Source: Cellvibrio sp.
GTDB lineage: Bacteria > Pseudomonadota > Gammaproteobacteria > Pseudomonadales > Cellvibrionaceae
Assembly: GCF_046347455.1 (NCBI RefSeq)
Contig: NZ_JAXMGC010000001.1
Span: 509,241 to 573,240 of the forward strand
Direction of reading: 5' to 3'
DNA length: 64,000 nucleotides
In this document: piece after piece, positions 1 to 64,000 of the stretch
How positions within the stretch are numbered: the stretch's first letter is position 1
Layout of the letters: each line of letters starts with the position of its first letter
Notes under the pieces: model-generated
Seen by the model: the letters and a program-made list of their open reading frames with translations, nothing else
Database searches by the model: none
Told to the model about the DNA's origin: nothing
Made by a program: the position numbers and the translations under genes

Positions 1-1038
1 CGTATGCTCGATAACGTTATCGACATTAACTACTACGCGGTTGCAACTTCTAAAGCATCTAATTTGCGTCACCGTCCAATCGGTTTGGGCATTATGGGCT
101 TTCAGGATGCGCTTTATTTGCAACGCATCGCTTACAGCTCTGATGAAGCTGTGGCCTTCGCAGATACCTCAATGGAAGCAGTAAGTTACTACGCCATTAA
201 AGCATCAAGTGAATTGGCAAAAGAGCGTGGCAAGTATTCAACCTTCGAAGGTTCTTTGTGGAGCCAAGGCATTTTGCCGATCGACTCTATTGAGAAGCTC
301 GCACAAAACCGTGGCGAAAATTACATTAAAGTTGATCGCAGCCAAACGCTTGATTGGGATTCATTGCGCGCACAAGTTAAATCGCAAGGTATGCGCAACT
401 CAAACGTGATGGCAATTGCACCAACGGCAACTATTTCTAACATCACCGGTGTAACACAATCCATTGAGCCGACTTACCAAAACCTCTACGTGAAATCTAA
501 CCTGTCTGGTGAATTCACCGTAGTAAATCCACACTTGGTGCACGACCTTAAAGCTCGCGGCCTGTGGGATGCGGTAATGGTTAATGATTTGAAATACTAC
601 GAAGGTTCCGTGCAAAAAATTGATCGCATTCCTGCCGATTTGAAAGCGATTTATTCCACCGCCTTTGAAGTAGAACCCAAGTGGATTGTGGAAGCTGCAA
701 GCCGTCGCCAAAAGTGGATCGATCAAGCCCAAAGCTTGAACCTGTACATCGCTGGCGCTAATGGTAAGAAGCTCGACATCACCTACCGTATGGCATGGTA
801 CAGCGGCCTTAAAACCACTTACTACCTGCGCGCCTTAGCAGCCACTACAACCGAGAAATCCACCATCAATACAGGTGCATTGAATGCCGTATCTGCAACA
901 GGTGCCGGTGGAATTGCTGCAGCTCCTGCGGTGGCAGCGCCTGTGGTTTCGGAAATTGAACAAGCTAGTTTCGAGAAGGCAGCGCCAGTTCCACTGGCAT
1001 GCTCAATCGACAACCCGGATTGCGAGGCTTGCCAATAG
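1..1038 (+). CDS. nrdA: ribonucleoside-diphosphate reductase alpha subunit (class Ia NrdA), C-terminal ~345 aa; 5' end lies outside the window
   Basis: ORF is open to the window edge. Translation has NrdA-like blocks (RHRPIGLGIMGF, MAIAPTATIS, TTYYLR) and a C-terminal Cys pair (CSIDNPDCEAC). Confidence 0.9.
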   Translation, partial: RMLDNVIDINYYAVATSKASNLRHRPIGLGIMGFQDALYLQRIAYSSDEAVAFADTSMEAVSYYAIKASSELAKERGKYSTFEGSLWSQGILPIDSIEKLAQNRGENYIKVDRSQTLDWDSLRAQVKSQGMRNSNVMAIAPTATISNITGVTQSIEPTYQNLYVKSNLSGEFTVVNPHLVHDLKARGLWDAVMVNDLKYYEGSVQKIDRIPADLKAIYSTAFEVEPKWIVEAASRRQKWIDQAQSLNLYIAGANGKKLDITYRMAWYSGLKTTYYLRALAATTTEKSTINTGALNAVSATGAGGIAAAPAVAAPVVSEIEQASFEKAAPVPLACSIDNPDCEACQ

Positions 1039-1110
1039 GAATCACCGCAGATGAAACATATACTTTTCTGGGATAACTATTTGATAAACCTATAGTTTAT
1101 TATCTTTTTT

Positions 1111-1170
1111 GCGTATACCTGCTCTTTCCGTTATTCTTAGTTATTGAATACTAGGGAGAGCGTATACATT
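1111..1170. repeat. two direct copies of GCGTATAC (1111-1118, 1160-1167) in the recombinase operon leader
   Basis: Read directly. The second copy extends to GCGTATACATT (1160-1170), which is the exact reverse complement of AATGTATACGC at 28803-28813. Confidence 0.5.
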
Positions 1171-2412
1171 ATGAATTACTCAATCAGAACATTTATTGCC
1201 GCTGATAATGACAAAATGGCTGTCCTCATCAATGATGAGGGCAGCCCTTTTTTTTGGGCAAACATATTTGTCAACTCTCAATACCGAAATACAGGAAAAT
1301 CACATAACACTTGCATAAAAGTTTTAAGATCATTGGGGATGCTTTACGCTTGGGCATCAATCCAAACTACCATTAAAGATTTAGATCAACGCTTAACAAC
1401 GGGAGAATTTCTCAACACTGATGAAATTGAGGAATTAGCTATATTCCTTCGCTGTAATGCAGAGTCACAAAACGCATACTTAAAAAAATCAAAGAACAAT
1501 CACAGGAATATTATTTCCTCTGAAAAAATTAGATATGCTAGAGAAACGAAGCACAAATCTATCACTGCAGGTAACCGCCATGAAGGCGCTAGTCGTATAC
1601 GCTGGATAGCAATGTATCTGGAATATCATAAAAGAAGACGAGTCAGTAAATCTGATATCAACGCAAATTCATTGGAAATTTTTAAATCCCTTGCAGAAAC
1701 AAGTATTAATTACTTACGATCATTAACACCAAGGGTACATCCTGCTGAAGACGACGAAAATCTTGAAGGACTTGACAGGAAAATAGTTACTATAATTAAG
1801 GAAGCACTACACCCAGGATCACCAAAAAATCCATTTAACTCAAATTTTATTAAACACCGTAACCTCATTGTATGGCTCCTTTTTTATGATACAGGGGCCC
1901 GTAGAGATGAAATCAGAAATATTAAAATTGATGATATTGACCGAATTACATGCCACACACGCATAAGAATATCTAAAACCATTCCTCGCACAGTACCGCA
2001 CTCACAAGAACTCTCAGATAGATTTCATAGATATATTTTAGACTATTGGTCGAAATTGCCTTTATCAAGTCGCAAGAAAGGCTACTTGCTGACAACAGAA
2101 AAAGGCGCGCACTTATCTAATAATTCGATCAATAAAATATTTAAAAATATTCGAGAAAATATCTTAGAGGTGCCAAATTTTTTATCCCCTCACTCGATGC
2201 GACGTACATGGAATGACCGTTTCAGTGAAATGATTGATAATAATCCAAATAAAATTTCTTCCGAACAAGAACAACAAATGCGCAATCGACTTATGGGTTG
2301 GTCGGATAATTCTCGCGAAGCCATAAGATATGCAAAAAGGCATATTAGAAAATCTGCCGATTCACATGCAGAATATCTCGCAAACAACCCATGGCAGCAG
2401 GGAAATAATTGA
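1171..2412 (+). CDS. tyrosine recombinase / integrase, first of trio (GinA-like)
   Basis: ATG 1171 is preceded by GGGAGAG (1155-1161); an alternative TTG lies at 1144. Recombinase boxes: TGARRDE, HSMRRTW, RYAKRH. Stop TGA 2410-2412 overlaps the next ATG. Confidence 0.8.
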   Translation: MNYSIRTFIAADNDKMAVLINDEGSPFFWANIFVNSQYRNTGKSHNTCIKVLRSLGMLYAWASIQTTIKDLDQRLTTGEFLNTDEIEELAIFLRCNAESQNAYLKKSKNNHRNIISSEKIRYARETKHKSITAGNRHEGASRIRWIAMYLEYHKRRRVSKSDINANSLEIFKSLAETSINYLRSLTPRVHPAEDDENLEGLDRKIVTIIKEALHPGSPKNPFNSNFIKHRNLIVWLLFYDTGARRDEIRNIKIDDIDRITCHTRIRISKTIPRTVPHSQELSDRFHRYILDYWSKLPLSSRKKGYLLTTEKGAHLSNNSINKIFKNIRENILEVPNFLSPHSMRRTWNDRFSEMIDNNPNKISSEQEQQMRNRLMGWSDNSREAIRYAKRHIRKSADSHAEYLANNPWQQGNN

Positions 2413-3848
2413 TGAATCGTCAACCTATTCCAATACCGGAAAGTCTTGTGATGGAGCAAGAAGTTATTCTCTTGGACGGGAGAGCAGTATTAATAAAAGC
2501 AGCGAACGAGCAAACTTTTACCACATCAGATGCAGGCAATTTTATAATCCATCTTGCATGGCTAAACACAGGATATGTTGTTCATAAAAACTGGTTTAAA
2601 GGTATCTGTAATCTAGCTGCAACTCATAGCCTGACCTATTTAGCCGTAACTTCCCGCGGATTAAAAATTTGGAATGATGAACTTAATCTGGTCTCAGATG
2701 ATGAAATATCCATTAATTCGATTAACCTATTATCTAAAATCCCCTCAAGCTATCATCCCTTTATAGTTCCGTTTCTTCGTCGCCAAATTTCAACTGGCCT
2801 GAAAGGAATTGACGAAGAAACAAGAGAATTTCTCCTAAAGGACTACAAATGGGAAGAAAAAGGTAATGGTTCGTATTTTTCATTAATAACCAATGACCCT
2901 GAATGTGGCGCATTAACTGATCAAGAATTGCATAGTCTTCACACAGAGTTAAATTACGCATTCAGCACCAACAAAATTGACATTTCTGCGTTCGCACTTA
3001 CATGGATGTTTATTGCTACTGGACTTCGGCCAATTCAAATCGCGCGCATGAAAGTCAAAGATGTACAAATCTTGGAAGGGCCAGAAGGCAAAGAAGTCAA
3101 TCTGCGCGTGCCACTTGCAAAAGGCGAACAAACAGCAAAACAATCATATTGGTGGCGTCGTGCTCCCAGCGTATTAGCAGAAATACTGATAACCTATATT
3201 GAGCAGCTTCAGTTAAGCACCGAAAAATCACTTTTTGAAGGAGTCTCAAGCACTTTATCAAATCGAATCACGACACTGTTTGACAAACTAAATACTTGGT
3301 CAGATAGATTAGAAAGCACCATTCCCATTACACCTTATCGATTCCGCTATACATTCGCGACAAGAGCGCTTCGCCAAGGAGCGTCTGATATGGAAGTAGC
3401 TCGTTTGCTCACTCACCGCAGCACAAGCTGTATCCAATTTTACCGAGCTTCCATGCCAGAACTACAAGAACCTATTCGGGAAAAAATCGGCCAGGAAATG
3501 GATTATTTTGCGCGAGCATTTAGGGGTAAGTTAATTGCTGATATAAGTGAAGCAACTCAACAAGATAAAGGCGCGAGTTTAATAAGGGATTTTATGCATC
3601 TCACAGGACAACAATTAGGTGCGTGTGGAACCCAAGCCAAATGTTATCAAAATGCTCCAATCGCCTGCTTGACCTGCAGTTACTTTGAACCATTTCGTGA
3701 AGCCCCATGGAATCAACTATTAAGTAAGCTCGAGGAAGATCAATCCAAAGAGCGTGAAGATCGCATAAAAATGATTACCCAAAATGCAATTGATGCAACA
3801 AAAGAAATCATTAGTTTACGTGATTTAAAAGGGGAAAATACAAAATGA
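2412..3848 (+). CDS. tyrosine recombinase / integrase, second of trio (GinB-like)
   Basis: ATG 2412 overlaps the upstream TGA (TGATG). Motifs: ATGLRPIQI, YRFRYTFAT, LLTHRSTSCIQFY. Confidence 0.8.
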   Translation: MNRQPIPIPESLVMEQEVILLDGRAVLIKAANEQTFTTSDAGNFIIHLAWLNTGYVVHKNWFKGICNLAATHSLTYLAVTSRGLKIWNDELNLVSDDEISINSINLLSKIPSSYHPFIVPFLRRQISTGLKGIDEETREFLLKDYKWEEKGNGSYFSLITNDPECGALTDQELHSLHTELNYAFSTNKIDISAFALTWMFIATGLRPIQIARMKVKDVQILEGPEGKEVNLRVPLAKGEQTAKQSYWWRRAPSVLAEILITYIEQLQLSTEKSLFEGVSSTLSNRITTLFDKLNTWSDRLESTIPITPYRFRYTFATRALRQGASDMEVARLLTHRSTSCIQFYRASMPELQEPIREKIGQEMDYFARAFRGKLIADISEATQQDKGASLIRDFMHLTGQQLGACGTQAKCYQNAPIACLTCSYFEPFREAPWNQLLSKLEEDQSKEREDRIKMITQNAIDATKEIISLRDLKGENTK

Positions 3849-5878
3849 ATATAATCACTTCTTTTCAGGGACACGCCGAATTAACAGCCCAGCAAAATCT
3901 TGAGAAATTTATTCAGCACGCCAAACAAAATTGTCCTCTAGACAACGTAGATTGGAATAGCGATATATGGGACGTAACAGAAATATGTAAAAAAGGTTAC
4001 CAAGGAAAAGGGAAAGCGTATGTATATTTTAAATCAGCAACAGATACAAAAAATTCAACCAAAATTACTACACCACTTCAAGAGCCATTTAAAAGTTTTG
4101 CTAAAGCTACCTTTTCTGAATATTTGCGAAAATACAGACCGGTGGAATATAAACGTCCTTTGTATGCTCTACAAACTTTAGAGCAAGCACTTATTCATTG
4201 CAAACAAATTCCTTGCATTACGAATCTTTCTACAGATGTTCTTGATACAACCAGTATTTTTTTAAAAGAGCGCTATCAAGATCCTTGGTTACTCGGAAAA
4301 CAACTTGAGAAGATTATAATAAATTTCATAGAACCTGCTCGGCTAAGCAATCAATTTCTCGATTGGAAGTCTCCTTTTAAATATAAAACACCTACCCGCA
4401 GTGATCGAGTAAACTCGAATGGCAACCACGAAAAACTTCCATCAGTACAAACAATTTTAGCACTCGCAGAAATCCATAACTCTTCACTATATACTCCAGA
4501 CAAAATAACAACCAGCTGGGTATGTCTAGCAATGCACGCACCAAGCAGAGTGACTGAAATTTTATCACTTTCAGTAAAGTGTGTTGTACAAGCGCAAGGC
4601 CCTAATCAAGTGGCAATGGGATTACGATGGCACCCAATTAAGGGGGGGCAACCTATCACAAAATTTGCTCTTTCTGACAATGCCGCCGCTCTCACTCAGA
4701 GTGCAATTAACTATCTTATTGATATTGGAGCAAATGCTAGAAAGGCCGCATCGTGGTATGAATTAAATCCAGGGCAACTATATCTTCCAGAAGGATTTGA
4801 GCATCTTCGAGATCAACCATTAACTCTATGCGAAATAACTAAAATACTAGGAAGAAGAAACCTAATTAAGAGTTCTTTTGCTGCAGAGACATGTAAATTT
4901 ATCAACGTAGGATTGACTACTGATAAATCCCGTTTCAATGAAGCACAAAACACAACAAGTGCAGCCATTTATTGCTTTAAATCAGTTGAACGCTGGGTTA
5001 ACGCCCAACTTCCAAAATCATTTCCTATAATTTGTAAGGCTAGCAATCTTAAATACAGTGACGCTTTATTCACACTTCCTAAAAACATTTTCAGACCACG
5101 TGCCGATACACTCGAATATGTCCCAGACACTGTATCTGTCAGCCAGATAAACCATCAACTAGGCGCACATCCAGCTGGCCTCACTGTATTCTTCAGAAAC
5201 AATAAAATCGACGAGGACGGCAATCCTTTAGAAATTACTTCCCATCAATTTCGGCACTTTTTAAATACTCTCGCGCAATCCAAGTACCTCAACCAATCAT
5301 TGATAGCGCTGTGGTCCGGCAGAAGAGATGTTAGCCAAAACAAATGGTACAACCACGTACCTCAAGAGGCGTTTATCGAAGCCTATCGACTCCTGCAAGC
5401 AGACGTGCCTGAGCCCGCGATCGAAGGCCCATTGAATGAAAAAACTAATACTATTGCAGACATCAATTTAATTACCAAAGCCGACGCAATTAAGCATGAA
5501 TTAGGAGCTATTCACGTAACTAGATATGGACTGTGCCGGCACGATTATTCTCTGACACCCTGCCCCAAAGACAAAGATTGCATTAATTGTGGTGAGCACT
5601 TGTTTACGAAAGGAGATAGAGCTCAGCTAGAAGAAGCAGAGACTCAATTGCAATTACTTCAAAATGCAGTACGGATAGCAACAGAAGCTTTAGAGAATGG
5701 TGAGCCAGGTGTAGAACGATGGTTGGAATTAAATCGACCAAAACTGGAGCGCTGGAAGCTGGCAGTCCAAAAACTAAAAGATCCAAACATTAAAGATTCA
5801 ACACTTATATCACTACCTAAAGTCCCCATGAGCCAAACGAAGACTGGACTGGCTTTCGAGATAGCAATGCAGCCGTAG
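3845..5878 (+). CDS. large tyrosine recombinase / integrase, third of trio (GinC-like)
   Basis: ATGA start/stop overlap at 3845-3848. Motifs: APSRVTEIL, SHQFRHFLNT, GRRDVSQNKWYNH. A Cys cluster (CRHDYSLTPCPKDKDCINCGEH) sits near the C-terminus. Confidence 0.8.
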   Translation: MNIITSFQGHAELTAQQNLEKFIQHAKQNCPLDNVDWNSDIWDVTEICKKGYQGKGKAYVYFKSATDTKNSTKITTPLQEPFKSFAKATFSEYLRKYRPVEYKRPLYALQTLEQALIHCKQIPCITNLSTDVLDTTSIFLKERYQDPWLLGKQLEKIIINFIEPARLSNQFLDWKSPFKYKTPTRSDRVNSNGNHEKLPSVQTILALAEIHNSSLYTPDKITTSWVCLAMHAPSRVTEILSLSVKCVVQAQGPNQVAMGLRWHPIKGGQPITKFALSDNAAALTQSAINYLIDIGANARKAASWYELNPGQLYLPEGFEHLRDQPLTLCEITKILGRRNLIKSSFAAETCKFINVGLTTDKSRFNEAQNTTSAAIYCFKSVERWVNAQLPKSFPIICKASNLKYSDALFTLPKNIFRPRADTLEYVPDTVSVSQINHQLGAHPAGLTVFFRNNKIDEDGNPLEITSHQFRHFLNTLAQSKYLNQSLIALWSGRRDVSQNKWYNHVPQEAFIEAYRLLQADVPEPAIEGPLNEKTNTIADINLITKADAIKHELGAIHVTRYGLCRHDYSLTPCPKDKDCINCGEHLFTKGDRAQLEEAETQLQLLQNAVRIATEALENGEPGVERWLELNRPKLERWKLAVQKLKDPNIKDSTLISLPKVPMSQTKTGLAFEIAMQP

Positions 5879-5928
5879 ATTATTAACAGTTCTCAATTTT
5901 TTAAAGATAAAAATATAGGTATATTCTA

Positions 5929-6321
5929 ATGGGCGCCCCAAAACTCAATGACAAAAATATTGAAAAAGCTGTAGAACTACTTGATGGCTGGACAGGAAAG
6001 TTAACATGGGAAAGATATCTAGCAATATTAGCTACTCAAATCAATCACAAGTACACCAAAGCTGCAATGCTTCGTCACGCTCGAATTAAAGATGCTTGGG
6101 ATCATGCAAAGAATAGATTACAAAGCACACCACAAGAAGGAGGATATGGCAACGCAGCTCTCAAGCAAGCAAAAGATAGAATCCACGAACTAGAAGAGCG
6201 AACCGCTCGACTAAAACGTGAAAATGATAAATTATTGGAACAATTTGTAAGGTGGGCTAATAACGCAATTCGTAAAGGACTATCCCTGGAAGACCTTGAT
6301 CAGCAAACTCCACGCCGCTGA
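5929..6321 (+). CDS. small helical protein following the recombinase trio (GinD-like position)
   Basis: 130 aa, same strand, 50 nt after the third recombinase. The C-terminal half looks coiled-coil (RIHELEERTARLKRENDKLLEQF). I recognise no catalytic motif. Confidence 0.55.
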   Translation: MGAPKLNDKNIEKAVELLDGWTGKLTWERYLAILATQINHKYTKAAMLRHARIKDAWDHAKNRLQSTPQEGGYGNAALKQAKDRIHELEERTARLKRENDKLLEQFVRWANNAIRKGLSLEDLDQQTPRR

Positions 6322-6384
6322 TTAAATTAATAAGTTGCATCCATTGCTAACTAATGAGAATAAGTTAGCCAGAGTAAGCAACAA

Positions 6385-6636
6385 CTAGTTTTCCTCCCCA
6401 AGGGATTGAATTAATAGTGCTAGCCCTTCATGCGGATCTGCGCCTAACACCTGGCAGTATTTTACAAACTCCAGCAACTCAATTTTCTTTCGGCGTTGTT
6501 CTATCTTGCCCACAATCGAGTGATGGCGATTCATGATTTCGGATACTTCGCGCTGCGAGTAGCCACTCTTTCCTCGCTGTTCTTTCAGCCAAGTCTGGAG
6601 TTTTTCATAGTGAGGTGAATAAGGAGAGGATTTCAT
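6385..6636 (-). CDS. XRE-family helix-turn-helix transcriptional regulator
   Basis: 83 aa with an HTH signature (GYSQREVSEIMNRHHSIVGKIEQRRKKIELLEF). Divergent from the 6686-9599 operon across only 49 bp. Confidence 0.8.
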   Translation of the reverse strand: MKSSPYSPHYEKLQTWLKEQRGKSGYSQREVSEIMNRHHSIVGKIEQRRKKIELLEFVKYCQVLGADPHEGLALLIQSLGEEN

Positions 6637-6658
6637 TGCCCGGATGATAGAGACCGGC

Positions 6659-6679
6659 TAGAATGGCGCGAAATTCGCG
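6659..6679 (+). promoter_or_regulatory. candidate -10 (TAGAAT 6659-6664) followed by a 13-bp palindromic operator CGCGAA-A-TTCGCG (6667-6679)
   Basis: Perfect 6-bp inverted arms with a 1-nt centre, read directly in the 49-bp divergent intergenic region between the XRE gene and the helicase operon. Confidence 0.4.
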
Positions 6680-6685
6680 GCACAA

Positions 6686-7237
6686 ATGATAATTATTCCT
6701 ATGAAAGAGATTGCTTTGAAGTCTGAAATACTTGATGTATTGAAAGATATTAGTGTTACTTCATTTACGGTGGATGAGCTTACAGAGACTTACCTACAAC
6801 ATCCTTCAAGCTTGCATACGTCAAAAAAAGCAGCTCGGCAATTTGTATATCGTAATATGCAAAGGTTGATGAAAGTGGGTTATATGGAGCGTTTAAAAGC
6901 AGCTGGTAGATGGCCGCATTACGCGTTGACGCAGCAATTTATCCAGCTGTACAAAGCTACCCCCTCAGTCGCAATATCACCTTTTCCATCTGTAGATACA
7001 GATGCTGTGCAATTGAATACTGATCCACTGGCAAGCCTTAAAGAAAGACTAAAAGTACATCAAGCGGAAGTCTTGACTGCGATGGGCGAAATGGAGGAAT
7101 ACGAAGCAATTTGCCAAGAGATGCCAGATTTGCGTGAGATTGCTCAACCACGCTATAACGAGTCGCGCGAGCGTTGTTCACGATTACTGGGACGAGTAAA
7201 AGCATTGGAGAGCTTATTGGTAACAGAAGCGGGTTAA
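6686..7237 (+). CDS. hypothetical protein; possible winged-helix N-terminus plus coiled-coil C-terminus
   Basis: 183-aa ORF. The N-terminal segment RQFVYRNMQRLMKVGYMERL...GRWPHYALT resembles a recognition helix plus wing. The stop lies 2 nt before the helicase ATG. Start is uncertain (6686 or 6701). Confidence 0.5.
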   Translation: MIIIPMKEIALKSEILDVLKDISVTSFTVDELTETYLQHPSSLHTSKKAARQFVYRNMQRLMKVGYMERLKAAGRWPHYALTQQFIQLYKATPSVAISPFPSVDTDAVQLNTDPLASLKERLKVHQAEVLTAMGEMEEYEAICQEMPDLREIAQPRYNESRERCSRLLGRVKALESLLVTEAG

Positions 7238-7239
7238 TT

Positions 7240-8652
7240 ATGCGTCTGCGCCAGTGGCAGTCAAACTGCATTCGTAAAGCCTTAGTTCAATACACCAGTG
7301 GTCATCATCACTTCCTTTGTTTAGCAACGCCTGCCGCTGGAAAAACGCGAATGGCCGCCACACTGGCGGGATTACTGCTCCAAAAAAATAAAATTGATTT
7401 GGTTCTGTGCTTTTCTCCCTCCGTTATAGTCGCGACGGATTTTCAAAGTGCACTAGAACAACAAGTCCAATTGCCGATGGATGGTCGCTTGGGATCAAAG
7501 GGACAGTCGCTGACTTACCAATCCATGTTGACTCAGGATGAAAAATTTTGGTCATTGTTCGATAGGTACCGCATATTCGCTATCTTTGATGAGATTCATC
7601 ATTGTGCAGGCGATTCAGCAGACAATACCAATGCTTGGGGTCACCAAATTATTGAGCGCATTCAAGGGCGAGCCGCGTTTACTTTAGCTTTGACGGGTAC
7701 ACCCTGGCGTTCCGACCGTATTCCTATTTCCTTGGCAAATTACACATTAGAAGACAAAGTTCACTGCGACTTCGTATACGGGTTACGAGATGCGGTTAAG
7801 GATAATGTGTGTCGCGCTCCGGTGATTACGCTGGTGGATAATGATCGCATTCACATTCATCAAGGAAGTGAGGAGCAGATATTTACGTGCTTTGCTGACC
7901 TCCTGAAGCAGTCTGATTGTTCCTATCAGGAACTCATCAGAAACGAGGCATTAATTACCTATCTATTGGAGCAATCTTCAAAGAAGCTGCGTACGTTGCG
8001 CAAACAACACGCTGACGCTGGTGGGCTGATTGTGGCCGCCTCAGTGGAACACGCCTACAAGATTGCGGATATTTTGCAGCGTCGCTTGGGTGAAATAGCC
8101 GTGATTGCCACTTACATGGGCGAGAATCCGCAAGCCGCGATTACGACGTTCAGGGCGAGTAACGAACCCTGGATCATATCTGTTGGTATGGTGAGTGAAG
8201 GTACCAATATTCCTCGCTTGCGAGTGTGCTGTCATTTAACTCGCGTTAAAACTGAGCTGCATTTTCGACAAGTGTTGGGACGTATTTTACGCATGGATGG
8301 TATTCACCCTGGTGATAGCTACTTGTACGTTCCAGCTGAGCCCAGCTTGGCTGAATATGCCGGACGTATCATTGAAGAAATTCCAGACGCAGGCACCCTC
8401 CGTCGCGATGTTATGCCTTCGTTGTTGGTTGCAGACGATGTATCAAAACCCCAGGCTCAAAGTGAGCCGCCCAGTACTGAGATGGAACGATTGCATTTTG
8501 ATTTTGATAGTGCGCCATCTCCTTCAGTTGCGTCACAGGACATCAATCCAGCTCCACAAGGCACATTACTCGCAACCTATTACGAAGCCAATATCAATAT
8601 GTTTGGTCGTTTCCGGCAAGAATTGCTCACATTACAACGGCTCTGCGCCTAA
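7240..8652 (+). CDS. superfamily-2 DEAD/DEAH-box helicase (type III restriction Res-like core)
   Basis: Walker A ATPAAGKT, motif II FDEIHH, motif III LTGTPWR, motif VI QVLGRILR. ATG 7240 lies just after the upstream stop, so the 7174 start in the ORF track is an overlapping extension. Confidence 0.8.
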   Translation: MRLRQWQSNCIRKALVQYTSGHHHFLCLATPAAGKTRMAATLAGLLLQKNKIDLVLCFSPSVIVATDFQSALEQQVQLPMDGRLGSKGQSLTYQSMLTQDEKFWSLFDRYRIFAIFDEIHHCAGDSADNTNAWGHQIIERIQGRAAFTLALTGTPWRSDRIPISLANYTLEDKVHCDFVYGLRDAVKDNVCRAPVITLVDNDRIHIHQGSEEQIFTCFADLLKQSDCSYQELIRNEALITYLLEQSSKKLRTLRKQHADAGGLIVAASVEHAYKIADILQRRLGEIAVIATYMGENPQAAITTFRASNEPWIISVGMVSEGTNIPRLRVCCHLTRVKTELHFRQVLGRILRMDGIHPGDSYLYVPAEPSLAEYAGRIIEEIPDAGTLRRDVMPSLLVADDVSKPQAQSEPPSTEMERLHFDFDSAPSPSVASQDINPAPQGTLLATYYEANINMFGRFRQELLTLQRLCA

Positions 8653-8661
8653 GGTATTTCC

Positions 8662-9081
8662 ATGAAAGCTCCGACTGATGCCATTCAAGAAGTGGCTGGT
8701 ATGCTTTACGAAACTGGAATCTTTTGTGACTTTGGTATCGATGAATCACTTTTGCCTGCCATGATTGATATGGCAAAAACACGCTACCCCAACAGAGCTA
8801 TTAGGGCTGTTAAGAGCTGGATGTGGTGGGACTTTGAAGTATCAGAGGAAACTCGTGGTCTTTTCCAAGAAAATGGAATACAGCCAGCTATCGTTTTTGC
8901 TCATTATTTGATTTGGGACAGCAGCAGGCGTTTCCAAGAAGGTTGGAATGTCAAAACCACGGCATTGGTCAGGTTTGAAGAAAACTGTTTTTTTATAACG
9001 CGTAATACCGCCTATATTCTAGTGGGCAAAGGACATCGGAAAACTGTCGATCCGCAAGCAGCAGCAAGCTTGCATTTCTAA
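8662..9081 (+). CDS. hypothetical protein (139 aa), no recognisable motif
   Basis: ORF starts 10 nt after the helicase stop on the same strand. No antisense gene competes for the region. Confidence 0.5.
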   Translation: MKAPTDAIQEVAGMLYETGIFCDFGIDESLLPAMIDMAKTRYPNRAIRAVKSWMWWDFEVSEETRGLFQENGIQPAIVFAHYLIWDSSRRFQEGWNVKTTALVRFEENCFFITRNTAYILVGKGHRKTVDPQAAASLHF

Positions 9082-9122
9082 AGCGTAATGATGCTTGTGG
9101 ATGACTTAAATATCAGGACTTT

Positions 9123-9599
9123 ATGATGGTATTACCTCCGATTCTGGATTTTGAAGCAAGCAGTTTGTCCGACACCAGTTATCCCATAAGCGCAGGATTG
9201 GTTGTCGCGGGACAGGTTTATTACTGGGTTATCAAACCACGAGCTGATTGGATTGATTGGTCACTTGAAAGTCAGGCTATTCATGGGCTAAGGCGCTCGT
9301 TTATCGAAGAGCATGGTATTCCTGCTCATCAGGTGTATGCAGAAATAACAGAAAAACTGAATGGGCATGAGGTCATCTATTCTGATGCCCCGGCGTGGGA
9401 AAGTTTATGGTTGCAGCGGCTGGGAGTATTCAATCTTCGCATCGCTGACATTGGTGAACTAATCGGCAATGACCAGCGCGCGAGCTTTTCCAGTGAGCTT
9501 ACCAAGACCTTCGAAAACAATAAATTAACGCAACATCGTGCGGATCACGACGCTTGGGCCATAGCGTTAACAGTGGAAAAATTGCTCAAGAATAAATAG
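9123..9599 (+). CDS. DnaQ-like DEDDh 3'-5' exonuclease (small, stand-alone)
   Basis: Exo I DFEAS, Exo II YSDAPAWESLWL, Exo III HRADHDA (H-x4-D). 158 aa. Confidence 0.7.
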   Translation: MMVLPPILDFEASSLSDTSYPISAGLVVAGQVYYWVIKPRADWIDWSLESQAIHGLRRSFIEEHGIPAHQVYAEITEKLNGHEVIYSDAPAWESLWLQRLGVFNLRIADIGELIGNDQRASFSSELTKTFENNKLTQHRADHDAWAIALTVEKLLKNK

Positions 9600-9731
9600 T
9601 TCGGACGGTTAAATATAAACACTGGACACTAAGCCAACTACAGCATCATGATGCAACAAAAGCTCAGGTGAAATCATCATTTGACACGTACCAATGAGAT
9701 TTTTGCCTTTGCTTAAGTCAACCAACAACTA

Positions 9732-10010
9732 TCACTCACTATCAGGACTACTTGCGCACTTCTTGCTGCTGCACTCACTTTGGGGGGATGGGCAACAATG
9801 TTTCCTTGCTTGGTACTTGCGATAAAGTAGATATCCAAGGCCGAATAAAAAAAGTGGCAGAACGCATTTCAGTATCTCAGTTGTAGTGCTACTCAGTAAG
9901 AGCGTCAGTCCTGCACCTCCAACGAATAAGGAGTACAGGGGGACACTACAACAACCAACACAGGCGATAATCGCAGCAATGGTTAGCCATACAGACTTGG
10001 GCTTATTCAT
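9732..10010 (-). CDS. MerF-like two-TM metal transporter with vicinal cysteine pairs
   Basis: ATG 10010 is preceded by AAGGAG. 92 aa with two hydrophobic helices. There is a CC pair in TM1 (CVGCCS) and in the tail (RKHCCPSP), the same layout as MerF. It sits under a MerR-type promoter. Confidence 0.55.
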   Translation of the reverse strand: MNKPKSVWLTIAAIIACVGCCSVPLYSLFVGGAGLTLLLSSTTTEILKCVLPLFLFGLGYLLYRKYQARKHCCPSPQSECSSKKCASSPDSE

Positions 10011-10047
10011 ACAAAACTCCTTTGGGTTGTGTTTTACAGGTACATTA

Positions 10048-10078
10048 AGGATAAAATCTGTAGTAGCTACAGATGCAA
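10048..10078 (-). promoter_or_regulatory. MerR-type promoter: -35 TTGCAT, 19-bp spacer containing the dyad CTGTAG-N3-CTACAG, -10 TATCCT
   Basis: Read on the minus strand. -35 is at 10078-10073, the dyad at 10058-10072 and -10 at 10053-10048. An over-long 19-bp spacer carrying a dyad is the hallmark of MerR-family regulated promoters. Confidence 0.6.
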
Positions 10079-10101
10079 GCACTTTGCGGAGGGAAATTTA
10101 G

Positions 10102-10515
10102 ATGACAGGAATTGGCGCACTATCACGCGAGACTGGATGCCATATTGAGACTATCCGGTATTACGAAAAACTGGGCTTACTACCTGAGCCGCAACGCACT
10201 GGCGGAGGCCATCGCCTTTACACGAAAAAGCATGAGAAGCGACTAGGATTTATTTTAAAAGCCCGTGGGTTGGGCTTTACTCTGGATAACACTAGAGAAT
10301 TATTAAGCTTATCGGAAAACACCGAGCGATCATGTGCTGAGGCATTAGAGCTAGTAGAAGCCAATCTCACTACCGTAAACGAAAAACTGGCGGAACTTCA
10401 GCGCATTAAAGATTCATTATTGGCAATGGCGCAAAGCTGCAAATGCTGTTGTCCTGGCACCAAAGCTCCTGATTGCACTATTGTTGATACCCTCTACAAC
10501 AAACACAACGAATAA
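10102..10515 (+). CDS. MerR-family heavy-metal-responsive transcriptional regulator
   Basis: N-terminal [27 protein letters not shown], a coiled-coil dimerisation helix, and a C-terminal Cys cluster [13 protein letters not shown]. Confidence 0.85.
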
Positions 10516-10528
10516 TCTGAAGGCAGAT

Positions 10529-10858
10529 ATGATCAAAACAACATTATTATTTTTCGCTACTGCGTTGGCAGAAATTATCGGCTGTTTTCTACCTTATCTT
10601 TGGCTTCGTAAAGGTGGATCAATTTGGCTACTTCTGCCCGCAGCGGCAAGCCTAGCACTATTTGTGTGGTTGCTTACGTTACACCCCGCAGCAAGTGGGC
10701 GTGTGTATGCTGCCTATGGCGGTGTGTATGTTGCAACGGCGTTAGTGTGGCTGCGATTCGTGGATGGTGTAACTCTGTCAATTTACGATTGGATCGGAGC
10801 TGGTGTTGCCTTGTTAGGAATGGCGATTATTGTTGCTGGCTGGAAAAGCGTTCAATGA
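10529..10858 (+). CDS. ynfA: YnfA-family (UPF0060, SMR-like) small membrane protein
   Basis: [26 protein letters not shown]...[17 protein letters not shown] is closely similar, as far as I recall it, to enterobacterial YnfA. The 10481 start in the ORF track overlaps merR and is unlikely. Confidence 0.85.
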
Positions 10859-11128
10859 AAATTATGCTGAATATATTTTTCAAACAGCTTTCATGGCGAT
10901 AAGCAAAATGCACTTTTTTTCACTAACAATAATTAATTAACGGTTTTTTCAATGAAACATTATTTGCCACTTATCGTCATTGCAATTGATTGATTTTCTA
11001 CAACGAATATTGCTTCGGGCGTCTTCAGTCAAAGACTAAGGTGCATGGACCAATCCTTGGCCCTTGTTGATTAGGTAGGTGCAAAAGGATTTCCGTTGAG
11101 CTCAAAGACTTCTAACTGGAGCCAGTTG

Positions 11129-11935
11129 TTATTTTTCAAAAGATAAATACAGCAAAAAGCCATTGTCATTTTTAGATGGTCCAAGGCCTATAGGAAAACT
11201 AAGTCCAGATACAATTTGTAATCCAGAGCTGAAATTTTTGGCGAAACGAAATCCTGGGTTTATAAATGCTGCACTTTCTGTAACTTTACCACCGTCTTCA
11301 TCAAATGCATCTGAACTCGTTTTAACGTATTCGAGCATCCAATTGAAGGTATTTGATTGTAGATAAATAATACTCGCACCGTAGTTGTAACCTGACAGAT
11401 TTTGTTTTGGGTGAAGGCCATCTTTTGCATTAGGTGTATAAGTTGTACCAAGGTTCCAGTGGGTTATCCATTTTTCATTAAGCAATAAACTAATCGGTAA
11501 ATTAACTTGATAACCTGTAGCGCCATTTCCCAAACCCTTTTCTTCATCACCAGTGGCAGCTATTAAAGTAATGCGAGGCGCAATAGCAAGTGTGTCATTC
11601 GCAACAAGCTGATACCGATAATTAATTAATACATCGCCGATACCTTTTTCTGAATTCGGATCACCAACACTGGCAACGGGTATTACATACGATAATTGAT
11701 GCGTTTGATTTGGAACGGCAATCTCTTGAGTAAACGTGTAAATCCATTCTTTTGTGTGGCGCGAATACTGATAGGCTTGAATGTACTGAACAACACCTTC
11801 TTCTTGATTGTAAGCTTCTTCAATAAGAAATGAATTGTCTGCAATAGGACCGGCTTCCTCTGCCTGTAGTTGGAGGCTCGCCACAAGAGTGCAAAGAAAG
11901 AAAATCCGAAACATGGAATAAATAAAACGGTTCAT
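11129..11935 (-). CDS. putative outer-membrane beta-barrel protein (MetA-pathway/transporter-like)
   Basis: N-terminal signal peptide (LVASLQLQA-EE), an alternating beta-strand pattern, and an aromatic-rich C-terminus (LLYLSFEK). Confidence 0.5.
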   Translation of the reverse strand: MNRFIYSMFRIFFLCTLVASLQLQAEEAGPIADNSFLIEEAYNQEEGVVQYIQAYQYSRHTKEWIYTFTQEIAVPNQTHQLSYVIPVASVGDPNSEKGIGDVLINYRYQLVANDTLAIAPRITLIAATGDEEKGLGNGATGYQVNLPISLLLNEKWITHWNLGTTYTPNAKDGLHPKQNLSGYNYGASIIYLQSNTFNWMLEYVKTSSDAFDEDGGKVTESAAFINPGFRFAKNFSSGLQIVSGLSFPIGLGPSKNDNGFLLYLSFEK

Positions 11936-12042
11936 GCAAAGCTCCTGTAAACTCTCCTAAAGTTGTTTTGAGCTTAGCACAAGATTCTAAAATCAAATTT
12001 ATCCGCTCTTTACAGTGAAAACAGTTCTAAAAATACAACTAT

Positions 12043-12471
12043 TTATCGCGATATATTTTTACCGTGAACACCATCTTTTTCTGAAAATTGCTCTTTATGG
12101 AAAGCCAATTTAACAGTTGCGCCTTGTGGAATTTCTGAGGGGAGATCTACTTTGAATTTAACGCCGGTTTGTACCCACTCATGATAAGCGTTGAGTGGTG
12201 GTCGATAAGTTCCAATAGCATCAAAAAGAAACGTTCCTGATGCATCATAAACACTGATATCAACGTGCCCTTTATCAAATTCAAGCTTACTAAATTTATG
12301 GAATAGAGAGCCTGATAAAGTTTCGTGACCATCCCGGTTAGATGCTATTAAGAACTTAAATTTAATATGATCTGTTTGTGCATTTAGTATTTCGTATTGA
12401 TAGTGTTGCTGCACACTAGCACATCCACTTACCCCTAGAATTACCGCGCTCAAAAAAATTTTTAGTTTCAT
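12043..12471 (-). CDS. lipoprotein, unknown function (weakly related to 17224-17622)
   Basis: Lipobox LGVSGC at residues 13-17. 142 aa. Confidence 0.6.
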   Translation of the reverse strand: MKLKIFLSAVILGVSGCASVQQHYQYEILNAQTDHIKFKFLIASNRDGHETLSGSLFHKFSKLEFDKGHVDISVYDASGTFLFDAIGTYRPPLNAYHEWVQTGVKFKVDLPSEIPQGATVKLAFHKEQFSEKDGVHGKNISR

Positions 12472-12647
12472 GTTAATTTCCTCTGCCGCTAGCGTGACGA
12501 TTTATCAATCTCATGAACTTAAATACAAAGGTGTGTAAATGTAGTTCTGCCAAAAAAGAATTGGATCGGTACAGAAGTTCAAAACACTTAGCTTAAACGT
12601 AATACATTTGGGTTTTGGAAGACCAAGTATTTAGCTAGCCGTAATAA

Positions 12648-12938
12648 TTAAATTGGCTTACCACAACCTGAACAAAACTTCGCTCCCGCTTGAACTTGAG
12701 AATTGCAGGATGCACAGATTTTTTCACCAAGACCGGTACCACATTGCTGGCAAAAGCGTGAATTGGGAGAGTTGATACTATTACACGAAGGGCAAGCGAC
12801 CCCATTTGGCCCTTGAGTGGTGGGCGGATAATTGGAGGGTCCATAATTGCCGCCATGATGCCCACGCCCATGAGATCCTCCATGACCACCACCGTGATGT
12901 CCACCTAAATTATTAAAAAGATTTTTAAAAAAACTCAT
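12648..12938 (-). CDS. Gly/His-rich double zinc-ribbon protein
   Basis: ATG 12938 follows a GAGG motif. N-terminus GGHHGGGHGGSHGRGHHGG, followed by two CxxC...CxxC ribbons (CPSCN..CQQCG and CASCN..CSGCG). Confidence 0.6.
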   Translation of the reverse strand: MSFFKNLFNNLGGHHGGGHGGSHGRGHHGGNYGPSNYPPTTQGPNGVACPSCNSINSPNSRFCQQCGTGLGEKICASCNSQVQAGAKFCSGCGKPI

Positions 12939-13001
12939 GAGATTGCCTCGTATTGGTTGAATGGCACATACCATCAATTTAAATAACATTTTTGTGAAAA
13001 T

Positions 13002-14378
13002 TTAGCTCGTTAAATGGCCTTTATTCATTACACCATCAAAATGTTCTGACGCAGAAAAAATTACCCACACAGTAAGCCCAGTTTTAGCTACTTCATCCGT
13101 ATATTTAATTTGAATATTTGCACGATTACGTATAACGATGTTCTTTACTATCGATAATCCCAATCCCGTACCAGTTTGCCCATTTCCAGGGATTCGGTAA
13201 TAAGGTTCAAACACCTTTTCTCGTTCTGTTTCAGCGATTCCAGGACCATTATCGCTAACTTCTATAATGTATTGGCCATACCAATAAAATATAGAAAGTT
13301 TAATTTTTCCATTTTGCGGAGTAAAACGGATTGCATTATCTACCAAGTTTTTTACTAAAAGCAGAAGGTCGAGTTCAGAAACATCTATTAAAATATCATC
13401 GTATCCAATCACACTAATCTTTATATTTTTTTCCTCTGCCAACGGAATCATGTCTTCAATAACCCTGCGAAATATTGACAATACCGCAACACTTTTGCCT
13501 TTTGGTTGGTCAGAATCATGAAGGCGAGCATAGGTTATGAGTTGATTTTGAAAATCTGAAGCGCGTTTTATTCTTGCCTTTAAAGAAATTACTTTTCTTT
13601 TAGATACCTCAGACAATTCTTCAGAATCTAAATGATCTACCTGAATCATCACGGAAGCTAAAGATGATCGCAACTCATGTGCAGCATCTGCCACAAATCG
13701 CCGTTGGGCGGAAATCGTATTGGAAACTTTCACCAATACTTGATTGACTGAATACACAAAGGGTCTGACCTCTTCAGGAACCTGGGTATCTACAATAGGT
13801 TTTACTCCTTTTTCCACACTGTCTCGCACATCATTTGCCATTTGCTTTATTGTTTTAAATCTTCCCTTAATGAAGACGTATAGGAAAAAGATCGAAAATG
13901 GCAACGCAGCGAGAACTGATAAAAAAGTCCGTATGGCCTCCCTAAAGGCAATTTTATGAATGAAATTTGCTTTTTGAAAAATGGCGAGTTTTATTTCAGG
14001 CGAAAATGTTTTCACATACATTCTGAAAGGTGTTCCATGGATTGTCAGTGCTTGAAGTCCATCAGAAAGGTTTGTGGGTAGGTAAGGTTCGGCTCGTTGA
14101 AACACTCGATTAGGGTCTAGCTGCTGAACAATTATTTTGTCATCAAGCTGTTCTCTAGCAACCTTTTTTAAAACTTCAGATGAGTCTTCTGTAATGCTTT
14201 TTGGATCTAATGATTGGGCAATATGTGTTAAATGATGATTTTGAGCTTCCAAGGCATTCTCAAGTTCTGCCGAATAAGACATATAAGCAGTCACTAGCGC
14301 TATCAACAAAATAATTGCTGACAAACATATAGCCAATTGATGATGAAGTGATTGTATTAAAAAAAATCGAAAATTCAT
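13002..14378 (-). CDS. two-component sensor histidine kinase with no adjacent response regulator
   Basis: Two TM segments flank a periplasmic loop. H-box AAHELRSSL, N box LVDNAIRFTP, G boxes DNGPGI and GTGLGLSIV. Confidence 0.85.
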   Translation of the reverse strand: MNFRFFLIQSLHHQLAICLSAIILLIALVTAYMSYSAELENALEAQNHHLTHIAQSLDPKSITEDSSEVLKKVAREQLDDKIIVQQLDPNRVFQRAEPYLPTNLSDGLQALTIHGTPFRMYVKTFSPEIKLAIFQKANFIHKIAFREAIRTFLSVLAALPFSIFFLYVFIKGRFKTIKQMANDVRDSVEKGVKPIVDTQVPEEVRPFVYSVNQVLVKVSNTISAQRRFVADAAHELRSSLASVMIQVDHLDSEELSEVSKRKVISLKARIKRASDFQNQLITYARLHDSDQPKGKSVAVLSIFRRVIEDMIPLAEEKNIKISVIGYDDILIDVSELDLLLLVKNLVDNAIRFTPQNGKIKLSIFYWYGQYIIEVSDNGPGIAETEREKVFEPYYRIPGNGQTGTGLGLSIVKNIVIRNRANIQIKYTDEVAKTGLTVWVIFSASEHFDGVMNKGHLTS

Positions 14379-14449
14379 GTTTATCTCTGCATGAAAATAA
14401 TTCGGTTGCTTACTGCTTAAAACGAAGGACTGTTCTTCATTGAAAATCG

Positions 14450-14845
14450 TTAATCGCCACGAATGGCTGTCTTTAAACTTTTAAATTCATCGTTTAAAAA
14501 TTCAAAGCTCGCTTGAAGAGCCAACGCGTTTTTCATATATTCGGCGTGCTCGATTTGATCCTCAACAGTATTTCCATCAATGGATGCCTGCTGTGGTGTG
14601 CGATACAACAGCTGACTCTCTGATCCACTTTCTGTTTCAATTTCAAAATGACGTGGATTGGTTTGGGCAGCAGACATTCTGCTTTCGACTTCCTGCCTGA
14701 GAATACTTTTAAAATCCAAATCTCTTGCTTTGAAATTGGGTGTATCAATATTGGCCAAATTATCGGCTAACACTGCCGCTCGCTGACCGCGCAAACGCAA
14801 CGCTCTTTCGTGCAACCCTAACGCTGATTCAAATGAAATTGTCAT
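14450..14845 (-). CDS. flgB: flagellar basal-body rod protein FlgB, full length and out of flagellar context
   Basis: The N-terminus (MTISFESALGLHERALRLRGQRAAVLADNLANIDTPNFKARD) and the C-terminus (DGNTVEDQIEHAEYMKNALALQASFEFLN) match the FlgB pattern. No flgC follows. Confidence 0.8.
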   Translation of the reverse strand: MTISFESALGLHERALRLRGQRAAVLADNLANIDTPNFKARDLDFKSILRQEVESRMSAAQTNPRHFEIETESGSESQLLYRTPQQASIDGNTVEDQIEHAEYMKNALALQASFEFLNDEFKSLKTAIRGD

Positions 14846-14875
14846 TTTAGTTATCCCATTAATTGGATAATTTAA

Positions 14876-15085
14876 TCAAAGCTTGTTAATACCATCCTGA
14901 GTTTTTTGCTCTACACGTTTTGCATGGTGATGATGGTGATGAGCCTTAGGGTCAGCGGTAATCACCCTGTATAGATCAATCAAAAACATACACAATAAAA
15001 CGGCGAGAACGAATAAAACGGGTTTGGTCTTAAATACGCTTTTTTCTACAGGCTTTGTAGATAATTTTTTTCGGGTGGATCTCAT
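14876..15085 (-). CDS. small single-TM protein with an HHHHHH tract
   Basis: 69-aa ORF between the ATPase and flgB on the same strand. It has a basic N-terminus, one hydrophobic helix, then PKAHHHHHHAK. Confidence 0.4.
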   Translation of the reverse strand: MRSTRKKLSTKPVEKSVFKTKPVLFVLAVLLCMFLIDLYRVITADPKAHHHHHHAKRVEQKTQDGINKL

Positions 15086-15163
15086 AAACTCAGCCTTAAC
15101 GCAGCAACTTCACGCACGTTATTGAAAGTTTTGTATGAGACATATCAGCACTAACGCCTTGAA

Positions 15164-17209
15164 CTAAAATCGCATCCGCTGAATGCGGACAGCGTTTATA
15201 ATTGCCAGAAGCGCAACGCCAACATCAGCAAATACCGCTTCCCACATAGTGGCTAAACCACCTGCACCTAAAATCAGGACGATTGCTTTTACCGCAAACG
15301 CTAAAATAATGTTTTGCCACACAATTTTTTTCGTTTGTTTCCCAATATTGATGGACATTGCAATTTTGCTCGGCCTATCGTCCTGAATAACTACGTCTGC
15401 TGTTTCAATGGTGGCGTCACTACCTAAGCCACCCATTGCAATACCGACATCACTCAGCGCGACTACGGGTGCATCATTGACACCATCACCTACAAATGCG
15501 ACGGTTTGGCTTTGCGATTTTGCCTCTTCAACTTTTTTAACTTTATCTTCCGGAAGCAAATCACCAAACGAATTTTCGATGCCTAATTTGTCTGCAACAA
15601 ATTTCACTACCGAACTTTTGTCGCCACTCAACATGGTTACTTTCACGCCCATGCCTTTTAATGCATCAATCGTTGCCTGCGCATCTTCTTTGATGCTATC
15701 TGCAATAGTTAGATAGCCTGCAAATTTTCTGTCGAAGGCGATGGCAATAGTTGTATAAACAATGGAGTTGGGATCAACATCGTAAGCAATATTGAATTTA
15801 TCAAGCAGCTTAAAATTCCCTACAAGGAGCTCTTTACCGTTAATGCTTGCTTTTAATCCGTGTCCTGATATTTCCTCAACATTTTGCAAATCGATACTGC
15901 TATCTATATCACCTACAAAATTATGAATAGCGGTCGCAACCGGGTGTGTGCTTTGGCTTTCTAATTTGTTCACCCATTTCAAAACATCGTCTTTGTTAAA
16001 GTTAGGTTTTAAATTAACGTCCTGAACTTTAAAAACACCTTCTGTCATGGTGCCGGTCTTATCCATAACCACATGCTTAATATCAGCAATAGTGTCCAGG
16101 AAATTACTGCCTTTAAATAAAATTCCATTTTTACTGGCCGCGCCTATGCCTCCGAAATATCCCAGGGGGATACTGATAACTAATGCACAAGGACAAGAGA
16201 TAACGAGAAAAATGAGTGCACGATACAACCACTGACTGAAGACATACTGATCTATAAAAAAGTACGGCAGCAGGCAAATTGCAAGCGCGAGCGCTACAAC
16301 AATAGGAGTATATATTTTTGCGAATTTTCGAATAAATAATTCTGTAGGCGCTTTCTGTGTGGAGGCGTTTTGTACCAGTTCAAGAATTTTAGATAGCTTA
16401 CTATCTTTATAATCCGCTGTGACCTTTACGAGCGACACCATATTTAAGTTAATCATTCCTGCAAGAACAGTTTCACCTTTTGTCTTGGCATCTGGTTTAC
16501 TTTCGCCCGTCAGGGCGGCAGTGTTGAAAGAAGCGGTTTCGGATAAAAGCTCTCCATCTAATCCCAGCTTTTCACCCGCCTTCAGTTGGATTTTATCGCC
16601 GATTTTTACATCTTCTGCCCGGCGTACAACTGCTTGGTTATTTTCTAAAATGGTGACTTCATCAGGACGTTGATCAAGTAAGGTTTTAATATTTAATTTT
16701 GCGCGCTTCACGGCGAGTGTTTGGAATACCTCACCCACCGAATAAAACAGCATCACCGCAACACCTTCAGGATATTGACCAATGGCAAATGCCCCTAGGG
16801 TTGCAATACTCATAAGTAGAAATTCAGAAAACACTTCTCCGTTGCGAATACTTTCAATGGCTTCCTTCAACACCGGCAAACCAACAGGCAAATAAGCGGC
16901 TAGATACCAAATAACGCGCAGCCAGCCCGTAAACCAGGATTGATTCACATAGCTATCAAGAATCAGAGCAACAATAAGTGTTATAAAACTTATTGCCGGA
17001 AATACGAACATACTTGCAGTGCTGTCATTTCCACCTGAATGATCATGTCCGTCATCATGCGAATGCTCATGATCGTGATCATGGCTATCACCCTTGGATG
17101 ATTCATTTTCGTGCTTTTTTATAGACACATTTGCATGATGATTAATTTTCTCTTCTTCTGTACAACAAATCTGTTTACCGTTACGATCATAAATATGCTG
17201 ATGTTCCAC
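15164..17209 (-). CDS. heavy-metal translocating P1B-type ATPase (Zn/Cd/Pb-type, CPC motif, His-rich N-terminus)
   Basis: DKTGT, SCPCALV and VGDGVNDAP motifs. The N-terminus is HDHDHEHSHDDGHDH rather than a CxxC HMA domain. Confidence 0.9.
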   Translation of the reverse strand: MEHQHIYDRNGKQICCTEEEKINHHANVSIKKHENESSKGDSHDHDHEHSHDDGHDHSGGNDSTASMFVFPAISFITLIVALILDSYVNQSWFTGWLRVIWYLAAYLPVGLPVLKEAIESIRNGEVFSEFLLMSIATLGAFAIGQYPEGVAVMLFYSVGEVFQTLAVKRAKLNIKTLLDQRPDEVTILENNQAVVRRAEDVKIGDKIQLKAGEKLGLDGELLSETASFNTAALTGESKPDAKTKGETVLAGMINLNMVSLVKVTADYKDSKLSKILELVQNASTQKAPTELFIRKFAKIYTPIVVALALAICLLPYFFIDQYVFSQWLYRALIFLVISCPCALVISIPLGYFGGIGAASKNGILFKGSNFLDTIADIKHVVMDKTGTMTEGVFKVQDVNLKPNFNKDDVLKWVNKLESQSTHPVATAIHNFVGDIDSSIDLQNVEEISGHGLKASINGKELLVGNFKLLDKFNIAYDVDPNSIVYTTIAIAFDRKFAGYLTIADSIKEDAQATIDALKGMGVKVTMLSGDKSSVVKFVADKLGIENSFGDLLPEDKVKKVEEAKSQSQTVAFVGDGVNDAPVVALSDVGIAMGGLGSDATIETADVVIQDDRPSKIAMSINIGKQTKKIVWQNIILAFAVKAIVLILGAGGLATMWEAVFADVGVALLAIINAVRIQRMRF

Positions 17210-17223
17210 TTTACGCTCCTTAC

Positions 17224-17622
17224 TTATATGCTATTTTCGTGGTAGCTAAATTGAATGTGTAACGGTTGCGGCTCTATACCATCAATTTTCACTGAGAAGA
17301 GACCTGTACGATTCTCCTTTGGCCTTAAATACAATTCACGAGGCGAGTACTCTGGGGATACAGCTTTCAAGACAACGTTTTGTTGATTAGTTATCAAAAT
17401 ATTAATATGGCCACTGGCCACATGTCCTGCAATTCTGGCTAACTGAATTCCACCCTCAATAAGTAAAGTGTTCTTATCAAAGCTTACTTTTGAGTAAGTC
17501 AGATTCAAATTGTGATTTTTAAAATCATCTGCGTAGATCGTGTGATACGAAGGTGTTGATGCGCATCCAGTTATCAAAATTAACAAGATGCCAATGCCCG
17601 CACTACGAATTAAGAGCTTCAT
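17224..17622 (-). CDS. lipoprotein, unknown function (weakly related to 12043-12471)
   Basis: ATG 17622 follows an AGGAG motif. Lipobox LITGC. The 17688 start in the ORF track overlaps the PII-like gene. Confidence 0.6.
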   Translation of the reverse strand: MKLLIRSAGIGILLILITGCASTPSYHTIYADDFKNHNLNLTYSKVSFDKNTLLIEGGIQLARIAGHVASGHINILITNQQNVVLKAVSPEYSPRELYLRPKENRTGLFSVKIDGIEPQPLHIQFSYHENSI

Positions 17623-17630
17623 AGGGGCTC

Positions 17631-17951
17631 CTATAGCAACGGACCGCCAATGGGTAACGCTTGCTCTATGGCGCTGACATACACCCAACCAGAAATTTCC
17701 TCACCGATTTTTCCAGCATCGCGAATAGTCGTTGTGATGCTTTCAACTTCAGCGTCATTACACGCAATGGATAGTTTCGCTTCTGAAATGACTAACCTTG
17801 CTTCTGCCGAATAAACTCTTTCGAATTCATCGAGTGGTGACAATGTGCCTCGAACGTCTTGCAGAATGAGATTTCGATAACCCGCATCGTTTAATGCGTC
17901 AACAACATTGTTGACTCTTACATGGTGTAAAAATGCTGTAATTAATTTCAT
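17631..17951 (-). CDS. PII-like (GlnB-superfamily) small signalling protein linked to RND efflux genes
   Basis: 106 aa. MKLITAFLHHVRVNNVVDALNDAGYRNLILQDVRG follows the PII beta-alpha-beta start. It lies 60 nt downstream of czcA. Confidence 0.6.
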   Translation of the reverse strand: MKLITAFLHHVRVNNVVDALNDAGYRNLILQDVRGTLSPLDEFERVYSAEARLVISEAKLSIACNDAEVESITTTIRDAGKIGEEISGWVYVSAIEQALPIGGPLL

Positions 17952-18010
17952 GATGTATCACCTCATAAGACAGCTGTTTACGAATCGATAAACAGCTGTC
18001 GTTGCGTTAA

Positions 18011-21000
18011 TTAAGATTTACTTACTGGTCGAAATGCCATGCGATAAAGCCCTGGCAATACAAGCAATGTCAGTAACGTTGAAGAGATGATTCCACCAAT
18101 AACCACTGTGGCGAGAGGTCGTTGAACTTCCGCACCAGTACCGGTATTGAGCGCCATTGGAAGGAAGCCTAGTGCAGCAACCAATGCAACCATCAGGATG
18201 GGGCGTAAACGCATCATTGCGCCTTCACTAATAGCGACATCAATCGATTTGCCTTCCTTTAAACCATCACGGAATGCAGACACCATCATCACGCCGGTTA
18301 GTACCGCGACACCCGATAGAGTGATGAACCCAACACCTGCGGTAATGGACAATGGAATGCCACAAATCCAAAGTGATATCACGCCTCCGGTAAGTGCAAG
18401 CGGTACTCCGCTAAATACAAGGAGCGCATCTTTTGCTGAACCGAAGGTCATCATTAACAGCGCGAAGATTGCGAGTAATGTAATTGGAACCAGAACACTC
18501 AAACGTTTGGATGCAGATTGCAATTGCTCAAACGTGCCGCCGTAACGAACCCAATAACCTGGTGGAAGTTTTACTTGCTGTTCAACTTTCTGTTGAACCT
18601 CAGCAACAAAACCTCCAAGGTCACGATCTTTTACGTTCGCACTTACCACTAAGCGACGCTTGCCATTTTCACGACTGATTTGGTTTGCACCAGGAGCAAT
18701 TTTTAACTTCGCGACTTCACCTAGCGGAACATAACCACCATCCGCTAATGGAATAGGAAGACGTGAAAGTGCAGTCAAATCATTGCGAAGTTTTTCAGGC
18801 AATCGAACAACGAGATCGAAACGCTTATCGCCATCAAATATTTGCCCAGCCTCTTCACCGCCAGTCGCGATGGATAACGTTTGTTGAACATCTGTCATAT
18901 TCAATCCGTACCGTAAAAGCGCAGGACGAATTGCTTCAACAGAGAGAATGGGCAAGCCATCCACTTGCTCAACCTTCACACTATCGGCACCTTTAATGCC
19001 ATTCAGCACACTCGCAATTTGATTACCAGAAGCGAGTAGCTGCTCAAGATCTTCACCGTAGATTTTGATACCCAGATCAGAACGTACACCTGAAATCAAT
19101 TCGTTAAAGCGAAGTTGGATAGGCTGGCTAATTTCGTAAGCATTACCTGGAACCAACGCGAGTTTCGATTCGATATCCTCAAGTACTTCAGCTTTAGTAC
19201 GATGAGGTGTGGGCCACTCTTTTTTATCTTTCAGCATGACATAACCGTCAGAAATGTTTGGCCCCATTGGATCGCTAGCAACTTCAGCGGTACCTACACG
19301 AGAGAAAAACGTTTTTACCTCAGGCACTTTCATAACAGCACTTTCAACTTGAAATTGCATATCAAGGGATTGCGTCAAACTTGTACCTGGAATACGTAAC
19401 GCTTGAACAGCGACATCGCCTTCATCCAAATTCGGAATAAATTCTGTTCCCATGCGGGTAGCAATGAATCCCGAAATCAAAACGAAAACAACGGCGCCCG
19501 CTAAAATTGGTTTGCGTAAACGCAACGCAAAATCGAGTACGCCGGTATATCCCTGCTTGGCTTTACGAACAATAATATTTTCCTTTTCTTCGATATGACC
19601 TGATAACAAAAGAGCAACAGCAGCAGGAACAAACGTTAACGACAAAATCAGCGCTGCGATCAGTGCCATGATGACGGTCATGGCCATAGGCGAAAACATT
19701 TTTCCTTCAACACCGGTCAATGCAAGAATTGGAAGGTTCACAAGAATTACAACCAAAACACTGATTAAACTTGGCGTGAACACTTCGCGAGTTGCACTGA
19801 ATACAATTTGAAAACGTTCATCCAAATTTAAATTGCGACCCAAATGATGTTGTCGTCCCGCGAGGCGAAAAATACAGTTTTCAACAATGATCACCGCACC
19901 ATCGACAATCAAACCAAAATCCAATGCACCTAAACTCATCAGGTTTGCGCTGACTTTTGTTTGAACCATGCCAGTCATTAACATCAACATAGAAAGTGGG
20001 ATAACCATTGCTGTGAGTAAAGCGGCACGCACATTTCCAAGCATTACCAACAACACAACTACAACCAGGATTGCACCTTCGAGCAAATTCTTTTGAACAG
20101 TTGCAATGGTTTTGTTAACCAAAATAGTTCTGTTGTAGACAGGCTCGGCAGTCACACCTTCTGGCAACGTTTTATTAATCTCAGTAATTTTGGCAGACAC
20201 AGCTTCAGACACTGTTCGGCTATTTCCACCAAGCAACATCACTGCTGTACCTAGCACAGTTTCCGCACCGTCTCTGGTTGCAGCACCTGTACGTAATTGC
20301 TTACCAAAACTTACGTCCGCCACATCGCGAATAGTCACCGGTAATTTGCCGCGATGAGCAAGAATAATTTGCTCAATCGAAGGGATATCGCTGACCTGGC
20401 CTGGAGCACGTATTAAGTATTGCTCGCCATTTTTTTCGATATAGCCAGCACCAACGCTCACGTTGTTTTTCTTCAATGCTTCTACAACATTTTCAAATGT
20501 AATTCCGTAAGCCAACAACTTCGCTGGATTAGGGGTGATGTGAAATTGTTTTTCGAAGCCGCCAATCGTGTTGATTTCTGTCACGCCTGGCACTAAACGC
20601 AATTGCGGACGAATCACCCAATCTTGCAATGTACGCAACGCGGTTGCATCGTAAGGTTGACCATTCGCTTGGCGTGCTTTGCTATCGGCATGTACAGCGT
20701 AATGAAAGATCTCACCCAAGCCGGTTGCCACTGGCCCCATACCAGGCTCAATACCTTGAGGCATTTGGCTTTTCGCTTGCTGCAAACGCTCGTTGATAAG
20801 ATTGCGCGCAAAATAAATATCGGTTCCGTCTTTAAACACAACCGTTACTTGCGACAATGCATAACGAGACAATGAACGTGTCTCTTCAACGTTAGGCAAA
20901 CCTGCAATAGCAACTTCAACCAAATAAGTAATACGTTGCTCAACTTCCAATGGAGAATATCCAGGAGCAGCTGTATTGATTTGCACCTGCACGTTAGTGA

Positions 21001-21124
21001 TGTCGGGAACAGCATCAATTGGAAGACGTTGGTAATTCCATACACCAACACCTGCTACAACCAACACTAAAAACAATACTAACCAACGGCGAGAAATGGA
21101 AAATTTTAGAAGTGCATCAATCAT
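18011..21124 (-). CDS. czcA: heavy-metal efflux RND pump, CzcA family
   Basis: 1037 aa with 12-TM RND topology and the HME-type motif DFGLIVDGAVIIVEN. Confidence 0.9.
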   Translation of the reverse strand: MIDALLKFSISRRWLVLFLVLVVAGVGVWNYQRLPIDAVPDITNVQVQINTAAPGYSPLEVEQRITYLVEVAIAGLPNVEETRSLSRYALSQVTVVFKDGTDIYFARNLINERLQQAKSQMPQGIEPGMGPVATGLGEIFHYAVHADSKARQANGQPYDATALRTLQDWVIRPQLRLVPGVTEINTIGGFEKQFHITPNPAKLLAYGITFENVVEALKKNNVSVGAGYIEKNGEQYLIRAPGQVSDIPSIEQIILAHRGKLPVTIRDVADVSFGKQLRTGAATRDGAETVLGTAVMLLGGNSRTVSEAVSAKITEINKTLPEGVTAEPVYNRTILVNKTIATVQKNLLEGAILVVVVLLVMLGNVRAALLTAMVIPLSMLMLMTGMVQTKVSANLMSLGALDFGLIVDGAVIIVENCIFRLAGRQHHLGRNLNLDERFQIVFSATREVFTPSLISVLVVILVNLPILALTGVEGKMFSPMAMTVIMALIAALILSLTFVPAAVALLLSGHIEEKENIIVRKAKQGYTGVLDFALRLRKPILAGAVVFVLISGFIATRMGTEFIPNLDEGDVAVQALRIPGTSLTQSLDMQFQVESAVMKVPEVKTFFSRVGTAEVASDPMGPNISDGYVMLKDKKEWPTPHRTKAEVLEDIESKLALVPGNAYEISQPIQLRFNELISGVRSDLGIKIYGEDLEQLLASGNQIASVLNGIKGADSVKVEQVDGLPILSVEAIRPALLRYGLNMTDVQQTLSIATGGEEAGQIFDGDKRFDLVVRLPEKLRNDLTALSRLPIPLADGGYVPLGEVAKLKIAPGANQISRENGKRRLVVSANVKDRDLGGFVAEVQQKVEQQVKLPPGYWVRYGGTFEQLQSASKRLSVLVPITLLAIFALLMMTFGSAKDALLVFSGVPLALTGGVISLWICGIPLSITAGVGFITLSGVAVLTGVMMVSAFRDGLKEGKSIDVAISEGAMMRLRPILMVALVAALGFLPMALNTGTGAEVQRPLATVVIGGIISSTLLTLLVLPGLYRMAFRPVSKS

Positions 21125-21181
21125 GACGTCACCTCCTTGTTAACCATATTTTTCCGGAAGGAAAGAATACTAATGCAGAAA

Positions 21182-22153
21182 TTATTCATGTTCAGCACCG
21201 TCCTTTCCTAATTCAGCTTTGATGATGAAACTGTTTTTGCTGGCATAGGTTTCACCCGCTTTAACACCACCGAGAACTTCGCTGACCTCACCATCTGTAC
21301 GGCCCACTTTTACTGGGCGCGGCTCAAAGCCTTTTTGTCCCTTAACAAATACAACTTGCTTACCTTCGTGATCTTGTAAAGCCTCATTACGAATCGTTAA
21401 AGCAGCAGTTTTTTTTGCAAGCACGACATCAGCATTCACGAAAAGACCCGGTGTCCATTCATGCTCAGCATTCGCTAATAACACGCGAGCAGTTAAGGAT
21501 TGATTTGTACTGGAACCTAGGGCCGACACTGAAATAATTTCGCCTTCGCCAGTAAGGTCACTTGATGGATTGGTAACTTTTACGGTTTGTCCAACACGAA
21601 TTTTTGCAGCATCGCGAGGGAAAATTGCAACATCCACCCAAACACTCGAAAGGTCTGCAATGACAAATACTGTTTTATCCGTAGTTTGCTCACCAACGTT
21701 AATATGTCGTTCTGCAATGACACCACTGATCGCTGACGTAATCGAATAGGTTTTTAAGCTCTCGTTACTTTCAACGGTTGCTAAGACTTCACCTTCTCTT
21801 ACAGCGTCGCCAACTTTTTTATTCACGGTGCGCACAGTGCCAACAAAACGTGCTGCAACACGTTGAATTTTTTCACCATTAGCATCGACCGTACCGTAAA
21901 GCGAAATCGTTTCACGAATGTCGGCAGGTCCAACTTGCGCAAGACCAATTGCCGCTGTTTTCAATTGCTCATTTGTTAAGGCTGCGGCTTTTTCTTCATG
22001 TTCTTCCGCTTGTTCCTGCTTAGCAGAACCTTTTGGTTCTTCTTTGGCTGCATTTGCCAATGAAATACCAATTAACGCAACGCTCAAAAATCCTATTTGC
22101 AAAAGATTCTTTGTAGATAATTTTTTTTGTACAACTTTTAAAAATGATTTCAT
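21182..22153 (-). CDS. czcB: RND efflux periplasmic adaptor (CzcB-like membrane fusion protein)
   Basis: Signal/anchor sequence followed by lipoyl and beta-barrel-like repeats. It sits between the TolC-like and CzcA genes, and its start overlaps the czcC stop. Confidence 0.8.
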   Translation of the reverse strand: MKSFLKVVQKKLSTKNLLQIGFLSVALIGISLANAAKEEPKGSAKQEQAEEHEEKAAALTNEQLKTAAIGLAQVGPADIRETISLYGTVDANGEKIQRVAARFVGTVRTVNKKVGDAVREGEVLATVESNESLKTYSITSAISGVIAERHINVGEQTTDKTVFVIADLSSVWVDVAIFPRDAAKIRVGQTVKVTNPSSDLTGEGEIISVSALGSSTNQSLTARVLLANAEHEWTPGLFVNADVVLAKKTAALTIRNEALQDHEGKQVVFVKGQKGFEPRPVKVGRTDGEVSEVLGGVKAGETYASKNSFIIKAELGKDGAEHE

Positions 22154-23463
22154 GGATTAACCCCGGAATTTTGTGCGGTGGTGGCAGTGCCACTGAGACG
22201 TTCAATTTCAGCGCGCAGCAAATGCGCATTTGCCGCTGCATCAATTAATGCAGATTCGGCTTCTAACAATTCACGCTGGGCAGTACTAAGTTCGAGATAG
22301 CCATAGCGACCTTTGTCGAATGCTGCTCGTGTACCGCTCACCGCTTTTTTTAATTGGGGAATAACATCGTTGCGTAAGCTTTTGATTTCAAAAAGTGCAG
22401 CCTGACGCTCCTGGTAAAGACCTGCCAATTGCGCGCGCATTTGAAGCAATGCCACTTCACGCTCGTTATCAACACTTAAACGATTTGCTCTTGCGGTCGC
22501 GACTTCGCCCGCTGCTCGACTGCTTCCAAAAAGAGGGACGGTAACGCCAACAACGACAGCTGAATCTTTGCTGGCTTGCAGGCGACGTACACCTGCATTC
22601 CATTCAAGATCTGCCTTACGCTGACTGAGAGCCAAACGAACTTCCGCGTCTCTCAAACGTGCTTCGTTTGCAAAGAGCAGAATGTCAGGACTATCCGAAA
22701 GTTGAGTCAGAAGTTCGTTAAGAGGGAGAGAATCACCAGTACTGAGAAGATCGGCATTTACCGAGGTGAAAGTTGGTTCAGTAGTACCCCACATAGCAGA
22801 CAATTTGATTCGTGCAGCATCGAAATTTAACTCCGCCTGCTTTAACTCAATGGCTGTGCGAGATTGGTTGGCTTGGGCACGCGCTAGCTCCGCATCAGGA
22901 GTATTCCCTGCATCTACTCGACGCTTGATTGATGCAGTTGTCTCAGTAGCAAGCGAAAGTGTGGATTGGCGTAAACCGAGCTGCTGCTGTGCGGTGGCAA
23001 CATCAATAAAACGGCGTGTTACCTCTGACAGCAAATCCAATTCGATAATGCGTTGCTGAACCGCCAAGCCTTGCTGGCGCTCAGTAACGACACCCATACG
23101 AGCTTCACGTTTATCACCCAGCTCAATAATTGATGACAAGGCAAGCGTGACTTCGGCACTTTTGGTTCCGGAGTAATCACCGGTTCCGGCAGCGTTTTCA
23201 ACCGTTGCACCAACCCGTAAAGCGGGTCTCAAGGCTGCGGTTTGAAGCTCTCCCTCAAGGGCTTGTCTGCGAAATTGGAAACTACTGAGTTGAGGGTTTT
23301 GGGCGAGAGTTGCCGTGACAGCATCCCGCAAAGATAACTTACTGCCTGAGGCAGTCTTGGTATCAGCCGTTGTTTGGGCTGAAACTTGAATAGCAGACGA
23401 ACAGAATAACAAGGTCGCTATCAGCGCGAACCTGATTCGAAAAAGGGACATAATGAACTCCAA
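22150..23463 (-). CDS. czcC: TolC-family outer-membrane factor (CzcC-like)
   Basis: Signal peptide and duplicated long coiled-coil repeats typical of OMFs. 4-nt overlap with czcB. Confidence 0.8.
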   Translation of the reverse strand: MEFIMSLFRIRFALIATLLFCSSAIQVSAQTTADTKTASGSKLSLRDAVTATLAQNPQLSSFQFRRQALEGELQTAALRPALRVGATVENAAGTGDYSGTKSAEVTLALSSIIELGDKREARMGVVTERQQGLAVQQRIIELDLLSEVTRRFIDVATAQQQLGLRQSTLSLATETTASIKRRVDAGNTPDAELARAQANQSRTAIELKQAELNFDAARIKLSAMWGTTEPTFTSVNADLLSTGDSLPLNELLTQLSDSPDILLFANEARLRDAEVRLALSQRKADLEWNAGVRRLQASKDSAVVVGVTVPLFGSSRAAGEVATARANRLSVDNEREVALLQMRAQLAGLYQERQAALFEIKSLRNDVIPQLKKAVSGTRAAFDKGRYGYLELSTAQRELLEAESALIDAAANAHLLRAEIERLSGTATTAQNSGVNP

Positions 23464-23539
23464 CTAATGCGCAGATGCGCAAACACGCTACTAGCCATGT
23501 CGCTTAGCGAGCAAAAGCCAATAACACAACAAATGGAAC

Positions 23540-23926
23540 TTAGTGGGAGTTTTTAGGTGGAGCGCGAAGCGGCGGGCGTAAGCCTGTTACGGTCAGCCAA
23601 GCTGAGGGCGTATTGGAAAGATTGTAGTGTTGACCACGGATAACGGGCCATACAAATACAAGAAATAACGCTAGTGCCAGAAAGGGTAAATCGAGGTTGA
23701 ATACCTTGATCGCGCTGGCCTGGGCAGGGTTATTATCAACATCGATATGCACTTTGCCCAAGGCATTGTGATCAACATCTGGACCATCTACAACATCAAA
23801 ATGAACCGATACTGGAGGCTCACCACCGTCAAAGCAATAGTGCCCGTGCATCCCGGTCAAACTGGCGATAAACCAGATGAGCAATGCGATATAGGCATAT
23901 TTTTTGTGATGGACCAGTTTTTTCAA
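23540..23926 (-). CDS. His-rich membrane protein, first gene of the czc-like operon
   Basis: 128 aa with an N-terminal TM, HGHYCFDGGEPPVSVHFD and DVDHNALGKVHIDVD segments, and a second TM. Confidence 0.45.
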   Translation of the reverse strand: MKKLVHHKKYAYIALLIWFIASLTGMHGHYCFDGGEPPVSVHFDVVDGPDVDHNALGKVHIDVDNNPAQASAIKVFNLDLPFLALALFLVFVWPVIRGQHYNLSNTPSAWLTVTGLRPPLRAPPKNSH

Positions 23927-24242
23927 GTCAGCGTCTCAAATGGGGTTAGTACAAAAACCAACCATATCCTTTTTAAACGATAGTCATTTTTTGTCAGAAA
24001 GACAATCCGTTTTGAGAGAAATACCTGATTTAATCTAAATTTGGGAGAAATTAGATCGATTAAAATTTATCAGCTTTACAACGCAAAACTTCTGTTAAGT
24101 AAAGTTTTACGCAGTTATCGGTTACCACCTCGCCTCCAATCTCGCCAGATTGGTGCAACCTCGGCATAAAAATCATCTTTTTTTGAACAGAACGATTGAA
24201 ATTCGACCAGAAGATCCCATATGTCGTTAAACGCATCACAAA

Positions 24243-25349
24243 ATGGATCAATTGATGAATGAAAAACAGCCTTTTCGGGTCTTATGTCTTGACGGTGGAG
24301 GAATGCGCGGTGTTTACCAGTCCGCGTATTTAAACACTTTCGCATCAAGACTTGCTGGTTTAGATGGTGGAAAAACAATAGACGTTGGCAAGAGCTTTGA
24401 TCTCATTGTAGGAACAAGTACAGGAGGAATAGTTGCCTGCGCGTTGGCCGCTGGAGTGCCATTACAGCAGGTTCGTGATCTTTATTACAAAGAAGGTCAT
24501 AAAATTTTCCCCCATCAATTTATTCGCCATATTCCATTACTTGGAAGCCTTGCTATAAGAGGGCTTGGCATTGGTTTATCCGCAGGTAATGACGCTCTGA
24601 AAGCTGCGCTTAATACTGCTTTTAATACTCAAACAGTTGATGAAGTCTATAAAAAACGAGGAATCGCATTTGCAATTCCTACATTAGATATCAATAGACA
24701 TTCTGCCGTCGTTTTTAAAACCCACCACCTATCTCGTTTAAATGGACGTGATAACTCCCGAACATTAGTCGATGTTTGTCTTGCAACCTCAGCAGCACCA
24801 ATGCTTCGCTCTATGGCCAAACTCATCGAACCTAGTAGTGCAGGAACGTCAACAACCGCTGTGTACATAGACGGCGGATTATGGGCAAACAATCCAGGCG
24901 CTCTTGGAATGATTGAAGCGTGTGAAATTCTTCAAGATAGAAACGAAGTTCGACCTATCCATTTATTTATGTTGGGATCTTTACCCTCCCAAGGAGGCGA
25001 AGAAATTTCCGATGCAAAACTACATCGAAATTCGTTTGGTTGGGGAGTAGGTATAAAAGCTATTGAAGCAAGTCTTAATGCTCAAGCTGTTGGCTATGAT
25101 TATATTTCATCGAAAATTGCATCACTTCGAAACGATGGAAGCTTTGCATATCGAATGCCCGCGCAATGCCCCTCAAATGAACTTAGAAACTATTTAAAAA
25201 ATTTAGATGACGCACGACATAAAGCACTGAATGCGCTGGAACGTCAAGCAATATCCGATGTGGATTGGGCTTGGGCGCAAATGAATACTACAAATCCCAC
25301 GAATCGCATGCAGTCTTTCAGGGATGCATTGATGACTACACTTAATTAA
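24243..25349 (+). CDS. capV: CBASS effector: patatin-like phospholipase (CapV-like)
   Basis: Oxyanion motif DGGGMRG, nucleophile elbow GTSTGG, and catalytic Asp in [11 protein letters not shown]. Confidence 0.85.
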
Positions 25350-25362
25350 ACAAAGAGGACTG

Positions 25363-26412
25363 ATGCAAATGGCAGAGATAGATTGTAATAAAGACTTACG
25401 CGCTTACCACAATGAAAAAGTTACATTGGGTAAATCCGATCAAGATACGATGCGTAGTCGTCGCGATTCTGGCCGCACACGTTTACGAAATGGTTTAACC
25501 AGACTAGAGAAACCAGTACCAGAAAAAATTGAATCTCAAGGCTCCTACAGCATGAAAACCATGGTGCAGGATGACGCATGTGAATATGACATTGATGATG
25601 GGGTTTACTTCAAACCCGAAGATCTCACGTGGCTAGTTGTTTTTGAGCTATCACCCGCAGATGCACGTGCTCGTGTTTGTGAAGCACTGTCGGATGATGA
25701 GCGTTTGAAAAGTCCCGCTGAAGTGAAACGAAATTGTGTGCGCCAAACTTATCCGCAGGGTTACCATATCGACTATCCCGTTTACCGAATCAAAACAGAA
25801 ACAAACAGCGATGGAAATGAAGAAGAATATTTTGAATTAGCAAGCGGTGATGACTGGGTTCGATCAGATGCACGAGCAGTTACGAGTTGGTTTAATGGTC
25901 ACGTGACCAACCTTAATTCCGGTGAGGTTAATGACGGTAGCCAACTACGTCGAGTTGTAAGATACACAAAAAAGTTTGCACGTAGCGTAGCTGACTGGAA
26001 AGAAAAAACAGCATCAGGCATAACTATTACAAAGTTAGTTGTTGATTATTTCCAGTCGAGCGATGGCAGAGATGATCTTGCTATTCGAAATACTTGGAAA
26101 GCCATAAAGAAAGCTTTAGATGCTTCCACTGAAGTAAATCATCCCGTATTAAAAGACACAAAACTATCAGGAAAAGATGATGACGCAGTAACTTTTTTCA
26201 AAGATAAATTAGCTTGGGCACTCAAAGAACTCAATGTGCTCGATGAAAAGGATTGTTCGCATAAAAATGCGTTAGAAGCCTGGGATATAGTTTTTAGTGC
26301 TTCTTTTTTTGCAGCACGAGCTACAGAAGATACCAAGTCTCAGAAGTCAGCTTTTGTGGTAACACCCTCAAAAGTTTCAGAGCGTAATGATGATGGTGGT
26401 CGATTCGGTTAA
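25363..26412 (+). CDS. CBASS cGAS/DncV-like nucleotidyltransferase (CD-NTase)
   Basis: Pol-beta NTase signature QGSYSMKT...EYDIDDG with a later HIDYP acidic site. The C-terminus ends GGRFG. It lies between the patatin and Cap2 genes. Confidence 0.8.
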   Translation: MQMAEIDCNKDLRAYHNEKVTLGKSDQDTMRSRRDSGRTRLRNGLTRLEKPVPEKIESQGSYSMKTMVQDDACEYDIDDGVYFKPEDLTWLVVFELSPADARARVCEALSDDERLKSPAEVKRNCVRQTYPQGYHIDYPVYRIKTETNSDGNEEEYFELASGDDWVRSDARAVTSWFNGHVTNLNSGEVNDGSQLRRVVRYTKKFARSVADWKEKTASGITITKLVVDYFQSSDGRDDLAIRNTWKAIKKALDASTEVNHPVLKDTKLSGKDDDAVTFFKDKLAWALKELNVLDEKDCSHKNALEAWDIVFSASFFAARATEDTKSQKSAFVVTPSKVSERNDDGGRFG

Positions 26413-28118
26413 TGAATCCAAGTCAATCACTGCTCGTACAAAATATTGGAGCTGTTTTAAATAGCCAATTACCGGCGCGTTGGTCATTAGTTCCTACAAC
26501 CAACGCGCCCAGTATTAAACGGTCTTTAAATCTGCTTGCGGCAATATGGCGTGTCGAGTTTATTGAGGGTGATATTACATACCCAAATGTTACCCATCTT
26601 TTTGTTGCTATCGACAATCAGTATCCTAGAACTCAGCCAATAATATGGCTGCCTCAATATGTGCATGGGAAAAGTAAACGTTGGCCGCACATCGATATTT
26701 ATGGAAATCTTTGTCTTCCTAAATCATCTATGGCAGACGATCCTGCTCAGCGAGTTATTCAGCATCTTGCGTGGGCACAAAGCTTGTTAAACATGGATCC
26801 CATTAATAGACGCAAGGATTTTGCGAGAGAAGCTGCTGCTTATTGGGATCAAGCTCACGATAACAAAGAAAAAATTTATAGCCTGCTCTCTCTTAATGCA
26901 GAAAGCCGTTTAATCGTTTACTCAGTAGATAATCATCAAACTTTTTTTGCTGCAGATACCCCTGAAGAGCTTACTCAATACTTAAAAAATCTTCGTAGTA
27001 CCGAGAAATCAGCACAAATTTATCCAGGTTACCTATTATGGTTGGATAGTCCTTGGCTCCCGGATGAATTTCCCGTATTTGGTAGCGATCTATTAAATTT
27101 AATTCCTAAAAATATATTAGATCAAATACTGGTGGCCGGAAGAGACTGCTTAATTGTTATAGGGGCAAAAACTGACAATGGAATTATTTTTTTGGCATCG
27201 TTATTAAGAAGTCAAAAACTATCGGAAGCCATGCGAGGTTTTAGAACAACCTCAAAACTTCCTACTATGCTTGTCCATAAAGCTTTTACTACAAAAAAAA
27301 TTCTTAAAGCCAATGTGTCTAGAATTGATGGAGCTTGGGTGCATGGACGAGATCATGATCCAAACTATGAAACTTTACATCACAAAAAAGTGGTGATATG
27401 CGGATGCGGTTCGTTAGGTGCATCGGTAGCCCGGTTACTAGCGCAAGCTGGGGTGGGTACAATTCATTTAATCGATAATGATACAGTTGCATCTCATAAT
27501 GCATCGCGTCATATATTAGGCGTGGGAAGCTCTGGTGCGAGCAAAGTAACATCACTACGAAAACTTTTGCTTGCTGATTTTCCTCACATGTTAGAAGTTA
27601 CTGCACATCATAAAAAATTTGAAACATTAACGCAGCAAGAATTGGAGCTGATACAAGGTGCCGATGTAATTGTGAGCGCCGGTATCGATATTTCAGGGGA
27701 CTTATTTTTGGATGAATGGAGAAGAACTCACAGCAATGAATCAGTACATGTTTGCGCATGGGCAGAAGCTTTTGCCGTTGCAGGACACGCCGTCGCCTTA
27801 TTTAATGACGATAGTGTGAGCGCTATGTTTGATGAAAATATGGAGATTATTTTTAGGTCATGCGACGTTCCCGAAAGCGCGAACCATTTAGTTGCTATGG
27901 CAGGTTGTGGTGATGTATTTCAGCCACATGGTGCTATCGAACTTCAGTCAACCGTCAATATTGCAGCTCGAATTGTTATTGATATCCTTATGAATAAAGT
28001 TGCAAATTCAACGCGACGAACTTGGTTTGGAAATCGAGATGAAGCATTGCAGCGTAATCTAATACCTAGAGCAGACTTTAATGATGATTCATGTATTAAA
28101 GACTTTCCATGGCACTAA
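26412..28118 (+). CDS. cap2: CBASS Cap2: E2-like plus E1 (ThiF/UBA-like) fusion
   Basis: The ATG overlaps the CD-NTase stop (TAATG). N-terminal E2-like HIDIYGNLCLP. E1 Rossmann motif ICGCGSLGASVARLLAQAGVGTIHLIDND. Confidence 0.85.
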   Translation: MNPSQSLLVQNIGAVLNSQLPARWSLVPTTNAPSIKRSLNLLAAIWRVEFIEGDITYPNVTHLFVAIDNQYPRTQPIIWLPQYVHGKSKRWPHIDIYGNLCLPKSSMADDPAQRVIQHLAWAQSLLNMDPINRRKDFAREAAAYWDQAHDNKEKIYSLLSLNAESRLIVYSVDNHQTFFAADTPEELTQYLKNLRSTEKSAQIYPGYLLWLDSPWLPDEFPVFGSDLLNLIPKNILDQILVAGRDCLIVIGAKTDNGIIFLASLLRSQKLSEAMRGFRTTSKLPTMLVHKAFTTKKILKANVSRIDGAWVHGRDHDPNYETLHHKKVVICGCGSLGASVARLLAQAGVGTIHLIDNDTVASHNASRHILGVGSSGASKVTSLRKLLLADFPHMLEVTAHHKKFETLTQQELELIQGADVIVSAGIDISGDLFLDEWRRTHSNESVHVCAWAEAFAVAGHAVALFNDDSVSAMFDENMEIIFRSCDVPESANHLVAMAGCGDVFQPHGAIELQSTVNIAARIVIDILMNKVANSTRRTWFGNRDEALQRNLIPRADFNDDSCIKDFPWH

Positions 28119-28141
28119 AACTATGGAGTTAACCATTATTT

Positions 28142-28615
28142 ATGTTGGAGCTTAAAGCGGTAAATAGTAGCTTTACACAAAGTGTGTCAATACAAGCACA
28201 AGTTATTAAGTATCTTTCACAACATCGTCAATTACATGCAAGAAGTTTGGAGGCTGGTGGGCAATTATTTGGAGTCGTAGATCCAGATTCAATTATTATT
28301 ACCTGTGCTACAGGTCCTTACTCAAAAGACGACCGCGGTCCACGTCACTATAGATCTGATGCGATGAGCGCTCAGTCTGAAATTAAGCAACAAGCAAAAT
28401 TTGGTAATGTGTATTTAGGTGAGTGGCATACCCATGCCGAAAAAGTACCTAGAGCTTCTGGGCACGATATTGATGCAATGAGACGATTAATGAAGAGTTC
28501 CAATCTCGCCACAAATGGTTTGTTGATGGTTATTTTAGGTCAGGGATTGGATAAGGGGGGAATAAGTGTTTACTCGTACATGGATGGAAAGCTTCTCCAT
28601 TGGGATATTGAGTAA
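28142..28615 (+). CDS. cap3: CBASS Cap3: JAB/JAMM isopeptidase
   Basis: Upstream Glu (LEAGGQLFG) and an exact JAMM motif H-x-H-x7-S-x2-D in WHTHAEKVPRASGHD. Confidence 0.85.
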   Translation: MLELKAVNSSFTQSVSIQAQVIKYLSQHRQLHARSLEAGGQLFGVVDPDSIIITCATGPYSKDDRGPRHYRSDAMSAQSEIKQQAKFGNVYLGEWHTHAEKVPRASGHDIDAMRRLMKSSNLATNGLLMVILGQGLDKGGISVYSYMDGKLLHWDIE

Positions 28616-28932
28616 TCATTGCGAAAGCTTGCATATGGCTAATTTAAAAGCTATTAGATAGCTAAGTAATCAAAATTATTTATGGCATATATCTAGTGCT
28701 TCAAAAATATTATAACACCACATGTTGTGCCCAAAGGATACTTCCAATATAGTGCCTATCAAAGCGGATACTTTAGTCAAAAATATTAATGAAAAAATAT
28801 TCAATGTATACGCTATATGATTTAGAGGCAGCTTTATTACTCACATTATATTGATTTATAAGGACATTTTATAATGTATACGGATTTGCGTTAGATATAA
28901 TGCCAGTAAAGTTCTTGCATAGCCCAGCAGCA
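28616..28932. repeat. ORF-free AT-rich island tail containing several short repeat families
   Basis: TCAAAAATATTA occurs twice (28701-28712, 28777-28788). GTGCC..AAAG(C)GGATACTT occurs twice (28727-28743, 28752-28773). AATGTATACG occurs twice (28803-28812, 28873-28882). Confidence 0.6.
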
Positions 28933-28942
28933 AGATGATAAA

Positions 28943-28971
28943 GGCGACTTTCGAGTCGCCTTTTTTATTTT
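28943..28971 (+). terminator. rho-independent terminator, probably the displaced nrdA terminator
   Basis: Stem GGCGACT, loop TTCG, stem AGTCGCC, followed by TTTTTTATTTT. Confidence 0.6.
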
Positions 28972-29090
28972 CGGAAGATCAAAGAATCAGGAGCGAAGCC
29001 TTTAAAATAAACGGCTTGTCCGATAAACCAACGAGCTGACGGCTTTTCAGGCGTCCACTGAAAATACCTTGGAAAAAACGAAAAATATCG

Positions 29091-29118
29091 TTGACGCCGC
29101 AAAACTCGTTGATATAAT
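29091..29118 (+). promoter_or_regulatory. sigma70-type promoter for tRNA-Leu
   Basis: TTGACG (29091-29096), a 16-nt spacer, and TATAAT (29113-29118), ending 15 nt upstream of the tRNA 5' end. Confidence 0.6.
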
Positions 29119-29133
29119 GCGCCCACTTTCTTT

Positions 29134-29220
29134 GCCAGTGTGGCGGAATTGGTAGACGCACCGGATTCAAAATCCGGCGCCCTTAAAAGCGTGTCGGTTC
29201 GAGTCCGACCACTGGTACCA
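29134..29220 (+). tRNA. tRNA-Leu (anticodon CAA)
   Basis: 87 nt. Acceptor GCCAGTG/CACTGGT with encoded CCA. Anticodon stem CCGGA/TCCGG with loop TTCAAAA. Long variable arm. T-arm GTTCGAGTC. Confidence 0.9.
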
Positions 29221-29257
29221 CATTAAACTGACAACTACCAATGTCGGTTAAACAAAA

Positions 29258-29287
29258 AAGCCGCTTAATTGCGGCTTTTTTGTTTTT
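29258..29287. terminator. bidirectional rho-independent terminator between tRNA-Leu and flhB
   Basis: Stem AAGCCGC, loop TTAATT, stem GCGGCTT. It is flanked by an A-run upstream and a T-run downstream. Confidence 0.7.
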
Positions 29288-29323
29288 GCCCTCTTTACTC
29301 CCACTCAGAGTTTTCCAAGTTCG

Positions 29324-30454
29324 CTAATCAAAATACATATCTTTTGGCACTGTGATGTTGCTTGGGTAACGTGGCTTTTGGCCGCGACCTTTGCGGTAGG
29401 TGCGCAACTGGAAGACGTAGGCGAGCACTTGGGCTACGGCTAAATAAAGGCCGGATGGAATTTCCTGATCTAATTCCGTTGTATGGAATATCGCGCGCGC
29501 CAACACGGGGGATTCGATAATCTCAACGCCTTTGGCTTTACCAATTTCGCGAATTTTAAGCGCGATATTATCGCCGCCCTTAGCCAGCAAAATCGGCGTT
29601 GCCATAGTTTCAGGATTATATTTGAGTGCAACTGCATAGTGCGTAGGGTTGGTAATAATGACATCTGCGCTGGGAACATTTGACATCATCCTGCGTTGCG
29701 CCATTTCACGCTGCAGCTGACGAATACGGCCTTTGACTTCTGGCTTACCATCTGTGTCTTTTGCTTCGTCCTTCACCTCCTGTTTAGACATTTTTAATTT
29801 TTTGTTGTATTCAAAAATCTGTAGCGGCACATCAAAGGCTGCAATAATTAATGTGCACGCGGACAATGCAATTAATGCGTAGCCGCTAATTTTTGTAGAG
29901 TGGATGATGGCGGAATTAATTGATTCATCGCTCATGCGAAACATGGGTTGCGCGTAAAACTTCAACAGAAAAACGGTTGCCCCCAAAATGATGCTGACCT
30001 TTGCAGTCGATTTGAGCAACTCAACAAGCGATTTCATCGAGAACATGCGCTTTAAGCCAGCCATAGGATCCATACGACTGAGTTTGGGCATCATGGCATC
30101 AGCACTGAATAACCACCCCCCCAGAGCGATTGGGCCGATAATGGACGCTAGTATCATAATGGCCATAAATGGGCCCATGCTGAGTAGTCCCTGAAACAAG
30201 GCCGACACAAAATGGCCAATCATGGCATTGGGATCAAAAATTGTTTCGCGCGACAGCACAAAATTCACGCGCATCATGTCTACAAATTTTCCGCCCATAA
30301 AATCGGCGTAGTAAAGCAAAGCTATAGAGCCTAATAGCAATACAACGGAAGTTGTAAGGTCACGCGAGCGAGGCACCTGCCCTTCTTCGCGCGCCTTCTC
30401 AATCTTTCGGCCACTGGCCTCTTCCGTCTTTTCCTGACTATCGTCTTCTGCCAT
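29324..30454 (-). CDS. flhB: flagellar export apparatus switch protein FlhB
   Basis: 376 aa with N-terminus MAEDDSQEKTEEASGRKIEKAREEGQVPRSRDL and the autocleavage motif NPTH. Confidence 0.95.
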   Translation of the reverse strand: MAEDDSQEKTEEASGRKIEKAREEGQVPRSRDLTTSVVLLLGSIALLYYADFMGGKFVDMMRVNFVLSRETIFDPNAMIGHFVSALFQGLLSMGPFMAIMILASIIGPIALGGWLFSADAMMPKLSRMDPMAGLKRMFSMKSLVELLKSTAKVSIILGATVFLLKFYAQPMFRMSDESINSAIIHSTKISGYALIALSACTLIIAAFDVPLQIFEYNKKLKMSKQEVKDEAKDTDGKPEVKGRIRQLQREMAQRRMMSNVPSADVIITNPTHYAVALKYNPETMATPILLAKGGDNIALKIREIGKAKGVEIIESPVLARAIFHTTELDQEIPSGLYLAVAQVLAYVFQLRTYRKGRGQKPRYPSNITVPKDMYFD

Positions 30455-31240
30455 TTAGCGTGCTCCCATCAAGGTATTAGCAGCAGCCAAACCTTCATCA
30501 ATAATTTGATAGAAAAGTGGCAAGAAATTTGACAGCGAATACCACATCAAAATAAAACCGAACATTAATGTGATAGGAAAACCTACGTTCAAAATGTTGA
30601 GTTGTGGCGCGGAACGCCCCATAACTCCGAAGGATAAATTAACGATCATCATGGAGGTAAATAGCGGCAAACTTATTAGGAGCGCCGCGGCGAACATCCA
30701 CGAAAACAAATGCACAATTAACAGGTAATCATCGGACGTAAGCCCGGGTCCACCGATAGGAAAAGTTGTAAAGCTATTAACGATCATATTAATAACAGCC
30801 AAATGACCGTTGATTGCTAAAAACAACAACGTGGACAACAGCAAATAAAACTGGGAAAGCACTGTCACACTCACACCGCTTGAAGGGTCGTTCTGCGCGG
30901 CAAATCCCAACCCCAGTTTTAATGCAATCAACTGACCGGCCAGTACGAATACGTGCATCACAATTTGTAATGAAAAACCTAACGCCAAGCCGATGATGAT
31001 TTCTTTCGCAACCATTAGCATTCCTTGCAGCGAAAAAAATGAAACAACCGGGGCATTGGGTAAGAGCGGAACGACAAGCAAAGCGGTAAACAAGGTTAAC
31101 AAGAGGCGAACACGAGCAGGAACTGTGCGAGCACCGATGATAGGAACCGCGAAATAAAACGCGCTAATACGAATTAGCGGCCATAAATATTGACCGATAA
31201 ATTGATTAATTTGCGCTTCACTAACAACGAGTTCTTGCAT
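30455..31240 (-). CDS. fliR: flagellar export apparatus protein FliR
   Basis: 261-aa polytopic membrane protein between fliQ and flhB, abutting the flhB start. Confidence 0.9.
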   Translation of the reverse strand: MQELVVSEAQINQFIGQYLWPLIRISAFYFAVPIIGARTVPARVRLLLTLFTALLVVPLLPNAPVVSFFSLQGMLMVAKEIIIGLALGFSLQIVMHVFVLAGQLIALKLGLGFAAQNDPSSGVSVTVLSQFYLLLSTLLFLAINGHLAVINMIVNSFTTFPIGGPGLTSDDYLLIVHLFSWMFAAALLISLPLFTSMMIVNLSFGVMGRSAPQLNILNVGFPITLMFGFILMWYSLSNFLPLFYQIIDEGLAAANTLMGAR

Positions 31241-31255
31241 GTTGTGATATCAACA

Positions 31256-31525
31256 TTAGCCGATGAGCGTGGGTATATTGGTATAAAGCCGCGTAAACAA
31301 ATCCATAAATTTGGTAATAATCCAAGGCCCCGCCATACCTATAGTCGCAATAGTCATTATCAACCGCGGGAGAAAACTGAGTGTTTGCTCGTTAATTTGC
31401 GTAGCCGCTTGAAACATGCTCACAATTAAACCGACAATCAGACTTGGGCCAACAATTACCAACACGAGCAAAACGGTGAGATATAAAGCCTCGGAAAATA
31501 AATCCATTGCAACTTCGGGTGTCAT
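31256..31525 (-). CDS. fliQ: flagellar export apparatus protein FliQ
   Basis: 89 aa from ATG 31525, which is preceded by GGAGG. Two TM helices. The longer ORF-track start overlaps fliP. Confidence 0.9.
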   Translation of the reverse strand: MTPEVAMDLFSEALYLTVLLVLVIVGPSLIVGLIVSMFQAATQINEQTLSFLPRLIMTIATIGMAGPWIITKFMDLFTRLYTNIPTLIG

Positions 31526-31535
31526 ATAACCTCCG

Positions 31536-32375
31536 TTAAACCCCGTAACTGGCGGCCAGTGTCCCAACAATCATTGCCCATCCATCAACCAACACAAACA
31601 GCATGATCTTAAACGGGAGTGAAATAATGAGTGGTGACAACATCATCATACCCATGGCCATAAGCACGCTGGAAACGACAATATCAATAACCAGAAATGG
31701 AATAAAAATAATAAACCCAATTTGAAAGGCAGTTTTTAGTTCACTGATAATAAATGCAGGAATTAAAATATTAAACGGTGTTTCCTGCGGTGTCGCAATG
31801 GGAGGATGCTTAGCAATTCCTACAAATAAATTAATATCCGACTCGCGGGTTTGCGCCAACATAAAGGAATGGAAAGGCGCAGCAACACGCTCTATTGCAA
31901 CATTGGCAGTAATCTGTTGGTTGATATAGGGTTGCAAACCGTCTTGATTAGCTTTGTTAAACACCGGCTGCATAATAAAAAATGTGAGGAACAAGGCCAA
32001 GCCGATTAAAATTTGGTTTGACGGCGATTGCTGTAAACCCAACGCCTGCCGCAAAATTGAAAACACAATAATGATGCGAGTGAATGAGGTGACCATCATC
32101 AGCAACGCAGGCAAAAAAGTTAGCATCGTCATGATGCCTAAAATTTGCAGCGTTACTGTGTATTCCTGAGTACCGTCTTTATTGGTTTTTACGGTAAGTG
32201 CGGGCAAGCCGGGAATTGCAGGTAGAGATCCACCAATATTCGCAACCGATGCAGGTGTAGCGGCGGGCTGATTAGTGTTTGCCTGCGCCCAGCTATTGGA
32301 GCTGATGAATACGAAAATTGTCAGTAGGAAAAATTGGGCAAAGCGCGAACAATTTCGCCATCCGTAAATAGACAT
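31536..32375 (-). CDS. fliP: flagellar export apparatus protein FliP
   Basis: Signal peptide plus a conserved FliP core ([32 protein letters not shown]). Confidence 0.95.
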
Positions 32376-32384
32376 AATAATTCC

Positions 32385-32999
32385 TTACGAATTAGATGTT
32401 GTGTTCGGGCTTTCAGTTGCAGATGAAGCTCCCGAGGCCACATTTTTCTGCTGCAACACCGCCATTAGCTTTTGACTGAAATCAGATGTTGCAGGCTGAT
32501 TTTTTTCGGTTGACACCACAGGTTCATCAAAAACATGCAAGGTATTAATTTGCGTCGCGGTAACCCCCAAGAGTAGTTGCTTTCCACCAACATCTACCAG
32601 CATTAGACGCTCGCGCGTACCTAAAGGCATGGCTGACACAATTTTCATGGTGGGGTTATTTAAAAAACCACCTTGACTAAAGCGTTTTACAAACCACGAC
32701 AATCCATAAATTAAAATCAAAATAAGCGCCAAGCCGCCCGCCAAACTGGTGAGCTGCGATGCGCTAGTTGTTTTGGTTGATACGGCTGGCTTTAACGGCG
32801 CAGCAGATGAAACCGATGCAGGCTCTTGACCCGATTGTATTGCACTTACGGAACTGGCTGCTGAACTTGTTATTGCAGTTGCATTTTCGCTCGCAGTGGG
32901 TGAGGTAGCAGCGAATGAAAATGACGCGGAAAAAAGCAGACAACAAACACATAAAATACCGGCAGTGGATTTAAACAATGAGCCGGTAAAATTTTGCAT
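32385..32999 (-). CDS. fliO: flagellar protein FliO with a long Ser/Ala/Thr-rich insertion
   Basis: The C-terminal core LGTRERLMLVDVGGKQLLLGVT is FliO-like. It lies between fliN and fliP. Confidence 0.8.
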   Translation of the reverse strand: MQNFTGSLFKSTAGILCVCCLLFSASFSFAATSPTASENATAITSSAASSVSAIQSGQEPASVSSAAPLKPAVSTKTTSASQLTSLAGGLALILILIYGLSWFVKRFSQGGFLNNPTMKIVSAMPLGTRERLMLVDVGGKQLLLGVTATQINTLHVFDEPVVSTEKNQPATSDFSQKLMAVLQQKNVASGASSATESPNTTSNS

Positions 33000-33023
33000 A
33001 GAACCACCTTTATACGAATAGAA

Positions 33024-33425
33024 TTAGCGCAGCTTTTTAATACGTTCGGCCGGGCTTATTACATCGGTCATGCGAATACCGAATTTTTCGTTTACCACAA
33101 CCACTTCACCGTGGGCGATTAATGTACCGTTCACCAGCACATCCAAAGGCTCACCCGCCAAGCGATCTAATTCAATCACAGAGCCTTGGTTGAGTTGCAA
33201 TAGATTGCGAATCGTAATCGATGTGCGCCCCACTTCCATTGAAATAGTGACTGGAATATCCAGAATAACCTCCAATTCAGGATTGGGGTTCGCCTTGATA
33301 GTTTCGCTTTGTAATTCTTCAAACGAAATGGGATTTGCGAGAGCTTCATCAGCAATAGCTTGCTCAGCCATTGCGGCTGCCCAATCGTCCGCCATATCGT
33401 CTTGATTAACATCATCGCTTGCCAT
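33024..33425 (-). CDS. fliN: flagellar motor switch protein FliN
   Basis: SpoA domain (ILDIPVTISMEVGRTSITIRNLLQLNQGSVIELD). Overlaps the fliM stop. Confidence 0.95.
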   Translation of the reverse strand: MASDDVNQDDMADDWAAAMAEQAIADEALANPISFEELQSETIKANPNPELEVILDIPVTISMEVGRTSITIRNLLQLNQGSVIELDRLAGEPLDVLVNGTLIAHGEVVVVNEKFGIRMTDVISPAERIKKLR

Positions 33426-34422
33426 GATTAACTCCTGGGGTACCAGTTACATTTTGCGCATTAGAGCGGTCAATGAATTCTTTAATTTTTAAGGCTAAAT
33501 TGCCGCGATGCTGACCTAATTGCGTTCTGAACATGGGTACGCCATTTGCGGTCACCACATGAAAGTCAGGGAACTCAACAGGAATAACATCGCCAGCTTT
33601 TAAATCAACAATATCGCGCAAGGTAATTTCGCGGCGCACAACATCGCACTCCAATTCTACTTTTGCCGCGAGCACATCTTCACGCAAGGCTTTAACCCAA
33701 CGCTCGTCTTGCTCATCGGTATCTGATTGCAAGCCGGCATCCAAAACTTCACGAATGGGTTCAATCATGGAGTAAGGCATGGTGATATGTAACTCACCAC
33801 CACCGCCATCCAATTCAACGTGAAATGTACTGACCACAACCACTTCACTTGGACTAACAATGTTTGCCAATGACGGATTTACTTCGGAATGCACATATTC
33901 AAAGTTGATGGGCATTACCGCTTTCCAGGCTTCAGCCAAATCAACGAAGCCTTGGTTTAATACCATTTGTACTACGCGCAATTCAGTGGGCGTAAATTCG
34001 CGCCCTTCAATTTTTGCGTGGCGGCCATCACCACCAAAAAAATTATCCACCAATTTAAAAACAAGCTTTGCGTCTAAAATAATTAATGCAGTACCGCGCA
34101 AAGGCCGAAACTTCACCATATTTAAACTGGTGGGCACATATAGTGTGTGAACGTATTCGCCAAACTTTTGAATTTGAATACCGCCTACAGAAACATCGGC
34201 TGTACGACGCAACATATTGAACATGCTGATGCGAGTGTAACGCGCAAAACGCTCATTAATCATTTCGAGTGTGGGCATGCGCCCACGCACGATACGATCC
34301 TGGCTGGTGAGGTCATAGTTTTTAACCGCGCCGGGCTCTACCTCCGATTCGGTTTCTATGTCGCCGTCATCAACGCCGTGTAAGAGCGCGTCAATTTCGT
34401 CTTGCGATAAAAGATCTTGCAC
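33412..34422 (-). CDS. fliM: flagellar motor switch protein FliM
   Basis: N-terminal CheY-P binding motif LSQDEIDALL. 336 aa. Confidence 0.95.
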   Translation of the reverse strand: MQDLLSQDEIDALLHGVDDGDIETESEVEPGAVKNYDLTSQDRIVRGRMPTLEMINERFARYTRISMFNMLRRTADVSVGGIQIQKFGEYVHTLYVPTSLNMVKFRPLRGTALIILDAKLVFKLVDNFFGGDGRHAKIEGREFTPTELRVVQMVLNQGFVDLAEAWKAVMPINFEYVHSEVNPSLANIVSPSEVVVVSTFHVELDGGGGELHITMPYSMIEPIREVLDAGLQSDTDEQDERWVKALREDVLAAKVELECDVVRREITLRDIVDLKAGDVIPVEFPDFHVVTANGVPMFRTQLGQHRGNLALKIKEFIDRSNAQNVTGTPGVNHGKR

Positions 34423-34445
34423 GTCTCGCTATCCTTTGTTCACAA

Positions 34446-35063
34446 CTATTGCATTACGAACTGGGTAAATAAAACCTGTTCAATATTAGGTGGTGTTTTT
34501 TTCGCTTTGGATTTTTCGTCATCCTTTTCAGATTCTTTATCTTTCTCAGAGCCTGCCGCTTCTTCTTTAGCGATAATTTCTTGCACTGTTTTGAGTGCAG
34601 CTGCTCGCAATTTTTCCTTACCCTCTGCTGTTTGCAACTCGTCGAATACTTGGCTGCTCAATAACATAACCAATCCATTTCTTACGGCAGGCATATGGAG
34701 CTCAAGTGTTTTCAAAATTTCTGCGTCGCGATACATCAAAGTAATTTCTGTTTGTAAAAAGCGCTGCCGGCCATTTACATCGTAGTTCACAGTAAAATTA
34801 GGCTTCAACGGATAGTAAATTGCCGGTGCCACCACCTCAGCTGCTTCGCTGGATTCACTACTGGCCTCTTCCTCGCTCGCGTGTTTGGAACCCATCATTT
34901 TAGAGACAATAAAAAATGTCGCGCCAACAGAAACGAGCACCAGCAAGACTGCGATACCAATAAACATGAACAGCTTTTTCTTTTTTTGCTTGGCCTCTGC
35001 TGCGGCAGGATCAACCTGCTGATCTGCTTTGTCGTCTTTCTCTTCTTTTTTTCCAGCGGCCAT
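34446..35063 (-). CDS. fliL: flagellar basal-body-associated protein FliL (charged extensions at both ends)
   Basis: Single TM followed by a FliL core (YYPLKPNFTVNY...FLQTEITLM). Confidence 0.85.
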   Translation of the reverse strand: MAAGKKEEKDDKADQQVDPAAAEAKQKKKKLFMFIGIAVLLVLVSVGATFFIVSKMMGSKHASEEEASSESSEAAEVVAPAIYYPLKPNFTVNYDVNGRQRFLQTEITLMYRDAEILKTLELHMPAVRNGLVMLLSSQVFDELQTAEGKEKLRAAALKTVQEIIAKEEAAGSEKDKESEKDDEKSKAKKTPPNIEQVLFTQFVMQ

Positions 35064-35101
35064 GTCAAAACTCCGTCACTTTCTTTGGTTAATAGGGTTT
35101 G

Positions 35102-35117
35102 AGCAATAGCTATGCCA
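35102..35117 (-). promoter_or_regulatory. sigma54 promoter candidate for the fliL operon: TGGCAT-N5-TTGCT
   Basis: The minus strand reads TGGCATAGCTATTGCT (GG-N10-GC), 39 nt upstream of the fliL ATG. It is embedded in the palindrome at 35101-35127. Confidence 0.6.
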
Positions 35118-35322
35118 GCTATTGCTCACTAAAGAGTAGCAGCGGATTGTTTGATTGCTAGCGAAGCAGGTGGGGGATTTTCGCTTTCTTAAATGAAATT
35201 ACGAACGCTGGTTGCGATGCAGTCAAGCTGATCACTTATGCAGCGACACCTTCAGCTGAAACGAGCTGTGTGGCGTTAGTTTGCATGGGCAAGCCATTAA
35301 AAGCCTCACCCTATTTAAAAAA

Positions 35323-36906
35323 TTAAGCGTAGTGGTCAACCAGACGCTGCTGTTTAATTAGGCTCACCGCAACAGGAGTCTCGTCTTCAACCTTGTCCTG
35401 TTTTGCGCCCTGCCCGTTTTGATGTTGTGCGTCACCTTGATGACGATTGAATGACTTATCTGATACATCCACGTTCACCAAATTTAAACCTTGCTCACTA
35501 AACATGTCTCGCAGACGCCCCAAATTTTGATCGAGCACTTCGCGCGTGACTGGGTGATGACTGGTAAAACTTACGCTGGTTTGTTCCTGGTTGACGCTGA
35601 CTTTTACTTGCATCGGCCCCAAATGTTCCGGGTTGAGGTTGATTTCTGCCGAGCTTACATTTTGAGCGGCAAGCCATAAAACTTTTTCACCGACTGCTTG
35701 GCTCCACTGGGGTTGCCCCACGGGAACTGAAACCGCAGTTTGGACAACAAAGGTTCGTGCAGCGGGTATTTCTGTGTTCCCCGATTGCAACCAAGCGTGC
35801 ACCCCGCCCGATGAAGGAGTGTTGGCAACTGGTGCGGGCGGTGCTTGTGTTACATCGTCTTTTGCGTGGCCATTCGTTTGAGACGCAGCCTGTAACAATT
35901 TGTCGAAGCCCGTTGGCAGCTTGGCGGACTGAGACTCCTCAGACTCGCCATCCACCACCTCCGGCAAAGCGGATGCGGAAACCTCTGCCTTAACCACTGA
36001 CTTCGCCTCTGACGAGACCGCCAACAGACCGACCGGCTCCCCCTCCAATTCCGTCGTATCAGCCGGGGACGCACTCAGGCCGGATGTTGGCTTTATCATT
36101 TGCGTTTGAGCCGCGCCGGCAGCCAAGGCGACATCAGTCGCTTGTTGCGTCATTTGATCCGGACTCAGTACTGTCTGCATGGGAGAAATGGATTCAGAGG
36201 TATTCTTATCAGTCAGAGCACCTTCTGTATCATCCGCCGCTGATGGTTCATTTGCTACCGAAGATTGGGTTGCAAGCTTATCCAGCCAGTTCGCCGAAAC
36301 AGGTAAATCACCTTCTGTGGAATCCCCGGAACCTGCAAGTGACAATGTGGTGTTTGCATCCGCCCCCTCGCCCTGTTCGGGCTGAGTATCTAATGTCTCT
36401 CCCGCAGGAGACGCAAACGGGAGCGCGGCCATTAGCACGCCAAGTTCTGACGAACTGTTTTCATCAGTGGGATTTTGAGGAACTTGTTCAACAGCAACTG
36501 GAATAGCGTCGGATTCGCTTGGTTTGCTCTGCGTAGCTGCCACTTTACGCGCGGTTTTGAGTTCGCGAGAATTTGTGTTTTCAGTTTGAACATCTGAACT
36601 ATGGTTCGACTTAGGCTCTCTGCTATGGCGAAGAGGTTGATCGTCTTTGGTTGCGCGGGCAACTTGCTTGGCGGCAGGCTTAGCAGATTCTACAGCCGAT
36701 TCTGATTTATTCGACTGCGTAGTTTTTTTAACGGGAGGCTTGGCCGCCAGCTGGCGTTCCGCACGCGCCGATGCTTGCACATCGCTTAAACTCTGCTGAA
36801 AACTGGAAGAGGCATCTTCGCGATAATCGCGCTTGAGCGCAGGATTCGGTGTTGCAGTTGCTTGCGCTGATTTAAGGAAAACCATATTCGCTGAACTGTT
36901 ATTCAT
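35323..36906 (-). CDS. fliK: flagellar hook-length control protein FliK
   Basis: 527 aa, low-complexity and Ala/Ser/Gln/Pro-rich. The C-terminal Flg_hook-type domain contains LNPEHLGPMQVKVSV. Confidence 0.85.
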   Translation of the reverse strand: MNNSSANMVFLKSAQATATPNPALKRDYREDASSSFQQSLSDVQASARAERQLAAKPPVKKTTQSNKSESAVESAKPAAKQVARATKDDQPLRHSREPKSNHSSDVQTENTNSRELKTARKVAATQSKPSESDAIPVAVEQVPQNPTDENSSSELGVLMAALPFASPAGETLDTQPEQGEGADANTTLSLAGSGDSTEGDLPVSANWLDKLATQSSVANEPSAADDTEGALTDKNTSESISPMQTVLSPDQMTQQATDVALAAGAAQTQMIKPTSGLSASPADTTELEGEPVGLLAVSSEAKSVVKAEVSASALPEVVDGESEESQSAKLPTGFDKLLQAASQTNGHAKDDVTQAPPAPVANTPSSGGVHAWLQSGNTEIPAARTFVVQTAVSVPVGQPQWSQAVGEKVLWLAAQNVSSAEINLNPEHLGPMQVKVSVNQEQTSVSFTSHHPVTREVLDQNLGRLRDMFSEQGLNLVNVDVSDKSFNRHQGDAQHQNGQGAKQDKVEDETPVAVSLIKQQRLVDHYA

Positions 36907-37007
36907 TGCCGCAACCTCATTCTATTGCCGCCGCACAAGGGATAAAACGGCAACACATGGCCGCTTTATCAGGAGTTAGGCTTAGTTGATGAATTTAAAA
37001 TAGAAAG

Positions 37008-37023
37008 AGCAAGGCGGGTGCCA
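37008..37023 (-). promoter_or_regulatory. sigma54 promoter candidate for fliK: TGGCAC-N5-TTGCT
   Basis: The minus strand reads TGGCACCCGCCTTGCT (GG-N10-GC), about 100 nt upstream of the fliK ATG. Confidence 0.65.
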
Positions 37024-37048
37024 AAATGGCAAATAACTTGATAAATAA

Positions 37049-37423
37049 TTAGCGCAGATAATCCTGCATTTTTTGTTTGACGATAAGAAATTCAGTTTCA
37101 ACGCGCGATACATCTCCTGCGAGCGACCCAAGGCTTGCATCCAACGCATTGCGCTCTATAACAGCACAGAGCGATGCCAAATGCACAGCACCCAAATTGC
37201 TACTACTCCCTTTAAAGCTGTGTGCAGTTCTGCGGATAGCATCCAGATTTTCACCACCAATCATTTGTTGCAGGCTTAGCAAGCGGTCGGTGGAGTCACG
37301 CAGGTAGGTTTCAATTAATAAACCAAAATCGTCCTCCATAACCTCTTTAAGCGCATTTAGCGCATCGTAATCCAAATGCTGTACATCATTCATAAGCAAC
37401 CCAAGCAACAAATTATGCGACAA
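37049..37423 (-). CDS. hptB: histidine phosphotransfer (Hpt) protein, HptB-like
   Basis: Hpt motif HSFKGSSSNLGA. Its start is 3 nt after the stop of the upstream REC-PP2C gene. Start could instead be 37393. Confidence 0.7.
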   Translation of the reverse strand: MSHNLLLGLLMNDVQHLDYDALNALKEVMEDDFGLLIETYLRDSTDRLLSLQQMIGGENLDAIRRTAHSFKGSSSNLGAVHLASLCAVIERNALDASLGSLAGDVSRVETEFLIVKQKMQDYLR

Positions 37424-37426
37424 ACA

Positions 37427-39133
37427 TCAGTCGTCATTAGCCCATTCAAAAACGACTTCCACTTTATTACCGCAACCGTAATAGCGCACCGTTTTGCATA
37501 GCTTTTCAACCAAACTAATACCGCGACCACTATAACCGGTAATGGATAATTCTTTACCCTGCCGCGAACTGAAATCAAAGCCCTTGCCGCTATCCTCTAC
37601 ACGAAGTGTCAGTGAACCACCGTCAAGGTTCGATGAATAAGCAAAATAAATATGGACAAACCCCGTTGTAATTTCATTCAACAGTTTTTCACGTTGCGTG
37701 TAGTAGTTTGCAAAGCCTTCCGGCGTTTTTTTAATATCGCCACCCAAGCCTAACACCCCGTGCTCAAGTGCATTTGAGTAAAGCTCGGCTAGAATCGTGT
37801 ACAAGCTGCCACTAAACCCGCGCAAATCGGGTTCTTCTGTGAGTATATTGAGCAAAAAAGGTAAAGGATCAAAGGTTTTAAAACTGGTCGGTTTCACTTC
37901 AAACCGCAATTCCCATTCCACTTGCCCATGCTGTTGCAATTTACCCGAACTGGCACTTGGTATGCTCAGATTTTCCGGCGCATCCATACAAATTTCTATC
38001 ATGGATAGATCATCGTCTTGCTCGCCGGAGCCGATGAAGTTTTTGACGCCTAACAAAATTTCATCAAATGCGGTTTGGTTGCATTCATTCTCTTCAAACA
38101 ATTGCAGAAGACGTTCTTCGCCAAACATTTCGCCCTGTGCATTGCGTGCTTCGTGGATACCGTCCGACCACATGAATACCCTGTCGCCGGAATCAAGATT
38201 AATGACTTGTGTATCGTCCTTAAAACTTTTTTCAGCGAGCACACCCAAAGGCAAATGTGTAGAGCGCAAAGGAATAACGGAGCCGTCTTTGCGGTAGACC
38301 ATGCCTGCTGGCAATCCACCATTCCACACTTTTATACGTTTTTTTCGAAAATTAAAATCAATCATGGTTGCGCAACAAAACAATCCAACAGGCAGAATGG
38401 ATTTCAATTTTTTGTTGATTTCGCGCAATACATCTGACATGGAAAAACCTTTGTTGACCATGCCATAAAACGTGGATGCCAAGGGCATTGCACCAATAGC
38501 GGCCGGCAAACCGTGCCCGGTGAAATCGCCCAGCAATACCATCATGTTACCGTTCGGGCGCATACCGGCAACGAGCACATCACCGTTGAACACCGCGAGC
38601 GACGACAGAAAATAACGTACATTGTTCGCGTTCAAACAACCGCTGTGTGCAACATTGTCGAACACTTGTTTGGCAACTGTTTGTTCTTGCAATAAACGAC
38701 GGTGGTGCTGCGACAATTGATCTCGCTGCATGATCATGGTGTTGTGCAAACCACGCATACGATTAAAGGATTTTATTTTTGCTTTTAAAATAACGCGGTT
38801 ATAGGGCTTTGATAAAAAATCATCGCCACCGGCGTCCAGGCAACTTACAAGGGAATCTGTGTCTTGAAGGGAGGTAAGAAAAATAATGGGGACAAGTTCA
38901 TCGCCCGCCAGCTGTTTAATTTGTCTTGCAGCTTCAAAACCATCCAACTCTGGCATAAGCGCATCAAGCAAGACTATATCCGGGCGCTCCTGCCGATAGA
39001 TATCAACAGCTTCCAAACCATTACGTGCAGAAAAAACGTGGTGACCTTCCTTGCGCACAATGGTTTCTAAAATCAATCGGTCTGCATCGGTATCATCGGC
39101 AACCAGAATTTTTAAATTGCGCAGATCATTCAT
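37427..39133 (-). CDS. hsbR: response regulator with PP2C phosphatase and anti-sigma-kinase-like HATPase domains (HsbR-like)
   Basis: REC domain (ILVADD...VLLDALMPELDG), SpoIIE/PP2C domain (GDFTGHGLPAA, DDLSMI), and an RsbW-like C-terminus (ELYSNALEHG, DSGKGF). Confidence 0.7.
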   Translation of the reverse strand: MNDLRNLKILVADDTDADRLILETIVRKEGHHVFSARNGLEAVDIYRQERPDIVLLDALMPELDGFEAARQIKQLAGDELVPIIFLTSLQDTDSLVSCLDAGGDDFLSKPYNRVILKAKIKSFNRMRGLHNTMIMQRDQLSQHHRRLLQEQTVAKQVFDNVAHSGCLNANNVRYFLSSLAVFNGDVLVAGMRPNGNMMVLLGDFTGHGLPAAIGAMPLASTFYGMVNKGFSMSDVLREINKKLKSILPVGLFCCATMIDFNFRKKRIKVWNGGLPAGMVYRKDGSVIPLRSTHLPLGVLAEKSFKDDTQVINLDSGDRVFMWSDGIHEARNAQGEMFGEERLLQLFEENECNQTAFDEILLGVKNFIGSGEQDDDLSMIEICMDAPENLSIPSASSGKLQQHGQVEWELRFEVKPTSFKTFDPLPFLLNILTEEPDLRGFSGSLYTILAELYSNALEHGVLGLGGDIKKTPEGFANYYTQREKLLNEITTGFVHIYFAYSSNLDGGSLTLRVEDSGKGFDFSSRQGKELSITGYSGRGISLVEKLCKTVRYYGCGNKVEVVFEWANDD

Positions 39134-39203
39134 AGCAGTCAGTTCCGTTTACCGTCCGTCCAGTCTCGCTACAGCTTTGAAACAATTCCAAGCGTTTTAT
39201 CCG

Positions 39204-39509
39204 TCAATGAATGGCAAACAGCTGCTCAAAGTTCGATATGAGTAATATTTTTTTTACGTCTTGCGAGCAATTTACTATTTCAATATCAGCACGTTCGCCA
39301 CCGGCGTGATCGCGCAACAATAAGAGCATACCCAAGGCTGAACTATCCAGATAGGAGGTGCCCTGTAGGTCTACCCGAAAACGGCTGGGAGTTTTGGCAA
39401 GCTTTTCGTAAGCGTTGCGGAAATCCTGATGCGAACTGAAATCAAAACGCCCTTGGATGTAGATGGTCAATTGAGAACCATCTGCTGAAACGGTAGACGT
39501 GATCGCCAT
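39204..39509 (-). CDS. hsbA: STAS-domain anti-sigma-factor antagonist (HsbA-like)
   Basis: 101 aa with a STAS pattern (LDSSALGMLLLLRD) containing a phosphorylatable Ser. Confidence 0.7.
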   Translation of the reverse strand: MAITSTVSADGSQLTIYIQGRFDFSSHQDFRNAYEKLAKTPSRFRVDLQGTSYLDSSALGMLLLLRDHAGGERADIEIVNCSQDVKKILLISNFEQLFAIH

Positions 39510-39728
39510 AACTTACCTCTATCACATTGTCCAAATAATCATTATTTGTTTCGTGTATGCCTAGGATTATTGCCACCCACCACCAACGCCTTTGGAATAT
39601 GGATAGCACTAGGTCTCCATGTTAAGACTAGTCGATAAATGCCTTTTGTATAGGAGCAAGACCAAGGATTCCCAAAAAATATATAGGCTTTTGCAACCCA
39701 CTATTGGCGTGCAAGCAAGCTAACAGGG

Positions 39729-40181
39729 TCAATCGACTTGCTCGCGCCTGACATAGGCCTGCCCCACAAGCTCGTCCAACTCTTTCTGCAAGCGCTTTTC
39801 CATAAGTGCATTTTCTTCGTGCTGCAAGCGAAGGATAAGCTCCTTGATAGATTCACACTTTTGATGTGCAACTCGCCATGCTTGCCGCAGGCGTTCGAGT
39901 TGTTGCTGGAACCGCTTGAGGCGTGCTTCTTGCTCTTTCCGCGCATCGCCTAATCGCTGGATAAAACCACTATAGGCAATGAGTTCATGGGGCCTAACAC
40001 CGGTTTTTCGCTCGCCATATATCGCCAGATATTGTGCGGCGTACTCGTCCAACTGGCGCAACTGTTCTACTTCTGCCGCCACCTGAGCTTGGGCTTGGCT
40101 CAGCTGTTGACCGGCGGCCTCTTCTGCCCGTTCAGCCAAGGTTAGAACAACCTGCATACGCTTGGCGCGAGATTCAGCCAT
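39729..40181 (-). CDS. fliJ: flagellar export chaperone-like protein FliJ
   Basis: 150-aa all-coiled-coil protein directly downstream of fliI. Confidence 0.85.
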   Translation of the reverse strand: MAESRAKRMQVVLTLAERAEEAAGQQLSQAQAQVAAEVEQLRQLDEYAAQYLAIYGERKTGVRPHELIAYSGFIQRLGDARKEQEARLKRFQQQLERLRQAWRVAHQKCESIKELILRLQHEENALMEKRLQKELDELVGQAYVRREQVD

Positions 40182-40191
40182 AAATAACTAC

Positions 40192-41571
40192 CTATCGCTG
40201 ATGTTGAGCTGCCAAAGGCCCATTACCTTTAGGCTGTTGGGTACGAATAACAGACTGCAAATTGGCAATTGATTCCGGCATGAGTACGCGTTGGTTAATG
40301 CCTTGCTGGATAAATGCGCGCAAATGAGGGAAACGTTCAATAGCCGCATCGGTTTCTGCATCCGCACCTTGGGAATAGGCACCTATCGCAATCAAATCTT
40401 TGTTTTGTTGATAGCGTGATAAAAGCTGTTTAAAGCGCTGCATTTGCTTCAAATGCTCTTCCGGCACTATGTTCTGCATGGCCCGGCTAATAGACGCTTC
40501 CACATCGATAGCGGGATAAACACCCTCTTCCGCCAAGCGACGCGATAAAACCACGTGGCCGTCCAAGATTGCACGTGCCGAGTCGGCAATAGGATCCTGC
40601 AAATCATCGCCTTCAGTTAGAACGGTGTAAAACGCTGTAATTGAACCTTGGCCTTTATCGGCATTACCTGCTCGCTCTACCAGCTGCGGGATTTTGGCGA
40701 ACACAGACGGCGGATAGCCTTTGGTGGCGGGCGGCTCCCCAATGGCGAGTGCGATTTCACGTTGCGCTTGGGCGTAGCGGGTCAGCGAGTCCATCAACAG
40801 CAGAACATTCAAGCCTTTGTCCCGATAGTATTCCGCAATGCGGCTGGATAATTGCGAAGCCCGCAAACGCATCAGCGGCGCGTCATCCGCTGGTGACGCA
40901 ACCACAACGGCGCGGCGCAGACCTTCTTCACCCAGAATATGGTCAATAAATTCCTTCACCTCACGGCCACGCTCGCCAATCAAACCGACCACCACAATGT
41001 CGGCGGTAGTGAATTTGGTCATCATGCCCATGAGTACACTTTTCCCCACGCCCGAGCCCGCCATTAAGCCCAAGCGTTGGCCGCGCCCCACGGTAATCAA
41101 GGCATTAATTGCGCGAACGCCCACATCCAAGGTTTCGCTAATCGGATGGCGTTGCAAGGGGTTAATTTCTGAAGGATTGAAATCGAGGAATTCGTCGCCG
41201 ATGAGCGGGCCTTTGTTATCCAAAGGCTGGCCAATTCCATTGACGACACGCCCCAAGGTTTGCAAACCAATTCGCATACCTTGCTGTGCGGATACAGGTA
41301 CAACGCGTGCGCCGGGTTGCAAACCTTCGACGCGTTTTATCGGCATTAAAAAAACACGGTCACCGGCAAAACCAACAACTTCCGCTTCAATTTGGCGACC
41401 ATCGCTGTTGATCACTTCACATTGTTTTCCCACCGATACTTTAAGACCAACAGCCTCCAAGGTTAAACCCACGGAACGTGTAATTCGGCCCTCCGCCACT
41501 GGCTCGTTTTTCACAACGCGGCGCGGCGCGTAGTGTTGCAGGCGGGAACTTATGGATTGGCGTTCTGACAT
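40192..41571 (-). CDS. fliI: flagellum-specific ATPase FliI
   Basis: Walker A GSGVGKS, Walker [11 protein letters not shown]1-ATPase-like core. Confidence 0.95.
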
Positions 41572-41637
41572 GGGAGAACCATTTTTTGGCGCTAGAATGT
41601 GAGTATGACGGCTATTTAGTGTTGAGTTCGCTATAAA

Positions 41638-42432
41638 TCATTCAACGCTCGGAGAGCTTTCTTCTGCATCCACCTGCGCCAGTTGCCCCGTTAAAAATTG
41701 TTCGAGTACAGTTTGCAAGCGTTGGGACACAGAAAAATCTACGCGGCTTTCCGGCGTTTCTACTTTGCATCCACCAGGTTGCAATTGCGTGTCAGCAAAG
41801 AATTTCCAATCCAGTTGTTGCTCGCTGGCGTAAGTCTCAACAACCGCTAGATCTTCTGGATTCAAACTGATGCGAATGTTTTTGCTGCCGACTGGAAGCG
41901 CCTCAACAGCTGTTTTTACTAACTCTAAAATATGCGAAGAATCGGTAACTAACTCGCGTTGAATAACGCTTTGCGTGAGTGAACAGATCACGTCCAACAA
42001 CATATGTTCAATGTCGTTGTCTTGCGCCGTAAGCGGATTTAATAATGAATTAGCAAGATGTTGAAAACGTTGTTGCTCAAGCGTCAAATGAGCGCGCATT
42101 TCCATTAAACCTTGTTGGCGCCCTGCTTCGTAACCTTCGTTTTTGCCCTGCTCAAAACCGGCAGCGTGACCTTGCGCGAAGCCGTCTTTTTCGGCTGCAT
42201 CAAAAATATCCTGCATTTCTTGCGCGGTCATGCCCGTTTTTTGTTGCGGCGGAATTTCAACAGTTTCGATTTTTTCTTTGCCTTGTTGCAGCAATTTTTC
42301 ACGACGCATGCGCGCTTCTTTTTCAGCGCTGGATAAAATCCTGCCAGTATCGTCCACAGGTGGAAGCATCCAGGATTTTACTTCTCCCAACTCTTCCGAT
42401 GGAATTCGGCCTGGCATGGATTTGGTGGTCAT
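41638..42432 (-). CDS. fliH: flagellar assembly protein FliH
   Basis: 264 aa with a charged coiled-coil N-terminal half, positioned between fliG and fliI. Confidence 0.85.
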   Translation of the reverse strand: MTTKSMPGRIPSEELGEVKSWMLPPVDDTGRILSSAEKEARMRREKLLQQGKEKIETVEIPPQQKTGMTAQEMQDIFDAAEKDGFAQGHAAGFEQGKNEGYEAGRQQGLMEMRAHLTLEQQRFQHLANSLLNPLTAQDNDIEHMLLDVICSLTQSVIQRELVTDSSHILELVKTAVEALPVGSKNIRISLNPEDLAVVETYASEQQLDWKFFADTQLQPGGCKVETPESRVDFSVSQRLQTVLEQFLTGQLAQVDAEESSPSVE

Positions 42433-42482
42433 AAACGCCCTACTGTGAACGCATTAAATTCGTTTAAACGCGAACTTAAAAA

Positions 42483-43517
42483 TTAAATCATGGCCTCGCC
42501 ACCGCCGCCCAACATAATTTCGCCGGAATCGGCCATCCGGCGTGCGGTAGTAAGAATTTCTTTTTGCGCTGCTTCCACATCGGCAAGGCGCATTGGAGGT
42601 TTGGTTTCCAAATCATCGCGCAAGAGTTCTGCAGCACGTTTTGACATGTTTTTGAAGATTTTTTCTTTGAGTTCGTCGTCTGCACCTTTGAGCGCAACAA
42701 TAAGAACTTCGGAAGACACTTCGCGCAACAGTGCTTGAATGCCGCGGTCGTCCACATCTTTGAGGTTTTCAAATACGAACATAAGATCTTGGATTTGGTT
42801 ACCCATGTCTTCGTCGATTTCTTTGATGGAATCCATCAAATCGGCTTCGATAGAACCATCCAAATTGTTCATAATTTCCGCAGCCACTTTGTAACCGCCC
42901 ATGGCTTTGGTTTGCGAAGCAGCATTACCGGAGAATTGTTTTTCAAGAATGTCATTCAATTCTTGTAAAGCGCTGGGTTGAACCGTATCCAATGATGCAA
43001 CGCGCATCATAATGTCGAGGCGAACTTTTTCGGGGAAGAAAGTCAAAATTTCGGCAGCTTGGTCTGCGTCCAAATAAGCAATCACAATGGCCTGGATTTG
43101 AGGATGTTCGTTACGAATAATGTCTGCTACTGAGCGAGCGTCCATCCATTTCAGCGTATCCAAACCTGTGGTATTTCCGCCCAAAAGAATACGGTCAATA
43201 AGGCCGTTTGCTTTATCTTCACCCAATGCGGTTACCAGCATTTTGCGAATGTAGCCGTCTGCACCTACACCCAACCCAGTTAAGGTGCGCACTTCATCCA
43301 AAAAGTTACCCATGACGGCTTGCACATCGCTTTGTTGTACGTTGCTTAATTGCGTCATAGCAGCGCCAATACGTTGTACTTCTTTTGGCCCCATGTGCTT
43401 AAGAATTTCAGCGGCATCTTGTTCGCCTAAAGACATCAACAGAATCGCAGCCTGATCAACGGGGCGCAATTTTGTTTTGGTCTTTTCACCGGCTTTTTCG
43501 GGTGGATTCGCCATCAA
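42483..43517 (-). CDS. fliG: flagellar motor switch protein FliG
   Basis: 344 aa with FliG-type ARM repeats (AAILLMSLGEQDAAEILKHM) and the C-terminal torque helix region. Confidence 0.95.
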   Translation of the reverse strand: MMANPPEKAGEKTKTKLRPVDQAAILLMSLGEQDAAEILKHMGPKEVQRIGAAMTQLSNVQQSDVQAVMGNFLDEVRTLTGLGVGADGYIRKMLVTALGEDKANGLIDRILLGGNTTGLDTLKWMDARSVADIIRNEHPQIQAIVIAYLDADQAAEILTFFPEKVRLDIMMRVASLDTVQPSALQELNDILEKQFSGNAASQTKAMGGYKVAAEIMNNLDGSIEADLMDSIKEIDEDMGNQIQDLMFVFENLKDVDDRGIQALLREVSSEVLIVALKGADDELKEKIFKNMSKRAAELLRDDLETKPPMRLADVEAAQKEILTTARRMADSGEIMLGGGGEAMI

Positions 43518-43561
43518 TCTTTACCTTAATTTGTTCGTACGCAGATTTAATGATTGATCTG

Positions 43562-45259
43562 CTATTCGCCTTGGTTGACCCATTTTTTTACCACTTGCGC
43601 CACTCGGCCCGGGTCATCGGCAATCAAACCTTTGATCGCATTAAGTTGCTGTTCGTAACCTTGTTCTGGTCCGCCTAGTAAGAGCGCGCTGCCGCCGGAA
43701 AGTGTAACGGTTTCATCTGAAACACCTTCCATGCCACCCAAGCCTGCGGCTTCAAGTGCGGCTAACTGGCGAGCTTCTTCTTGCTCAGCAATGCTGCCGC
43801 CGTTGCGCGCCAAACTTTTAAACACAGGGCGAAGCAAACCGAAAATTAACGCCAAAATAATGATGACACTGGCAATGGATTTAATATGTGGCATCAACCA
43901 TTTTTCCCACCAAGGTACTGCGGGTAATTCTGTTTCGGGGACTTCAACACCCGCAGTAAATGGCGCGTTCAATACGTTGACGCTATCACCGCGCACAGCG
44001 GAGTAGCCCACGGAATCTCTTACCAGTATAGCCAAGCGTTCGAGTTCGTTTGCCGTCCAAGGTTGATGAGTTTCTGTGCCGTCTTCATTTTTGATTATTT
44101 TATCATCCACCACTACCGCAACGGTTAGACGTTTAAGAGTACCTTGTTGGTGTTTGGTATAACTGACAGTTCGATCAAGCTCAAAATTACGTGTGGATTG
44201 CTCACGATTATTCGTCGCTGTTTTGGGCGCCGCCGCTTGACCTTCTTGCGGTGTTGCTTGCTCAGGCGCTTGGCCGGTAGCGGGCGGTTGATTGGTCAAT
44301 GCACCTGGAATACCGGCAGCATCCGCACCGCCTGCTTTTGATTCAATTAATTTTTGCTCGCTGCGCACAGCAGGTAAATCAGGATTAAAGGTTTCAGCAG
44401 CTTGTTCAACTGCGGTGAAATCTATGTCTGCACTCACTTGCGTACGGAATTTTCCGTTGCCAACAACAGGCTCTAGAATTCCTGTGATACGTTTGATTAA
44501 AGAGTCTTCTACTGTTTTTGAATATTGGTGTTGTTTGGTAGCGAGCATTAAATCCTGGCTATCTTCGCCAGTGGATAGTAAATCGCCGTGTTGATCAACA
44601 ACGGTTACGTCAGCCATTTTTAAATCAGGCACGCTCGAAGCCACCAAATTCATAATGGCTTTTACTTGAGCAGGTTCCACTGTACGGCCGGCGAAAACTT
44701 CTACAAAAACCGACGCTGTAGGTTTAGACGCATCACGTACAAAAACCGTTTTTTTCGGCAAGGCCAGATGCACGCGCGCACTGCGAATACTGCTAATGCT
44801 GGTAATGGTACGCGCCAATTCACCTTCTATACTGCGCTGGTAACGAGTGCTCTCAACAAATTGACTGGTGCCCAATGGTTGCTCTTTGTCCATCAATTCA
44901 AAGCCGGGTGTTGCGCTTCCTGGCAAACCGACTTCAGCGATTTTCATACGAGCTACATGGATGGAATCTGCTGCCACTAAAATCGCACCGGTATTGGTGT
45001 CGAGCTTATATTTGATTCTGTTTTGATCGAGAATTTGAGTAACGCTTGCCGCGTCCAAATTATCCATACGTCCCATCAACGGACGATAATCATCACCTTG
45101 TGTCCAAAGTACCACCGCGAAACCTATTGCAACGCTCGCTGCCAGCGCGATCATTAAACCAATTTGGCGAAATAAATTCAGGCTGCTAAAGCCTTCTGCC
45201 AAATCGCCTGCGCGGCCTTTCGTTTTTGCGGGGAGATTTGCGTCTGCTGCGGTGGCCAT
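43562..45259 (-). CDS. fliF: flagellar MS-ring protein FliF
   Basis: 565 aa with N- and C-terminal TM segments, YscJ/FliF ring-building motifs, and a Gln/Ala/Pro-rich linker. Confidence 0.95.
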   Translation of the reverse strand: MATAADANLPAKTKGRAGDLAEGFSSLNLFRQIGLMIALAASVAIGFAVVLWTQGDDYRPLMGRMDNLDAASVTQILDQNRIKYKLDTNTGAILVAADSIHVARMKIAEVGLPGSATPGFELMDKEQPLGTSQFVESTRYQRSIEGELARTITSISSIRSARVHLALPKKTVFVRDASKPTASVFVEVFAGRTVEPAQVKAIMNLVASSVPDLKMADVTVVDQHGDLLSTGEDSQDLMLATKQHQYSKTVEDSLIKRITGILEPVVGNGKFRTQVSADIDFTAVEQAAETFNPDLPAVRSEQKLIESKAGGADAAGIPGALTNQPPATGQAPEQATPQEGQAAAPKTATNNREQSTRNFELDRTVSYTKHQQGTLKRLTVAVVVDDKIIKNEDGTETHQPWTANELERLAILVRDSVGYSAVRGDSVNVLNAPFTAGVEVPETELPAVPWWEKWLMPHIKSIASVIIILALIFGLLRPVFKSLARNGGSIAEQEEARQLAALEAAGLGGMEGVSDETVTLSGGSALLLGGPEQGYEQQLNAIKGLIADDPGRVAQVVKKWVNQGE

Positions 45260-45312
45260 ATCAAAAACCTTTCTTCAACACTTTTTAATGGAGTGATTCG
45301 CGTTAACTTGCC

Positions 45313-45684
45313 TTAAATAGGCATGCTCATGACGTCTTTATAGGCTTCAACTAATTTGTTACGGACTTGCACCATGGCTTGAAAAGACACAGACGCTTTT
45401 TGCGAGGCAATCATTACATCGGTGATATCAACACCGTCGACGCCTTTCTCGTAGGCAGTTGCCATGGCGCTGGATTTTTGTTGAACCTCATTTACGTTAT
45501 TGATTGCTTTGGTCATTAAATCGCCAAAGCTTGGAACCTTGTTTTGGGTATCCATTTGTAAATTGTTAAGCCCACGGTTAATTCCCATGTCGCCGTTAAT
45601 TTGCGGACGCTGGAATACCTGAGTTTGTGATTTGAGGGTACGCATTTCACCAAGAAGACGGTTGATATCGACGCGATCTGTCAT
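45313..45684 (-). CDS. fliE: flagellar hook-basal body protein FliE
   Basis: The C-terminus [19 protein letters not shown] matches the FliE consensus. Confidence 0.9.
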
Positions 45685-45767
45685 GGGATTTCTCCGAAAC
45701 TCTGCTTAACGTTTGTAAGTACTGCCAGCGACAATAATTTGGCACGCTGAATTGTTACAGACGATAT

Positions 45768-45783
45768 TGCACAAAGCAGGCCA
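45768..45783 (-). promoter_or_regulatory. sigma54 promoter candidate for the fliE operon: TGGCCT-N5-GTGCA
   Basis: The minus strand reads TGGCCTGCTTTGTGCA (GG-N10-GC), about 85 nt upstream of the fliE ATG. It is weaker than the other three candidates. Confidence 0.4.
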
Positions 45784-45928
45784 AAAATTGCCGCGCGGCA
45801 AAGCATGTCCTCTTGGTTAAAAACAAACCACCTGTTTCACAAAAATGACTTAGGTTATTCATCAAGATGTAACGCCGCCTTCGTAGCTTTTTAGCGTTCC
45901 ATTTGCTGAAACACGACGAGGACGAGCG

Positions 45929-46120
45929 ATGAAAGAATCAATGCAGCACTACGAATCAGATGTGATTGAACACGCCATGGCCGCATTTTTAAGGCAGGCC
46001 TTAAACGCTAAAAGCAAGAACTCGCGGATCAAATACAATATGGAATGCAGACGAAAGCTGGAGATAAAAATGGAGGAACAGCGTTTACAGCGGGAAATTT
46101 CCGAATTTGACTTTAACTAA
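45929..46120 (+). CDS. small charged helical protein (63 aa), hypothetical
   Basis: This is the only ORF in the gap. The C-terminal motif RRKLEIKMEEQRLQREISEFDF resembles short conserved proteins I recall from Pseudomonas-type genomes, but I cannot verify that. Confidence 0.35.
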   Translation: MKESMQHYESDVIEHAMAAFLRQALNAKSKNSRIKYNMECRRKLEIKMEEQRLQREISEFDFN

Positions 46121-46128
46121 ACGAGTGA

Positions 46129-46992
46129 TTAATCCACTTTAGTATTTTTGATTTCAATAAGGGTTCGGCGCGAATTTTTTAAAATCGCGTCGCCCTCTTT
46201 AAAGCTAGGCATTTCATAAAATAGCCGATCAAAGGTGCCATCGAACTGCGCCAGCTTTAAGCCGCGCTCCAAACGATCAGCTAGGGCGAGGTTATTTTTG
46301 TTGACAAAAAACGAGTAATGAACCGGCACATCGTATTTTAGTAGCAGTGTTTCTTCTTGAACTAAACCCAGATCTGTAAAAGTAGCGACATCAAAACTTA
46401 TTTCATGTACGCCGCGGGATATAAATTGGAATCTGTGCGCCGCAAGCATTTTGTATAACCCCCAATAACTCGAGGTGAAGGATACGTTGAAACCGTTATC
46501 TTTAAAGATAATGCCGTCTGTCCAATGTTCACCCGAACCTACGGTAAATTTTTTTAGATCCTCCAAGGTTTTGACTTGCGCAAAATCATTCTTTGAATCT
46601 TTGTGAATCAACAACACCCTGTAGTTGTTGAGGTTTTTAAGCAGATCAATCGGCACCAAACGCATTTGCTCTTGACGCTCTTTGGTTGCAGAACCCCACA
46701 TAACATCGATACCCGCGTCTGCAATAACCATGGCGCGATCTCGCGCTATACCACCGCCGTGCACATTGTACGCAATTATGAAGTCGCCATCGGTTGCGCG
46801 CGTTTTTTCCAAGGCAACCTTAAGTATTTGTTCGTAAAAATAGGCGGGAACTGATTTATCGGTATTGGGGCTTCCGCTAATCGTTACGCGCAGCGGGTCT
46901 GCATATGCGCTAAATGATTTCAAAATGCATGCGCATAAAATGAGCATGCATTTCGATAAGCGATTGATTCGGGTTGAGCGAAGCCAGGCCAT
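46129..46992 (-). CDS. periplasmic solute-binding-protein-like protein (family 3 type) with no adjacent permease or ATPase
   Basis: Signal peptide (LKSFSAYA-DP) and a two-lobe SBP-like length of 287 aa. It lies between fleR and fliE. Confidence 0.55.
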   Translation of the reverse strand: MAWLRSTRINRLSKCMLILCACILKSFSAYADPLRVTISGSPNTDKSVPAYFYEQILKVALEKTRATDGDFIIAYNVHGGGIARDRAMVIADAGIDVMWGSATKERQEQMRLVPIDLLKNLNNYRVLLIHKDSKNDFAQVKTLEDLKKFTVGSGEHWTDGIIFKDNGFNVSFTSSYWGLYKMLAAHRFQFISRGVHEISFDVATFTDLGLVQEETLLLKYDVPVHYSFFVNKNNLALADRLERGLKLAQFDGTFDRLFYEMPSFKEGDAILKNSRRTLIEIKNTKVD

Positions 46993-47137
46993 AGAGGACT
47001 CGTAAGTCGCTGTAAATTATTATTGGATATTCTTTATAGCTCAAGGAGACGAATTAATCCAATTTATGTAGGATTAAACCTTACCTCAAGGCATATTCAG
47101 ACCACCCAACGGCTCAAGCGACTTTTGGTAATGGCTT

Positions 47138-48646
47138 TTACTCGGTAATTTCAAACCCCTCTTCACGCAAACGAGCCATTTTGTAACGCAAAGTACGGGC
47201 ACTTATCCCCAATCGCTCCGCCGTGTTTTTCCGGCTGCCACCTTCTTTGCGCAAGGTTTCCATAATAATTTCGTATTCACGCTGCTTTAAATCTGTTCCC
47301 AATGCAGGGTTAGGTGCGTATGGGGTTGGGCTAATCAGCGCAATATTTTCCGCGTTATGCTGTGGAACTGCTAGATCCCGCGCAAATTCACGCGCCGCGT
47401 GAACGGGTTGCAAATGGTTAGTTTGGTAGTGCATAGCCGCCTCCACTAAATTGGGTTTTTGACTATAAATGTTGCCCGCGTCTAAACCTAAATCGACCGC
47501 ATCAATAGCGCTGCCGACCTGAAGAATTAACGCGCGCTGCATAATGTTATCCAGCTCGCGCACATTGCCCGGCCACGAATAAGTTAACAGCGTTTGCTGC
47601 GCAGCCAAGGTCAAACTCACACCGTGGCGATTTTGCTTTTGCGCGTGCTTTTGCAGAATTTTTTGTGCGAGCGGCACTATGTCTTCCAAACGATCGCGCA
47701 GAGGAGCCCATTGCAATGGCAAAACGCTTAAACGGTAATACAAGTCTTCACGAAATTTACCTGCTACCACTTGCTCGCGCATGTCGCGGTTAGACGTTGC
47801 AATAACTCTTACATCGAGCTTGATGGTTTTACGGCCACCCAAACGTTCTACTTCTCGCTCTTGCAATACACGTAATAATTTTGCTTGCAACCCAATATCC
47901 ATTTCGGAAATTTCATCTAGCAACAATGTGCCGCCATTTGCTTGTTCAAATTTTCCGGGAGCACTTGAATGAGCGCCGGTGTAGGCACCTTTTTCGTGGC
48001 CGAACAACATGGCTTCCAACATATTTTCTGGAATAGCCGCGCAATTGATGGCAATAAAAGGCTGGTTTGCACGGGGTGAATGGTTGTGAATATAACGCGC
48101 TAAAACTTCTTTACCCGTACCGGATTCCCCAACGATTAATACTGTAGATTCTGATTTTGCGACGCGTTGCGCTAATTGCAAAAGCTGGCGGCTGGACGGT
48201 GCTTGCGCAATAGGTTCATCGCCTTGAAGTTGCGCCACGCCTAAATGACGCGCAATGGTTTCCACTAAAATATTCGGCGCGAATGGTTTAACCAAATAAT
48301 CCACTGCACCGTTTTTAATCGCGTCAACAGATTGGCTAATACTCGCGTAAGCAGTAATCAGCATCATGGGAATATGTGGATAATTCGCCTTAACTTCACG
48401 CAGCAAATCGTGACCGCTCATTGCACCCATGTTCACGTCAGAAATAATCATGCGCAGATCGTCGTGCTCTGCTAATTTTTTCAAAGCATCTTCGGCACTG
48501 CGTGCCGCAATCACGGAGTAGTCCGCCAATTGCAAAGTATCGCTTAGCGCCTCGCGCAAATTAGCATCATCCTCAACTACCAAAATTTTAATTTCACTGT
48601 TGCCGTAATCGGATGATGAATTCATCGCCAATGCTGAAAGTGCCAT
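47138..48646 (-). CDS. fleR: sigma54-dependent flagellar response regulator FleR
   Basis: REC domain, AAA+ domain (GESGTGKE, GAYTGA loop, RVIATSNRD), and a Fis-type HTH (NTAERLGISARTLRYKM). Confidence 0.85.
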   Translation of the reverse strand: MALSALAMNSSSDYGNSEIKILVVEDDANLREALSDTLQLADYSVIAARSAEDALKKLAEHDDLRMIISDVNMGAMSGHDLLREVKANYPHIPMMLITAYASISQSVDAIKNGAVDYLVKPFAPNILVETIARHLGVAQLQGDEPIAQAPSSRQLLQLAQRVAKSESTVLIVGESGTGKEVLARYIHNHSPRANQPFIAINCAAIPENMLEAMLFGHEKGAYTGAHSSAPGKFEQANGGTLLLDEISEMDIGLQAKLLRVLQEREVERLGGRKTIKLDVRVIATSNRDMREQVVAGKFREDLYYRLSVLPLQWAPLRDRLEDIVPLAQKILQKHAQKQNRHGVSLTLAAQQTLLTYSWPGNVRELDNIMQRALILQVGSAIDAVDLGLDAGNIYSQKPNLVEAAMHYQTNHLQPVHAAREFARDLAVPQHNAENIALISPTPYAPNPALGTDLKQREYEIIMETLRKEGGSRKNTAERLGISARTLRYKMARLREEGFEITE

Positions 48647-48690
48647 GTGTATTTCTCCTACCGATTAACAAAAATTATTGAGCGCGAAAA

Positions 48691-49944
48691 TTAAAGATCC
48701 GCAAAGGGCATAAAGAGGCTGGCGCAAGTGCCATGCCCTACCGTTGATTGCAAACTGAAATTGCCGTGATGCGCCCGCGCCACAGCCTTCACCACCGCCA
48801 AGCCAAGGCCAGTACCTTGCGCTTTTGTGGTAACAAACAAATCGCCTAAATTAGGTAATAATTCCGGCGCGATTCCGGGGCCTGCATCGCACACCGCAAT
48901 CATTAACAGCGGTTCTTCGTCCGCATTTTTAGGTTGGGTGGATGTAAAGGTAATGCGCAATTTTGCCTTTCGTTCTACCGCTTGAATGGCATTGTTAACG
49001 AGATTGAGCAACGCGCCGATCAAGGCTTCTCGATTACATTGAATAACTTGTTCGCCACAGTCGTTTTGCCAAACGCAAGTGGATTCTGTCGTCATCAACG
49101 GAACTTCCATGGCCTCGGTTAAGGCTTGCTGCAATTCAGTCACACTGACTACATCTTTTAAGGGTAACTCGCCTTTGGCGAAAATCAGCATGTCTTGCAC
49201 TTGGCGTTCGATATTGTTTAAACGATTGCAAATTTTTTCTGAAAATTGGTGACGCTTTTCTTCATCCAACTTGCTGTTGCACAAATGTCCTGCATACAAC
49301 ATTGCAGCAGATAAAGGCGTGCGGATTTGGTGGGCTAAAGCGCTCATCATTTTTCCAAGCGCAGACAAACGTTCGTGGCGACTCAATTGGCTTTGCAAAC
49401 GGCGCGTTTCGGTTTGATCGGTCAACAAAATAATTTGACCGTCTTCACCTTGGTTGCGAGTAGAAATGCTAATACGACGACCATCGCGCAGAGACACTTC
49501 GTGGCCATCGTCCTGACGCGGAGCAAAGGAACGTACAATTACGTCGCGCCATAACTCGCCACGCAAAGGTTCGCCCAGCAAATCAATAGCGGCGGGGTTA
49601 CATTCAGAAATGCGACCTGAACAATCCAGTACCACTACACCGCCGGGTAGAAAATTGAGCAGGTTCTCCAAACGGTTGGCGATCTTTTCTTTCTCAGCCA
49701 ACTCTTGCATGCGTTGGTCGGCAACCGCACTAAGCTCTTGGTTAAGCTCAGCGACACGATTCTCCAACATAAAATATGAATCGGTGAGCTGCTGCGACAT
49801 CTCGTTAAAGAGATCAAACGCGCTTTTTAAATCCTGACCTTTATCCAGCGCTTTATCTTGTGCTTTGGGTGATGACTCAATCATCTCCAATGGCACCAGC
49901 TTCAAAGGTGTGTTTATCGTTTGGATAGTCAGCATGCCCGGCAT
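48691..49944 (-). CDS. fleS: flagellar sensor histidine kinase FleS
   Basis: PAS-like region, H-box LAHQIRTPL, and an HATPase domain (LVNNAIQA, DAGPGI, GTGLGLAV). ATG 49944 follows GAGGG. The longer 50001 start would overlap the predicted promoter. Confidence 0.85.
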   Translation of the reverse strand: MPGMLTIQTINTPLKLVPLEMIESSPKAQDKALDKGQDLKSAFDLFNEMSQQLTDSYFMLENRVAELNQELSAVADQRMQELAEKEKIANRLENLLNFLPGGVVVLDCSGRISECNPAAIDLLGEPLRGELWRDVIVRSFAPRQDDGHEVSLRDGRRISISTRNQGEDGQIILLTDQTETRRLQSQLSRHERLSALGKMMSALAHQIRTPLSAAMLYAGHLCNSKLDEEKRHQFSEKICNRLNNIERQVQDMLIFAKGELPLKDVVSVTELQQALTEAMEVPLMTTESTCVWQNDCGEQVIQCNREALIGALLNLVNNAIQAVERKAKLRITFTSTQPKNADEEPLLMIAVCDAGPGIAPELLPNLGDLFVTTKAQGTGLGLAVVKAVARAHHGNFSLQSTVGHGTCASLFMPFADL

Positions 49945-50010
49945 GGGCCAACCCTCACTTTGTGGTGGCGTCAAACAATTAACGCCTGAATGAATTCTCA
50001 AGGGAGGTTT

Positions 50011-50026
50011 TGCAAAGGCAATGCCA
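50011..50026 (-). promoter_or_regulatory. sigma54 promoter candidate for fleSR: TGGCAT-N5-TTGCA
   Basis: The minus strand reads TGGCATTGCCTTTGCA (GG-N10-GC), about 65 nt upstream of ATG 49944. Confidence 0.6.
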
Positions 50027-50200
50027 ATAGATTTTTTTCTTTAAATTCAAAAGCTTAAAAAAACTGAAACATAGAAAGTCAAAAGCTTGGCACTTTTTGG
50101 AACTCCGAAAACCAAATAATCGGGGCGCCATAATTTGCACCGCTGGTGCTACACTTCGCCAAAGTCTACAAAGCACGCCCACCACCCAAGGAGAACAACA

Positions 50201-52153
50201 GTGGCCGACTACAAATTTGGTAAACACGAACCCCCGCATATGCGTTGGCCGGTGGCTTGGTATCACCCTTTTGTCTTGTTTCGCTCAGCACGGGAAATGG
50301 TGGCTACGGGCGATTTCATCCGTAACTTTGACCGCAGGGAATTGTTCACCGGTGAATTTAAGGTCATTGATCAAGCTAAAGACTACGAAGGCGGTGATTA
50401 CTGGTGGGATTTCATTTCCGATAGCGGCGATGGCGGCAATTCCAGTTACACGGTCGCGCGGGCGATGCAAACCCCGAAACTGCCCGTAGGAATAGATGAC
50501 GGGGTCGTCGCCCCGGAAATCTCAAACCAGTTGCCCGCCAGCAATCTTTTGGTCTTGGGCGGCGACTTGGCATATCCCGGCGCGAGCAACGAGGAATATC
50601 AATACCGGTTTATCGAAATGTGGGAGGCAGCTAAACCGCGTGTCGCTAGCGGGGCTAAGGCCGATAACAAGCTGCATGTTGTTTCTATTCCGCAAAACCA
50701 TGATTGGTTTGACAACATCTCCAGCTTTAACCGTCACTTTATCGGTGACTACGACAACCATTTCCTACAGGCGCACACCCCGCAAAATCGCAGCTATTTC
50801 GCCACCCGTCTGCCCCACAACTGGTGGATTTTCGGGTTGGATTTCGCTTTGGTTGGCGACCTTGACCGCACGCAATATGAGTCCTTTCTACACCTGATCG
50901 CGGAAGTCGGCGATACTTCGGATCAGAAAATTCAGGCAGGTCACAACCTAATACTGCTTTACCCCGAACCCTACTGGACGCGGCCGCTGGGTGATGGCGC
51001 CGGTGAAGGTTACCCACGCCGCTACCAAAGACTGGAAGCCGCCCTTCTCAATGCAGGGATCAAAATCCGTATGCGGCTCGCGGGGGATTTACATCATTAC
51101 GTACGCGAATCTGCCACCACCGGAGCTCAACTGGATTATGAGGACATGCTCGTAACCTGCGGATCTGGCGGGGCTTTCTTGCATCCCACACATGCCAAAC
51201 GCGTTACCGCAACAAAGGTATTAGATCGTATTGACGATGAGAACGCTATGACTCCCGATATTAGCGAACGCGTTTGCGTGGGCATTCAGGCAGGCAAAGA
51301 AACGCAAAACCAACGCCGGTATAACCACCAGAAGAGTTACCCAAGTAGAAAAACGAGTAAGGGGTTGTCCTGGTGGAATTTGGTTGCACTATTTAAGCCC
51401 ACCTCCATTTTTGGGCTATTCGCGGATGAAGTAAAAGGCAGTGTATTTCAGCGCACTTGGCAGCGGCTAGGGGAACTCAAAAAAGGCTTGCTGGGCGGAA
51501 ACTTTATGTTTCCCATCTTATTGGGCCTGCTCTACTTTCTTGCGGTCTATTGCAACAGTTTCGTCTTCACCCATTCGTTTGAAGCTGATGGTTTTATTCA
51601 CGCCAGCGAAATTGGCGACTTGCATCTACTGGCTTTTTTAGGCCTGTGGTTCAAGGCACTATTTTTCAGCCCCCTCGCCTTTTTGATTCATGCTGTCTTA
51701 CTCTGCCTATGCGGTGCTATTGCAAAGGAAGATGGAGGCTATGCCTTTTTCTTTAGCGTGATCTATAGCGTTTTACATATTCTCGCGGCAGCAACCCTGT
51801 TTTGGATTGGCAGTGCGTACCACTGGGGGCCTTATTTAAAAGGTTGGTTCATTTTTGGTGGCGGTGTAGTGGTGGGAGGTTTACTTTTCGGTATTTACTT
51901 CACATTAATGGCACGCGTTGGTCGGCTCGCCAACAACGCCTTTTCTGCCATTGCACACCAAGGATACAAAGGCTTTTTGCGCTTTCGTATTGATAGCCAA
52001 GGCACACTGCATGGCTACATGATTGGAACAGACCAAGTGCCGCAGCGCTGGGTTATCAATGATCACAAAGACAATCGCCCACTTTGGATTGAACGCGATG
52101 ACCAGAAAAATCCAGATTGGAAAATACGAGATGCCTTTAGTTTGGAAAAATAA
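50201..52153 (+). CDS. calcineurin-like metallophosphoesterase fused to a C-terminal polytopic membrane domain
   Basis: GTG 50201 lies 7 nt after AAGGAG. MPE motifs: SDSGDG, GGDLAYP, QNHDW, GDLHHY. The C-terminal ~230 aa carry several hydrophobic helices. Confidence 0.7.
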   Translation: MADYKFGKHEPPHMRWPVAWYHPFVLFRSAREMVATGDFIRNFDRRELFTGEFKVIDQAKDYEGGDYWWDFISDSGDGGNSSYTVARAMQTPKLPVGIDDGVVAPEISNQLPASNLLVLGGDLAYPGASNEEYQYRFIEMWEAAKPRVASGAKADNKLHVVSIPQNHDWFDNISSFNRHFIGDYDNHFLQAHTPQNRSYFATRLPHNWWIFGLDFALVGDLDRTQYESFLHLIAEVGDTSDQKIQAGHNLILLYPEPYWTRPLGDGAGEGYPRRYQRLEAALLNAGIKIRMRLAGDLHHYVRESATTGAQLDYEDMLVTCGSGGAFLHPTHAKRVTATKVLDRIDDENAMTPDISERVCVGIQAGKETQNQRRYNHQKSYPSRKTSKGLSWWNLVALFKPTSIFGLFADEVKGSVFQRTWQRLGELKKGLLGGNFMFPILLGLLYFLAVYCNSFVFTHSFEADGFIHASEIGDLHLLAFLGLWFKALFFSPLAFLIHAVLLCLCGAIAKEDGGYAFFFSVIYSVLHILAAATLFWIGSAYHWGPYLKGWFIFGGGVVVGGLLFGIYFTLMARVGRLANNAFSAIAHQGYKGFLRFRIDSQGTLHGYMIGTDQVPQRWVINDHKDNRPLWIERDDQKNPDWKIRDAFSLEK

Positions 52154-52158
52154 TTTAT

Positions 52159-52185
52159 AAGCCCGCTTTTACGCGGGCTTTTTTT
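52159..52185. terminator. rho-independent terminator between convergent genes
   Basis: Stem AAGCCCGC, loop TTTTAC, stem GCGGGCTT, followed by a T-run. Confidence 0.75.
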
Positions 52186-52190
52186 CAACC

Positions 52191-52583
52191 CTAAGCGAAT
52201 GCAGCGCGAATTTTTGCGGCGGTATTTTTCAAAGCATCTTGATCCGCATTTTTAGCAAATGCGAAATTCAAATCGTCCATGGAATCAATCGGGACTAAAT
52301 GAATATGCGTGTGCGGAACTTCCAAACCCGCAATCATCAGGCCAATCCGTGTGCACGGGAAAATACCTTTCATGGCATTCGCAATTTTGTGGCTAACAAT
52401 CATGAGATGCGCGGCCAAACCAACAGGGAGGTCACTCCATTGGTCGATTTCTTCGCGAGGGATAACTAACACATGGCCTTCGCGGATAGGCTGTATGGTT
52501 AATATAGCAACGGCTTTCTCATCCTCATAAACAAAGTGCCCTGGGATTTTTCCTTCCATAATTAATGTAAATACACTTGCCAT
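52191..52583 (-). CDS. HIT-family nucleotide hydrolase/transferase
   Basis: Histidine triad HTHIHLVP. 130 aa. Confidence 0.85.
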   Translation of the reverse strand: MASVFTLIMEGKIPGHFVYEDEKAVAILTIQPIREGHVLVIPREEIDQWSDLPVGLAAHLMIVSHKIANAMKGIFPCTRIGLMIAGLEVPHTHIHLVPIDSMDDLNFAFAKNADQDALKNTAAKIRAAFA

Positions 52584-52642
52584 TATTTTCTCCTAATCTT
52601 TATCTCGGTCATTTCACTCGCAGGTTGAAAATGACCTTTGCA

Positions 52643-53485
52643 TTAATAAATTGCCAAACCAAAACTCAACAATCGTTTTGCTAAAAGCTCATCAATTTGG
52701 CTGATGTTTTCATCGTGAATTTCAATAAAGTCGTAAGCGTGTTTCTCATAGAACTCTTGCTTCGCCAACTTATTTGCTAAAGCTGCGGCATTATCTTTTG
52801 CACCCCAAAGATCGATACACACTTGCACGTCCGGAATAAAAAAATCGACCGTCACTGTGTCACCACCGAGAGCTAGCGGGTAATTACAAGCGTGGTTCAC
52901 GCCGGCCAGATACAACCAGTTTTCAACAATTAATGCCTCCGCAGAACTCATCAGTTGGCCGCTCAATGCTTCGATCGGTTGGTTACCGGAAGATGGAAAA
53001 GCTGCCCCTGTAATTTGTGCAATGGATTCGTTGAAAAGGGAATTGTCCAAAATCGTTTCTGGCCAGGTCACGTAAGGCACCCCAGACTGTTCGCTAAAAT
53101 GCTGCTCACCGCCCAGCGCCTTTCCGCGCGCACTTAACATCCAACCGCGAATATGTTTTTTTAGCCAACCGCGCTCAGCAAGAAGATGGTTGATTAACCG
53201 CGCGGGTATATGCCATTTTGATCCAAGGTCTGTAGCCGTTAAAGGTGCCGGCGGTAAGAGTGCTAATAACGGATGATGTTGAATCGATTCAGGCCAGGCA
53301 ATATAGGGCCCAAATTTAGGATGGTTGATATAGGTTCCACCTTCAAATCGCCCTTTTTCCGTGAGCGTCCACTGGCTTTCCTGAAATACGATCCAACCCG
53401 CGCGCGCCAAAAGCGTAAACAGGTCGTTATTTTTTTTGTTTAATATTCTGGCCAACACCGTGGTGGAAATTTTCCGCTCTGTCAT
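52643..53485 (-). CDS. hypothetical protein with an internal ~45-aa tandem duplication and a possible PD-(D/E)xK-like C-terminus
   Basis: ATG 53485 follows AAGGAAGG. The two repeats are LARAGW..WTLTEKGRFEGG..GPYIAWPESI and LAERGW..WMLSARGKALGG..GVPYVTWPETI. The C-terminus reads VDFFIPD..CIDLWGAK. Confidence 0.5.
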   Translation of the reverse strand: MTERKISTTVLARILNKKNNDLFTLLARAGWIVFQESQWTLTEKGRFEGGTYINHPKFGPYIAWPESIQHHPLLALLPPAPLTATDLGSKWHIPARLINHLLAERGWLKKHIRGWMLSARGKALGGEQHFSEQSGVPYVTWPETILDNSLFNESIAQITGAAFPSSGNQPIEALSGQLMSSAEALIVENWLYLAGVNHACNYPLALGGDTVTVDFFIPDVQVCIDLWGAKDNAAALANKLAKQEFYEKHAYDFIEIHDENISQIDELLAKRLLSFGLAIY

Positions 53486-53578
53486 AAAAACACCTTCCTT
53501 AATCAGTTTGCCCAAGAGTCTAACCCATGGCTATAGCAAAATGTATAATCGCGCCAAACCATTTAAGAGACGAACGCC

Positions 53579-54034
53579 ATGCAGATTTGGGTCGATGCAG
53601 ACGCCTGCCCAAAGCCGGTAAAAGAAATTCTTTATCGCGCTGCACATAAGCGCCAAATCACCATGACCTTAGTAGCCAACCAGTTTTTATCGGCTCCCGC
53701 TTCACCGTGGATAAAATCAGCTCAGGTCGCGGGCGGGTTTGACGTGGCAGATAATTACATAGTTCAACAACTCGTTGCGGGTGATCTCGTCATTACCGCC
53801 GACATTCCCCTCGCTGCAGAAGCCATTGCTAAAGGTGCCGCCGTGATTAATCCGCGCGGTGAGCGCTATACCAAAGATTCTATCGGCGCGCGTTTGAACA
53901 TGCGCGATTTTATGGAAACCATGCGTTCCAGCGGCGTTGTACATGATGGGCCGCCGCCTTACAACGACCGCGACAAGCAAGCTTTTGCCAACGCCCTCGA
54001 CTCCCTACTCGCAAAGCCAACGCCTAAAATGTGA
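53579..54034 (+). CDS. yaiI: YaiI/YqxD-family protein (UPF0178)
   Basis: The [22 protein letters not shown] start is characteristic of this family. 151 aa. Confidence 0.8.
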
Positions 54035-54562
54035 ACCAAGCGCTATTTTGCTGGCTTTATGGGTCGCAAATCCCTATACTGCGCGCACTTTCAGTAACGC
54101 CCCTCCTTTTTGAGTTTATGTTGTGGGGATATGCTGAGCAGGCAGGATGCCTGAGGGCTGCCCAAATATCGGTTTCCAAAACCGATCAACAACATGAAGT
54201 TCAAATTTTCAGCCTGCTATAAAGTGCGCAATTTTAGAAAACACGATGTTTTCAATTGCACTGTGCTCCAGTTAGCCAATTATTTTTTGGTTAGGGCACG
54301 CGGGAATCCGTTGATTTAATCGCCTTATATTGCTTCAGCAACGCTGTTGCTAATTTCTTTTGTGGGAAAATTTTTACTTTCTCACCCATAGCGACCCGAT
54401 CATCGCTCCCACATGAGCTGCGCTTTCACGCAGCAAATTTATTTATTCGATCAATAAAAACAAAAACGAATCCTTAACTGACGCGCTTTACTGAATGTCA
54501 GCGACGGCTTTGCTTTATTGTTTTTCAATCGAACTTTTTGTGATCAACCCAAAGGTTTAAAA

Positions 54563-56461
54563 ATGACTGACCAAATTCTGTTTACCGATTTAGCCCTCTC
54601 CGAGCCCGTACTCAAAGCCATTCAAAATGTTGGCTACGAAGTACCCTCCCCGATTCAAGCAGCCGCTATTCCTGTGCTGCTCAACGGTGGCGACATTCTC
54701 GGCATGGCGCAAACCGGTACAGGTAAGACCGCAGCTTTCGCATTGCCACTGCTGTCAAAATTAGATGTAAAACAAGCTGACCCACAAATCCTCGTGTTGG
54801 CACCAACTCGCGAACTTGCAATTCAAGTAGCAGAAGCTTTCCAAAAATACGCCGCCGAAATTCCCGGCTTCCACGTATTACCGATTTACGGCGGTCAGGA
54901 TATGACTAGTCAATTGCGCCAATTGAAACGCGGTGTGCACGTCGTAGTCGGCACACCTGGTCGCGTAATGGATCACTTGCGTCGCGGCAGTTTGAATTTA
55001 AATAATTTGAAAAGCCTGGTGCTCGACGAAGCCGACGAAATGTTGCGCATGGGCTTTATCGATGACGTTGAATGGATTTTGGAACATACTCCTGAGACTC
55101 GCCAAACCGCATTGTTCTCTGCAACCATGCCGCGCGAAATTCGCAAAGTGTGCGATAACTATTTACGCGATGCCAAAGAAATTAAACTCGCCAGCACTCA
55201 ATCCACCGGCGACAATATTGAACAGGTTTACTGGATGGTTAGCGGCACCAATAAATTGGATGCACTGACCCGTATTCTTGAAGTTGAACCTTTCGACGGC
55301 ATGATTATTTTCGTGCGCACTAAAACTGCAACCGTTGAACTCGCCGAAAAATTGGAAGCACGTGGTTTCTCGGCTGCTGCCTTGAACGGCGACATGAACC
55401 AACAATTGCGCGAGCGCACCATTGAGCGTTTAAAAAGCGGTTCATTGGATATAGTTATCGCCACTGACGTTGCTGCGCGTGGCATTGACGTTGAACGTGT
55501 AAGCCACGTAGTCAACTACGACATTCCTTACGACAGCGAAGCTTACGTTCACCGTATTGGTCGTACTGGTCGTGCGGGTCGTAGCGGTAAGGCAATTCTA
55601 TTTGTTGCTCCGCGTGAAAAGCGTTTGCTTTACACCATCGAAAAAGCGACTCGCAAACCCATTACTTTAATGGAATTGCCAAGCGGCGCCACTGTAACCA
55701 AACACCGTATTGATCAATTCACACAACAAATTACCAACACATTTGCTGAGCAAACTGATTTAAGTTTCTTCAATGATTTGCTGGCCGAATACAGCCACAA
55801 AAATGATGTGTCTCCAGAAGACATTGCGTCTGCATTGGCTTATCTGTTGCAAAAAGAGCGCCCACTGCAAGTTAAATTTACCGATGTAAAACCAGAGCGC
55901 GAATCTCGCGACCGTGGTGACCGTAATGATCGTGGTGGTCGTGAAGACCGTGGCTCGCGCGATCGTGGTGGTCGTGACGGTGGCCGCGAGCGCTCACGTG
56001 AAGATCGTCCACGCCGTGAACACAATGATGAAAACATGGTTCGCTACCGCATTGAAGTAGGTCGCAACCACGAAGCTCGTCCCGGTGACATCGTTGGCGC
56101 TATCGCCAATGAAGCAGGTATTTCCAGCGCAAATATCGGTCACATTAAATTGCACGATGAATTCTCAACGGTAGATTTACCAAAAGGTTTGTCTGGCGAT
56201 GTATTGAGCCAACTGAAAAAAGTTCGTGTACGCAATCGTCCATTGGAAATCAGTGTTGATCAAGGTGGCGGCGGTAACAGCCGTGACCGCGACTTCGGCG
56301 ACCGCGGTCCACGCACACGTGAATACAATGAAAAGCCACGCGGTGAAAAACGTAGCTATTCAGACAAACCACGTGATGGTGCGCCACGCGGAAAGTTAGG
56401 TTTGGGTGAAAAACCGAGAAGCGAAAAAAGCAAAAGCTTTCGTCCAAAGAAGTTTGATTAA
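54563..56461 (+). CDS. deaD: cold-shock DEAD-box RNA helicase DeaD/CsdA
   Basis: AQTGTGKT, VLDEADEM, SAT and HRIGRTGRAG motifs, an RG/RD-rich linker, and a DbpA-like C-terminal domain. ATG 54563 is preferred over the upstream TTG. Confidence 0.9.
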   Translation: MTDQILFTDLALSEPVLKAIQNVGYEVPSPIQAAAIPVLLNGGDILGMAQTGTGKTAAFALPLLSKLDVKQADPQILVLAPTRELAIQVAEAFQKYAAEIPGFHVLPIYGGQDMTSQLRQLKRGVHVVVGTPGRVMDHLRRGSLNLNNLKSLVLDEADEMLRMGFIDDVEWILEHTPETRQTALFSATMPREIRKVCDNYLRDAKEIKLASTQSTGDNIEQVYWMVSGTNKLDALTRILEVEPFDGMIIFVRTKTATVELAEKLEARGFSAAALNGDMNQQLRERTIERLKSGSLDIVIATDVAARGIDVERVSHVVNYDIPYDSEAYVHRIGRTGRAGRSGKAILFVAPREKRLLYTIEKATRKPITLMELPSGATVTKHRIDQFTQQITNTFAEQTDLSFFNDLLAEYSHKNDVSPEDIASALAYLLQKERPLQVKFTDVKPERESRDRGDRNDRGGREDRGSRDRGGRDGGRERSREDRPRREHNDENMVRYRIEVGRNHEARPGDIVGAIANEAGISSANIGHIKLHDEFSTVDLPKGLSGDVLSQLKKVRVRNRPLEISVDQGGGGNSRDRDFGDRGPRTREYNEKPRGEKRSYSDKPRDGAPRGKLGLGEKPRSEKSKSFRPKKFD

Positions 56462-56486
56462 TCCATAACAATCAAACTTATACAAA

Positions 56487-56511
56487 AGCCAGCATTGAGC
56501 TGGCTTTTTTA
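56487..56511. terminator. rho-independent terminator after deaD (between convergent genes)
   Basis: Stem AGCCAGC, loop ATTGA, stem GCTGGCT, followed by TTTTTT. Confidence 0.75.
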
Positions 56512-56529
56512 TTTCTATTACCGCGAAAT

Positions 56530-57183
56530 TTAGGGATTAGATTTCGGTTTCCCAAGCGGGGCTTTACGCGATTCAAAATCTGCCATAACTCTATCCATAG
56601 CTTTTTCACTGTCGTTTTTTCCGCAAGTGGTATAACCCCAATTATTTGCGCGATCACGTGAATCCATTTTAGCCATAGATACCATACACATCCCATCGCC
56701 CATCTCAATAAATGTTCTGCCATCAATTGCCGTCCATGTTTTAGATTTTTCCTGCACGCGTGGTCGATTTACTCCTTGCGAGTCCAATAATTTCTGCCGC
56801 ATTTTTGGATCAAATACATTCTCATACTGCCCAGACGTTTTTGAGGGGAGTTCAGAAGACGAGTCGTTAATCTGAATATCCAAAGGTGATATAACCGGCT
56901 CAGCGATCTGAATATTGGGAGGATTCCAGTGCGACAGCTGGAGCGGCTTCACAATGAGCTCTGGAAGCACTGAGTTTGTTTCCTCAGGCTTCGACAACAC
57001 ATTAATCAAACGCAGAATTTTTTCAGGACGGGTCTTTTCCGGCCTTTCTCTATCATTAAATACCAGCACGATAACTAAGGCATGCAACAACAGAATAACG
57101 CCCAACACAATTGATGAGCGAATCCTTAATCGGTCTTTTGAGGAAGAATAAAAATGACTACCTTGTAATTGGAAAAATCCCAT
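56530..57183 (-). CDS. hypothetical single-pass membrane protein
   Basis: 217-aa ORF with one N-terminal TM (IVLGVILLLHALVIVLVF). No motif recognised. Confidence 0.5.
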   Translation of the reverse strand: MGFFQLQGSHFYSSSKDRLRIRSSIVLGVILLLHALVIVLVFNDRERPEKTRPEKILRLINVLSKPEETNSVLPELIVKPLQLSHWNPPNIQIAEPVISPLDIQINDSSSELPSKTSGQYENVFDPKMRQKLLDSQGVNRPRVQEKSKTWTAIDGRTFIEMGDGMCMVSMAKMDSRDRANNWGYTTCGKNDSEKAMDRVMADFESRKAPLGKPKSNP

Positions 57184-57280
57184 ACGACCGAGCCCTATAT
57201 TATTAACCGGACTCTAGACGTTGCACCATCTTGAAAGTTCCATCTTAACCTTTAAGATAAGTCCCTGAACTTTGAGTGAT

Positions 57281-57763
57281 TTATTTAATTTCCCTTGGGG
57301 TAATCAAAAAATCATGTTTACGCTGAGTTAATTTCTGAGACTTCGTTGTTCCCGAAGATTCTAATAAAGGCAGGTAAATAATAGGGGTTCGTTCAATACT
57401 GAGCTTTTGCATCTCGCTATTATAGGGAACTCGAATAACCACGGTAGTCTTTTCCAACCGTGACTGACCGCGTGAAAACTTGTCAGCTTCCGCAAAATGA
57501 GCGCGAATAACTTGTGGGTCCGCAATAATACCTTTTGCGAGAATTACACCTGACGAGGAAGAAATATCCCAATTAAGCGCCCCTTCACTTGGCTTTTGCA
57601 AAGTTGCGGTAGCAGGAAAAGCACGAGGTATTAGCCAGGCATCAACCAGACGATATGTGGTATCGGAAACCTCTAACTTAAGCATCAAGGTTTTCACCTC
57701 TTGCGCATAAGTAGTGTTCGCCAGCAAACACACTAACAACACAATAGATTTAATTAAATTCAT
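57281..57763 (-). CDS. secreted hypothetical protein, translationally coupled to the upstream M64-like peptidase gene
   Basis: ATG 57763 lies 1 nt after the upstream stop. Signal peptide MNLIKSIVLLVCLLANTTYA-QE. Confidence 0.55.
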   Translation of the reverse strand: MNLIKSIVLLVCLLANTTYAQEVKTLMLKLEVSDTTYRLVDAWLIPRAFPATATLQKPSEGALNWDISSSSGVILAKGIIADPQVIRAHFAEADKFSRGQSRLEKTTVVIRVPYNSEMQKLSIERTPIIYLPLLESSGTTKSQKLTQRKHDFLITPREIK

Positions 57764-57764
57764 G

Positions 57765-59378
57765 TTATTGAATGCTCCACGAGTGTTGAAATTTGCTAAC
57801 GCCTTTAAGATCGCGACGAATAAATTGCGTATCATCTTCAACCGTTACTTTAACACTACGAATAGTTTCATCCACAGCCGTCAAAATCAAAAATGGAGCT
57901 GAGTTCGCAGCCTCAACTTTTACATCATTTACCCACCAGTTCACGCGCATATAGGCAGGGTCAATTATCAGAGGAACAGAAAAAACTTGTGAATTTGAGG
58001 ATCGTGAAACTGTAGCGCCTGAGGGTAAAAATTTATCCGTTGCTGAATAGTAATTCCATATCGTTAGCGCCCAAGCTTCGCGATTTACGCTCCCGTAGGG
58101 CGCGTTTAGCGAGCGCATAATAGAATCATTTGTTGCTCGCCAAATTCCTGTAGCTCTGTAACCCCCGCCCAAAAAATACCCCACCTCGGAGTCCGAATAA
58201 TTGCTTTTGTTATAACCCGCGATGGAATTTTTATCTTCGAACCAATAGTTCCATTTAACGTCTAGCACAGCTGGATTAATAGTAATGTTTGCGGCGAACG
58301 GCTCCTCGTTAAAATAAATCCCTACATTGCTATCTACATATTCATCAGCCAGCAAGACAAGCGAATGGCCCAACTCATGAAGCACAACATTTTTCACTTC
58401 GCTATTTAGTGAGGCCGTTGCAACGTGACCACCTGCTCCACCGTAAATTCCGCTATTAACGAGCACCAATATCTGATCATATTGCGGAACATGTTGCGCA
58501 ATATGATCGATAACTTTTTGGTCATTCACGCAAAGCAAGCGAGCAATACCCGCACAACCGAAATAGGCACCCAACAAAGTATTGCCCCCCGAATTACTTT
58601 GCGGAACATCTCGCGACGATGATATAGATTCCACCAACCACACATTGATCAATGACTGGTAGTGCATTAAGGCGTAATCGTCATAATCAAATATATAGCC
58701 CAGCAAATCGCGCGCAGCCTCCTCTAACTTTGCCTGATCTTCAGCCAAAAACGCGTCGCCGACAATGACCAAATCGACGCCCCGACCATTGCTATTACCT
58801 TGTAACAATTTCGCCTTTGAGGAAAAAGGTTGCGCAACTGTGAAAGCGACTTGCTTTGACACGCTTTTACCTTTGTTATCCGTCACCTTGCCTTCCAAGA
58901 CAACGTCACCAGGATCACCAGCACTTACCTTCAGCTGGTTAGCACTTTCAGCAGATGACACTGTAGGCCCAGAAACTTGCGTCCAGTTAATATTTTTTAT
59001 CTCGCCTTCCTCAGAAAAGGCTACCGTTTGTAAAGTGAAAACCTCACCTGTTTGTACGCGTTCAGGCGCAGGCGTTATTTGGATAACCGGCTCAACCAAA
59101 GTGCTGCTACCAACTTGAAACACTTTAGCAATATTAGGGAGTGATCGTGAACTTCGTGACACCGAGGATTGTATTGAGGAAGAAATGGATGAGTTTGCGA
59201 TAGAGGATGACGCATTTAGACTACTTTCCGCGGAACTACTTGAAAAGCTAATACTCGAGGAAGCGATTTGAGTAACATTCGTTAATGAATTAGAGTCTGA
59301 TGACCCGCCACCACCACCGCCACAAGCCGTTAGCAGGCACACTAACATGCCCACATAAAAACATTGGTTTTTTAACAC
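57765..59378 (-). CDS. lipoprotein zinc metallopeptidase, M64 (IgA-peptidase)-like
   Basis: Lipobox LLTAC followed by GGGGGG and a Ser-rich linker. The motifs VIVGDAF, GIYGGAGG and HELGHSLVLLADEY match my recollection of the M64 signature. Confidence 0.65.
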   Translation of the reverse strand: MLKNQCFYVGMLVCLLTACGGGGGGSSDSNSLTNVTQIASSSISFSSSSAESSLNASSSIANSSISSSIQSSVSRSSRSLPNIAKVFQVGSSTLVEPVIQITPAPERVQTGEVFTLQTVAFSEEGEIKNINWTQVSGPTVSSAESANQLKVSAGDPGDVVLEGKVTDNKGKSVSKQVAFTVAQPFSSKAKLLQGNSNGRGVDLVIVGDAFLAEDQAKLEEAARDLLGYIFDYDDYALMHYQSLINVWLVESISSSRDVPQSNSGGNTLLGAYFGCAGIARLLCVNDQKVIDHIAQHVPQYDQILVLVNSGIYGGAGGHVATASLNSEVKNVVLHELGHSLVLLADEYVDSNVGIYFNEEPFAANITINPAVLDVKWNYWFEDKNSIAGYNKSNYSDSEVGYFLGGGYRATGIWRATNDSIMRSLNAPYGSVNREAWALTIWNYYSATDKFLPSGATVSRSSNSQVFSVPLIIDPAYMRVNWWVNDVKVEAANSAPFLILTAVDETIRSVKVTVEDDTQFIRRDLKGVSKFQHSWSIQ

Positions 59379-59441
59379 GTTGACTTACTCCCTTATTTTT
59401 AGCACGTTCGATCGCTTACAGAGCGGCTTTGGAGAAACCTG

Positions 59442-59738
59442 TTATTCGTCAAACATTTGAATCATATAGCCAGACTTAATAGCCTCTGCCATAGCTTTAT
59501 CTGCCGCCACAACTCGCGGGTCATCCGTTAAGCTGCTCGGCACAAGTTTACGCTTTTCTATTTCAATTTCCGTGAAACCAGCACGCATTAAGTAAACTTT
59601 GCAAAGCTGCTCTGCTCCGAACAGATCTATAAAATTGATATAAACAATGAAAGGAACTAATTGTCCTTCTTTGATTCCGTCGTCGCGATCTTTTTTTGCC
59701 TTGGCATTTACAGAAAAAATATACATAAGAAAACTCAC
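59442..59738 (-). CDS. hypothetical small protein downstream of rapA
   Basis: 98-aa ORF starting 5 nt after the rapA stop on the same strand. Confidence 0.45.
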   Translation of the reverse strand: MSFLMYIFSVNAKAKKDRDDGIKEGQLVPFIVYINFIDLFGAEQLCKVYLMRAGFTEIEIEKRKLVPSSLTDDPRVVAADKAMAEAIKSGYMIQMFDE

Positions 59739-59743
59739 ATTAA

Positions 59744-62710
59744 TTAAACAGTCATGATCACACGCAAGGAATCCAAACGTAGTTTAGCTTGCGAGAGGTA
59801 ATGTTGGCTCGCCGCCAAACGCTCCTGCAAATAATCAATTTCTGATTGACGAACGTTCGGGTTAACTTGTGCCAAAGCTTTCATACGATCTAGCTCAGCA
59901 CTTATTTCTTCTTTTACTTTGTGTTGCGCGGCGGCAATAAGTTCAGCTTGCTGTGGTTTGGCTTTGTCTTCCGCTTTCTGCAACATGTCCACCAATGCGG
60001 GGCGTGCATGACGAACGAGTTCCTGCGCGTTATTGCGCGGTACTTTTTGTAATAGTTTACCGAGCTGATCAATGCCCAACACCGCATTGAGATCTTTACC
60101 ATTATGATCCAAGAGCACACGCAACATTGACTGCGGCATATGGCGGAACAATTGCAATTCTGCGGGCGCCGGGCAATGCAGAACATACAAAGCCTCCAAC
60201 ATTAAATTGCCAGGCTTCAAAGGCGGTAACTTCAATGTACAGAATGCGGTGTTCCCAAATTCAGTTAATGAAATAAGCTCTTGGGCGCCGCGCACTAGCG
60301 GGTGTTCCCAGCTTATAAACTGCATATCTTCGCGAGACAAGGCTTGCTGACGTTGATAAGTAATGGTCAAACCGGATTCTGGCAACCCGGGGAATTGCTC
60401 AACGCGCATATGATCGCTTGGGTGAATAACCTGACTATGCTCGCTGTGTTTTTCTGAATCGATTCCAAATGCATCGAACACCGCATCCAAATAATTGATG
60501 AGGTTTTCATCTTCATCTTTCTCCGCCAATGCGGTTACCAGTTCATCAGCTTGCGCGGGCTTGCATGAATTCAATTCCAATAAACGATCACGTCCCTTTT
60601 GCAACTGTGCCACCAAATCGGCCGCATAGGTTTGGGTGTCTTTTAATAAATTGGTGAAGACCATTTCGTCATTATTCACCAACGATGGCAAAAGATGATC
60701 CGCATATTTAATGTAAACGTTTTGGCCTATGGCACAGGTTTTCTCAAAAGCATTTAAACCTTGGTGATACCATTGGATTAATTTCTCTTGCGCCGTACCC
60801 GCGTAGAAAGGCGTGTGAATGTTGACAGTTGCAGTCTGGCCAATCCGATCCAAGCGACCAATTCGCTGCTCTAATAAATCCGGGTTAAGCGGCAAATCAA
60901 ATAACACCAGATCTTGTGCAAACTGGAAGTTACGGCCTTCACTACCAATTTCAGAACAAATCAACACTTGCGCGCCCTCTTCCATATCGGCGAAGTAAGC
61001 GGCAGCGCGATCGCGCTCGATAAGACTCAAACCTTCGTGGAAAACAGCGGTCAACAAGCCTTTACGCAAGCGCAAATAATCTTCAAGCGTTTGCGCCGTA
61101 TCTGCATTCGCACAAATCACTAATACTTTTTTACGGCGATTTTGTTTTAACCAATCGCTTAACCAAGTGACACGAGGATCTTGCAGCCACCATTCATTTT
61201 CAGTTTGTTGCCAATAGGTTTCCGCACGAAGTTGTTTTTCAAGCGGTAATTTGCAAAATTCAGCCGCTTGATCCTGCGAAAGCTCAACTGCATGTTGATG
61301 TAATTTTCGTTCCGGAAAACCCGCTACCGAATTGCGCGTGTTTCTAAACAATACGCGGCCTGTACCATGTCGATCTAACAAGTAACCGATAGCCTTATCA
61401 ATAGCCGTACCTAGGTCCGTTTCTACAGCAAGTGAATCCAGTTCTTTTAGCGTTTCAGCGGGCAGATAATTTACTAATTGGTTAGCCAAGTTTTCTGGAA
61501 TCGCCTTAGCATCATCACTGTGCGCCGCTAAAAGCGATTGAACTAAATCATTTAGTGGTTGGTAAGATTTTTGTTCTGCAATAAATTTTTCCAAATCGTA
61601 ATAACGATCCGGATCAAGCAAACGCAAACGCGCAAAGTGGCTTTCCAATCCAAGTTGCTCTGGCGTGGCGGTTAGCAATAGCAAACCTTTCGCCACTTTG
61701 GCCAACCCTTCGATATATTGGTAAGCGACACTGGCCTTGCCGTCACTCCACTGGAGGTGATGGGCTTCGTCTACCAATAACAAATCCCAAGTCGCTTGCA
61801 AGGCTTGCGCGTAACGCTGCGGATTTTTTGTGAGAAAATCGAGCGAGCATAGAATTAATTGCGCGGATTCAAATGGATTATCACTGGTCGCTTCACGCTC
61901 AATGTCATCGGTAAAATCATCAACATAGTCGATTGATTCCTCAAAGCTATCCAAACCTTCAATAGCTTGGCAGCGTTTTTCGTCTAACAAAGTAAACGCC
62001 AGATTGAATCGGCGTAACATTTCCACCAGCCATTGGTGTTGCAAACTATTGGGCACAACAATTAATGCGCGGCTTACTCGACCACTAATTAACTGTTGAT
62101 GCAAAATCAAACCCGCTTCAATAGTTTTACCCAAGCCTACTTCGTCTGCTAAAAGAACCCGTGGTGCATGGCGTTGTGCAACTTCGTTTGCGATATAAAG
62201 TTGATGCGGCAACAGCTGCACGCGCGGCCCCGCGAGACCAAAAATAGCTGATTGGCGGTGCTTGTTGAGATAATCGAGTGTTTTGTAGCGCAAGGTAAAA
62301 TGCGTGTGCTTATCAATTTGGCCCGCGAACAGGCGGTCACGCGGAGTGCTGAATTGAACAAAACTGTCCAATTCGAATTCTGGAATCGCAACTTCTTCTT
62401 TTGTCAGGTTTTTGTCTTTATCAAATGCTAATCCGTAATAAAGCAAACAGCCCTGTTGTTCAACAACACGCGTAATTTTTACGCTGGTACCATCTTGATG
62501 ACGAACCTTTTCGCCTACTTGATACACAACACGGCTCACTGGCGCATTTTCCATCGCGTAGGTACGGCGCTCTCCTGCCGCGGGAAAACTTAGTGTCAAA
62601 CGACGGTTTGCAATATCCAACACTATGCCTAAGCCCAACTCAGCTTCTGCTTCACTAATCCAGCGTTGGCCAATAGTAAAGGCCTGACTACCTACTTGCG
62701 ATTTACTCAC
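59744..62710 (-). CDS. rapA: RNA polymerase-associated SWI2/SNF2 ATPase RapA (HepA)
   Basis: 988 aa with N-terminus FTIGQRWISEAEAELGLG, helicase motifs DEVGLGKT and VDEAHHL, and the RapA-length architecture. Confidence 0.9.
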   Translation of the reverse strand: MSKSQVGSQAFTIGQRWISEAEAELGLGIVLDIANRRLTLSFPAAGERRTYAMENAPVSRVVYQVGEKVRHQDGTSVKITRVVEQQGCLLYYGLAFDKDKNLTKEEVAIPEFELDSFVQFSTPRDRLFAGQIDKHTHFTLRYKTLDYLNKHRQSAIFGLAGPRVQLLPHQLYIANEVAQRHAPRVLLADEVGLGKTIEAGLILHQQLISGRVSRALIVVPNSLQHQWLVEMLRRFNLAFTLLDEKRCQAIEGLDSFEESIDYVDDFTDDIEREATSDNPFESAQLILCSLDFLTKNPQRYAQALQATWDLLLVDEAHHLQWSDGKASVAYQYIEGLAKVAKGLLLLTATPEQLGLESHFARLRLLDPDRYYDLEKFIAEQKSYQPLNDLVQSLLAAHSDDAKAIPENLANQLVNYLPAETLKELDSLAVETDLGTAIDKAIGYLLDRHGTGRVLFRNTRNSVAGFPERKLHQHAVELSQDQAAEFCKLPLEKQLRAETYWQQTENEWWLQDPRVTWLSDWLKQNRRKKVLVICANADTAQTLEDYLRLRKGLLTAVFHEGLSLIERDRAAAYFADMEEGAQVLICSEIGSEGRNFQFAQDLVLFDLPLNPDLLEQRIGRLDRIGQTATVNIHTPFYAGTAQEKLIQWYHQGLNAFEKTCAIGQNVYIKYADHLLPSLVNNDEMVFTNLLKDTQTYAADLVAQLQKGRDRLLELNSCKPAQADELVTALAEKDEDENLINYLDAVFDAFGIDSEKHSEHSQVIHPSDHMRVEQFPGLPESGLTITYQRQQALSREDMQFISWEHPLVRGAQELISLTEFGNTAFCTLKLPPLKPGNLMLEALYVLHCPAPAELQLFRHMPQSMLRVLLDHNGKDLNAVLGIDQLGKLLQKVPRNNAQELVRHARPALVDMLQKAEDKAKPQQAELIAAAQHKVKEEISAELDRMKALAQVNPNVRQSEIDYLQERLAASQHYLSQAKLRLDSLRVIMTV

Positions 62711-62867
62711 TCAACACACCTATATCTGCAAAAAATCTGATACTTAAAAAGGGCGTGCATCATACTGTTTTTAACGCGCCAAAACCAAAAAAATCATGAT
62801 CTATAAGATGATTACAACTAATGACTTGTATAAAATTGGCCGACTGAAATTTGCTATGGTCTATCTT

Positions 62868-63797
62868 ATGTCCACCTCAGGTACTACCTCTCTCACCCGC
62901 GAAAGTTTATTGGGCACAGTCGCCAACCGCGATTTTATTGACCTAGTGTCCAGCCAGATGGCTTTTCCTGGCAGCAGAGGCAAAGGACTACCGATATTGC
63001 GAGTATCCACCCCACTATTTACGGCGCATATAGCACTTCAGGGAGCGCAATTACTGAGCTTTCAGGCCAAAGGTGGGAAGCCACTTTTATGGACCAGTCC
63101 CAATTGCGACTTCAGCCCCGGGGTCGCTTTACGCGGCGGCATTCCGGTGTGCCTGCCTTGGTTTGGCCCTCATCCAACGAACCCGAAATTGCCAAAGCAT
63201 GGATTTGCACGCAACCGGGACTGGCAATTAACCAACGCGCACTGCTCTCCCTCTGGGGAAGCGGAGTTAGTATTTGATTTTGATAGCCCTGCAGATGAGT
63301 TATTCGCGTACAGCTTCAGCGCCAGACTCACCATGACTTTAGGTTCCAGCATCAAGCTGAATTTGAGCATCACAAACACCGACACCCATTCGTTCGATTG
63401 CAGCTGGGCATTACATAGTTATTACCCGGTCAGCTCGCTGAACGAGGTTCGCGTACTCGGACTCTCAGGAAAAATCTATCTAGACAACTTGGAACAGCAC
63501 GCGGTTAAAAATCAGTACGGCGATGTAGACTTCCACGCTGAGGTTGACCGCGTTTTCCCAGACATCAATAACGACATCCGTATTTCGGGCTCACCCCAAA
63601 TTCAGATTGAGCACCATAACTGCCCGAGCGTAATTGTTTGGAATCCGGGCCACATCAATGCCGCAAAAATTGTAGATATAGGTGCCGGCCACGAACAAGA
63701 ATACATATGCGTAGAGCGTGGTGCGGTTCTGTCCGAAAAATGGACCTTAACAGCGAATGAAACCAGAAGTGCGTGGATGAAGATTAAAGCAATTTAA
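62868..63797 (+). CDS. D-hexose-6-phosphate mutarotase (aldose 1-epimerase family, YeaD-like)
   Basis: RGGIPVCLPWFG and HGFAR motifs. Start is uncertain (62796, 62856 or 62868). Confidence 0.75.
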   Translation: MSTSGTTSLTRESLLGTVANRDFIDLVSSQMAFPGSRGKGLPILRVSTPLFTAHIALQGAQLLSFQAKGGKPLLWTSPNCDFSPGVALRGGIPVCLPWFGPHPTNPKLPKHGFARNRDWQLTNAHCSPSGEAELVFDFDSPADELFAYSFSARLTMTLGSSIKLNLSITNTDTHSFDCSWALHSYYPVSSLNEVRVLGLSGKIYLDNLEQHAVKNQYGDVDFHAEVDRVFPDINNDIRISGSPQIQIEHHNCPSVIVWNPGHINAAKIVDIGAGHEQEYICVERGAVLSEKWTLTANETRSAWMKIKAI

Positions 63798-64000
63798 TAC
63801 AACCAAGCTCTGATATAAATCATCACGCGCGAGCAGCACTTCTCGCTTTAAGGCAAGATCAATTTAACGCAAACCCAGCTCGGCCGCATGCGCACGCAAA
63901 AATTCAAGTTGCGCATTTCGCGTCGCCGCGCCTTTATATTCAACCAACGTCCAAGTTTCCTCCGCAATCATAAACTCCTTGGGTGCAAGCTTTTTGTAGG

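Follow-up and report, generated by a model that had tools for sequence, protein, structure and literature searches.

A 27.9-kb Genomic Island Inserted after nrdA in an Uncultured Cellvibrionaceae Bacterium, Very Probably a GInt Element with Predicted Metal-Efflux and Type II CBASS Cargo

Results

A single insertion directly after the nrdA stop codon

The window analysed here, i.e., a 64-kb stretch of DNA from an uncultured Cellvibrionaceae bacterium, opens with the 3′ part of nrdA (ribonucleotide reductase large subunit; positions 4-1038, plus strand; Pfam Ribonuc_red_lgC, E 5e-90), and an island of 27,871 bp is placed after the stop codon of this target gene. The attL core TGCCAATAG (1030-1038, plus strand) is made of the last nrdA codons, TGC CAA, and the stop. 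This overlap turns the nrdA stop from TAA to TAG, such that the NrdA protein is left unchanged. At the other end, host sequence resumes at the attR core TGCCAGTAA (28901-28909, plus strand). The resulting direct repeat is 9 nt long and identical at 7 of its 9 positions, slightly under the published range of 10-17 nt.

A sequence-only reading of this DNA had placed the island between nrdA and tRNA-Leu and called for an empty site in a related genome; such a site was sought and found in a Cellvibrionaceae metagenome-assembled genome (MAG), L012. There, the nrdA stop is followed by 26 nt, an identical terminator, tRNA-Leu and flhB, and the unoccupied attB reads TGCCAATAA, with TAAAGTyCT common to attB and attR. 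Alignment with this empty site fixes the ends of the element at 1039 and 28909 and indicates that the entire interval is one insertion, as had been supposed. The ends first given, 1049 and 28938, did not hold: the former is 10 nt too far in and the latter 29 nt too far out, in host intergenic DNA. The L012 genome is closely related (FlhB 95% identical at the amino acid level, NrdA C-terminus 99% identical over 86 aa), though at ~82% nucleotide identity it represents a different species-level genome and not a strain of the same species. Contigs from three metagenome samples break at the attL junction, a pattern suggestive of mixed alleles.

Beyond the right end, host DNA (28910-29220, plus strand) contains the nrdA terminator hairpin, displaced to ~28943-28966, as well as the promoter region of tRNA-Leu and tRNA-Leu(CAA) itself (29134-29220, plus strand), all outside the element; in L012, the same terminator and tRNA stand directly 3′ of nrdA. 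The island was expected to be AT-richer than its surroundings, which it is (41.6% GC versus 46.4% GC in the 35 kb to the right).

A four-gene gin operon at the left end

Three consecutive plus-strand ORFs, joined as previously described by TGATG at 2410-2414 and ATGA at 3845-3848, occupy the left part of the island. The first, ginA (1171-2412), encodes from its ATG a 413-aa tyrosine recombinase (Pfam PF00589, 45.2 bits) with the full catalytic set R244, K269, H341, R344, W377 and Y387, invariant in the family alignment. The second, ginB (2412-3848), encodes a 478-aa tyrosine recombinase (PF00589, 40.5 bits) with catalytic residues R206, K237, R312, H335 and Y344 and a C-terminal Cys cluster; it also matches NCBIfam NF041502 (integrase_1) at 236 bits, under the cut-off of 350 for that family. 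Both proteins exceed the PF00589 (Phage_integrase) cut-off of 27.1 bits. Recombinase boxes had been proposed for all three ORFs, and the fold indeed extends to all of them, but the H-x-x-R box does not extend to the second: in GinB it reads Y-R-F-R, with Tyr in place of His, and of its two Arg residues the second alone is conserved and catalytic.

The third gene, ginC (3845-5878, plus strand), encodes a larger protein of 677 aa. Its match to Pfam Phage_integrase is weak and below the cut-off (18.3 bits, E 0.002), so that its recombinase nature had to be established through family alignments and a structure model. The AF2 model (pLDDT 82.6) has Cre, IntI, Tn1549 Int and XerH as leading PDB matches, and as modelled GinC is a tyrosine-recombinase fold. 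Across the family alignments (A3, A4), R235, K266, R470, W490, R493 and Y502 are invariant, as is the cluster C564/H566/C573/C579/C582, while H467 is kept in at least 90% of sequences. Published GInt descriptions have GinC lacking the first Arg, or else the RHRY motif or the catalytic Tyr; in contrast, the residues reported missing are invariant in the aligned GinC set, including the Escherichia coli O157 Sakai and Pseudomonas aeruginosa proteins. A complete GinC catalytic set may be a new point, and GinC may be catalytically active.

Fifty nucleotides downstream, ginD (5929-6321, plus strand) encodes the small helical protein of 130 aa that had been noted at this position. Each of the four gin genes is intact, and the catalytic residues do not vary in the family alignments. 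Within ginA codons 16-29 lies a terminator-like hairpin (1218-1255, plus strand; 13-bp stem followed by T8) with a dG of -24.5 kcal/mol and a z of -4.4; it is lineage-specific, not being present in relatives, and, as a strong hairpin, might limit gin expression.

Comparison with GInt sets, as the sequence-only reading had advised, gave a cognate-only pattern, with each Gin product pairing solely with its own counterpart in two published GInts. GinA, GinB, GinC and GinD match ECs_3512, ECs_3511, ECs_3510 and ECs_3509 of E. coli Sakai at E 2e-22, 3e-13, 7e-21 and 2e-14, and are 39, 48, 46 (full length; WP_062842454) and 59% (WP_062842455) identical to the products of the P. aeruginosa pCHUAC_01_IMP operon. 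The gin operons of the P. aeruginosa plasmids (pCHUAC_01_IMP, NZ_CP045917) share the ginABCD order, and the pCHUAC_01_IMP GinC and GinD are among the orthologues listed by Idola et al. 2023. GInts with GinC proteins 44-48% identical to that of the island lie directly after nrdA in Pseudomonas rhodesiae (L104/L105), in a MAG of Acinetobacter junii (L099) and on a metagenome contig (L092). Four further related GInts were located at the nrdA stop; more distant GInts (30-38%) are placed after ssb or glmS.

Mosaic cargo with metal-efflux and anti-phage genes

Between 6322 and 28615 lie 22.3 kb of cargo, in keeping with the ~22 kb of mixed accessory genes anticipated. Composition is mosaic (37-47% GC by block), and individual blocks reach 47% GC despite the AT-richer character of the island. 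Both a metal-resistance set and an anti-phage system had been proposed, and Pfam, NCBIfam/TIGRFAM and PADLOC matches bear out each of them.

The first block (6385-9599) comprises an XRE-type helix-turn-helix (HTH) regulator (6385-6636, minus strand), a 183-aa protein of unknown function, an SF2 helicase with ResIII/Helicase_C domains, a DUF6957 protein and a DEDDh-like exonuclease, assigned through Pfam. With a weak PbeA-like match (1.9e-7) and a DEDDh match (2e-7) in PADLOC, the block is a candidate defence module. The second block (9732-14845) holds a ZntR/CadR-like MerR regulator (10102-10515), together with a YnfA membrane protein, a zinc-ribbon protein and unknowns; a histidine kinase resembling QseC is encoded at 13002-14378, and an orphan FlgB-like gene lies at 14450-14845.

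The third block (15164-23926, minus strand) encodes a Zn/Cd/Pb-type P1B ATPase (15164-17209), a P-II-like protein, CzcA (18011-21124), CzcB, CzcC (22150-23463) and a 128-aa unknown protein. Judged by profile matches (TIGR01525, 527 bits; TIGR00914, 1529 bits; Pfam ACR_tran, HlyD_D23 and OEP), its genes are of the predicted zinc/cadmium/cobalt-type efflux class. The last block (24243-28615, plus strand) brings together in one operon all type II CBASS components, i.e., a CapV patatin phospholipase effector, a DncV-like CD-NTase, Cap2 (E1/E2) and Cap3 (JAB), with PADLOC matches of 1.7e-90 (Effector), 8.4e-132 (Cyclase), 4.3e-137 (E1-E2) and 6e-45 (JAB) and agreement from Pfam. Anti-phage cargo recurs in nrdA-associated GInts: CBASS is carried both here and in Acinetobacter, and P. 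rhodesiae has retron-like and Gabija-like genes.

Hexamers at a fixed distance from the att cores

The cargo is followed by an AT-rich 3′ end (28616-28900, plus strand) that, as reported earlier, is free of ORFs; GC content falls to 29% over 28616-28908. GTATAC occurs here at 28806-28811 and at 28876-28881, the latter exactly 19 nt before the attR core. At the left end of the element (1039-1170, plus strand), ATATAC at 1058-1063 likewise stands 19 nt from its core, and further GTATAC copies lie deeper within the element, at 1113-1118 and 1162-1167; the second of these reaches almost to the ginA start codon, ending 3 nt short of the ATG. Four of the six GTATAC copies in the window fall within the two element ends, and the core-N19-RTATAC pattern occurs once in the window against an expectation of 0.01. 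The same hexamer-19-nt layout is found in L092, L099, L105 and the short relative L003, and the hexamer itself is clade-specific: GTATAC in nrdA-targeting GInts, GTAAAC in those targeting ssb and glmS. A GTATAC-like hexamer exactly 19 nt inside each core, kept across the clade, may be a new point, and such hexamers are candidate binding sites for Gin proteins.

Discussion

Identity of the island

As defined by Bardaji et al. 2017, GInts carry (i) ginABCD at the 5′ end, (ii) cargo of 2.5-70 kb starting just after ginD, and (iii) a short AT-rich 3′ end; they insert site-specifically between imperfect direct repeats of 10-17 nt that are attB/attI hybrids, have unoccupied sites in related genomes, and require all four gin genes for excision as a circle. 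Their GinA and GinB carry the integrase catalytic core and their GinC is integrase-like. At the locus described here, four Gin homologies, gene order, direct repeats, empty site and AT-rich tail all agree with the GInt identity that the sequence-only reading had proposed, and we regard the island as very probably a GInt of the sub-family targeting the last codons of nrdA, i.e., a new example of a known element.

The closest published parallels are GInt_1 and GInt_2 of PA_D16 (Bardaji et al. 2017, Table S3), for which the target is likewise the end of the ribonucleotide reductase alpha subunit gene (last codons plus stop). Their published nrdA-end repeats, TGCCAGTGAGCCCG and TGCCAGTGATCGCG, have a core equal to attL/attR here, and the att core matches the published one, TGCCAGTGA; the core common to those elements and the island is TGCCA(A/G)T(G/A)(A/G). 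The PA_D16 and plasmid GInts also bear GTATAC hexamers at both ends, although the island has ATATAC on the left and a perfect GTATAC on the right at 19 nt, the reverse of its relatives, and the ginA hairpin is specific to its lineage. Moreover, the host here belongs to the Cellvibrionaceae and not to Pseudomonas, and the cargo is metal efflux and CBASS rather than antibiotic-resistance genes. GInts in general, also known as the Tn6571 family (the Tox island/Pht-PAI of P. syringae pv. phaseolicola and those of P. stutzeri DSM 4166 and E. coli O157 Sakai), share the tripartite structure, imperfect direct end repeats and insertion at a gene end that leaves the product intact, but differ in having only 21-30% protein identity to the island and other targets (an ABC transporter gene, ssb and others).

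Alternative explanations

The island might be GInt-derived yet now fixed, i.e., the gin module inserted once and much of the 22 kb of cargo was added or rearranged in place, such that the 28 kb no longer constitute one mobile unit. The mosaic cargo could be read this way, but such mosaicism is normal among published GInts. All metagenome contigs with 100% identity to the window end at 6630, immediately past the gin module and the HTH gene, which suggests alternative downstream sequence in co-occurring populations; the hairpin in ginA and the proximity of the orphan flgB-like cargo gene to the host flagellar cluster also lean in this direction. Against this, both ends are intact, with the architecture of the short relatives L092 and L003, the gin genes are undamaged, and no internal att-like core paired with GTATAC was found inside the element. 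We hold a fixed island to be unlikely and favour a GInt that forms a single mobile unit.

[quoted passage not shown] SE-6283, SE-6945 and SE-Pda04Ya311 likewise have four left-end genes, two or three of them of tyrosine-recombinase fold, with a large third and a small fourth protein, and SEs share with the island its site specificity, lack of mobilisation genes and gammaproteobacterial hosts. In SEs, however, the non-catalytic protein (Tfp) is the second gene product, whereas the second gene here retains catalytic Arg, Lys, Arg, His and Tyr, and the island ends in a direct 9-nt core rather than in inverted motifs. BLASTP of the Gin proteins against IntA, Tfp, IntB and Srap of SE-Pda04Ya311 gave E > 0.2 throughout, while the GInt cognates match; with none of the four SE core proteins matched, SE family membership is refuted, and we consider this origin highly improbable.

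The adjacency of three tyrosine-recombinase genes with overlapping stop and start codons recalls recombinase-in-trio (RIT) elements, which reportedly consist of three adjacent ordinary-size recombinases between long terminal inverted repeats, usually without cargo. The sequence-only reading had named a RIT element as the alternative, and it fails here: no long terminal inverted repeats exist between the element ends (the best inverted matches are 12 nt, GTATAC-centred and subterminal), the proteins are of 413, 478 and 677 aa, ginD is present as a fourth, essential-type gene alongside 22 kb of cargo, and homology goes to GinABCD, such that this explanation is exceedingly improbable. Equally negligible is a classical integrase island targeting tRNA-Leu(CAA), which lies 225 nt past the right end: neither the tRNA nor its promoter region nor the nrdA terminator is part of the insertion, and all three are unchanged at the L012 empty site, whose alignment refutes this target, the repeats are the nrdA stop-codon core, and no duplicated tRNA 3′ fragment was found elsewhere in the window.

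Proposed mechanism and implications

Homology with the GInts that Bardaji et al. 2017 tested suggests that GinA, GinB, GinC and GinD jointly recombine the attI of the circular element with chromosomal TGCCAATAA at the nrdA stop codon. The predicted attI reads ...GTATAC-N19-TGCCAGTAG-N19-ATATAC..., and recombination would yield attL TGCCAATAG and attR TGCCAGTAA with NrdA unaltered, while the same reaction run backwards would free a circle of 27.9 kb. DNA from ginD to the AT-rich 3′ end, i.e., the Zn/Cd/Co-type efflux genes, the type II CBASS and the helicase/nuclease cluster, would travel as a passenger. The element may still be active. Boundaries at base-pair resolution and a predicted attI junction are now available and make these expectations directly testable.

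It is conceivable, though we put it forward tentatively, that GInts recognise themselves through an undescribed compact site (a 9-bp core with inverted clade-specific hexamers 19 nt to either side) and that GinC, instead of being a degenerate accessory protein, is a third recombinase with activity of its own. Were both true, the GInt synapse would involve three distinct catalytic tyrosine recombinases. The hexamer-N19-core-N19-hexamer arrangement and GinC conservation provide concrete, cheap hypotheses on end recognition, a question left open in the original GInt paper.

With the present island, the nrdA-targeting GInt lineage extends from Pseudomonas to the Cellvibrionaceae and Acinetobacter. 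Defence systems have already been reported as cargo of E. coli GInts; the nrdA-targeting lineage carries anti-phage systems repeatedly, and here metal resistance travels alongside. Tn554 (tnpA, tnpB, tnpC) is likewise site-specific and combines an ordinary and a large tyrosine recombinase with a small protein of ~125 aa, but it has two recombinases rather than three and its hosts are Firmicutes; Bardaji et al. report weak similarity between GinD and its TnpC.

Occupied and empty insertion sites

The island is a new GInt, of a sub-family whose targeting of the nrdA 3' end was known before; the main value of its analysis lies in a base-pair-resolved att site, a conserved hexamer spacing, and evidence for a full catalytic set in GinC. 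When FlhB was used to scan one genome per species, the host was placed among uncultured Cellvibrionaceae, and the best match (95% amino acid identity) came from a related Cellvibrionaceae MAG (L012) in which the end of nrdA lies ~420 bp from flhB. The L012 flanks align with window positions 778-1037 and 28940-32774, giving the order nrdA...GAGGCTTGCCAATAA, 26 nt, the terminator hairpin AAAGGCGACTTTCGAGTCGCCTTTTTT as in the window, tRNA-Leu, and flhB; owing to this continuity, the window must hold a ~27.9-kb insertion at that point. At ~82% nucleotide identity to the window, L012 presents the empty site of a sister species and not a within-species allele. The alignment defines attB in L012 (TGCCAATAA), the attL core at 1030-1038 (TGCCAATAG), and the attR core at 28901-28909 (TGCCAGTAA), for an element extending from 1039 to 28909 (27,871 bp). 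The nrdA stop codon changes from TAA to TAG at attL, so the NrdA protein is unaltered. The sequence-only reading had called for an empty-site search in related genomes and had placed the island at 1049-28938; L012 supplies that site and upholds the insertion, with the left end having been drawn 10 nt inside the true boundary and the right end 29 nt too far.

The tRNA-Leu(CAA) gene (29134-29220), followed by flhB and the flagellar cluster, is ruled out as the target, as it falls beyond the insertion and the window contains no duplicate of a tRNA fragment. An exact-protein look-up of FlhB returned one contig only, on which the island is also present; the same look-up with FliQ led to a 97%-identical strain, on whose contig only 20 nt remain beyond the terminator position, making it uninformative on occupancy. 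In two more distant Cellvibrionaceae-like MAGs with 86-91% identical FlhB (L013, 3973-4152; L014, 11219-11366), the tRNA-Leu segment by flhB has the opposite orientation to that in the window, with no nrdA alongside; only close relatives therefore share the nrdA-tRNA-Leu-flhB order.

The gin operon and family assignment

In the published GInt layout, cargo follows the ginABCD genes and gives way to an AT-rich 3' end, with imperfect direct repeats on the flanks (Bardaji et al. 2017); strand-biased circularizing elements (SEs) are laid out as intA-tfp-intB-srap and form a group distinct from GInts (Idola et al. 2023). In the window, ginA (1171-2412; 413 aa counted from the ATG), ginB (2412-3848; 478 aa), and ginC (3845-5878; 677 aa) overlap at TGATG and ATGA, respectively, and are followed 50 nt downstream by ginD (5929-6321; 130 aa), all on the + strand. 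All-against-all BLASTP was carried out with (i) the E. coli O157 Sakai GInt (ECs_3512-3509; ginC and ginD in Additional file 10 of Idola et al.), (ii) the gin operon of P. aeruginosa plasmid pCHUAC_01_IMP (GinC WP_062842454 and GinD WP_062842455 in the list of Idola et al.), and (iii) SE-Pda04Ya311 from plasmid pAQU1. Every window Gin protein matched its cognate Gin protein only, with E values against the Sakai GInt of 2e-22 (GinA), 3e-13 (GinB), 7e-21 (GinC), and 2e-14 (GinD), and identities to the P. aeruginosa operon of 39%, 48%, 46%, and 59%, respectively.

No window Gin protein scored better than E 0.2 against SE-Pda04Ya311, and the operon is a gin operon by both sequence and gene order, ruling out an SE. 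A recombinase-in-trio (RIT) element is likewise ruled out, as the longest inverted matches between the element ends are 12 nt and subterminal rather than terminal; matches of at least 12 nt arose in 4 of 200 trials with shuffled ends. Tandem or nested GInts are dismissed by the lack of an internal core-and-hexamer pair. The earlier GInt interpretation, with its three coupled ORFs and trailing 130-aa ORF, was thus correct.

Conserved hexamers at the element ends

Alignment of attL and attR from five elements reveals a GTATAC-like hexamer exactly 19 nt inward of the core, on both sides where these were captured. The left and right hexamers are ATATAC and GTATAC in the window, GTATAC and GTATCC in a metagenome contig (L092), and GTATAC and GTATAT in pCHUAC_01_IMP (L003); in an Acinetobacter junii MAG (L099) and in P. 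rhodesiae (L105), the left hexamer is GTATAC and the right was not captured. The motif core-N19-RTATAC occurs once in the window versus 0.01 expected. Across the whole 64-kb window GTATAC is not over-represented (6 observed versus 6.8 expected), and what is meaningful about it is only the fixed 19-nt spacing and the clustering of four of these six copies in the two element ends, at 1113, 1162, 28806, and 28876. An additional GTATAC immediately precedes the ginA start in four of five nrdA-targeting elements. In ssb- and glmS-targeting GInts, GTAAAC repeats replace GTATAC between the attL region and ginA (4040-4210 in Cupriavidus L102 and 3860-4280 in Pseudoalteromonas L101, respectively), with one copy abutting the ginA start.

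From these sequence patterns, we infer that the hexamers are putative Gin-protein binding sites. If so, attI of the circular element would read hexamer-19-core-19-hexamer, with a predicted junction of ...TATAATGTATACGGATTTGCGTTAGATATAATGCCAGTAGGAATCACCGCAGATGAAACATATAC... (A or G being allowed at core positions 6 and 9), and excision would be predicted to restore a chromosomal attB of ...GATTGCGAGGCTTGCCAATAAAGTTCTTGCATAGCC.... As Bardaji et al. (2017) found no common feature for GInt self-recognition, the hexamer layout may be new.

Target choice among GInts

Repeats of TGCCAGTGAGCCCG (left) and TGCCAGTGATCGCG (right) have been reported for the nrdA-end GInts of P. aeruginosa PA_D16 (Bardaji et al. 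2017), which share the repeat core of the window island. A metagenome scan with GinC returned two loci only. Relatives with 44-48% identical GinC lie directly after nrdA in L092, the A. junii MAG (L099/L100), and P. rhodesiae (L104/L105), and those with 30-38% identical GinC lie elsewhere, namely after ssb in Cupriavidus and after glmS in Pseudoalteromonas; target choice therefore follows Gin phylogeny. The L092 element (7179-13615; 6.4 kb), which has nrdB on its far side, carries a single cargo gene of the endonuclease/exonuclease/phosphatase family and has the core and hexamer spacing of the window island.

In pCHUAC_01_IMP, a 5.6-kb GInt without cargo (L003 5152-10798) sits within strB (aph(6)-Id), inserted at TGCCAATGA, which happens to resemble the nrdA stop-codon core. 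What the element recognises is a short sequence rather than a gene. The strA-strB pair is interrupted by this insertion.

Catalytic residues of the Gin proteins

GinA and GinB exceed the Pfam Phage_integrase cut-off, and GinC (E 0.002) falls below it. All 8 GinA sequences compared share R244, K269, H341, R344, W377, and Y387, and all 7 GinB sequences share R206, K237, R312, H335, and Y344. The recombinase boxes described in the sequence-only reading hold, save that the H-x-x-R box claimed for ORF2 (GinB) is absent, its His being substituted (Y-R-F-R). R312 and Y344 of GinB are 32 residues apart, as are R470 and Y502 of GinC; by residue numbering, this equals the Arg-Tyr spacing of Cre and XerD.

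A search of 5.8 billion proteins identified 163 GinC relatives at E <= 1e-10, annotated mostly as "hypothetical protein" or "integrase". In alignments of 33 sequences (including Sakai GinC) and 49 sequences, neither of them with the GinC of the P. syringae Tox island, R235 (in APSRxxEIL), K266, R470, W490, R493, and Y502 occur without exception, and at least 90% of the aligned sequences keep H467. The AF2 model of GinC (pLDDT 82.6, with low confidence in the Tyr-bearing segment 485-520) most resembles Cre, IntI, Tn1549 Int, and XerH among PDB structures. In the aligned set, at least, GinC looks catalytically competent, against published remarks that it is without the first Arg and that it is without an RHRY motif or catalytic tyrosine. 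A Cys/His cluster, C564-x-H566-x6-C573-x5-C579-x2-C582, is also invariant in both GinC alignments; in the C-terminal cluster of GinB, only C419 and C422 are invariant. These clusters look like a putative zinc-binding module past the recombinase domain.

Hints of activity

The four gin genes are intact, as are both ends of the element. Contigs that match the window at 100% identity, from several metagenome runs (L094-L098; SRR14234068-74, SRR32608997), have edges at 995-1008, ~30 nt (about one k-mer) short of the attL junction, and some of them at exactly 6630. As only a hint, such edges fit assembly-graph branch points, as would arise where occupied and empty alleles coexist and the cargo following the HTH gene varies. 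Within ginA codons 16-29, a hairpin at 1218-1255 (perfect 13-bp stem then T8; dG -24.5 kcal/mol, z -4.4) resembles an intrinsic terminator inside a coding region, and this putative terminator could damp gin expression. It is absent from the ginA genes of 6/6 relatives, and is thus lineage-specific rather than a general GInt feature.

Cargo and composition

After ginD come ~22 kb of mixed genes and an ORF-free tail (28616-28908) of 29% GC; the island has 41.6% GC versus 46.4% for the 35 kb to its right, bearing out the AT-richness noted earlier for both tail and island. The metal resistance and anti-phage functions read from the sequence were also recovered, the former as a Zn/Cd/Pb-type P1B ATPase and CzcCBA, encoded with a P-II-like protein (15164-23463), and the latter as a type II CBASS comprising CapV, CD-NTase, Cap2, and Cap3 (24243-28615), with very strong PADLOC scores. 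A ZntR/CadR-like MerR regulator and YnfA are encoded at 10102-10858. Such cargo is of a kind already reported for GInts; E. coli GInts with defence systems, CBASS included, have been described. The A. junii GInt (L099 9884-16061) carries a different type II CBASS, ~30% identical to that of the window, and the P. rhodesiae GInt (L105 9568-16103) carries a reverse transcriptase-trypsin gene and an OLD-TOPRIM/UvrD (Gabija-like) pair.

The first cargo segment (6385-9599) begins with an XRE-type regulator. Directly after the gin module, at 6686-9599, are genes for a 183-aa unknown, an SF2 helicase, DUF6957, and a DEDDh-like exonuclease, with weak PADLOC matches only (PbeA-like, 1.9e-7; DEDDh, 2e-7); this cluster could be a candidate undescribed defence module. 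The 11129-14845 segment encodes unknowns, a zinc-ribbon protein, and a QseC-like histidine kinase without a neighbouring response regulator. Adjoining the kinase gene is an orphan gene for a FlgB-like rod protein (14450-14845, minus strand; TIGR01396, 116 bits versus a cut-off of 59), and the host flagellar cluster lies just beyond the island.

Follow-up and report, generated by a model that had tools for sequence, protein, structure and literature searches.

What does a tightly packed group of genes beside the recombinases of a mobile island do for its carrier? The locus that raises this question lies in a 64,000-nucleotide stretch of Cellvibrio sp. DNA (the window, meaning the whole stretch that was analysed). 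A sequence-only reading had described it as a divergent XRE gene facing a four-gene operon and had proposed an uncharacterised defence or island-maintenance system. Our comparisons narrow the recurring part of the locus to three genes, and we read it, with a probability of roughly 0.45, as an XRE-gated VspR-helicase cassette for defence or inter-element conflict that carries lineage-specific add-ons and matches no named system.

Results

The ORF list and the sequence bear out the five open reading frames and the divergent control region that had been claimed, as well as the intergenic gaps of 2, 9 and 41 nt, and all genes of the cassette are intact (Table 1). Two details change. The helicase has the intact core motifs ascribed to it but is 470 and not 471 aa long. 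The frame of the 183-aa protein stands, but its start is probably the second methionine (MKE...), where the homologues begin, which shortens the protein to 178 aa and widens the spacer from 49 to 64 bp. The Cellvibrio locus is known only from wastewater and aquatic metagenome DNA.

Table 1. Features of the Cellvibrio island discussed in the text (window coordinates)
Feature	Position	Strand	Description
Recombination module of GInt/SE-type island	1144-6321	+	Directly upstream of the cassette
Three overlapping tyrosine-recombinase-fold genes	1144-2412, 2409-3848, 3845-5878	+	Pfam Phage_integrase
Coiled-coil protein gene, GinD/Srap-like	5929-6321	+	130 aa; fourth gene of the recombination module
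XRE-family HTH repressor gene	6385-6636	-	83 aa; divergent; Pfam HTH_3 and HTH_31
Conserved divergent control region	6637-6682	.	Two operators and -10 box
Operator O1	6637-6655		TGCCCGGATGATAGAGACC in Cellvibrio; family consensus TGTCTCGATGATAGAGACA
-10 box TAGAAT	6659-6664		Promoter-like TTGCCC-17-TAGAAT
Operator O2	6664-6682		TGGCGCGAAATTCGCGGCA in Cellvibrio; consensus TGTCGCGAAATTCGAGACA; includes palindrome CGCGAAATTCGCG
Perfect palindrome CGCGAAATTCGCG	6667-6679		Within O2
VspR-family wHTH gene	6686-7237	+	183 aa; more likely 6701 start, 178 aa
SF2 helicase/translocase gene	7240-8652 (ATG at 7240)	+	470 aa; ResIII and Helicase_C
DUF6957 gene	8662-9081	+	139 aa; Pfam DUF6957
Stand-alone DEDDh (DnaQ-fold) 3'-5' exonuclease gene	9123-9599	+	158 aa; PADLOC DEDDh, phrog_192
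Type II CBASS operon	24243-28615	+	CapV patatin, DncV-like cyclase, E1/E2 Cap2, JAB Cap3

Species-representative genomes yielded 443 relatives of the helicase. We fetched 80 of these loci and counted upstream genes over the 74 that had at least 1 kb of upstream sequence. A VspR-like gene was adjacent in 72 of the 74 and a divergent XRE gene in 71, and besides the 72 adjacent pairs there was one natural VspR-helicase fusion (L008/P0041); such fusions are rare, and none was seen among the best 150 VspR representatives. Judged by this gene order, the recurring unit is a trio of divergent XRE, VspR-like wHTH protein and XPB/RadD-like SF2 helicase. The identity matrices of the VspR-like protein and the helicase were closely correlated (r=0.88), although this could reflect linkage and not physical interaction, and the stop codon of the VspR-like gene overlaps the start codon of the helicase gene or lies immediately next to it; the two genes are predicted to be translationally coupled. 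The XRE matrix correlated less well with either (r 0.39-0.45), and the XRE protein thus behaves as a looser controller. Some single genomes have several diverged copies of the cassette, each with its own operator type; L037/L041 and L079/L080 are instances, as is the contig of the window.

The earlier reading had overlooked that its wHTH protein is to be counted as a member of the VspR family, an assignment that rests for the Cellvibrio protein on precomputed Pfam matches and a depositor's annotation. Both VspR_N (PF27213) and VspR_C (PF27192) occur in all 120 homologues listed, of 123 found, and a homologue on a Vibrio plasmid is annotated as "transcriptional regulator VspR". In the Cellvibrio protein, whose family forms 489 clusters at 50% identity, a disordered linker joins the winged HTH at the N-terminus to a conserved helical hairpin at the C-terminus. 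An AlphaFold2 model (pLDDT 78) agrees with the winged-helix N-terminus and helical C-terminal part that had been suspected, and its best Foldseek matches are winged-helix proteins of the PadR, MarR, Fur and AspA types. Nothing among the PADLOC models matched the protein.

The helicase matches Pfam ResIII (6.8e-10), Helicase_C (2.4e-5) and phrog_16 (1.1e-29), and motifs I, II, III and VI (Walker A GKT, DEIH, TGTPWR and QxxGR) are invariant in 16 homologues. The XPB/RadD/UvsW branch of SF2 supplies its best matches in PDB and NCBIfam, with PDB profile values of 3.3e-8 for XPBII, 1.6e-7 for RadD and 3.2e-4 for UvsW. Like the members of that branch, the helicase has RecA1 and RecA2 cores with DEIH and no nuclease domain. 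Unlike them, it stays far under every orthologue cut-off (35.9 bits against 720 for NCBIfam RadD), no zinc-finger or C-terminal domain as in RadD and no damage-recognition or thumb domain as in XPB was detected, and it has a disordered linker (approximately residues 380-440) and a conserved C-terminal helix of its own.

The two downstream genes have a much narrower distribution. DUF6957 and the exonuclease both follow the helicase only in the window, L087 and L090/L091, where the helicases are 79-93% identical; L035 has DUF6957 and no exonuclease, and L092 (helicase identity 72%) has neither. No other locus has DUF6957 after the helicase, and only L087 and L090/91 have exonuclease homologues behind DUF6957. 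Each gene also occurs alone in unrelated contexts, DUF6957 in a copper-resistance island and as Tn7-like cargo and the exonuclease as an isolated small gene on plasmids of Pseudomonas and alphaproteobacteria, and the four-gene operon thus does not hold as a conserved unit. From this distribution, the two genes are best described as lineage-specific add-ons of a narrow Cellvibrio-like clade. The 139-aa protein, for which no motif had been recognised, is assigned to Pfam DUF6957 (4.9e-33; 24 homologues found). It does lack a recognisable fold, and Foldseek gave no meaningful match for its AlphaFold2 model (pLDDT 71). For the 158-aa protein, the call of a stand-alone DEDDh exonuclease is supported by Exo motifs I, II and III (D-x-E ... 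D ... H-x4-D), which are readable in the translation, and by the PADLOC "DEDDh" model (2e-7, residues 7-149 on model positions 2-136 of 139). It also matches phrog_192 (8.8e-6), and a search for it in phages gave no match.

Between the divergent genes, the TAGAAT -10 box and the perfect palindrome that had been pointed out were both found, and the palindrome, CGCGAAATTCGCG, has a single exact copy in the 64-kb window. On comparison, it appears as one part of a two-operator control region. About 50 bp of this region is near-invariant across 28 loci from more than 10 genera whose proteins are just 50-60% identical; such conservation is far above chance and marks the region as functional DNA. Operator variants track the recognition helix of the XRE protein: in Undibacterium, O1 and O2 are altered in parallel and the helix changes from RHHS to AHFT, whereas the VspR helix varies without an accompanying operator change. 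Other clades have different palindromes, which overlap the -10 box. The XRE protein, which reaches 24.6 bits against a cut-off of 23 for Pfam HTH_3 and weakly matches PADLOC HTH_VI and "Control_protein", is probably the operator-binding controller of the cassette, and repression by it is predicted. No copies of the cassette operator occur upstream of the CBASS operon or elsewhere in the island.

The surroundings are rich in mobile-element and defence genes, as had been noted: a recombinase operon adjoins the cassette, a CBASS operon (Pfam Patatin, DncV-like_NTFase, ThiF and Prok-JAB) lies in the same island, and defence genes neighbour the relative loci. The three recombinases match Phage_integrase at 1.1e-11, 3.3e-10 and a weak 2e-3. 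The architecture of the module agrees with that of published GInt/SE elements (PMC5385486, PMC10214605); its proteins are each 24-26% identical to their counterparts in the Salmonella set, and BLAST against SE-6283 gave no match for any of them. GInt/SE-type carriers of the cassette are the window, L001, L063, L069, L085, L086 and L095. In the window, L001, L063, L086, L093 and L095, the XRE/VspR module comes first or second in the cargo that adjoins ginD/srap; in L085 and L069 approximately 3 kb of other genes lies between them. Of the 80 genome loci, only L063/64 and L069 have SE/GInt core genes within 10 kb of the trio. Nine loci have Tn3-family transposase genes no more than 10 kb away, a Tn7-like TniQ/TnsD gene directly follows the helicase at L030, and other carriers are IncHI2 plasmids and Pseudomonas megaplasmids. 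Type I restriction-modification genes were found within 10 kb at 13 of the 80 loci, and the defence genes seen nearby also include those for a type IIG restriction enzyme, AbiEi, SIR2 proteins and CBASS. Enrichment near defence genes is a rough estimate, and with heavy-metal efflux genes as common near the cassette as defence genes (13-15 of 80 loci), the association may be with mobile-element cargo generally and not specifically with defence.

Discussion

The view that the locus matches no named system is upheld. No PADLOC system model fits, and similarity to Hachiman, Gabija, Shango and Pbe is weak and confined to the generic helicase core (PbeA 1.9e-7, GajB 3e-3). The cassette resembles the helicase defence systems (Hachiman HamAB, Gabija GajAB, Shango, PbeABCD, Druantia and DISARM) in its mobile, defence-island setting and its SF2/SF1 ATPase core component, and controller-protein restriction-modification systems in having a small HTH controller at a promoter palindrome, where binding is predicted. 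It differs in lacking HamA/DUF1837, GajA, SngA/B, PbeB-D, DruH or other partners, and the conserved trio has no nuclease or methylase.

The closest parallels lie in elements where the XRE/VspR pair has another payload. VspR (VC0177), the regulator of Vibrio cholerae VSP-I, binds and represses the CBASS locus, and VC0176 is an HTH regulator. In VSP-I and in the cassette alike, a small divergent HTH regulator faces a rightward operon with a VspR-family gene first, and a CBASS of the same type is present in both islands. The gene after vspR is capV in VSP-I and a coupled SF2 helicase in Cellvibrio and most of the family; the VSP-I CBASS stands directly downstream of VC0176/VspR, whereas that of Cellvibrio is 15 kb from the cassette and lacks its operator. 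On N16961 chromosome I, the interval 183,957-188,169 contains listed orthologues of tfp and srap. As a lead, we take this interval to lie most probably inside VSP-I (VC0175-VC0185), in which case VSP-I would be an SE-type element and both islands would, on that placement, carry a multi-recombinase module. On V. parahaemolyticus pHLA, IetA (3e-98) and IetS (2e-277) of the IetAS (Gao_Iet) system directly follow a VspR-like gene, again with a divergent XRE/VspR-like pair. The pHLA payload is an ATPase and an S8 protease and that of the cassette a helicase, and the VspR-like protein of pHLA is only distantly related, matching the profile at 1.3e-19. In such related elements, where the VspR-like gene is not followed by the helicase, validated defence systems hold the position after VspR: CBASS in VSP-I and IetAS on pHLA.

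GInt (ginABCD) and SE (intA-tfp-intB-srap) elements are like the Cellvibrio island in having a recombinase trio and a coiled-coil gene at one end, with cargo beginning right after the fourth gene (PMC5385486, PMC10214605). The cassette is cargo and not part of that core, and at most trio loci no element of this kind lies within 10 kb. Other elements of the type, those of Salmonella, E. coli IncHI2 and Vibrio plasmids, also have the XRE/VspR pair, as does the experimentally studied, mobile SE-6283, where the pair stands without the helicase.

In the reading that we prefer, an XRE dimer would bind the two operators overlapping the divergent promoters and keep the rightward operon repressed, much like restriction-modification controller proteins or a CI-type switch. 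The VspR-like protein and the helicase would be produced jointly and function as a two-component unit, the former providing DNA binding or control and the XPB/RadD-like translocase the ATP-driven activity. The most likely role would be against invading DNA, in phage or plasmid defence or in element competition, to the benefit of the carrier element. The two small genes would have been gained downstream in this Cellvibrio lineage; the exonuclease could degrade 3' ends exposed by the helicase, and DUF6957 has no assignable role. The earlier reading had also raised, more speculatively, that an Orn-like exonuclease might act on oligonucleotide signals. We infer a physical interaction of the VspR-like protein with the helicase, the target of the system and a defence phenotype. 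Inspection of the trio revealed no nuclease, toxin or other obvious effector, and an SF2 helicase on its own would be an uncommon effector of defence. The SE-6283 pair without a helicase indicates that VspR may be a regulator only.

That pair, together with the documented role of VspR as a repressor in VSP-I, would also suit a regulatory and DNA-housekeeping module of mobile elements, in which the XRE/VspR switch silences cargo and the helicase is a RadD/XPB-like accessory to repair or recombination, helping the element or its host to withstand DNA damage or to resolve recombination intermediates, and not an immune effector. RadD, XPB and UvsW, the characterised helicases that come closest, work in repair or recombination, one locus adjoins an imuA-imuB-dnaE2 cassette and an SRAP gene, and metal resistance is as frequent as defence in the neighbouring cargo. 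We nevertheless consider this rather unlikely: the RadD equivalog score is far below its cut-off, the cassette operator is missing upstream of the CBASS and elsewhere in the island, diverged copies with their own operators in one genome are more to be expected of immune or element-specific modules than of a general repair function, and validated defence systems occupy the slot after VspR. A replication or processing module of the excised circular island, with the VspR-like protein as a winged-helix initiator and the helicase unwinding an origin or aiding SE copy-out, is improbable. The position of XRE/VspR beside ginD/srap in six GInt/SE-bearing loci, the nicked double-stranded circles that are SE intermediates and are thought to be copy-out products, and the resemblance of a winged-helix protein and helicase to initiator-helicase pairs speak for it. 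Yet a search for iterons or tandem repeats in and around the module found none, which leaves this earlier suggestion unsupported, and the trio is rarely near SE/GInt core genes and occurs also near Tn3-family transposase genes and on plasmids with their own replicons. Recombination of attL x attR needs no more than the four core SE/GInt genes, and SE-6283 is mobile without the helicase. XPB-like SF2 helicases are not known to be replicative.

We give equally little credence to an addiction or toxin-antitoxin-like function, where an unregulated helicase (with or without the exonuclease) would be toxic, the XRE and/or VspR-like protein would restrain it and loss of the element would be penalised. 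Compatible with this are a small XRE protein that apparently regulates itself tightly through an operator of strong conservation, the presence of the cassette on plasmids and islands, and weak XRE matches to antitoxin-type HTH models (HipB-like, 1.9e-3, and "Control_protein"). However, the HTH matches are far under the family cut-offs, there is no known toxin domain, and the XRE gene is divergent, whereas in classical type II pairs the regulator lies upstream in the same operon. A degraded prophage or satellite regulatory-replication block, also suggested earlier, is hardly credible. The divergent XRE/operator layout recalls the immunity region of a phage, there is a phrog_16 match for the helicase and relatives are encoded on 28 viral contigs, but the helicases of those contigs are larger (approximately 580-690 aa), 25-35% identical and without a VspR partner. 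The sole "viral" contig with the trio (L095) is another three-recombinase island, and just one of the deposited phage genomes has a relative (33% identity). Neither structural nor packaging genes of phages were found in the annotated or Pfam-scanned neighbourhoods, and the genes are all intact in a unit that is conserved across 443 relatives.

In conclusion, what the Cellvibrio island carries beside its recombinases is, on our reading, one instance of a self-regulated trio that rides mobile elements and is met again in hundreds of further bacterial species.

Results

The census of helicase relatives divides the five genes of the module into a conserved trio and two additions. All five were found in the window (table below), separated where they run in the same direction by gaps of 2, 9 and 41 nt, as the sequence-only reading had it. 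A helicase-profile scan of one genome per species gave 443 relatives, in representative genomes of gamma- and betaproteobacterial species; 80 loci were retrieved, and their ORFs were searched by HMM. In the 74 loci whose upstream sequence reaches 1 kb or more, a VspR-like gene ends at the helicase start in 72, to which the natural fusion at locus L008 is to be added, and a divergent XRE gene is present in 71. One locus of the 80, L035, encodes DUF6957, and the only trace of the exonuclease in this set is a fragment at L033. Searches among close homologues limited the full order, XRE divergent from VspR-helicase-DUF6957-exonuclease, to a narrow clade. Loci L090 and L091, with a 90% identical helicase, have the full arrangement and are syntenic with the island of the window, and a second, diverged copy of the VspR-like, helicase, DUF6957 and exonuclease (160 aa) genes lies on the same contig outside the window (helicase 79% and DUF6957 65% identical), with a metagenome twin at L087:2-2911. 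At L087, a 1740-aa RHS/YD-repeat toxin gene is located about 1.3 kb downstream of the second copy on the opposite strand. The locus with a 72% identical helicase (L092) has the trio without DUF6957 or exonuclease. A solitary DUF6957 gene also occurs in an island for copper resistance and, next to BrxR and a type III restriction system, in Tn7-like cargo. Members of the exonuclease family are small genes that stand alone on plasmids of Alphaproteobacteria and Pseudomonas, and our phage search found none in phages. The "operon" is therefore a conserved trio with two lineage-specific add-ons, and the four-gene unit proposed earlier was drawn too wide: the co-occurrence suggested as a check on it holds for the XRE, VspR-like and helicase genes but not, beyond the narrow clade, for the other two. 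Over 69 loci, pairwise identities of the VspR-like protein and the helicase are correlated with r=0.88, against 0.45 and 0.39 for XRE versus those two, which suggests that the VspR-like protein and the helicase act evolutionarily as one unit and that XRE is a more loosely attached controller.

Features of the module and of the island that carries it (window positions)
Feature	Position	Strand	Basis or remark
Three overlapping tyrosine-recombinase-fold genes and 130-aa coiled-coil gene	1144-6321		ORFs, Pfam; downstream of nrdA 3' end
XRE	6385-6636	-	Pfam HTH_3, above cut-off
VspR-like, 183 aa	6686-7237		Likelier start 6701
SF2 helicase, 470 aa	7240-8652		ResIII and Helicase_C
DUF6957 protein, 139 aa	8662-9081		Pfam DUF6957
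DEDDh exonuclease, 158 aa	9123-9599		DEDDh model match; Exo I-III motifs in translation
Type II CBASS operon, same island	24243-28615		Pfam Patatin, DncV-like_NTFase, ThiF, Prok-JAB
Chromosomal tRNA-Leu	29134-29220		Right boundary of island region
flhB/flagellar export genes	from 29324		Chromosomal genes resume at about 29.1-29.3 kb

The key result on protein identity is that, going by the precomputed Pfam hits of its homologues, the 183-aa protein belongs to the VspR family. VspR_N (PF27213) and VspR_C (PF27192) are both among the hits of all 120 listed homologues (of 123 found), including the cluster representative P0121, which is 92% identical, and the 178-aa protein of L090, and a homologue on a Vibrio plasmid is annotated as "transcriptional regulator VspR". 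The AlphaFold2 model consists of a winged HTH (residues 13-90), a disordered linker and a helical hairpin (114-182) whose pLDDT is above 90, and Foldseek matched it to PadR, MarR and Fur winged-helix proteins (E about 5e-3), the PadR and MarR-type proteins being the nearest folds. The winged helix of the sequence-only reading is thus borne out; the VspR identity had been missed, and the start is likelier at 6701 than at 6686 because the homologues begin at the second Met. At L008, from a Gammaproteobacteria MAG, one 668-aa ORF (L008:4666-6672; P0041) joins VspR_N and VspR_C to the helicase. It was the sole fusion of this kind seen, with none among the 150 best VspR-family representatives, and it could therefore be either a genuine, though rare, fusion or an artefact of assembly or frameshifting.

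The helicase matches ResIII and Helicase_C above the Pfam cut-off and has two RecA-like domains with motifs I, II, III and VI. Its core motifs are intact as first described (the length is 470 aa and not 471), and G34-K35-T36, D117-E118-I119-H120, T154-P155-W156-R157 and Q344/G347/R348 are invariant in 16 homologues. phrog_16 matches it strongly (1.1e-29), and its nearest characterised relatives are XPBII, RadD, UvsW and Rad25. With 35.9 bits against a curated cut-off of 720 for the RadD equivalog (NCBIfam NF053632), it is by this score related to RadD and not a RadD orthologue. SGI1 reportedly carries a helicase/exonuclease pair, S023/S024, which we dropped as a counterpart: the Salmonella homologue sits in an SE-like element and not in SGI1.

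The stand-alone DEDDh exonuclease was correctly recognised from the start. It gives a near full-length match to the PADLOC model PDLC01247 (DEDDh, 2e-7) and also matches phrog_192, and LDFEAS (Exo I, DxE), YSDAP (Exo II, D) and HRADHD (Exo III, Hx4D) can be read in it; Pfam RNase_T did not match at an E of 0.1 or better. A DnaQ-like fold is predicted on these grounds. Sequence searches of the PDB with the exonuclease and with DUF6957 returned nothing, and DUF6957 was not mentioned in the literature searched. The moderate-confidence AlphaFold2 model of DUF6957 matched no solved fold in the structure search; the sole structural match, the RFTS domain of DNMT1, was not meaningful (TM 0.30, rmsd 12 Å). 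In other clades, the same-strand genes that follow the helicase include those for an NT5C-type 5'-nucleotidase (L043:11455-12069), an inositol-monophosphatase-family protein (L063:11393-12226) and a calcineurin-like phosphoesterase (L026:11492-12232). Together with the exonuclease of the window, this small sample hints that a nucleotide or oligonucleotide hydrolase may be a recurring accessory.

The TAGAAT box and the palindrome pointed out in the sequence-only reading are real and form part of a control region of about 50 bp that is near-invariant across 28 loci from Salmonella, Cellvibrio, Zhongshania, Microbulbifer, Spongiibacter, Undibacterium and other genera, with the consensus CAT-TGTCTCGATGATAGAGACA-ag-n-TAGAAT-G-TCGCGAAATTCGAGACA. 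It is made up of two inverted repeats with common half-sites, operator O1 between -35 and -10 and operator O2 just past -10. In Undibacterium, both operators shift in parallel (TGTCTCG to TGTAGCG and GAGACA to GATACA) and the recognition helix of XRE changes from RHHS to AHFT; the lineage of the window has its own variant in operators and XRE alike. The VspR recognition helix differs among loci with an unchanged operator. Since the operators co-vary with XRE, we infer that XRE rather than the VspR-like protein occupies them as an operator-binding autoregulator and that the VspR-like protein binds something other than O1/O2. Other clades of the family have quite different perfect palindromes over the -10 box, e.g., CGGATTATAATCCG and ACTTAGATTGTCTAAGT. 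An operator shared between the cassette and CBASS was also considered, and no copy was found.

The module starts directly after the recombinase and coiled-coil genes. Three recombinase-fold genes with a coiled-coil gene are the signature of the GInt (ginABCD) and SE (intA-tfp-intB-srap) integrative elements (PMC5385486, PMC10214605), and each of the four genes in the window has a homologous counterpart in the element of Salmonella, which places a GInt/SE-type recombination operon at one end of the island. The search for att or terminal repeats at the island ends, between 1020-1160 and 28600-29340, gave chance-level matches only; neither convincing att repeats (GInt) nor terminal repeats (the C/C' inverted repeats of SE) were found there. 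The remaining cargo comprises MerR, a P-type ATPase, CzcCBA-type efflux genes and the CBASS operon already noted in the first reading, which is of type II (CD-NTase, effector, E1/E2 [Cap2] and JAB [Cap3] genes). Within the metal-resistance cargo, adjoining a sensor kinase, is an ORF for a FlgB-like flagellar rod protein (14450-14845, minus strand), far from the flagellar operon starting at about 29.3 kb and conserved in the syntenic metagenome contig L090. The same block has two small His-rich ORFs on the minus strand (12648-12989 and 14876-15085), one with GGHHGGGHGGSHGRGHHGG and Cys-x2-Cys pairs and the other with a run of six histidines, which probably encode metal-binding proteins. In a search for expression data, the module sequence was matched only in metagenomic DNA runs.

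The sequence 3' of the helicase is highly variable between loci. Within 10 kb, type I restriction-modification genes were found at 13 of the 80 loci, Czc/Cus metal efflux genes at 13 to 15 and Tn3-family transposases at 9, along with tyrosine recombinases and SprT-like, SIR2, UvrD and AAA_23 proteins. Roughly estimated, the 16% of 20-kb neighbourhoods with type I restriction-modification genes exceeds tens-fold the share expected from one or two copies per genome. The cassette is carried by 54 plasmids, IncHI2 plasmids and Pseudomonas megaplasmids among them; on E. coli chromosomes no copy was found, two plasmid fragments being the only matches. On the P. aeruginosa plasmid pPA942-IMP45 (L123:4516-14369), the neighbours of the trio are a type IIG restriction-methyltransferase, a DEAD/DEAH helicase and a GIY-YIG nuclease to one side, with a BPSL0761-family protein and an AbiEi-type antitoxin to the other. 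SE/GInt-type recombinase sets adjoin the cassette in the window, L095, L063/64, L069, the Salmonella locus L001, E. coli pWL297-blaNDM-6 (which carries CBASS too) and Vibrio pMAO6. Since the majority of loci lack an element of this kind in their vicinity, the association is one of frequent carriage and not of dependence. L095 (IMGVR_UViG_3300003962_000175, positions 1832-9346) is filed as viral, but in it three genes of recombinase size and a small one precede XRE<- VspR-> helicase->. Because this layout is the same as that of the window, the contig is more likely to be an integrative island than a virus.

Discussion

The molecular role of the trio is best approached through the three cases in which the XRE/VspR-like pair occurs without the helicase. 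SE-6283, an experimentally mobile and characterised SE on pSEA1 of Vibrio alfacsensis 04Ya108, has a divergent HTH/VspR-like pair two genes from srap (L093:11657-12531); its srap is annotated as "bacterioferritin comigratory protein". On pHLA of V. parahaemolyticus (L094:4255-11236), the pair lies between two defence-type operons, with IetA and IetS following the VspR-like gene (PADLOC 3e-98 and 2e-277) and an unnamed trio of a CARF_ADA-like adenosine deaminase, a non-canonical NTP pyrophosphatase and a ThsA-like SIR2 protein on the XRE side. The third case is VSP-I of V. cholerae. The tfp orthologue of N16961 chromosome I is located at 186,481-188,169 and srap at 183,957-184,388 (Idola et al. 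2023, Additional file 3). In VSP-I, VC0176 is an HTH regulator, VC0178-0181 are the CBASS operon, and VC0177 is VspR, which binds and represses the adjacent CBASS locus; VC0177 is the only VspR-family protein for which repression of the downstream operon is established. We take the stretch 183,957-188,169 to be most consistent with a position inside VSP-I (VC0175-VC0185). If tfp and srap do fall inside it, VSP-I would be an SE-type element with the layout HTH<- vspR-> CBASS-> <-srap<-intB<-tfp<-intA, which is mirrored by the Salmonella and E. coli elements (XRE<- VspR-> helicase-> <-srap...). This link was not found in the passages searched of the SE paper's main text and of the VSP-I review.

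The helicase thus sits where validated anti-phage systems sit elsewhere, and no other indirect argument speaks as strongly for a role of the defence type. A bolder and rather doubtful extension is that VspR-family proteins with a swappable XRE mark a modular defence position, beside the recombination module in SE/GInt carriers, with helicase, CBASS or IetAS as interchangeable payloads. The helicase would then be by far the commonest payload and the usual partner of the family, the VspR-helicase pair a new two-component DNA-surveillance system and the V. cholerae VspR a derived member.

Our best reading, to which we give a probability of roughly 45%, is an XRE-gated VspR-helicase unit that acts on foreign DNA, with add-ons in the Cellvibrio lineage. 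XRE would hold the operon shut through O1 and O2, and derepression, or arrival in a cell without XRE, would lead to the VspR-like protein and the helicase being made together. The VspR-like protein would serve in DNA recognition or control and the helicase in ATP-driven translocation or unwinding on foreign DNA; the Cellvibrio lineage would have gained the DEDDh exonuclease and DUF6957, the latter without an assignable role. Three observations weigh on the other side: an obvious effector is missing from the trio, metal-resistance cargo neighbours it as commonly as defence genes do, and VspR is present in SE-6283 without the helicase.

A regulatory and repair accessory is an unlikely but serious alternative, to be weighed with the relationship of the helicase to RadD on one side and the position it shares with CBASS and IetAS on the other. 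An addiction module is improbable; the XRE-operator pair and the carriage on plasmids have to be set beside the gene content of the trio. Two of the alternatives raised in the sequence-only reading can be set aside. For a replication or processing module there are the helicase and the adjoining recombination operon, but no tandem array was found within 5800-10200, where direct repeats are scattered at chance level and there are no iterons, and we regard this explanation, too, as having a low probability. That the module is a prophage remnant is very improbable: deposited phages have a single relative, one distant helicase, and the helicases of viral contigs are larger, more distant and without a VspR partner.

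The view that no named system fits held up, and candidate status is reasonable: scans with PADLOC, NCBIfam and PHROGs found no named system for any module protein. In PADLOC v2.0.0, the VspR-like protein and DUF6957 have no match and the helicase weak core matches only, and the signature partners of Hachiman, Gabija, Shango, Pbe, DISARM and Druantia are not beside the helicase of the window. The VspR-helicase cassette was described in no PADLOC v2 model, Pfam family description or literature searched, and the class that suits it best is that of a candidate defence module, regulated and built on a helicase, that is carried by mobile elements.

In conclusion, these findings join topics that are usually separate, namely, VspR from VSP-I, an island of pandemic cholera strains, the SE/GInt elements, which are poorly understood, and defence-gene cargo, and the link suggests a testable rule by which any gene after a VspR homologue would be a defence payload. 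The two-operator region and the natural specificity variants of XRE offer a ready-made set of repressor-operator pairs that are orthogonal. Should the trio prove to have an immune or conflict function, it would be a widespread system outside all PADLOC models; it is also present on plasmids of clinical relevance (IncHI2 plasmids and Pseudomonas megaplasmids). Should its role lie in the DNA transactions of the carrying element itself, no earlier accessory factor would have been identified for elements of the SE/GInt class.

Follow-up and report, generated by a model that had tools for sequence, protein, structure and literature searches.

A predicted type II CBASS operon with a patatin lipase effector as the last cargo block of a GInt in Cellvibrio sp.

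Do the four adjacent genes at the far end of a three-integrase island in Cellvibrio sp. form a complete type II CBASS operon, by which nucleotide would such a system signal, and what kind of island carries it? The window, the whole stretch of 64,000 nucleotides that was analysed, holds four ORFs on the + strand that span exactly 24243-28615, where the original prediction had placed a complete operon of this type, and PADLOC and Pfam identify every one of them (PADLOC CBASS models match 4/4 genes, E 1e-45 to 1e-137). A conserved 5' leader of the cassette (24179-24242, + strand), at whose first position nucleotide likeness to Cellvibrio loci begins, precedes a gene for a capV-like patatin phospholipase effector (24243-25349, 368 aa), followed after 13 bp with an AGAGGA ribosome-binding site by the gene for a CD-NTase (25363-26412, 349 aa). 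The stop codon of this cyclase gene overlaps the start of cap2, an E2-linker-E1 fusion (26412-28118, 568 aa), in the sequence TAATG, and a 23-bp junction with a GGAG ribosome-binding site leads to cap3, encoding a JAB/JAMM isopeptidase (28142-28615, 157 aa). The best candidate in a promoter scan upstream of the operon was a weak sigma-70-like site (24012-24041) with a 9/12 match, which is within chance. Since the patatin gene directly adjoins the cyclase gene and both Cap2 and Cap3 are present, the type II set is complete, and at the level of sequence we confirmed the operon as an intact four-gene type II CBASS with a patatin lipase effector. The prediction had taken it for a member of a described family, and it is indeed of a known and well-described system type; the finding is correct but ordinary.

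The catalytic signatures said to be intact in all four genes were recovered by regular-expression matching in the window and in orthologs. The effector matches the PADLOC Effector/phospholipase model PDLC00758 (1.7e-90) and Pfam Patatin (6.9e-23), and scores 189.6 bits against the NCBIfam CBASS_lipase model NF041079, narrowly under its equivalog cut-off of 200. Its motifs G18GGMRG23, G57TS59TG61 and D210GG, kept in five orthologs, provide the Ser/Asp catalytic dyad (S59/D210) and an oxyanion/phosphate motif that includes R22. Among PDB entries, the CapV structures 9WN1, 9KH6 and 9KH7 score about 93 bits. The 3',3'-cGAMP-activated, filament-forming phospholipase AbCapV of Acinetobacter baumannii (8ZR9/9JEH) shares the patatin fold, the S/D dyad and the arginine (R22 corresponding to its R21), but its match to the effector (8ZR9) reaches only 63 bits and its C-terminal third (R279, E328, T331, K332) is unaligned. 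AbCapV contacts 3',3'-cGAMP through F147, K149, D159, E207 and R279, with K149, D159 and E207 reading adenine and guanine (PMC12480259). In our alignment these three residues correspond to K159, D170 and E225 of the effector, so that three of the four base-reading contacts (K, D, E) are common to both proteins, whereas F147 aligns with V157 and R279 lies beyond the aligned region.

That the second gene would be assigned to the CD-NTases by profile search also held true (PADLOC Cyclase PDLC00783, 8.4e-132; Pfam DncV-like_NTFase PF21654). The active site GS...DxD...D (G60-S61, D76-I-D78 and D137) is invariant in an alignment of 32 family members. The best PDB match is BfCdnB of Bacteroides fragilis (7LJO, CdnB04), with 74 bits by phmmer, 94 bits by profile and a Foldseek E of 4e-17 (TMt 0.84) for the AF2 model (pLDDT 80.6), followed by DwCdnB of Deinococcus wulumuqiensis (8YS* entries; 51-53 bits, Foldseek about 1e-12). 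These two clade-B enzymes share with the cyclase a compact size (~340-350 aa) and the catalytic core, though at only about 22-24% identity, and the AGS-C Ig-like fusion found in many type I clade-B enzymes is absent from the 349-aa cyclase. DncV ranks third behind both of them by sequence, profile and fold (29-43 bits); clade A comes next after clade B, and sequence comparison gave no detectable match to clades C, D, E and G. An assignment as a DncV or clade A01 ortholog was rejected on this ranking and because the cyclase scores 123.1 bits against the cGAS equivalog model NF041078 (cut-off 150). Judged by its nearest solved structures, the cyclase appears closest to clade B and is here called clade-B-like.

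Which nucleotide would connect the two proteins? A cyclic dinucleotide of purines is the probable signal, with 3',3'-cGAMP as the leading candidate, since the effector keeps three of the four residues with which AbCapV reads the bases. It is possible, if somewhat doubtful, that the operon, though CBASS in its ancestry, signals through another nucleotide, for instance c-di-GMP, 3',2'-cGAMP, a trinucleotide or a dinucleotide that contains a pyrimidine, and that its CapV pocket has evolved along with it. This might be suspected from a cyclase that is clade-B-like rather than DncV-like and falls under the cut-off for cGAMP synthases, from the valine at the F147 equivalent, and from one paper that cites CdnB among cGG producers. 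A cUMP-AMP-activated patatin lipase is moreover known in the PDB (9IOM), but it matches the effector with only 39 bits, far less than the cGAMP-activated CapVs (93 and 63 bits); the K149, D159 and E207 equivalents are retained, and 9KH7, described as a 'cGAMP-activated phospholipase', likewise has no Phe at the F147 position. Since three of the four proteins (effector, cyclase and Cap3) stay under their NCBIfam cut-offs, and NCBIfam offered no Cap2-specific equivalog model for comparison, specificities may nonetheless differ from those of the DncV/CapV pair.

The two ancillary proteins, Cap2 and Cap3, also keep their catalytic residues. Cap2 matches the PADLOC E1-E2 model PDLC00836 over residues 13-545 (4.3e-137) and Pfam ThiF (3e-19), with a sub-threshold match to Prok-E2_B (1.7e-4). 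It contains the E2 cysteine C101, the Rossmann motif G331CGSLG336 and the E1 crossover-loop cysteine C499, and no cysteine other than C101, C332 and C499 is invariant across six orthologs; the counterparts of C101 and C499 in E. cloacae Cap2 are C109 and C548. Cap3 is recognised by the PADLOC JAB model PDLC00888 (6e-45), Pfam Prok-JAB, the NCBIfam Cap3 model (1e-15, under the equivalog cut-off) and PDB 9ILD (6.8e-12), and its JAMM residues E37, H96-T-H98, S106 and D109 (H96THAEKVPRASGHD109, HxHx7Sx2D) are kept in five orthologs. At the other end of the presumed conjugation reaction, the cyclase terminates in ...GGRFG after a variable linker, with R341-x-D343-x-G345-x-R347-F348-G349 invariant in the family alignment, G349 being the last residue, and residues 323-349 disordered in the AF2 model (pLDDT below 50). 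This tail matches the conserved type II CBASS tail and the E. cloacae cyclase peptide ...TGRFA that was seen in the Cap2 active site, and we expect it to be the Cap2 substrate.

[quoted passage not shown] Our analysis shows the gene content, motifs, conservation, fold, closeness to clade B, island type and target site, whereas anti-phage function, the conjugation cycle, filament activation and the identity of the nucleotide are inferred by analogy with characterised homologs. On that analogy the clade-B-like CD-NTase (G60-S61, D76/D78/D137) would serve both as phage sensor and as synthase. Upon infection it would make a cyclic oligonucleotide, most probably built from two purines, as 3',3'-cGAMP is, and this product would bind the CapV-type lipase (S59/D210). 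The lipase, which probably forms filaments, would then cleave membrane phospholipids and phage production would stop. Cap2 would adenylate the C-terminal glycine of the cyclase (...GGRFG-COOH) and transfer the adenylated cyclase via Cys499 (E1) and then Cys101 (E2) onto a target, leaving the cyclase primed, while Cap3 (JAMM) would strip the conjugate and so restrain signalling. The reference type II-A systems, Vibrio cholerae VSP-1 (capV-dncV-cap2-cap3), E. coli TW11681 and Pseudomonas aeruginosa BWHPSA011 (CapV-CdnA-Cap2-Cap3), share with the operon the four functions, gene order and tight coupling, the S/D-dyad patatin, the GS/DxD/D cyclase with its glycine-terminated tail, the E2 and E1 cysteines of Cap2 and a JAMM Cap3. 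The predicted likeness to the V. cholerae operon thus stands for gene order and architecture but not for the cyclase, to which clade-B enzymes are closer; DncV is about 90 residues longer and has only 16-20% identity to it in structural alignment. Cap3 has only 33% identity to Pa011 Cap3.

The island itself belongs to a described class. GInts, the Tn6571 family, are defined by a 5' ginABCD operon, variable cargo and a short AT-rich 3' end, and those of P. aeruginosa were reported at the RNR alpha-subunit gene (Bardaji et al. 2017). Directly behind the stop codon of the RNR large-subunit gene, here (1038) as in Pseudomonas loci L013-L015, lies the left end (1107-1172), between that stop and ginA, with two CGTATAC(ATT) motifs (GTATAC at 1113-1118 and 1162-1167); the Pseudomonas loci have CGTATACATT twice at the equivalent position. 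Four genes on the + strand follow: ginA-like (1144-2412, likely true start ATG 1172; PF00589 1.1e-11, phrog_1 integrase), ginB-like (2409-3848; PF00589 3.3e-10, NCBIfam NF041502 site-specific integrase 8.9e-70), ginC-like (3845-5878, 677 aa) and ginD-like (5929-6321, 130 aa), with 37%, 48%, 47% and 58% identity to their respective Pseudomonas counterparts. The last of these fits GinD in position and size and corresponds to the 135-aa ORF behind the Pseudomonas trio of recombinases (58% identity, E 1.6e-52). The AT-rich 3' end (28616-28885) contains two AATGTATACG motifs (GTATAC at 28806-28811 and 28876-28881) that are inverted with respect to the left-end motifs, and the Pseudomonas elements have this motif at their right end as well. 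The GC content is 0.306 in 28616-28935 and 0.31-0.43 in the island, versus 0.46-0.48 in the core. The island is thus a GInt with a specific insertion site, the 3' end of the RNR large-subunit gene, and it resembles those of Bardaji et al. 2017 in its 5' ginABCD, variable cargo, AT-rich 3' end, RNR target and gene-for-gene homology. Its insertion target is this end of the RNR gene and not the adjacent tRNA-Leu. Further GInt hallmarks are 10-11 nt imperfect direct repeats (attL/attR) flanking the element and excision as a circular intermediate, which needs all four gin genes; local alignments of the two island junctions revealed no convincing repeat of this kind, nor was an empty insertion site found.

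Within this element of ~27.8 kb, the cargo occupies about 22 kb (~6.3 to 28.6 kb) and, unlike that of the described GInts, comprises Czc-type RND efflux, a P-type ATPase, MerR, a helicase module and, as the last block, CBASS. The placement at the end of a metal-resistance island with three integrases, before an AT-rich tail, was accordingly borne out, the tail being the canonical GInt 3' end. Cassettes with these four genes in the same order are found in Cellvibrio, in Luteibacter, on a wastewater metagenome contig (ENA ERZ965287), on a contig of GCA_000390105.1 and on Klebsiella plasmids. As blastn likeness to the Cellvibrio cassettes is confined to 24179-28522, the cassette is modular and would move as one unit. 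The IncF-type Klebsiella plasmids (e.g. NZ_CP069844.1; WP_015632529-WP_015632531 and WP_032433950, for which RefSeq gives generic names only) encode a cyclase of this subfamily (about 52% identity), also on a mobile replicon, but plasmid-borne rather than GInt-borne.

Such mobility raises the question of whether the cassette serves the element more than the host, as an addiction or stabilisation module or an anti-competitor weapon that retains the metal-resistance GInt. We regard this as improbable: the toxic effector does lie at the far end of a mobile island, the cassette moves apart from its flanks, and cyclases of this subfamily are common on Klebsiella plasmids that are conjugative or mobilizable, beside replication and stability genes, but CBASS is not known to follow an antitoxin-like logic, those type II-A systems that have been characterised guard their native hosts against phage, and defence systems, previously reported as GInt cargo, are commonplace on GInts and other islands.

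The type II-A reading is also in keeping with how the four genes have evolved. Compared with Cellvibrio orthologs, pN is 0.13-0.31 with pS saturated at 0.74-0.83 (pN/pS about 0.17-0.41), and this low pN against saturated pS indicates genes kept by selection rather than chance ORFs; the operon genes are under purifying selection. That the operon is intact but silent or non-functional here, a recent passenger without an active role, is unlikely, for although the promoter scan gave no clear site, GC lies under the core value and copies in other samples are identical, so that within-lineage selection is not measurable, the catalytic residues and conjugation tail are all intact, purifying selection across genera is strong, translational coupling signals are preserved and read-through from the gin operon into the cargo is reported for GInts.

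Of the gin products, the ginC-like protein, a divergent tyrosine recombinase, had no match in profile or PDB sequence searches and was assigned by alignment and AF2 fold. In its family alignment R235, K266, R470, W490 and Y502 are invariant and H467 is near-invariant, together the recombinase catalytic hexad, and the top ~36 Foldseek matches of the AF2 model (pLDDT 80.6) are all Cre, XerH, Tn1549 Int, XerA or XerD (E about 1e-3). The protein also bears an extra Cys/His cluster at its C-terminus.

Four open reading frames (ORFs) were found, all on the plus strand, at exactly the positions of the CBASS operon in the original prediction (24243-28615), and PADLOC and Pfam profiles confirmed the proposed identities of their products beyond doubt: a 368-aa patatin/CapV lipase (24243-25349; PADLOC phospholipase effector, 1.7e-90; Pfam Patatin), a 349-aa CD-NTase cyclase (25363-26412; PADLOC oligonucleotide cyclase, 8.4e-132; Pfam DncV-like_NTFase), a 568-aa Cap2 (26412-28118; PADLOC E1-E2, 4.3e-137; Pfam ThiF, with Prok-E2_B sub-threshold) and a 157-aa Cap3 (28142-28615; PADLOC JAB, 6e-45; Pfam Prok-JAB). 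PADLOC, run as had been proposed, thus matched all four components, at 6e-45 to 4.3e-137. Judged from their junctions, namely an AGAGGA ribosome-binding site in the 13 bp between lipase and cyclase, a TAATG stop/start overlap between cyclase and Cap2 and GGAG in the 23 bp between Cap2 and Cap3, the ORFs form a single operon; a promoter scan for CBASS gave no promoter above chance level.

All catalytic motifs that had been read from the sequence were present and are kept in the Cellvibrio and Luteibacter orthologs and in those of a wastewater metagenome contig. They comprise G18GGMRG23, G57-T-S59-T-G61 and D210-G-G in CapV, G60-S61, D76-I-D78 and D137 in the cyclase (invariant in a 32-member alignment) and E37 with H96-T-H-x7-S-x2-D109 in Cap3. 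In Cap2 the only cysteines invariant across six orthologs are one in the E2 hairpin (C101, in G-x-L-C-L), one in the Rossmann G-C-G (C332) and one in the E1 crossover loop (C499, in A-G-C-G-x-x-F-Q-P); the E. cloacae Cap2 counterparts of C101 and C499 are C109 and C548. Against the Cellvibrio orthologs pS was saturated (0.74-0.83) while pN was low (0.13-0.31), which shows that purifying selection acts on all four genes. Protein identity to these orthologs drops along the operon, from 78-81% for CapV through 73-76% for the cyclase and 61-65% for Cap2 to 55-62% for Cap3. In the comparison with loci L001, L002, L003 and L004, the least conserved protein at the more distant loci was Cap2 (27-36%), not Cap3 (36-45%), and the Cap2/Cap3 regulatory pair diverged faster than effector and cyclase in both the Cellvibrio and the distant comparison.

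The cyclase is not a DncV ortholog: with the NCBIfam cGAS equivalog model, for which the cut-off is 150 bits, it reached 123. Its best PDB match was 7LJO (74 bits by phmmer, 94 bits with the family profile), which two papers describe as Bacteroides fragilis CdnB of clade B04, followed by the 8YS* entries (43-53 bits), labelled by Foldseek as Deinococcus wulumuqiensis DwCdnB, and then by DncV (29-43 bits); no clade C, D, E or G CD-NTase was detectable by sequence among PDB entries with the cyclase as query. Foldseek with an AlphaFold model (pLDDT 80.6) returned the same ranking, with 7LJO (E 4e-17, TMt 0.84) ahead of DwCdnB (~1e-12), DncV (~1e-10) and CdnC/G/D (~1e-8). Because 7LJO and then DwCdnB lead by sequence, profile and predicted fold, we consider the cyclase clade-B-like, at an identity to clade-B structures of only ~24%; look-ups by accession (WP_002708884, KSS23980, WP_015632530) found no published clade assignment. 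The subfamily comprises 802 proteins (E <= 1e-5); among the best 120, identity to the query is 54-90% and almost every protein has about 345-350 aa. Members occur in P. aeruginosa assemblies and on 93 Klebsiella plasmids, where RefSeq names are generic only. There was no support for treating the P. aeruginosa cluster, at 56% identity, as Pa011, a system that has been characterised: the Pa011 Cap3 is only 33% identical and its catalytic residues are numbered differently. The analysis identified no characterised member of this particular cyclase subfamily.

The identity of the nucleotide signal cannot be read from sequence, although the effector offers a hint. Compared with 9IOM, a lipase activated by cUMP-AMP (39 bits), the CapV structures described as cGAMP-activated (9WN1/9KH6/9KH7, ~93 bits; Acinetobacter baumannii CapV, AbCapV, 8ZR9, 63 bits) are much closer to the lipase by sequence score. 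In the AbCapV filament F147, K149, D159 and E207 read 3',3'-cGAMP (PMC12480259), and these residues align with V157, K159, D170 and E225 of the CapV studied here; the F147 position is likewise not Phe in 9KH7. We therefore lean modestly towards 3',3'-cGAMP as the putative cyclase product, whereas synthesis of another nucleotide, to which the valine at the F147 position might point but the weak score with 9IOM does not, is less likely.

Following a variable linker (residues 323-349 have pLDDT below 50 in the AlphaFold model), the cyclase family ends in R341-x-D343-x-G345-x-R347-F348-G349-COOH, which is invariant in the 32 aligned members. Such C-terminal tails are the substrate of Cap2 (Ledvina et al.); the E. 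cloacae CdnD peptide that is adenylated in the Cap2 E1 site ends in ...TGRFA, and defence is lost when the last glycine of V. cholerae DncV is mutated. As the Cap2 cysteines, the Cap3 motif and the cyclase tail are all present, a complete Cap2/Cap3 regulatory cycle is encoded, and we infer that it operates in this system.

[quoted passage not shown] The left flank is the C-terminus of the ribonucleotide reductase (RNR) large subunit, ending at 1038 and 74% identical to Pseudomonas NrdA through the last residue, after which come two PF00589 recombinases, a 677-aa ORF (3845-5878) and a 130-aa ORF (together 1144-6321). The 677-aa ORF had zero matches in Pfam, NCBIfam, PADLOC, PHROGs and PDB sequences; annotations frequently list GinC as hypothetical (Bardaji et al. 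2017). In its family alignment R235, K266, R470, W490 and Y502 are invariant and H467 is near-invariant, residues that make up the tyrosine-recombinase hexad. With its AlphaFold model (pLDDT 80.6), each of the top ~36 Foldseek matches was Cre, XerH, Tn1549 Int, XerA or XerD, although the E-values were weak (~1e-3). An invariant C-terminal Cys/His cluster in this GinC-like family (C564, H566, C573, C579, C582), past the recombinase core, suggests an extra zinc-binding domain.

The four genes represent ginABCD, the operon that opens the tripartite organisation of GInts; it is followed by cargo, from 2.5 to >70 kb in size, and by a 3' end that is short and AT-rich (Bardaji et al. 2017). The same paper reports P. 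aeruginosa GInts inserted where the RNR alpha-subunit gene ends. Pseudomonas elements (L013-L015, 7160-13480) use the same RNR insertion site in the order nrdA, recombinase trio, 135-aa ORF, ~1 kb and nrdB, and their gin genes are, gene for gene, 37, 48, 47 and 58% identical to those of the window, but they carry almost no cargo. The island is a GInt, with its insertion site at the 3' terminus of the gene for the RNR large subunit.

Between the RNR stop and ginA, CGTATACATT is present twice, both here and in Pseudomonas, and the inverse motif AATGTATACG occurs twice at the right end, whereas the Pseudomonas elements have AATGTATACG once, beside the related GCGTATACTTT. These terminal motifs are candidate recombinase-binding sites, and since they mark both ends, the element spans about 1107-28885 (27.8 kb). 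GTATAC occurs six times in the 64-kb window, four times at the two island ends; the motif argument rests on these end positions and on cross-genus recurrence, as local alignment of the ends for terminal inverted repeats was not significant alone (score 25 versus 19.6 +/- 2.6 for shuffles, maximum 33). GC content is 0.39-0.43 in the island, 0.31 in the AT-rich end (28616-28885) and 0.46-0.48 in the core, and a hairpin at 28940-28963 probably represents the RNR terminator in a displaced position. No convincing att direct repeats were found at the junctions, and an exact FlhB look-up for an empty site returned only an occupied one in another SRA sample. Integration at tRNA-Leu(CAA) (29134-29220) was rejected: the tRNA is complete (ARAGORN; Rfam 58.9 bits) with its own near-consensus sigma-70 promoter (29091-29118; TTGACG-16-TATAAT, TG extended), it lies beyond the terminator hairpin, the recombinases sit at the island's opposite end, and in Pseudomonas this element family uses the RNR gene as its target. 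To the right, the island is flanked by the core flagellar regulon; a 672-aa ORF in this flagellar/regulatory region (50135-52153, plus strand) had no Pfam match at E <= 1e-5.

The metal-resistance cargo was also borne out. A block at 10102-23463, on the same mobile element as CBASS, encodes MerR, YnfA/UPF0060, a zinc-ribbon protein, a histidine kinase, a P-type ATPase and Czc-type RND/MFP/OMF efflux, in which a 1037-aa RND pump is joined by a CzcB-like MFP and an OEP outer-membrane factor. A 131-aa ORF in the cargo (14450-14845, minus strand) has a weak Flg_bb_rod N-terminal match (9.9e-07), which is unexpected among metal-resistance genes. A 128-aa ORF (23540-23926, minus strand) separates the outer-membrane factor gene from CBASS; it has hydrophobic stretches by eye and no match in any library, and an ORF of equal length was called at this place in the locus from a second sample. 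Beside the gin operon, a cluster (6686-9599) of a 183-aa ORF, a ResIII/Helicase_C helicase, DUF6957 and a DEDDh-like exonuclease (phrog_192) may represent a module for defence or DNA processing that has not been recognised as such; PADLOC recognised no other defence system in the cargo, with weak matches only (helicase-PbeA, 1.9e-07; DEDDh exonuclease, 2e-07).

GInts have been described and type II-A CBASS is well characterised, as the original prediction acknowledged in calling the family a known one; the present case adds a cleanly delimited, complete type II-A CBASS as GInt cargo adjoining heavy-metal efflux genes. Since the two share one GInt, phage defence could be co-selected and co-transferred with metal resistance. 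It is improbable, though conceivable, that the messenger or the Cap2 conjugation target of this subfamily differs from those of the DncV/CdnD systems investigated to date; if so, an RNR-targeting GInt with metal efflux would link phage defence to metal co-selection. We flag the large, CapV-partnered, clade-B-like cyclase subfamily, also found on clinical Klebsiella plasmids, but neither it nor this example of GInt cargo alters the current understanding of CBASS or GInts.

Nucleotide similarity to the Cellvibrio loci is limited to 24179-28522 and no flanking proteins are shared in synteny, indicating that the four genes move as a unit between unrelated contexts. Several SRA-derived contigs contain identical DNA, and one of them also shares the czc-CBASS-flhB context; a search for phage carriage gave a single distant Enterococcus phage match (31% identity). 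On Klebsiella pneumoniae plasmid NZ_CP069844.1 (L010), a gene for a NACHT-domain protein (9192-10984), possibly an AVAST/NLR-like defence gene, comes after the orthologous CBASS operon, and the two form a small plasmid defence cluster beside repE/stbA.
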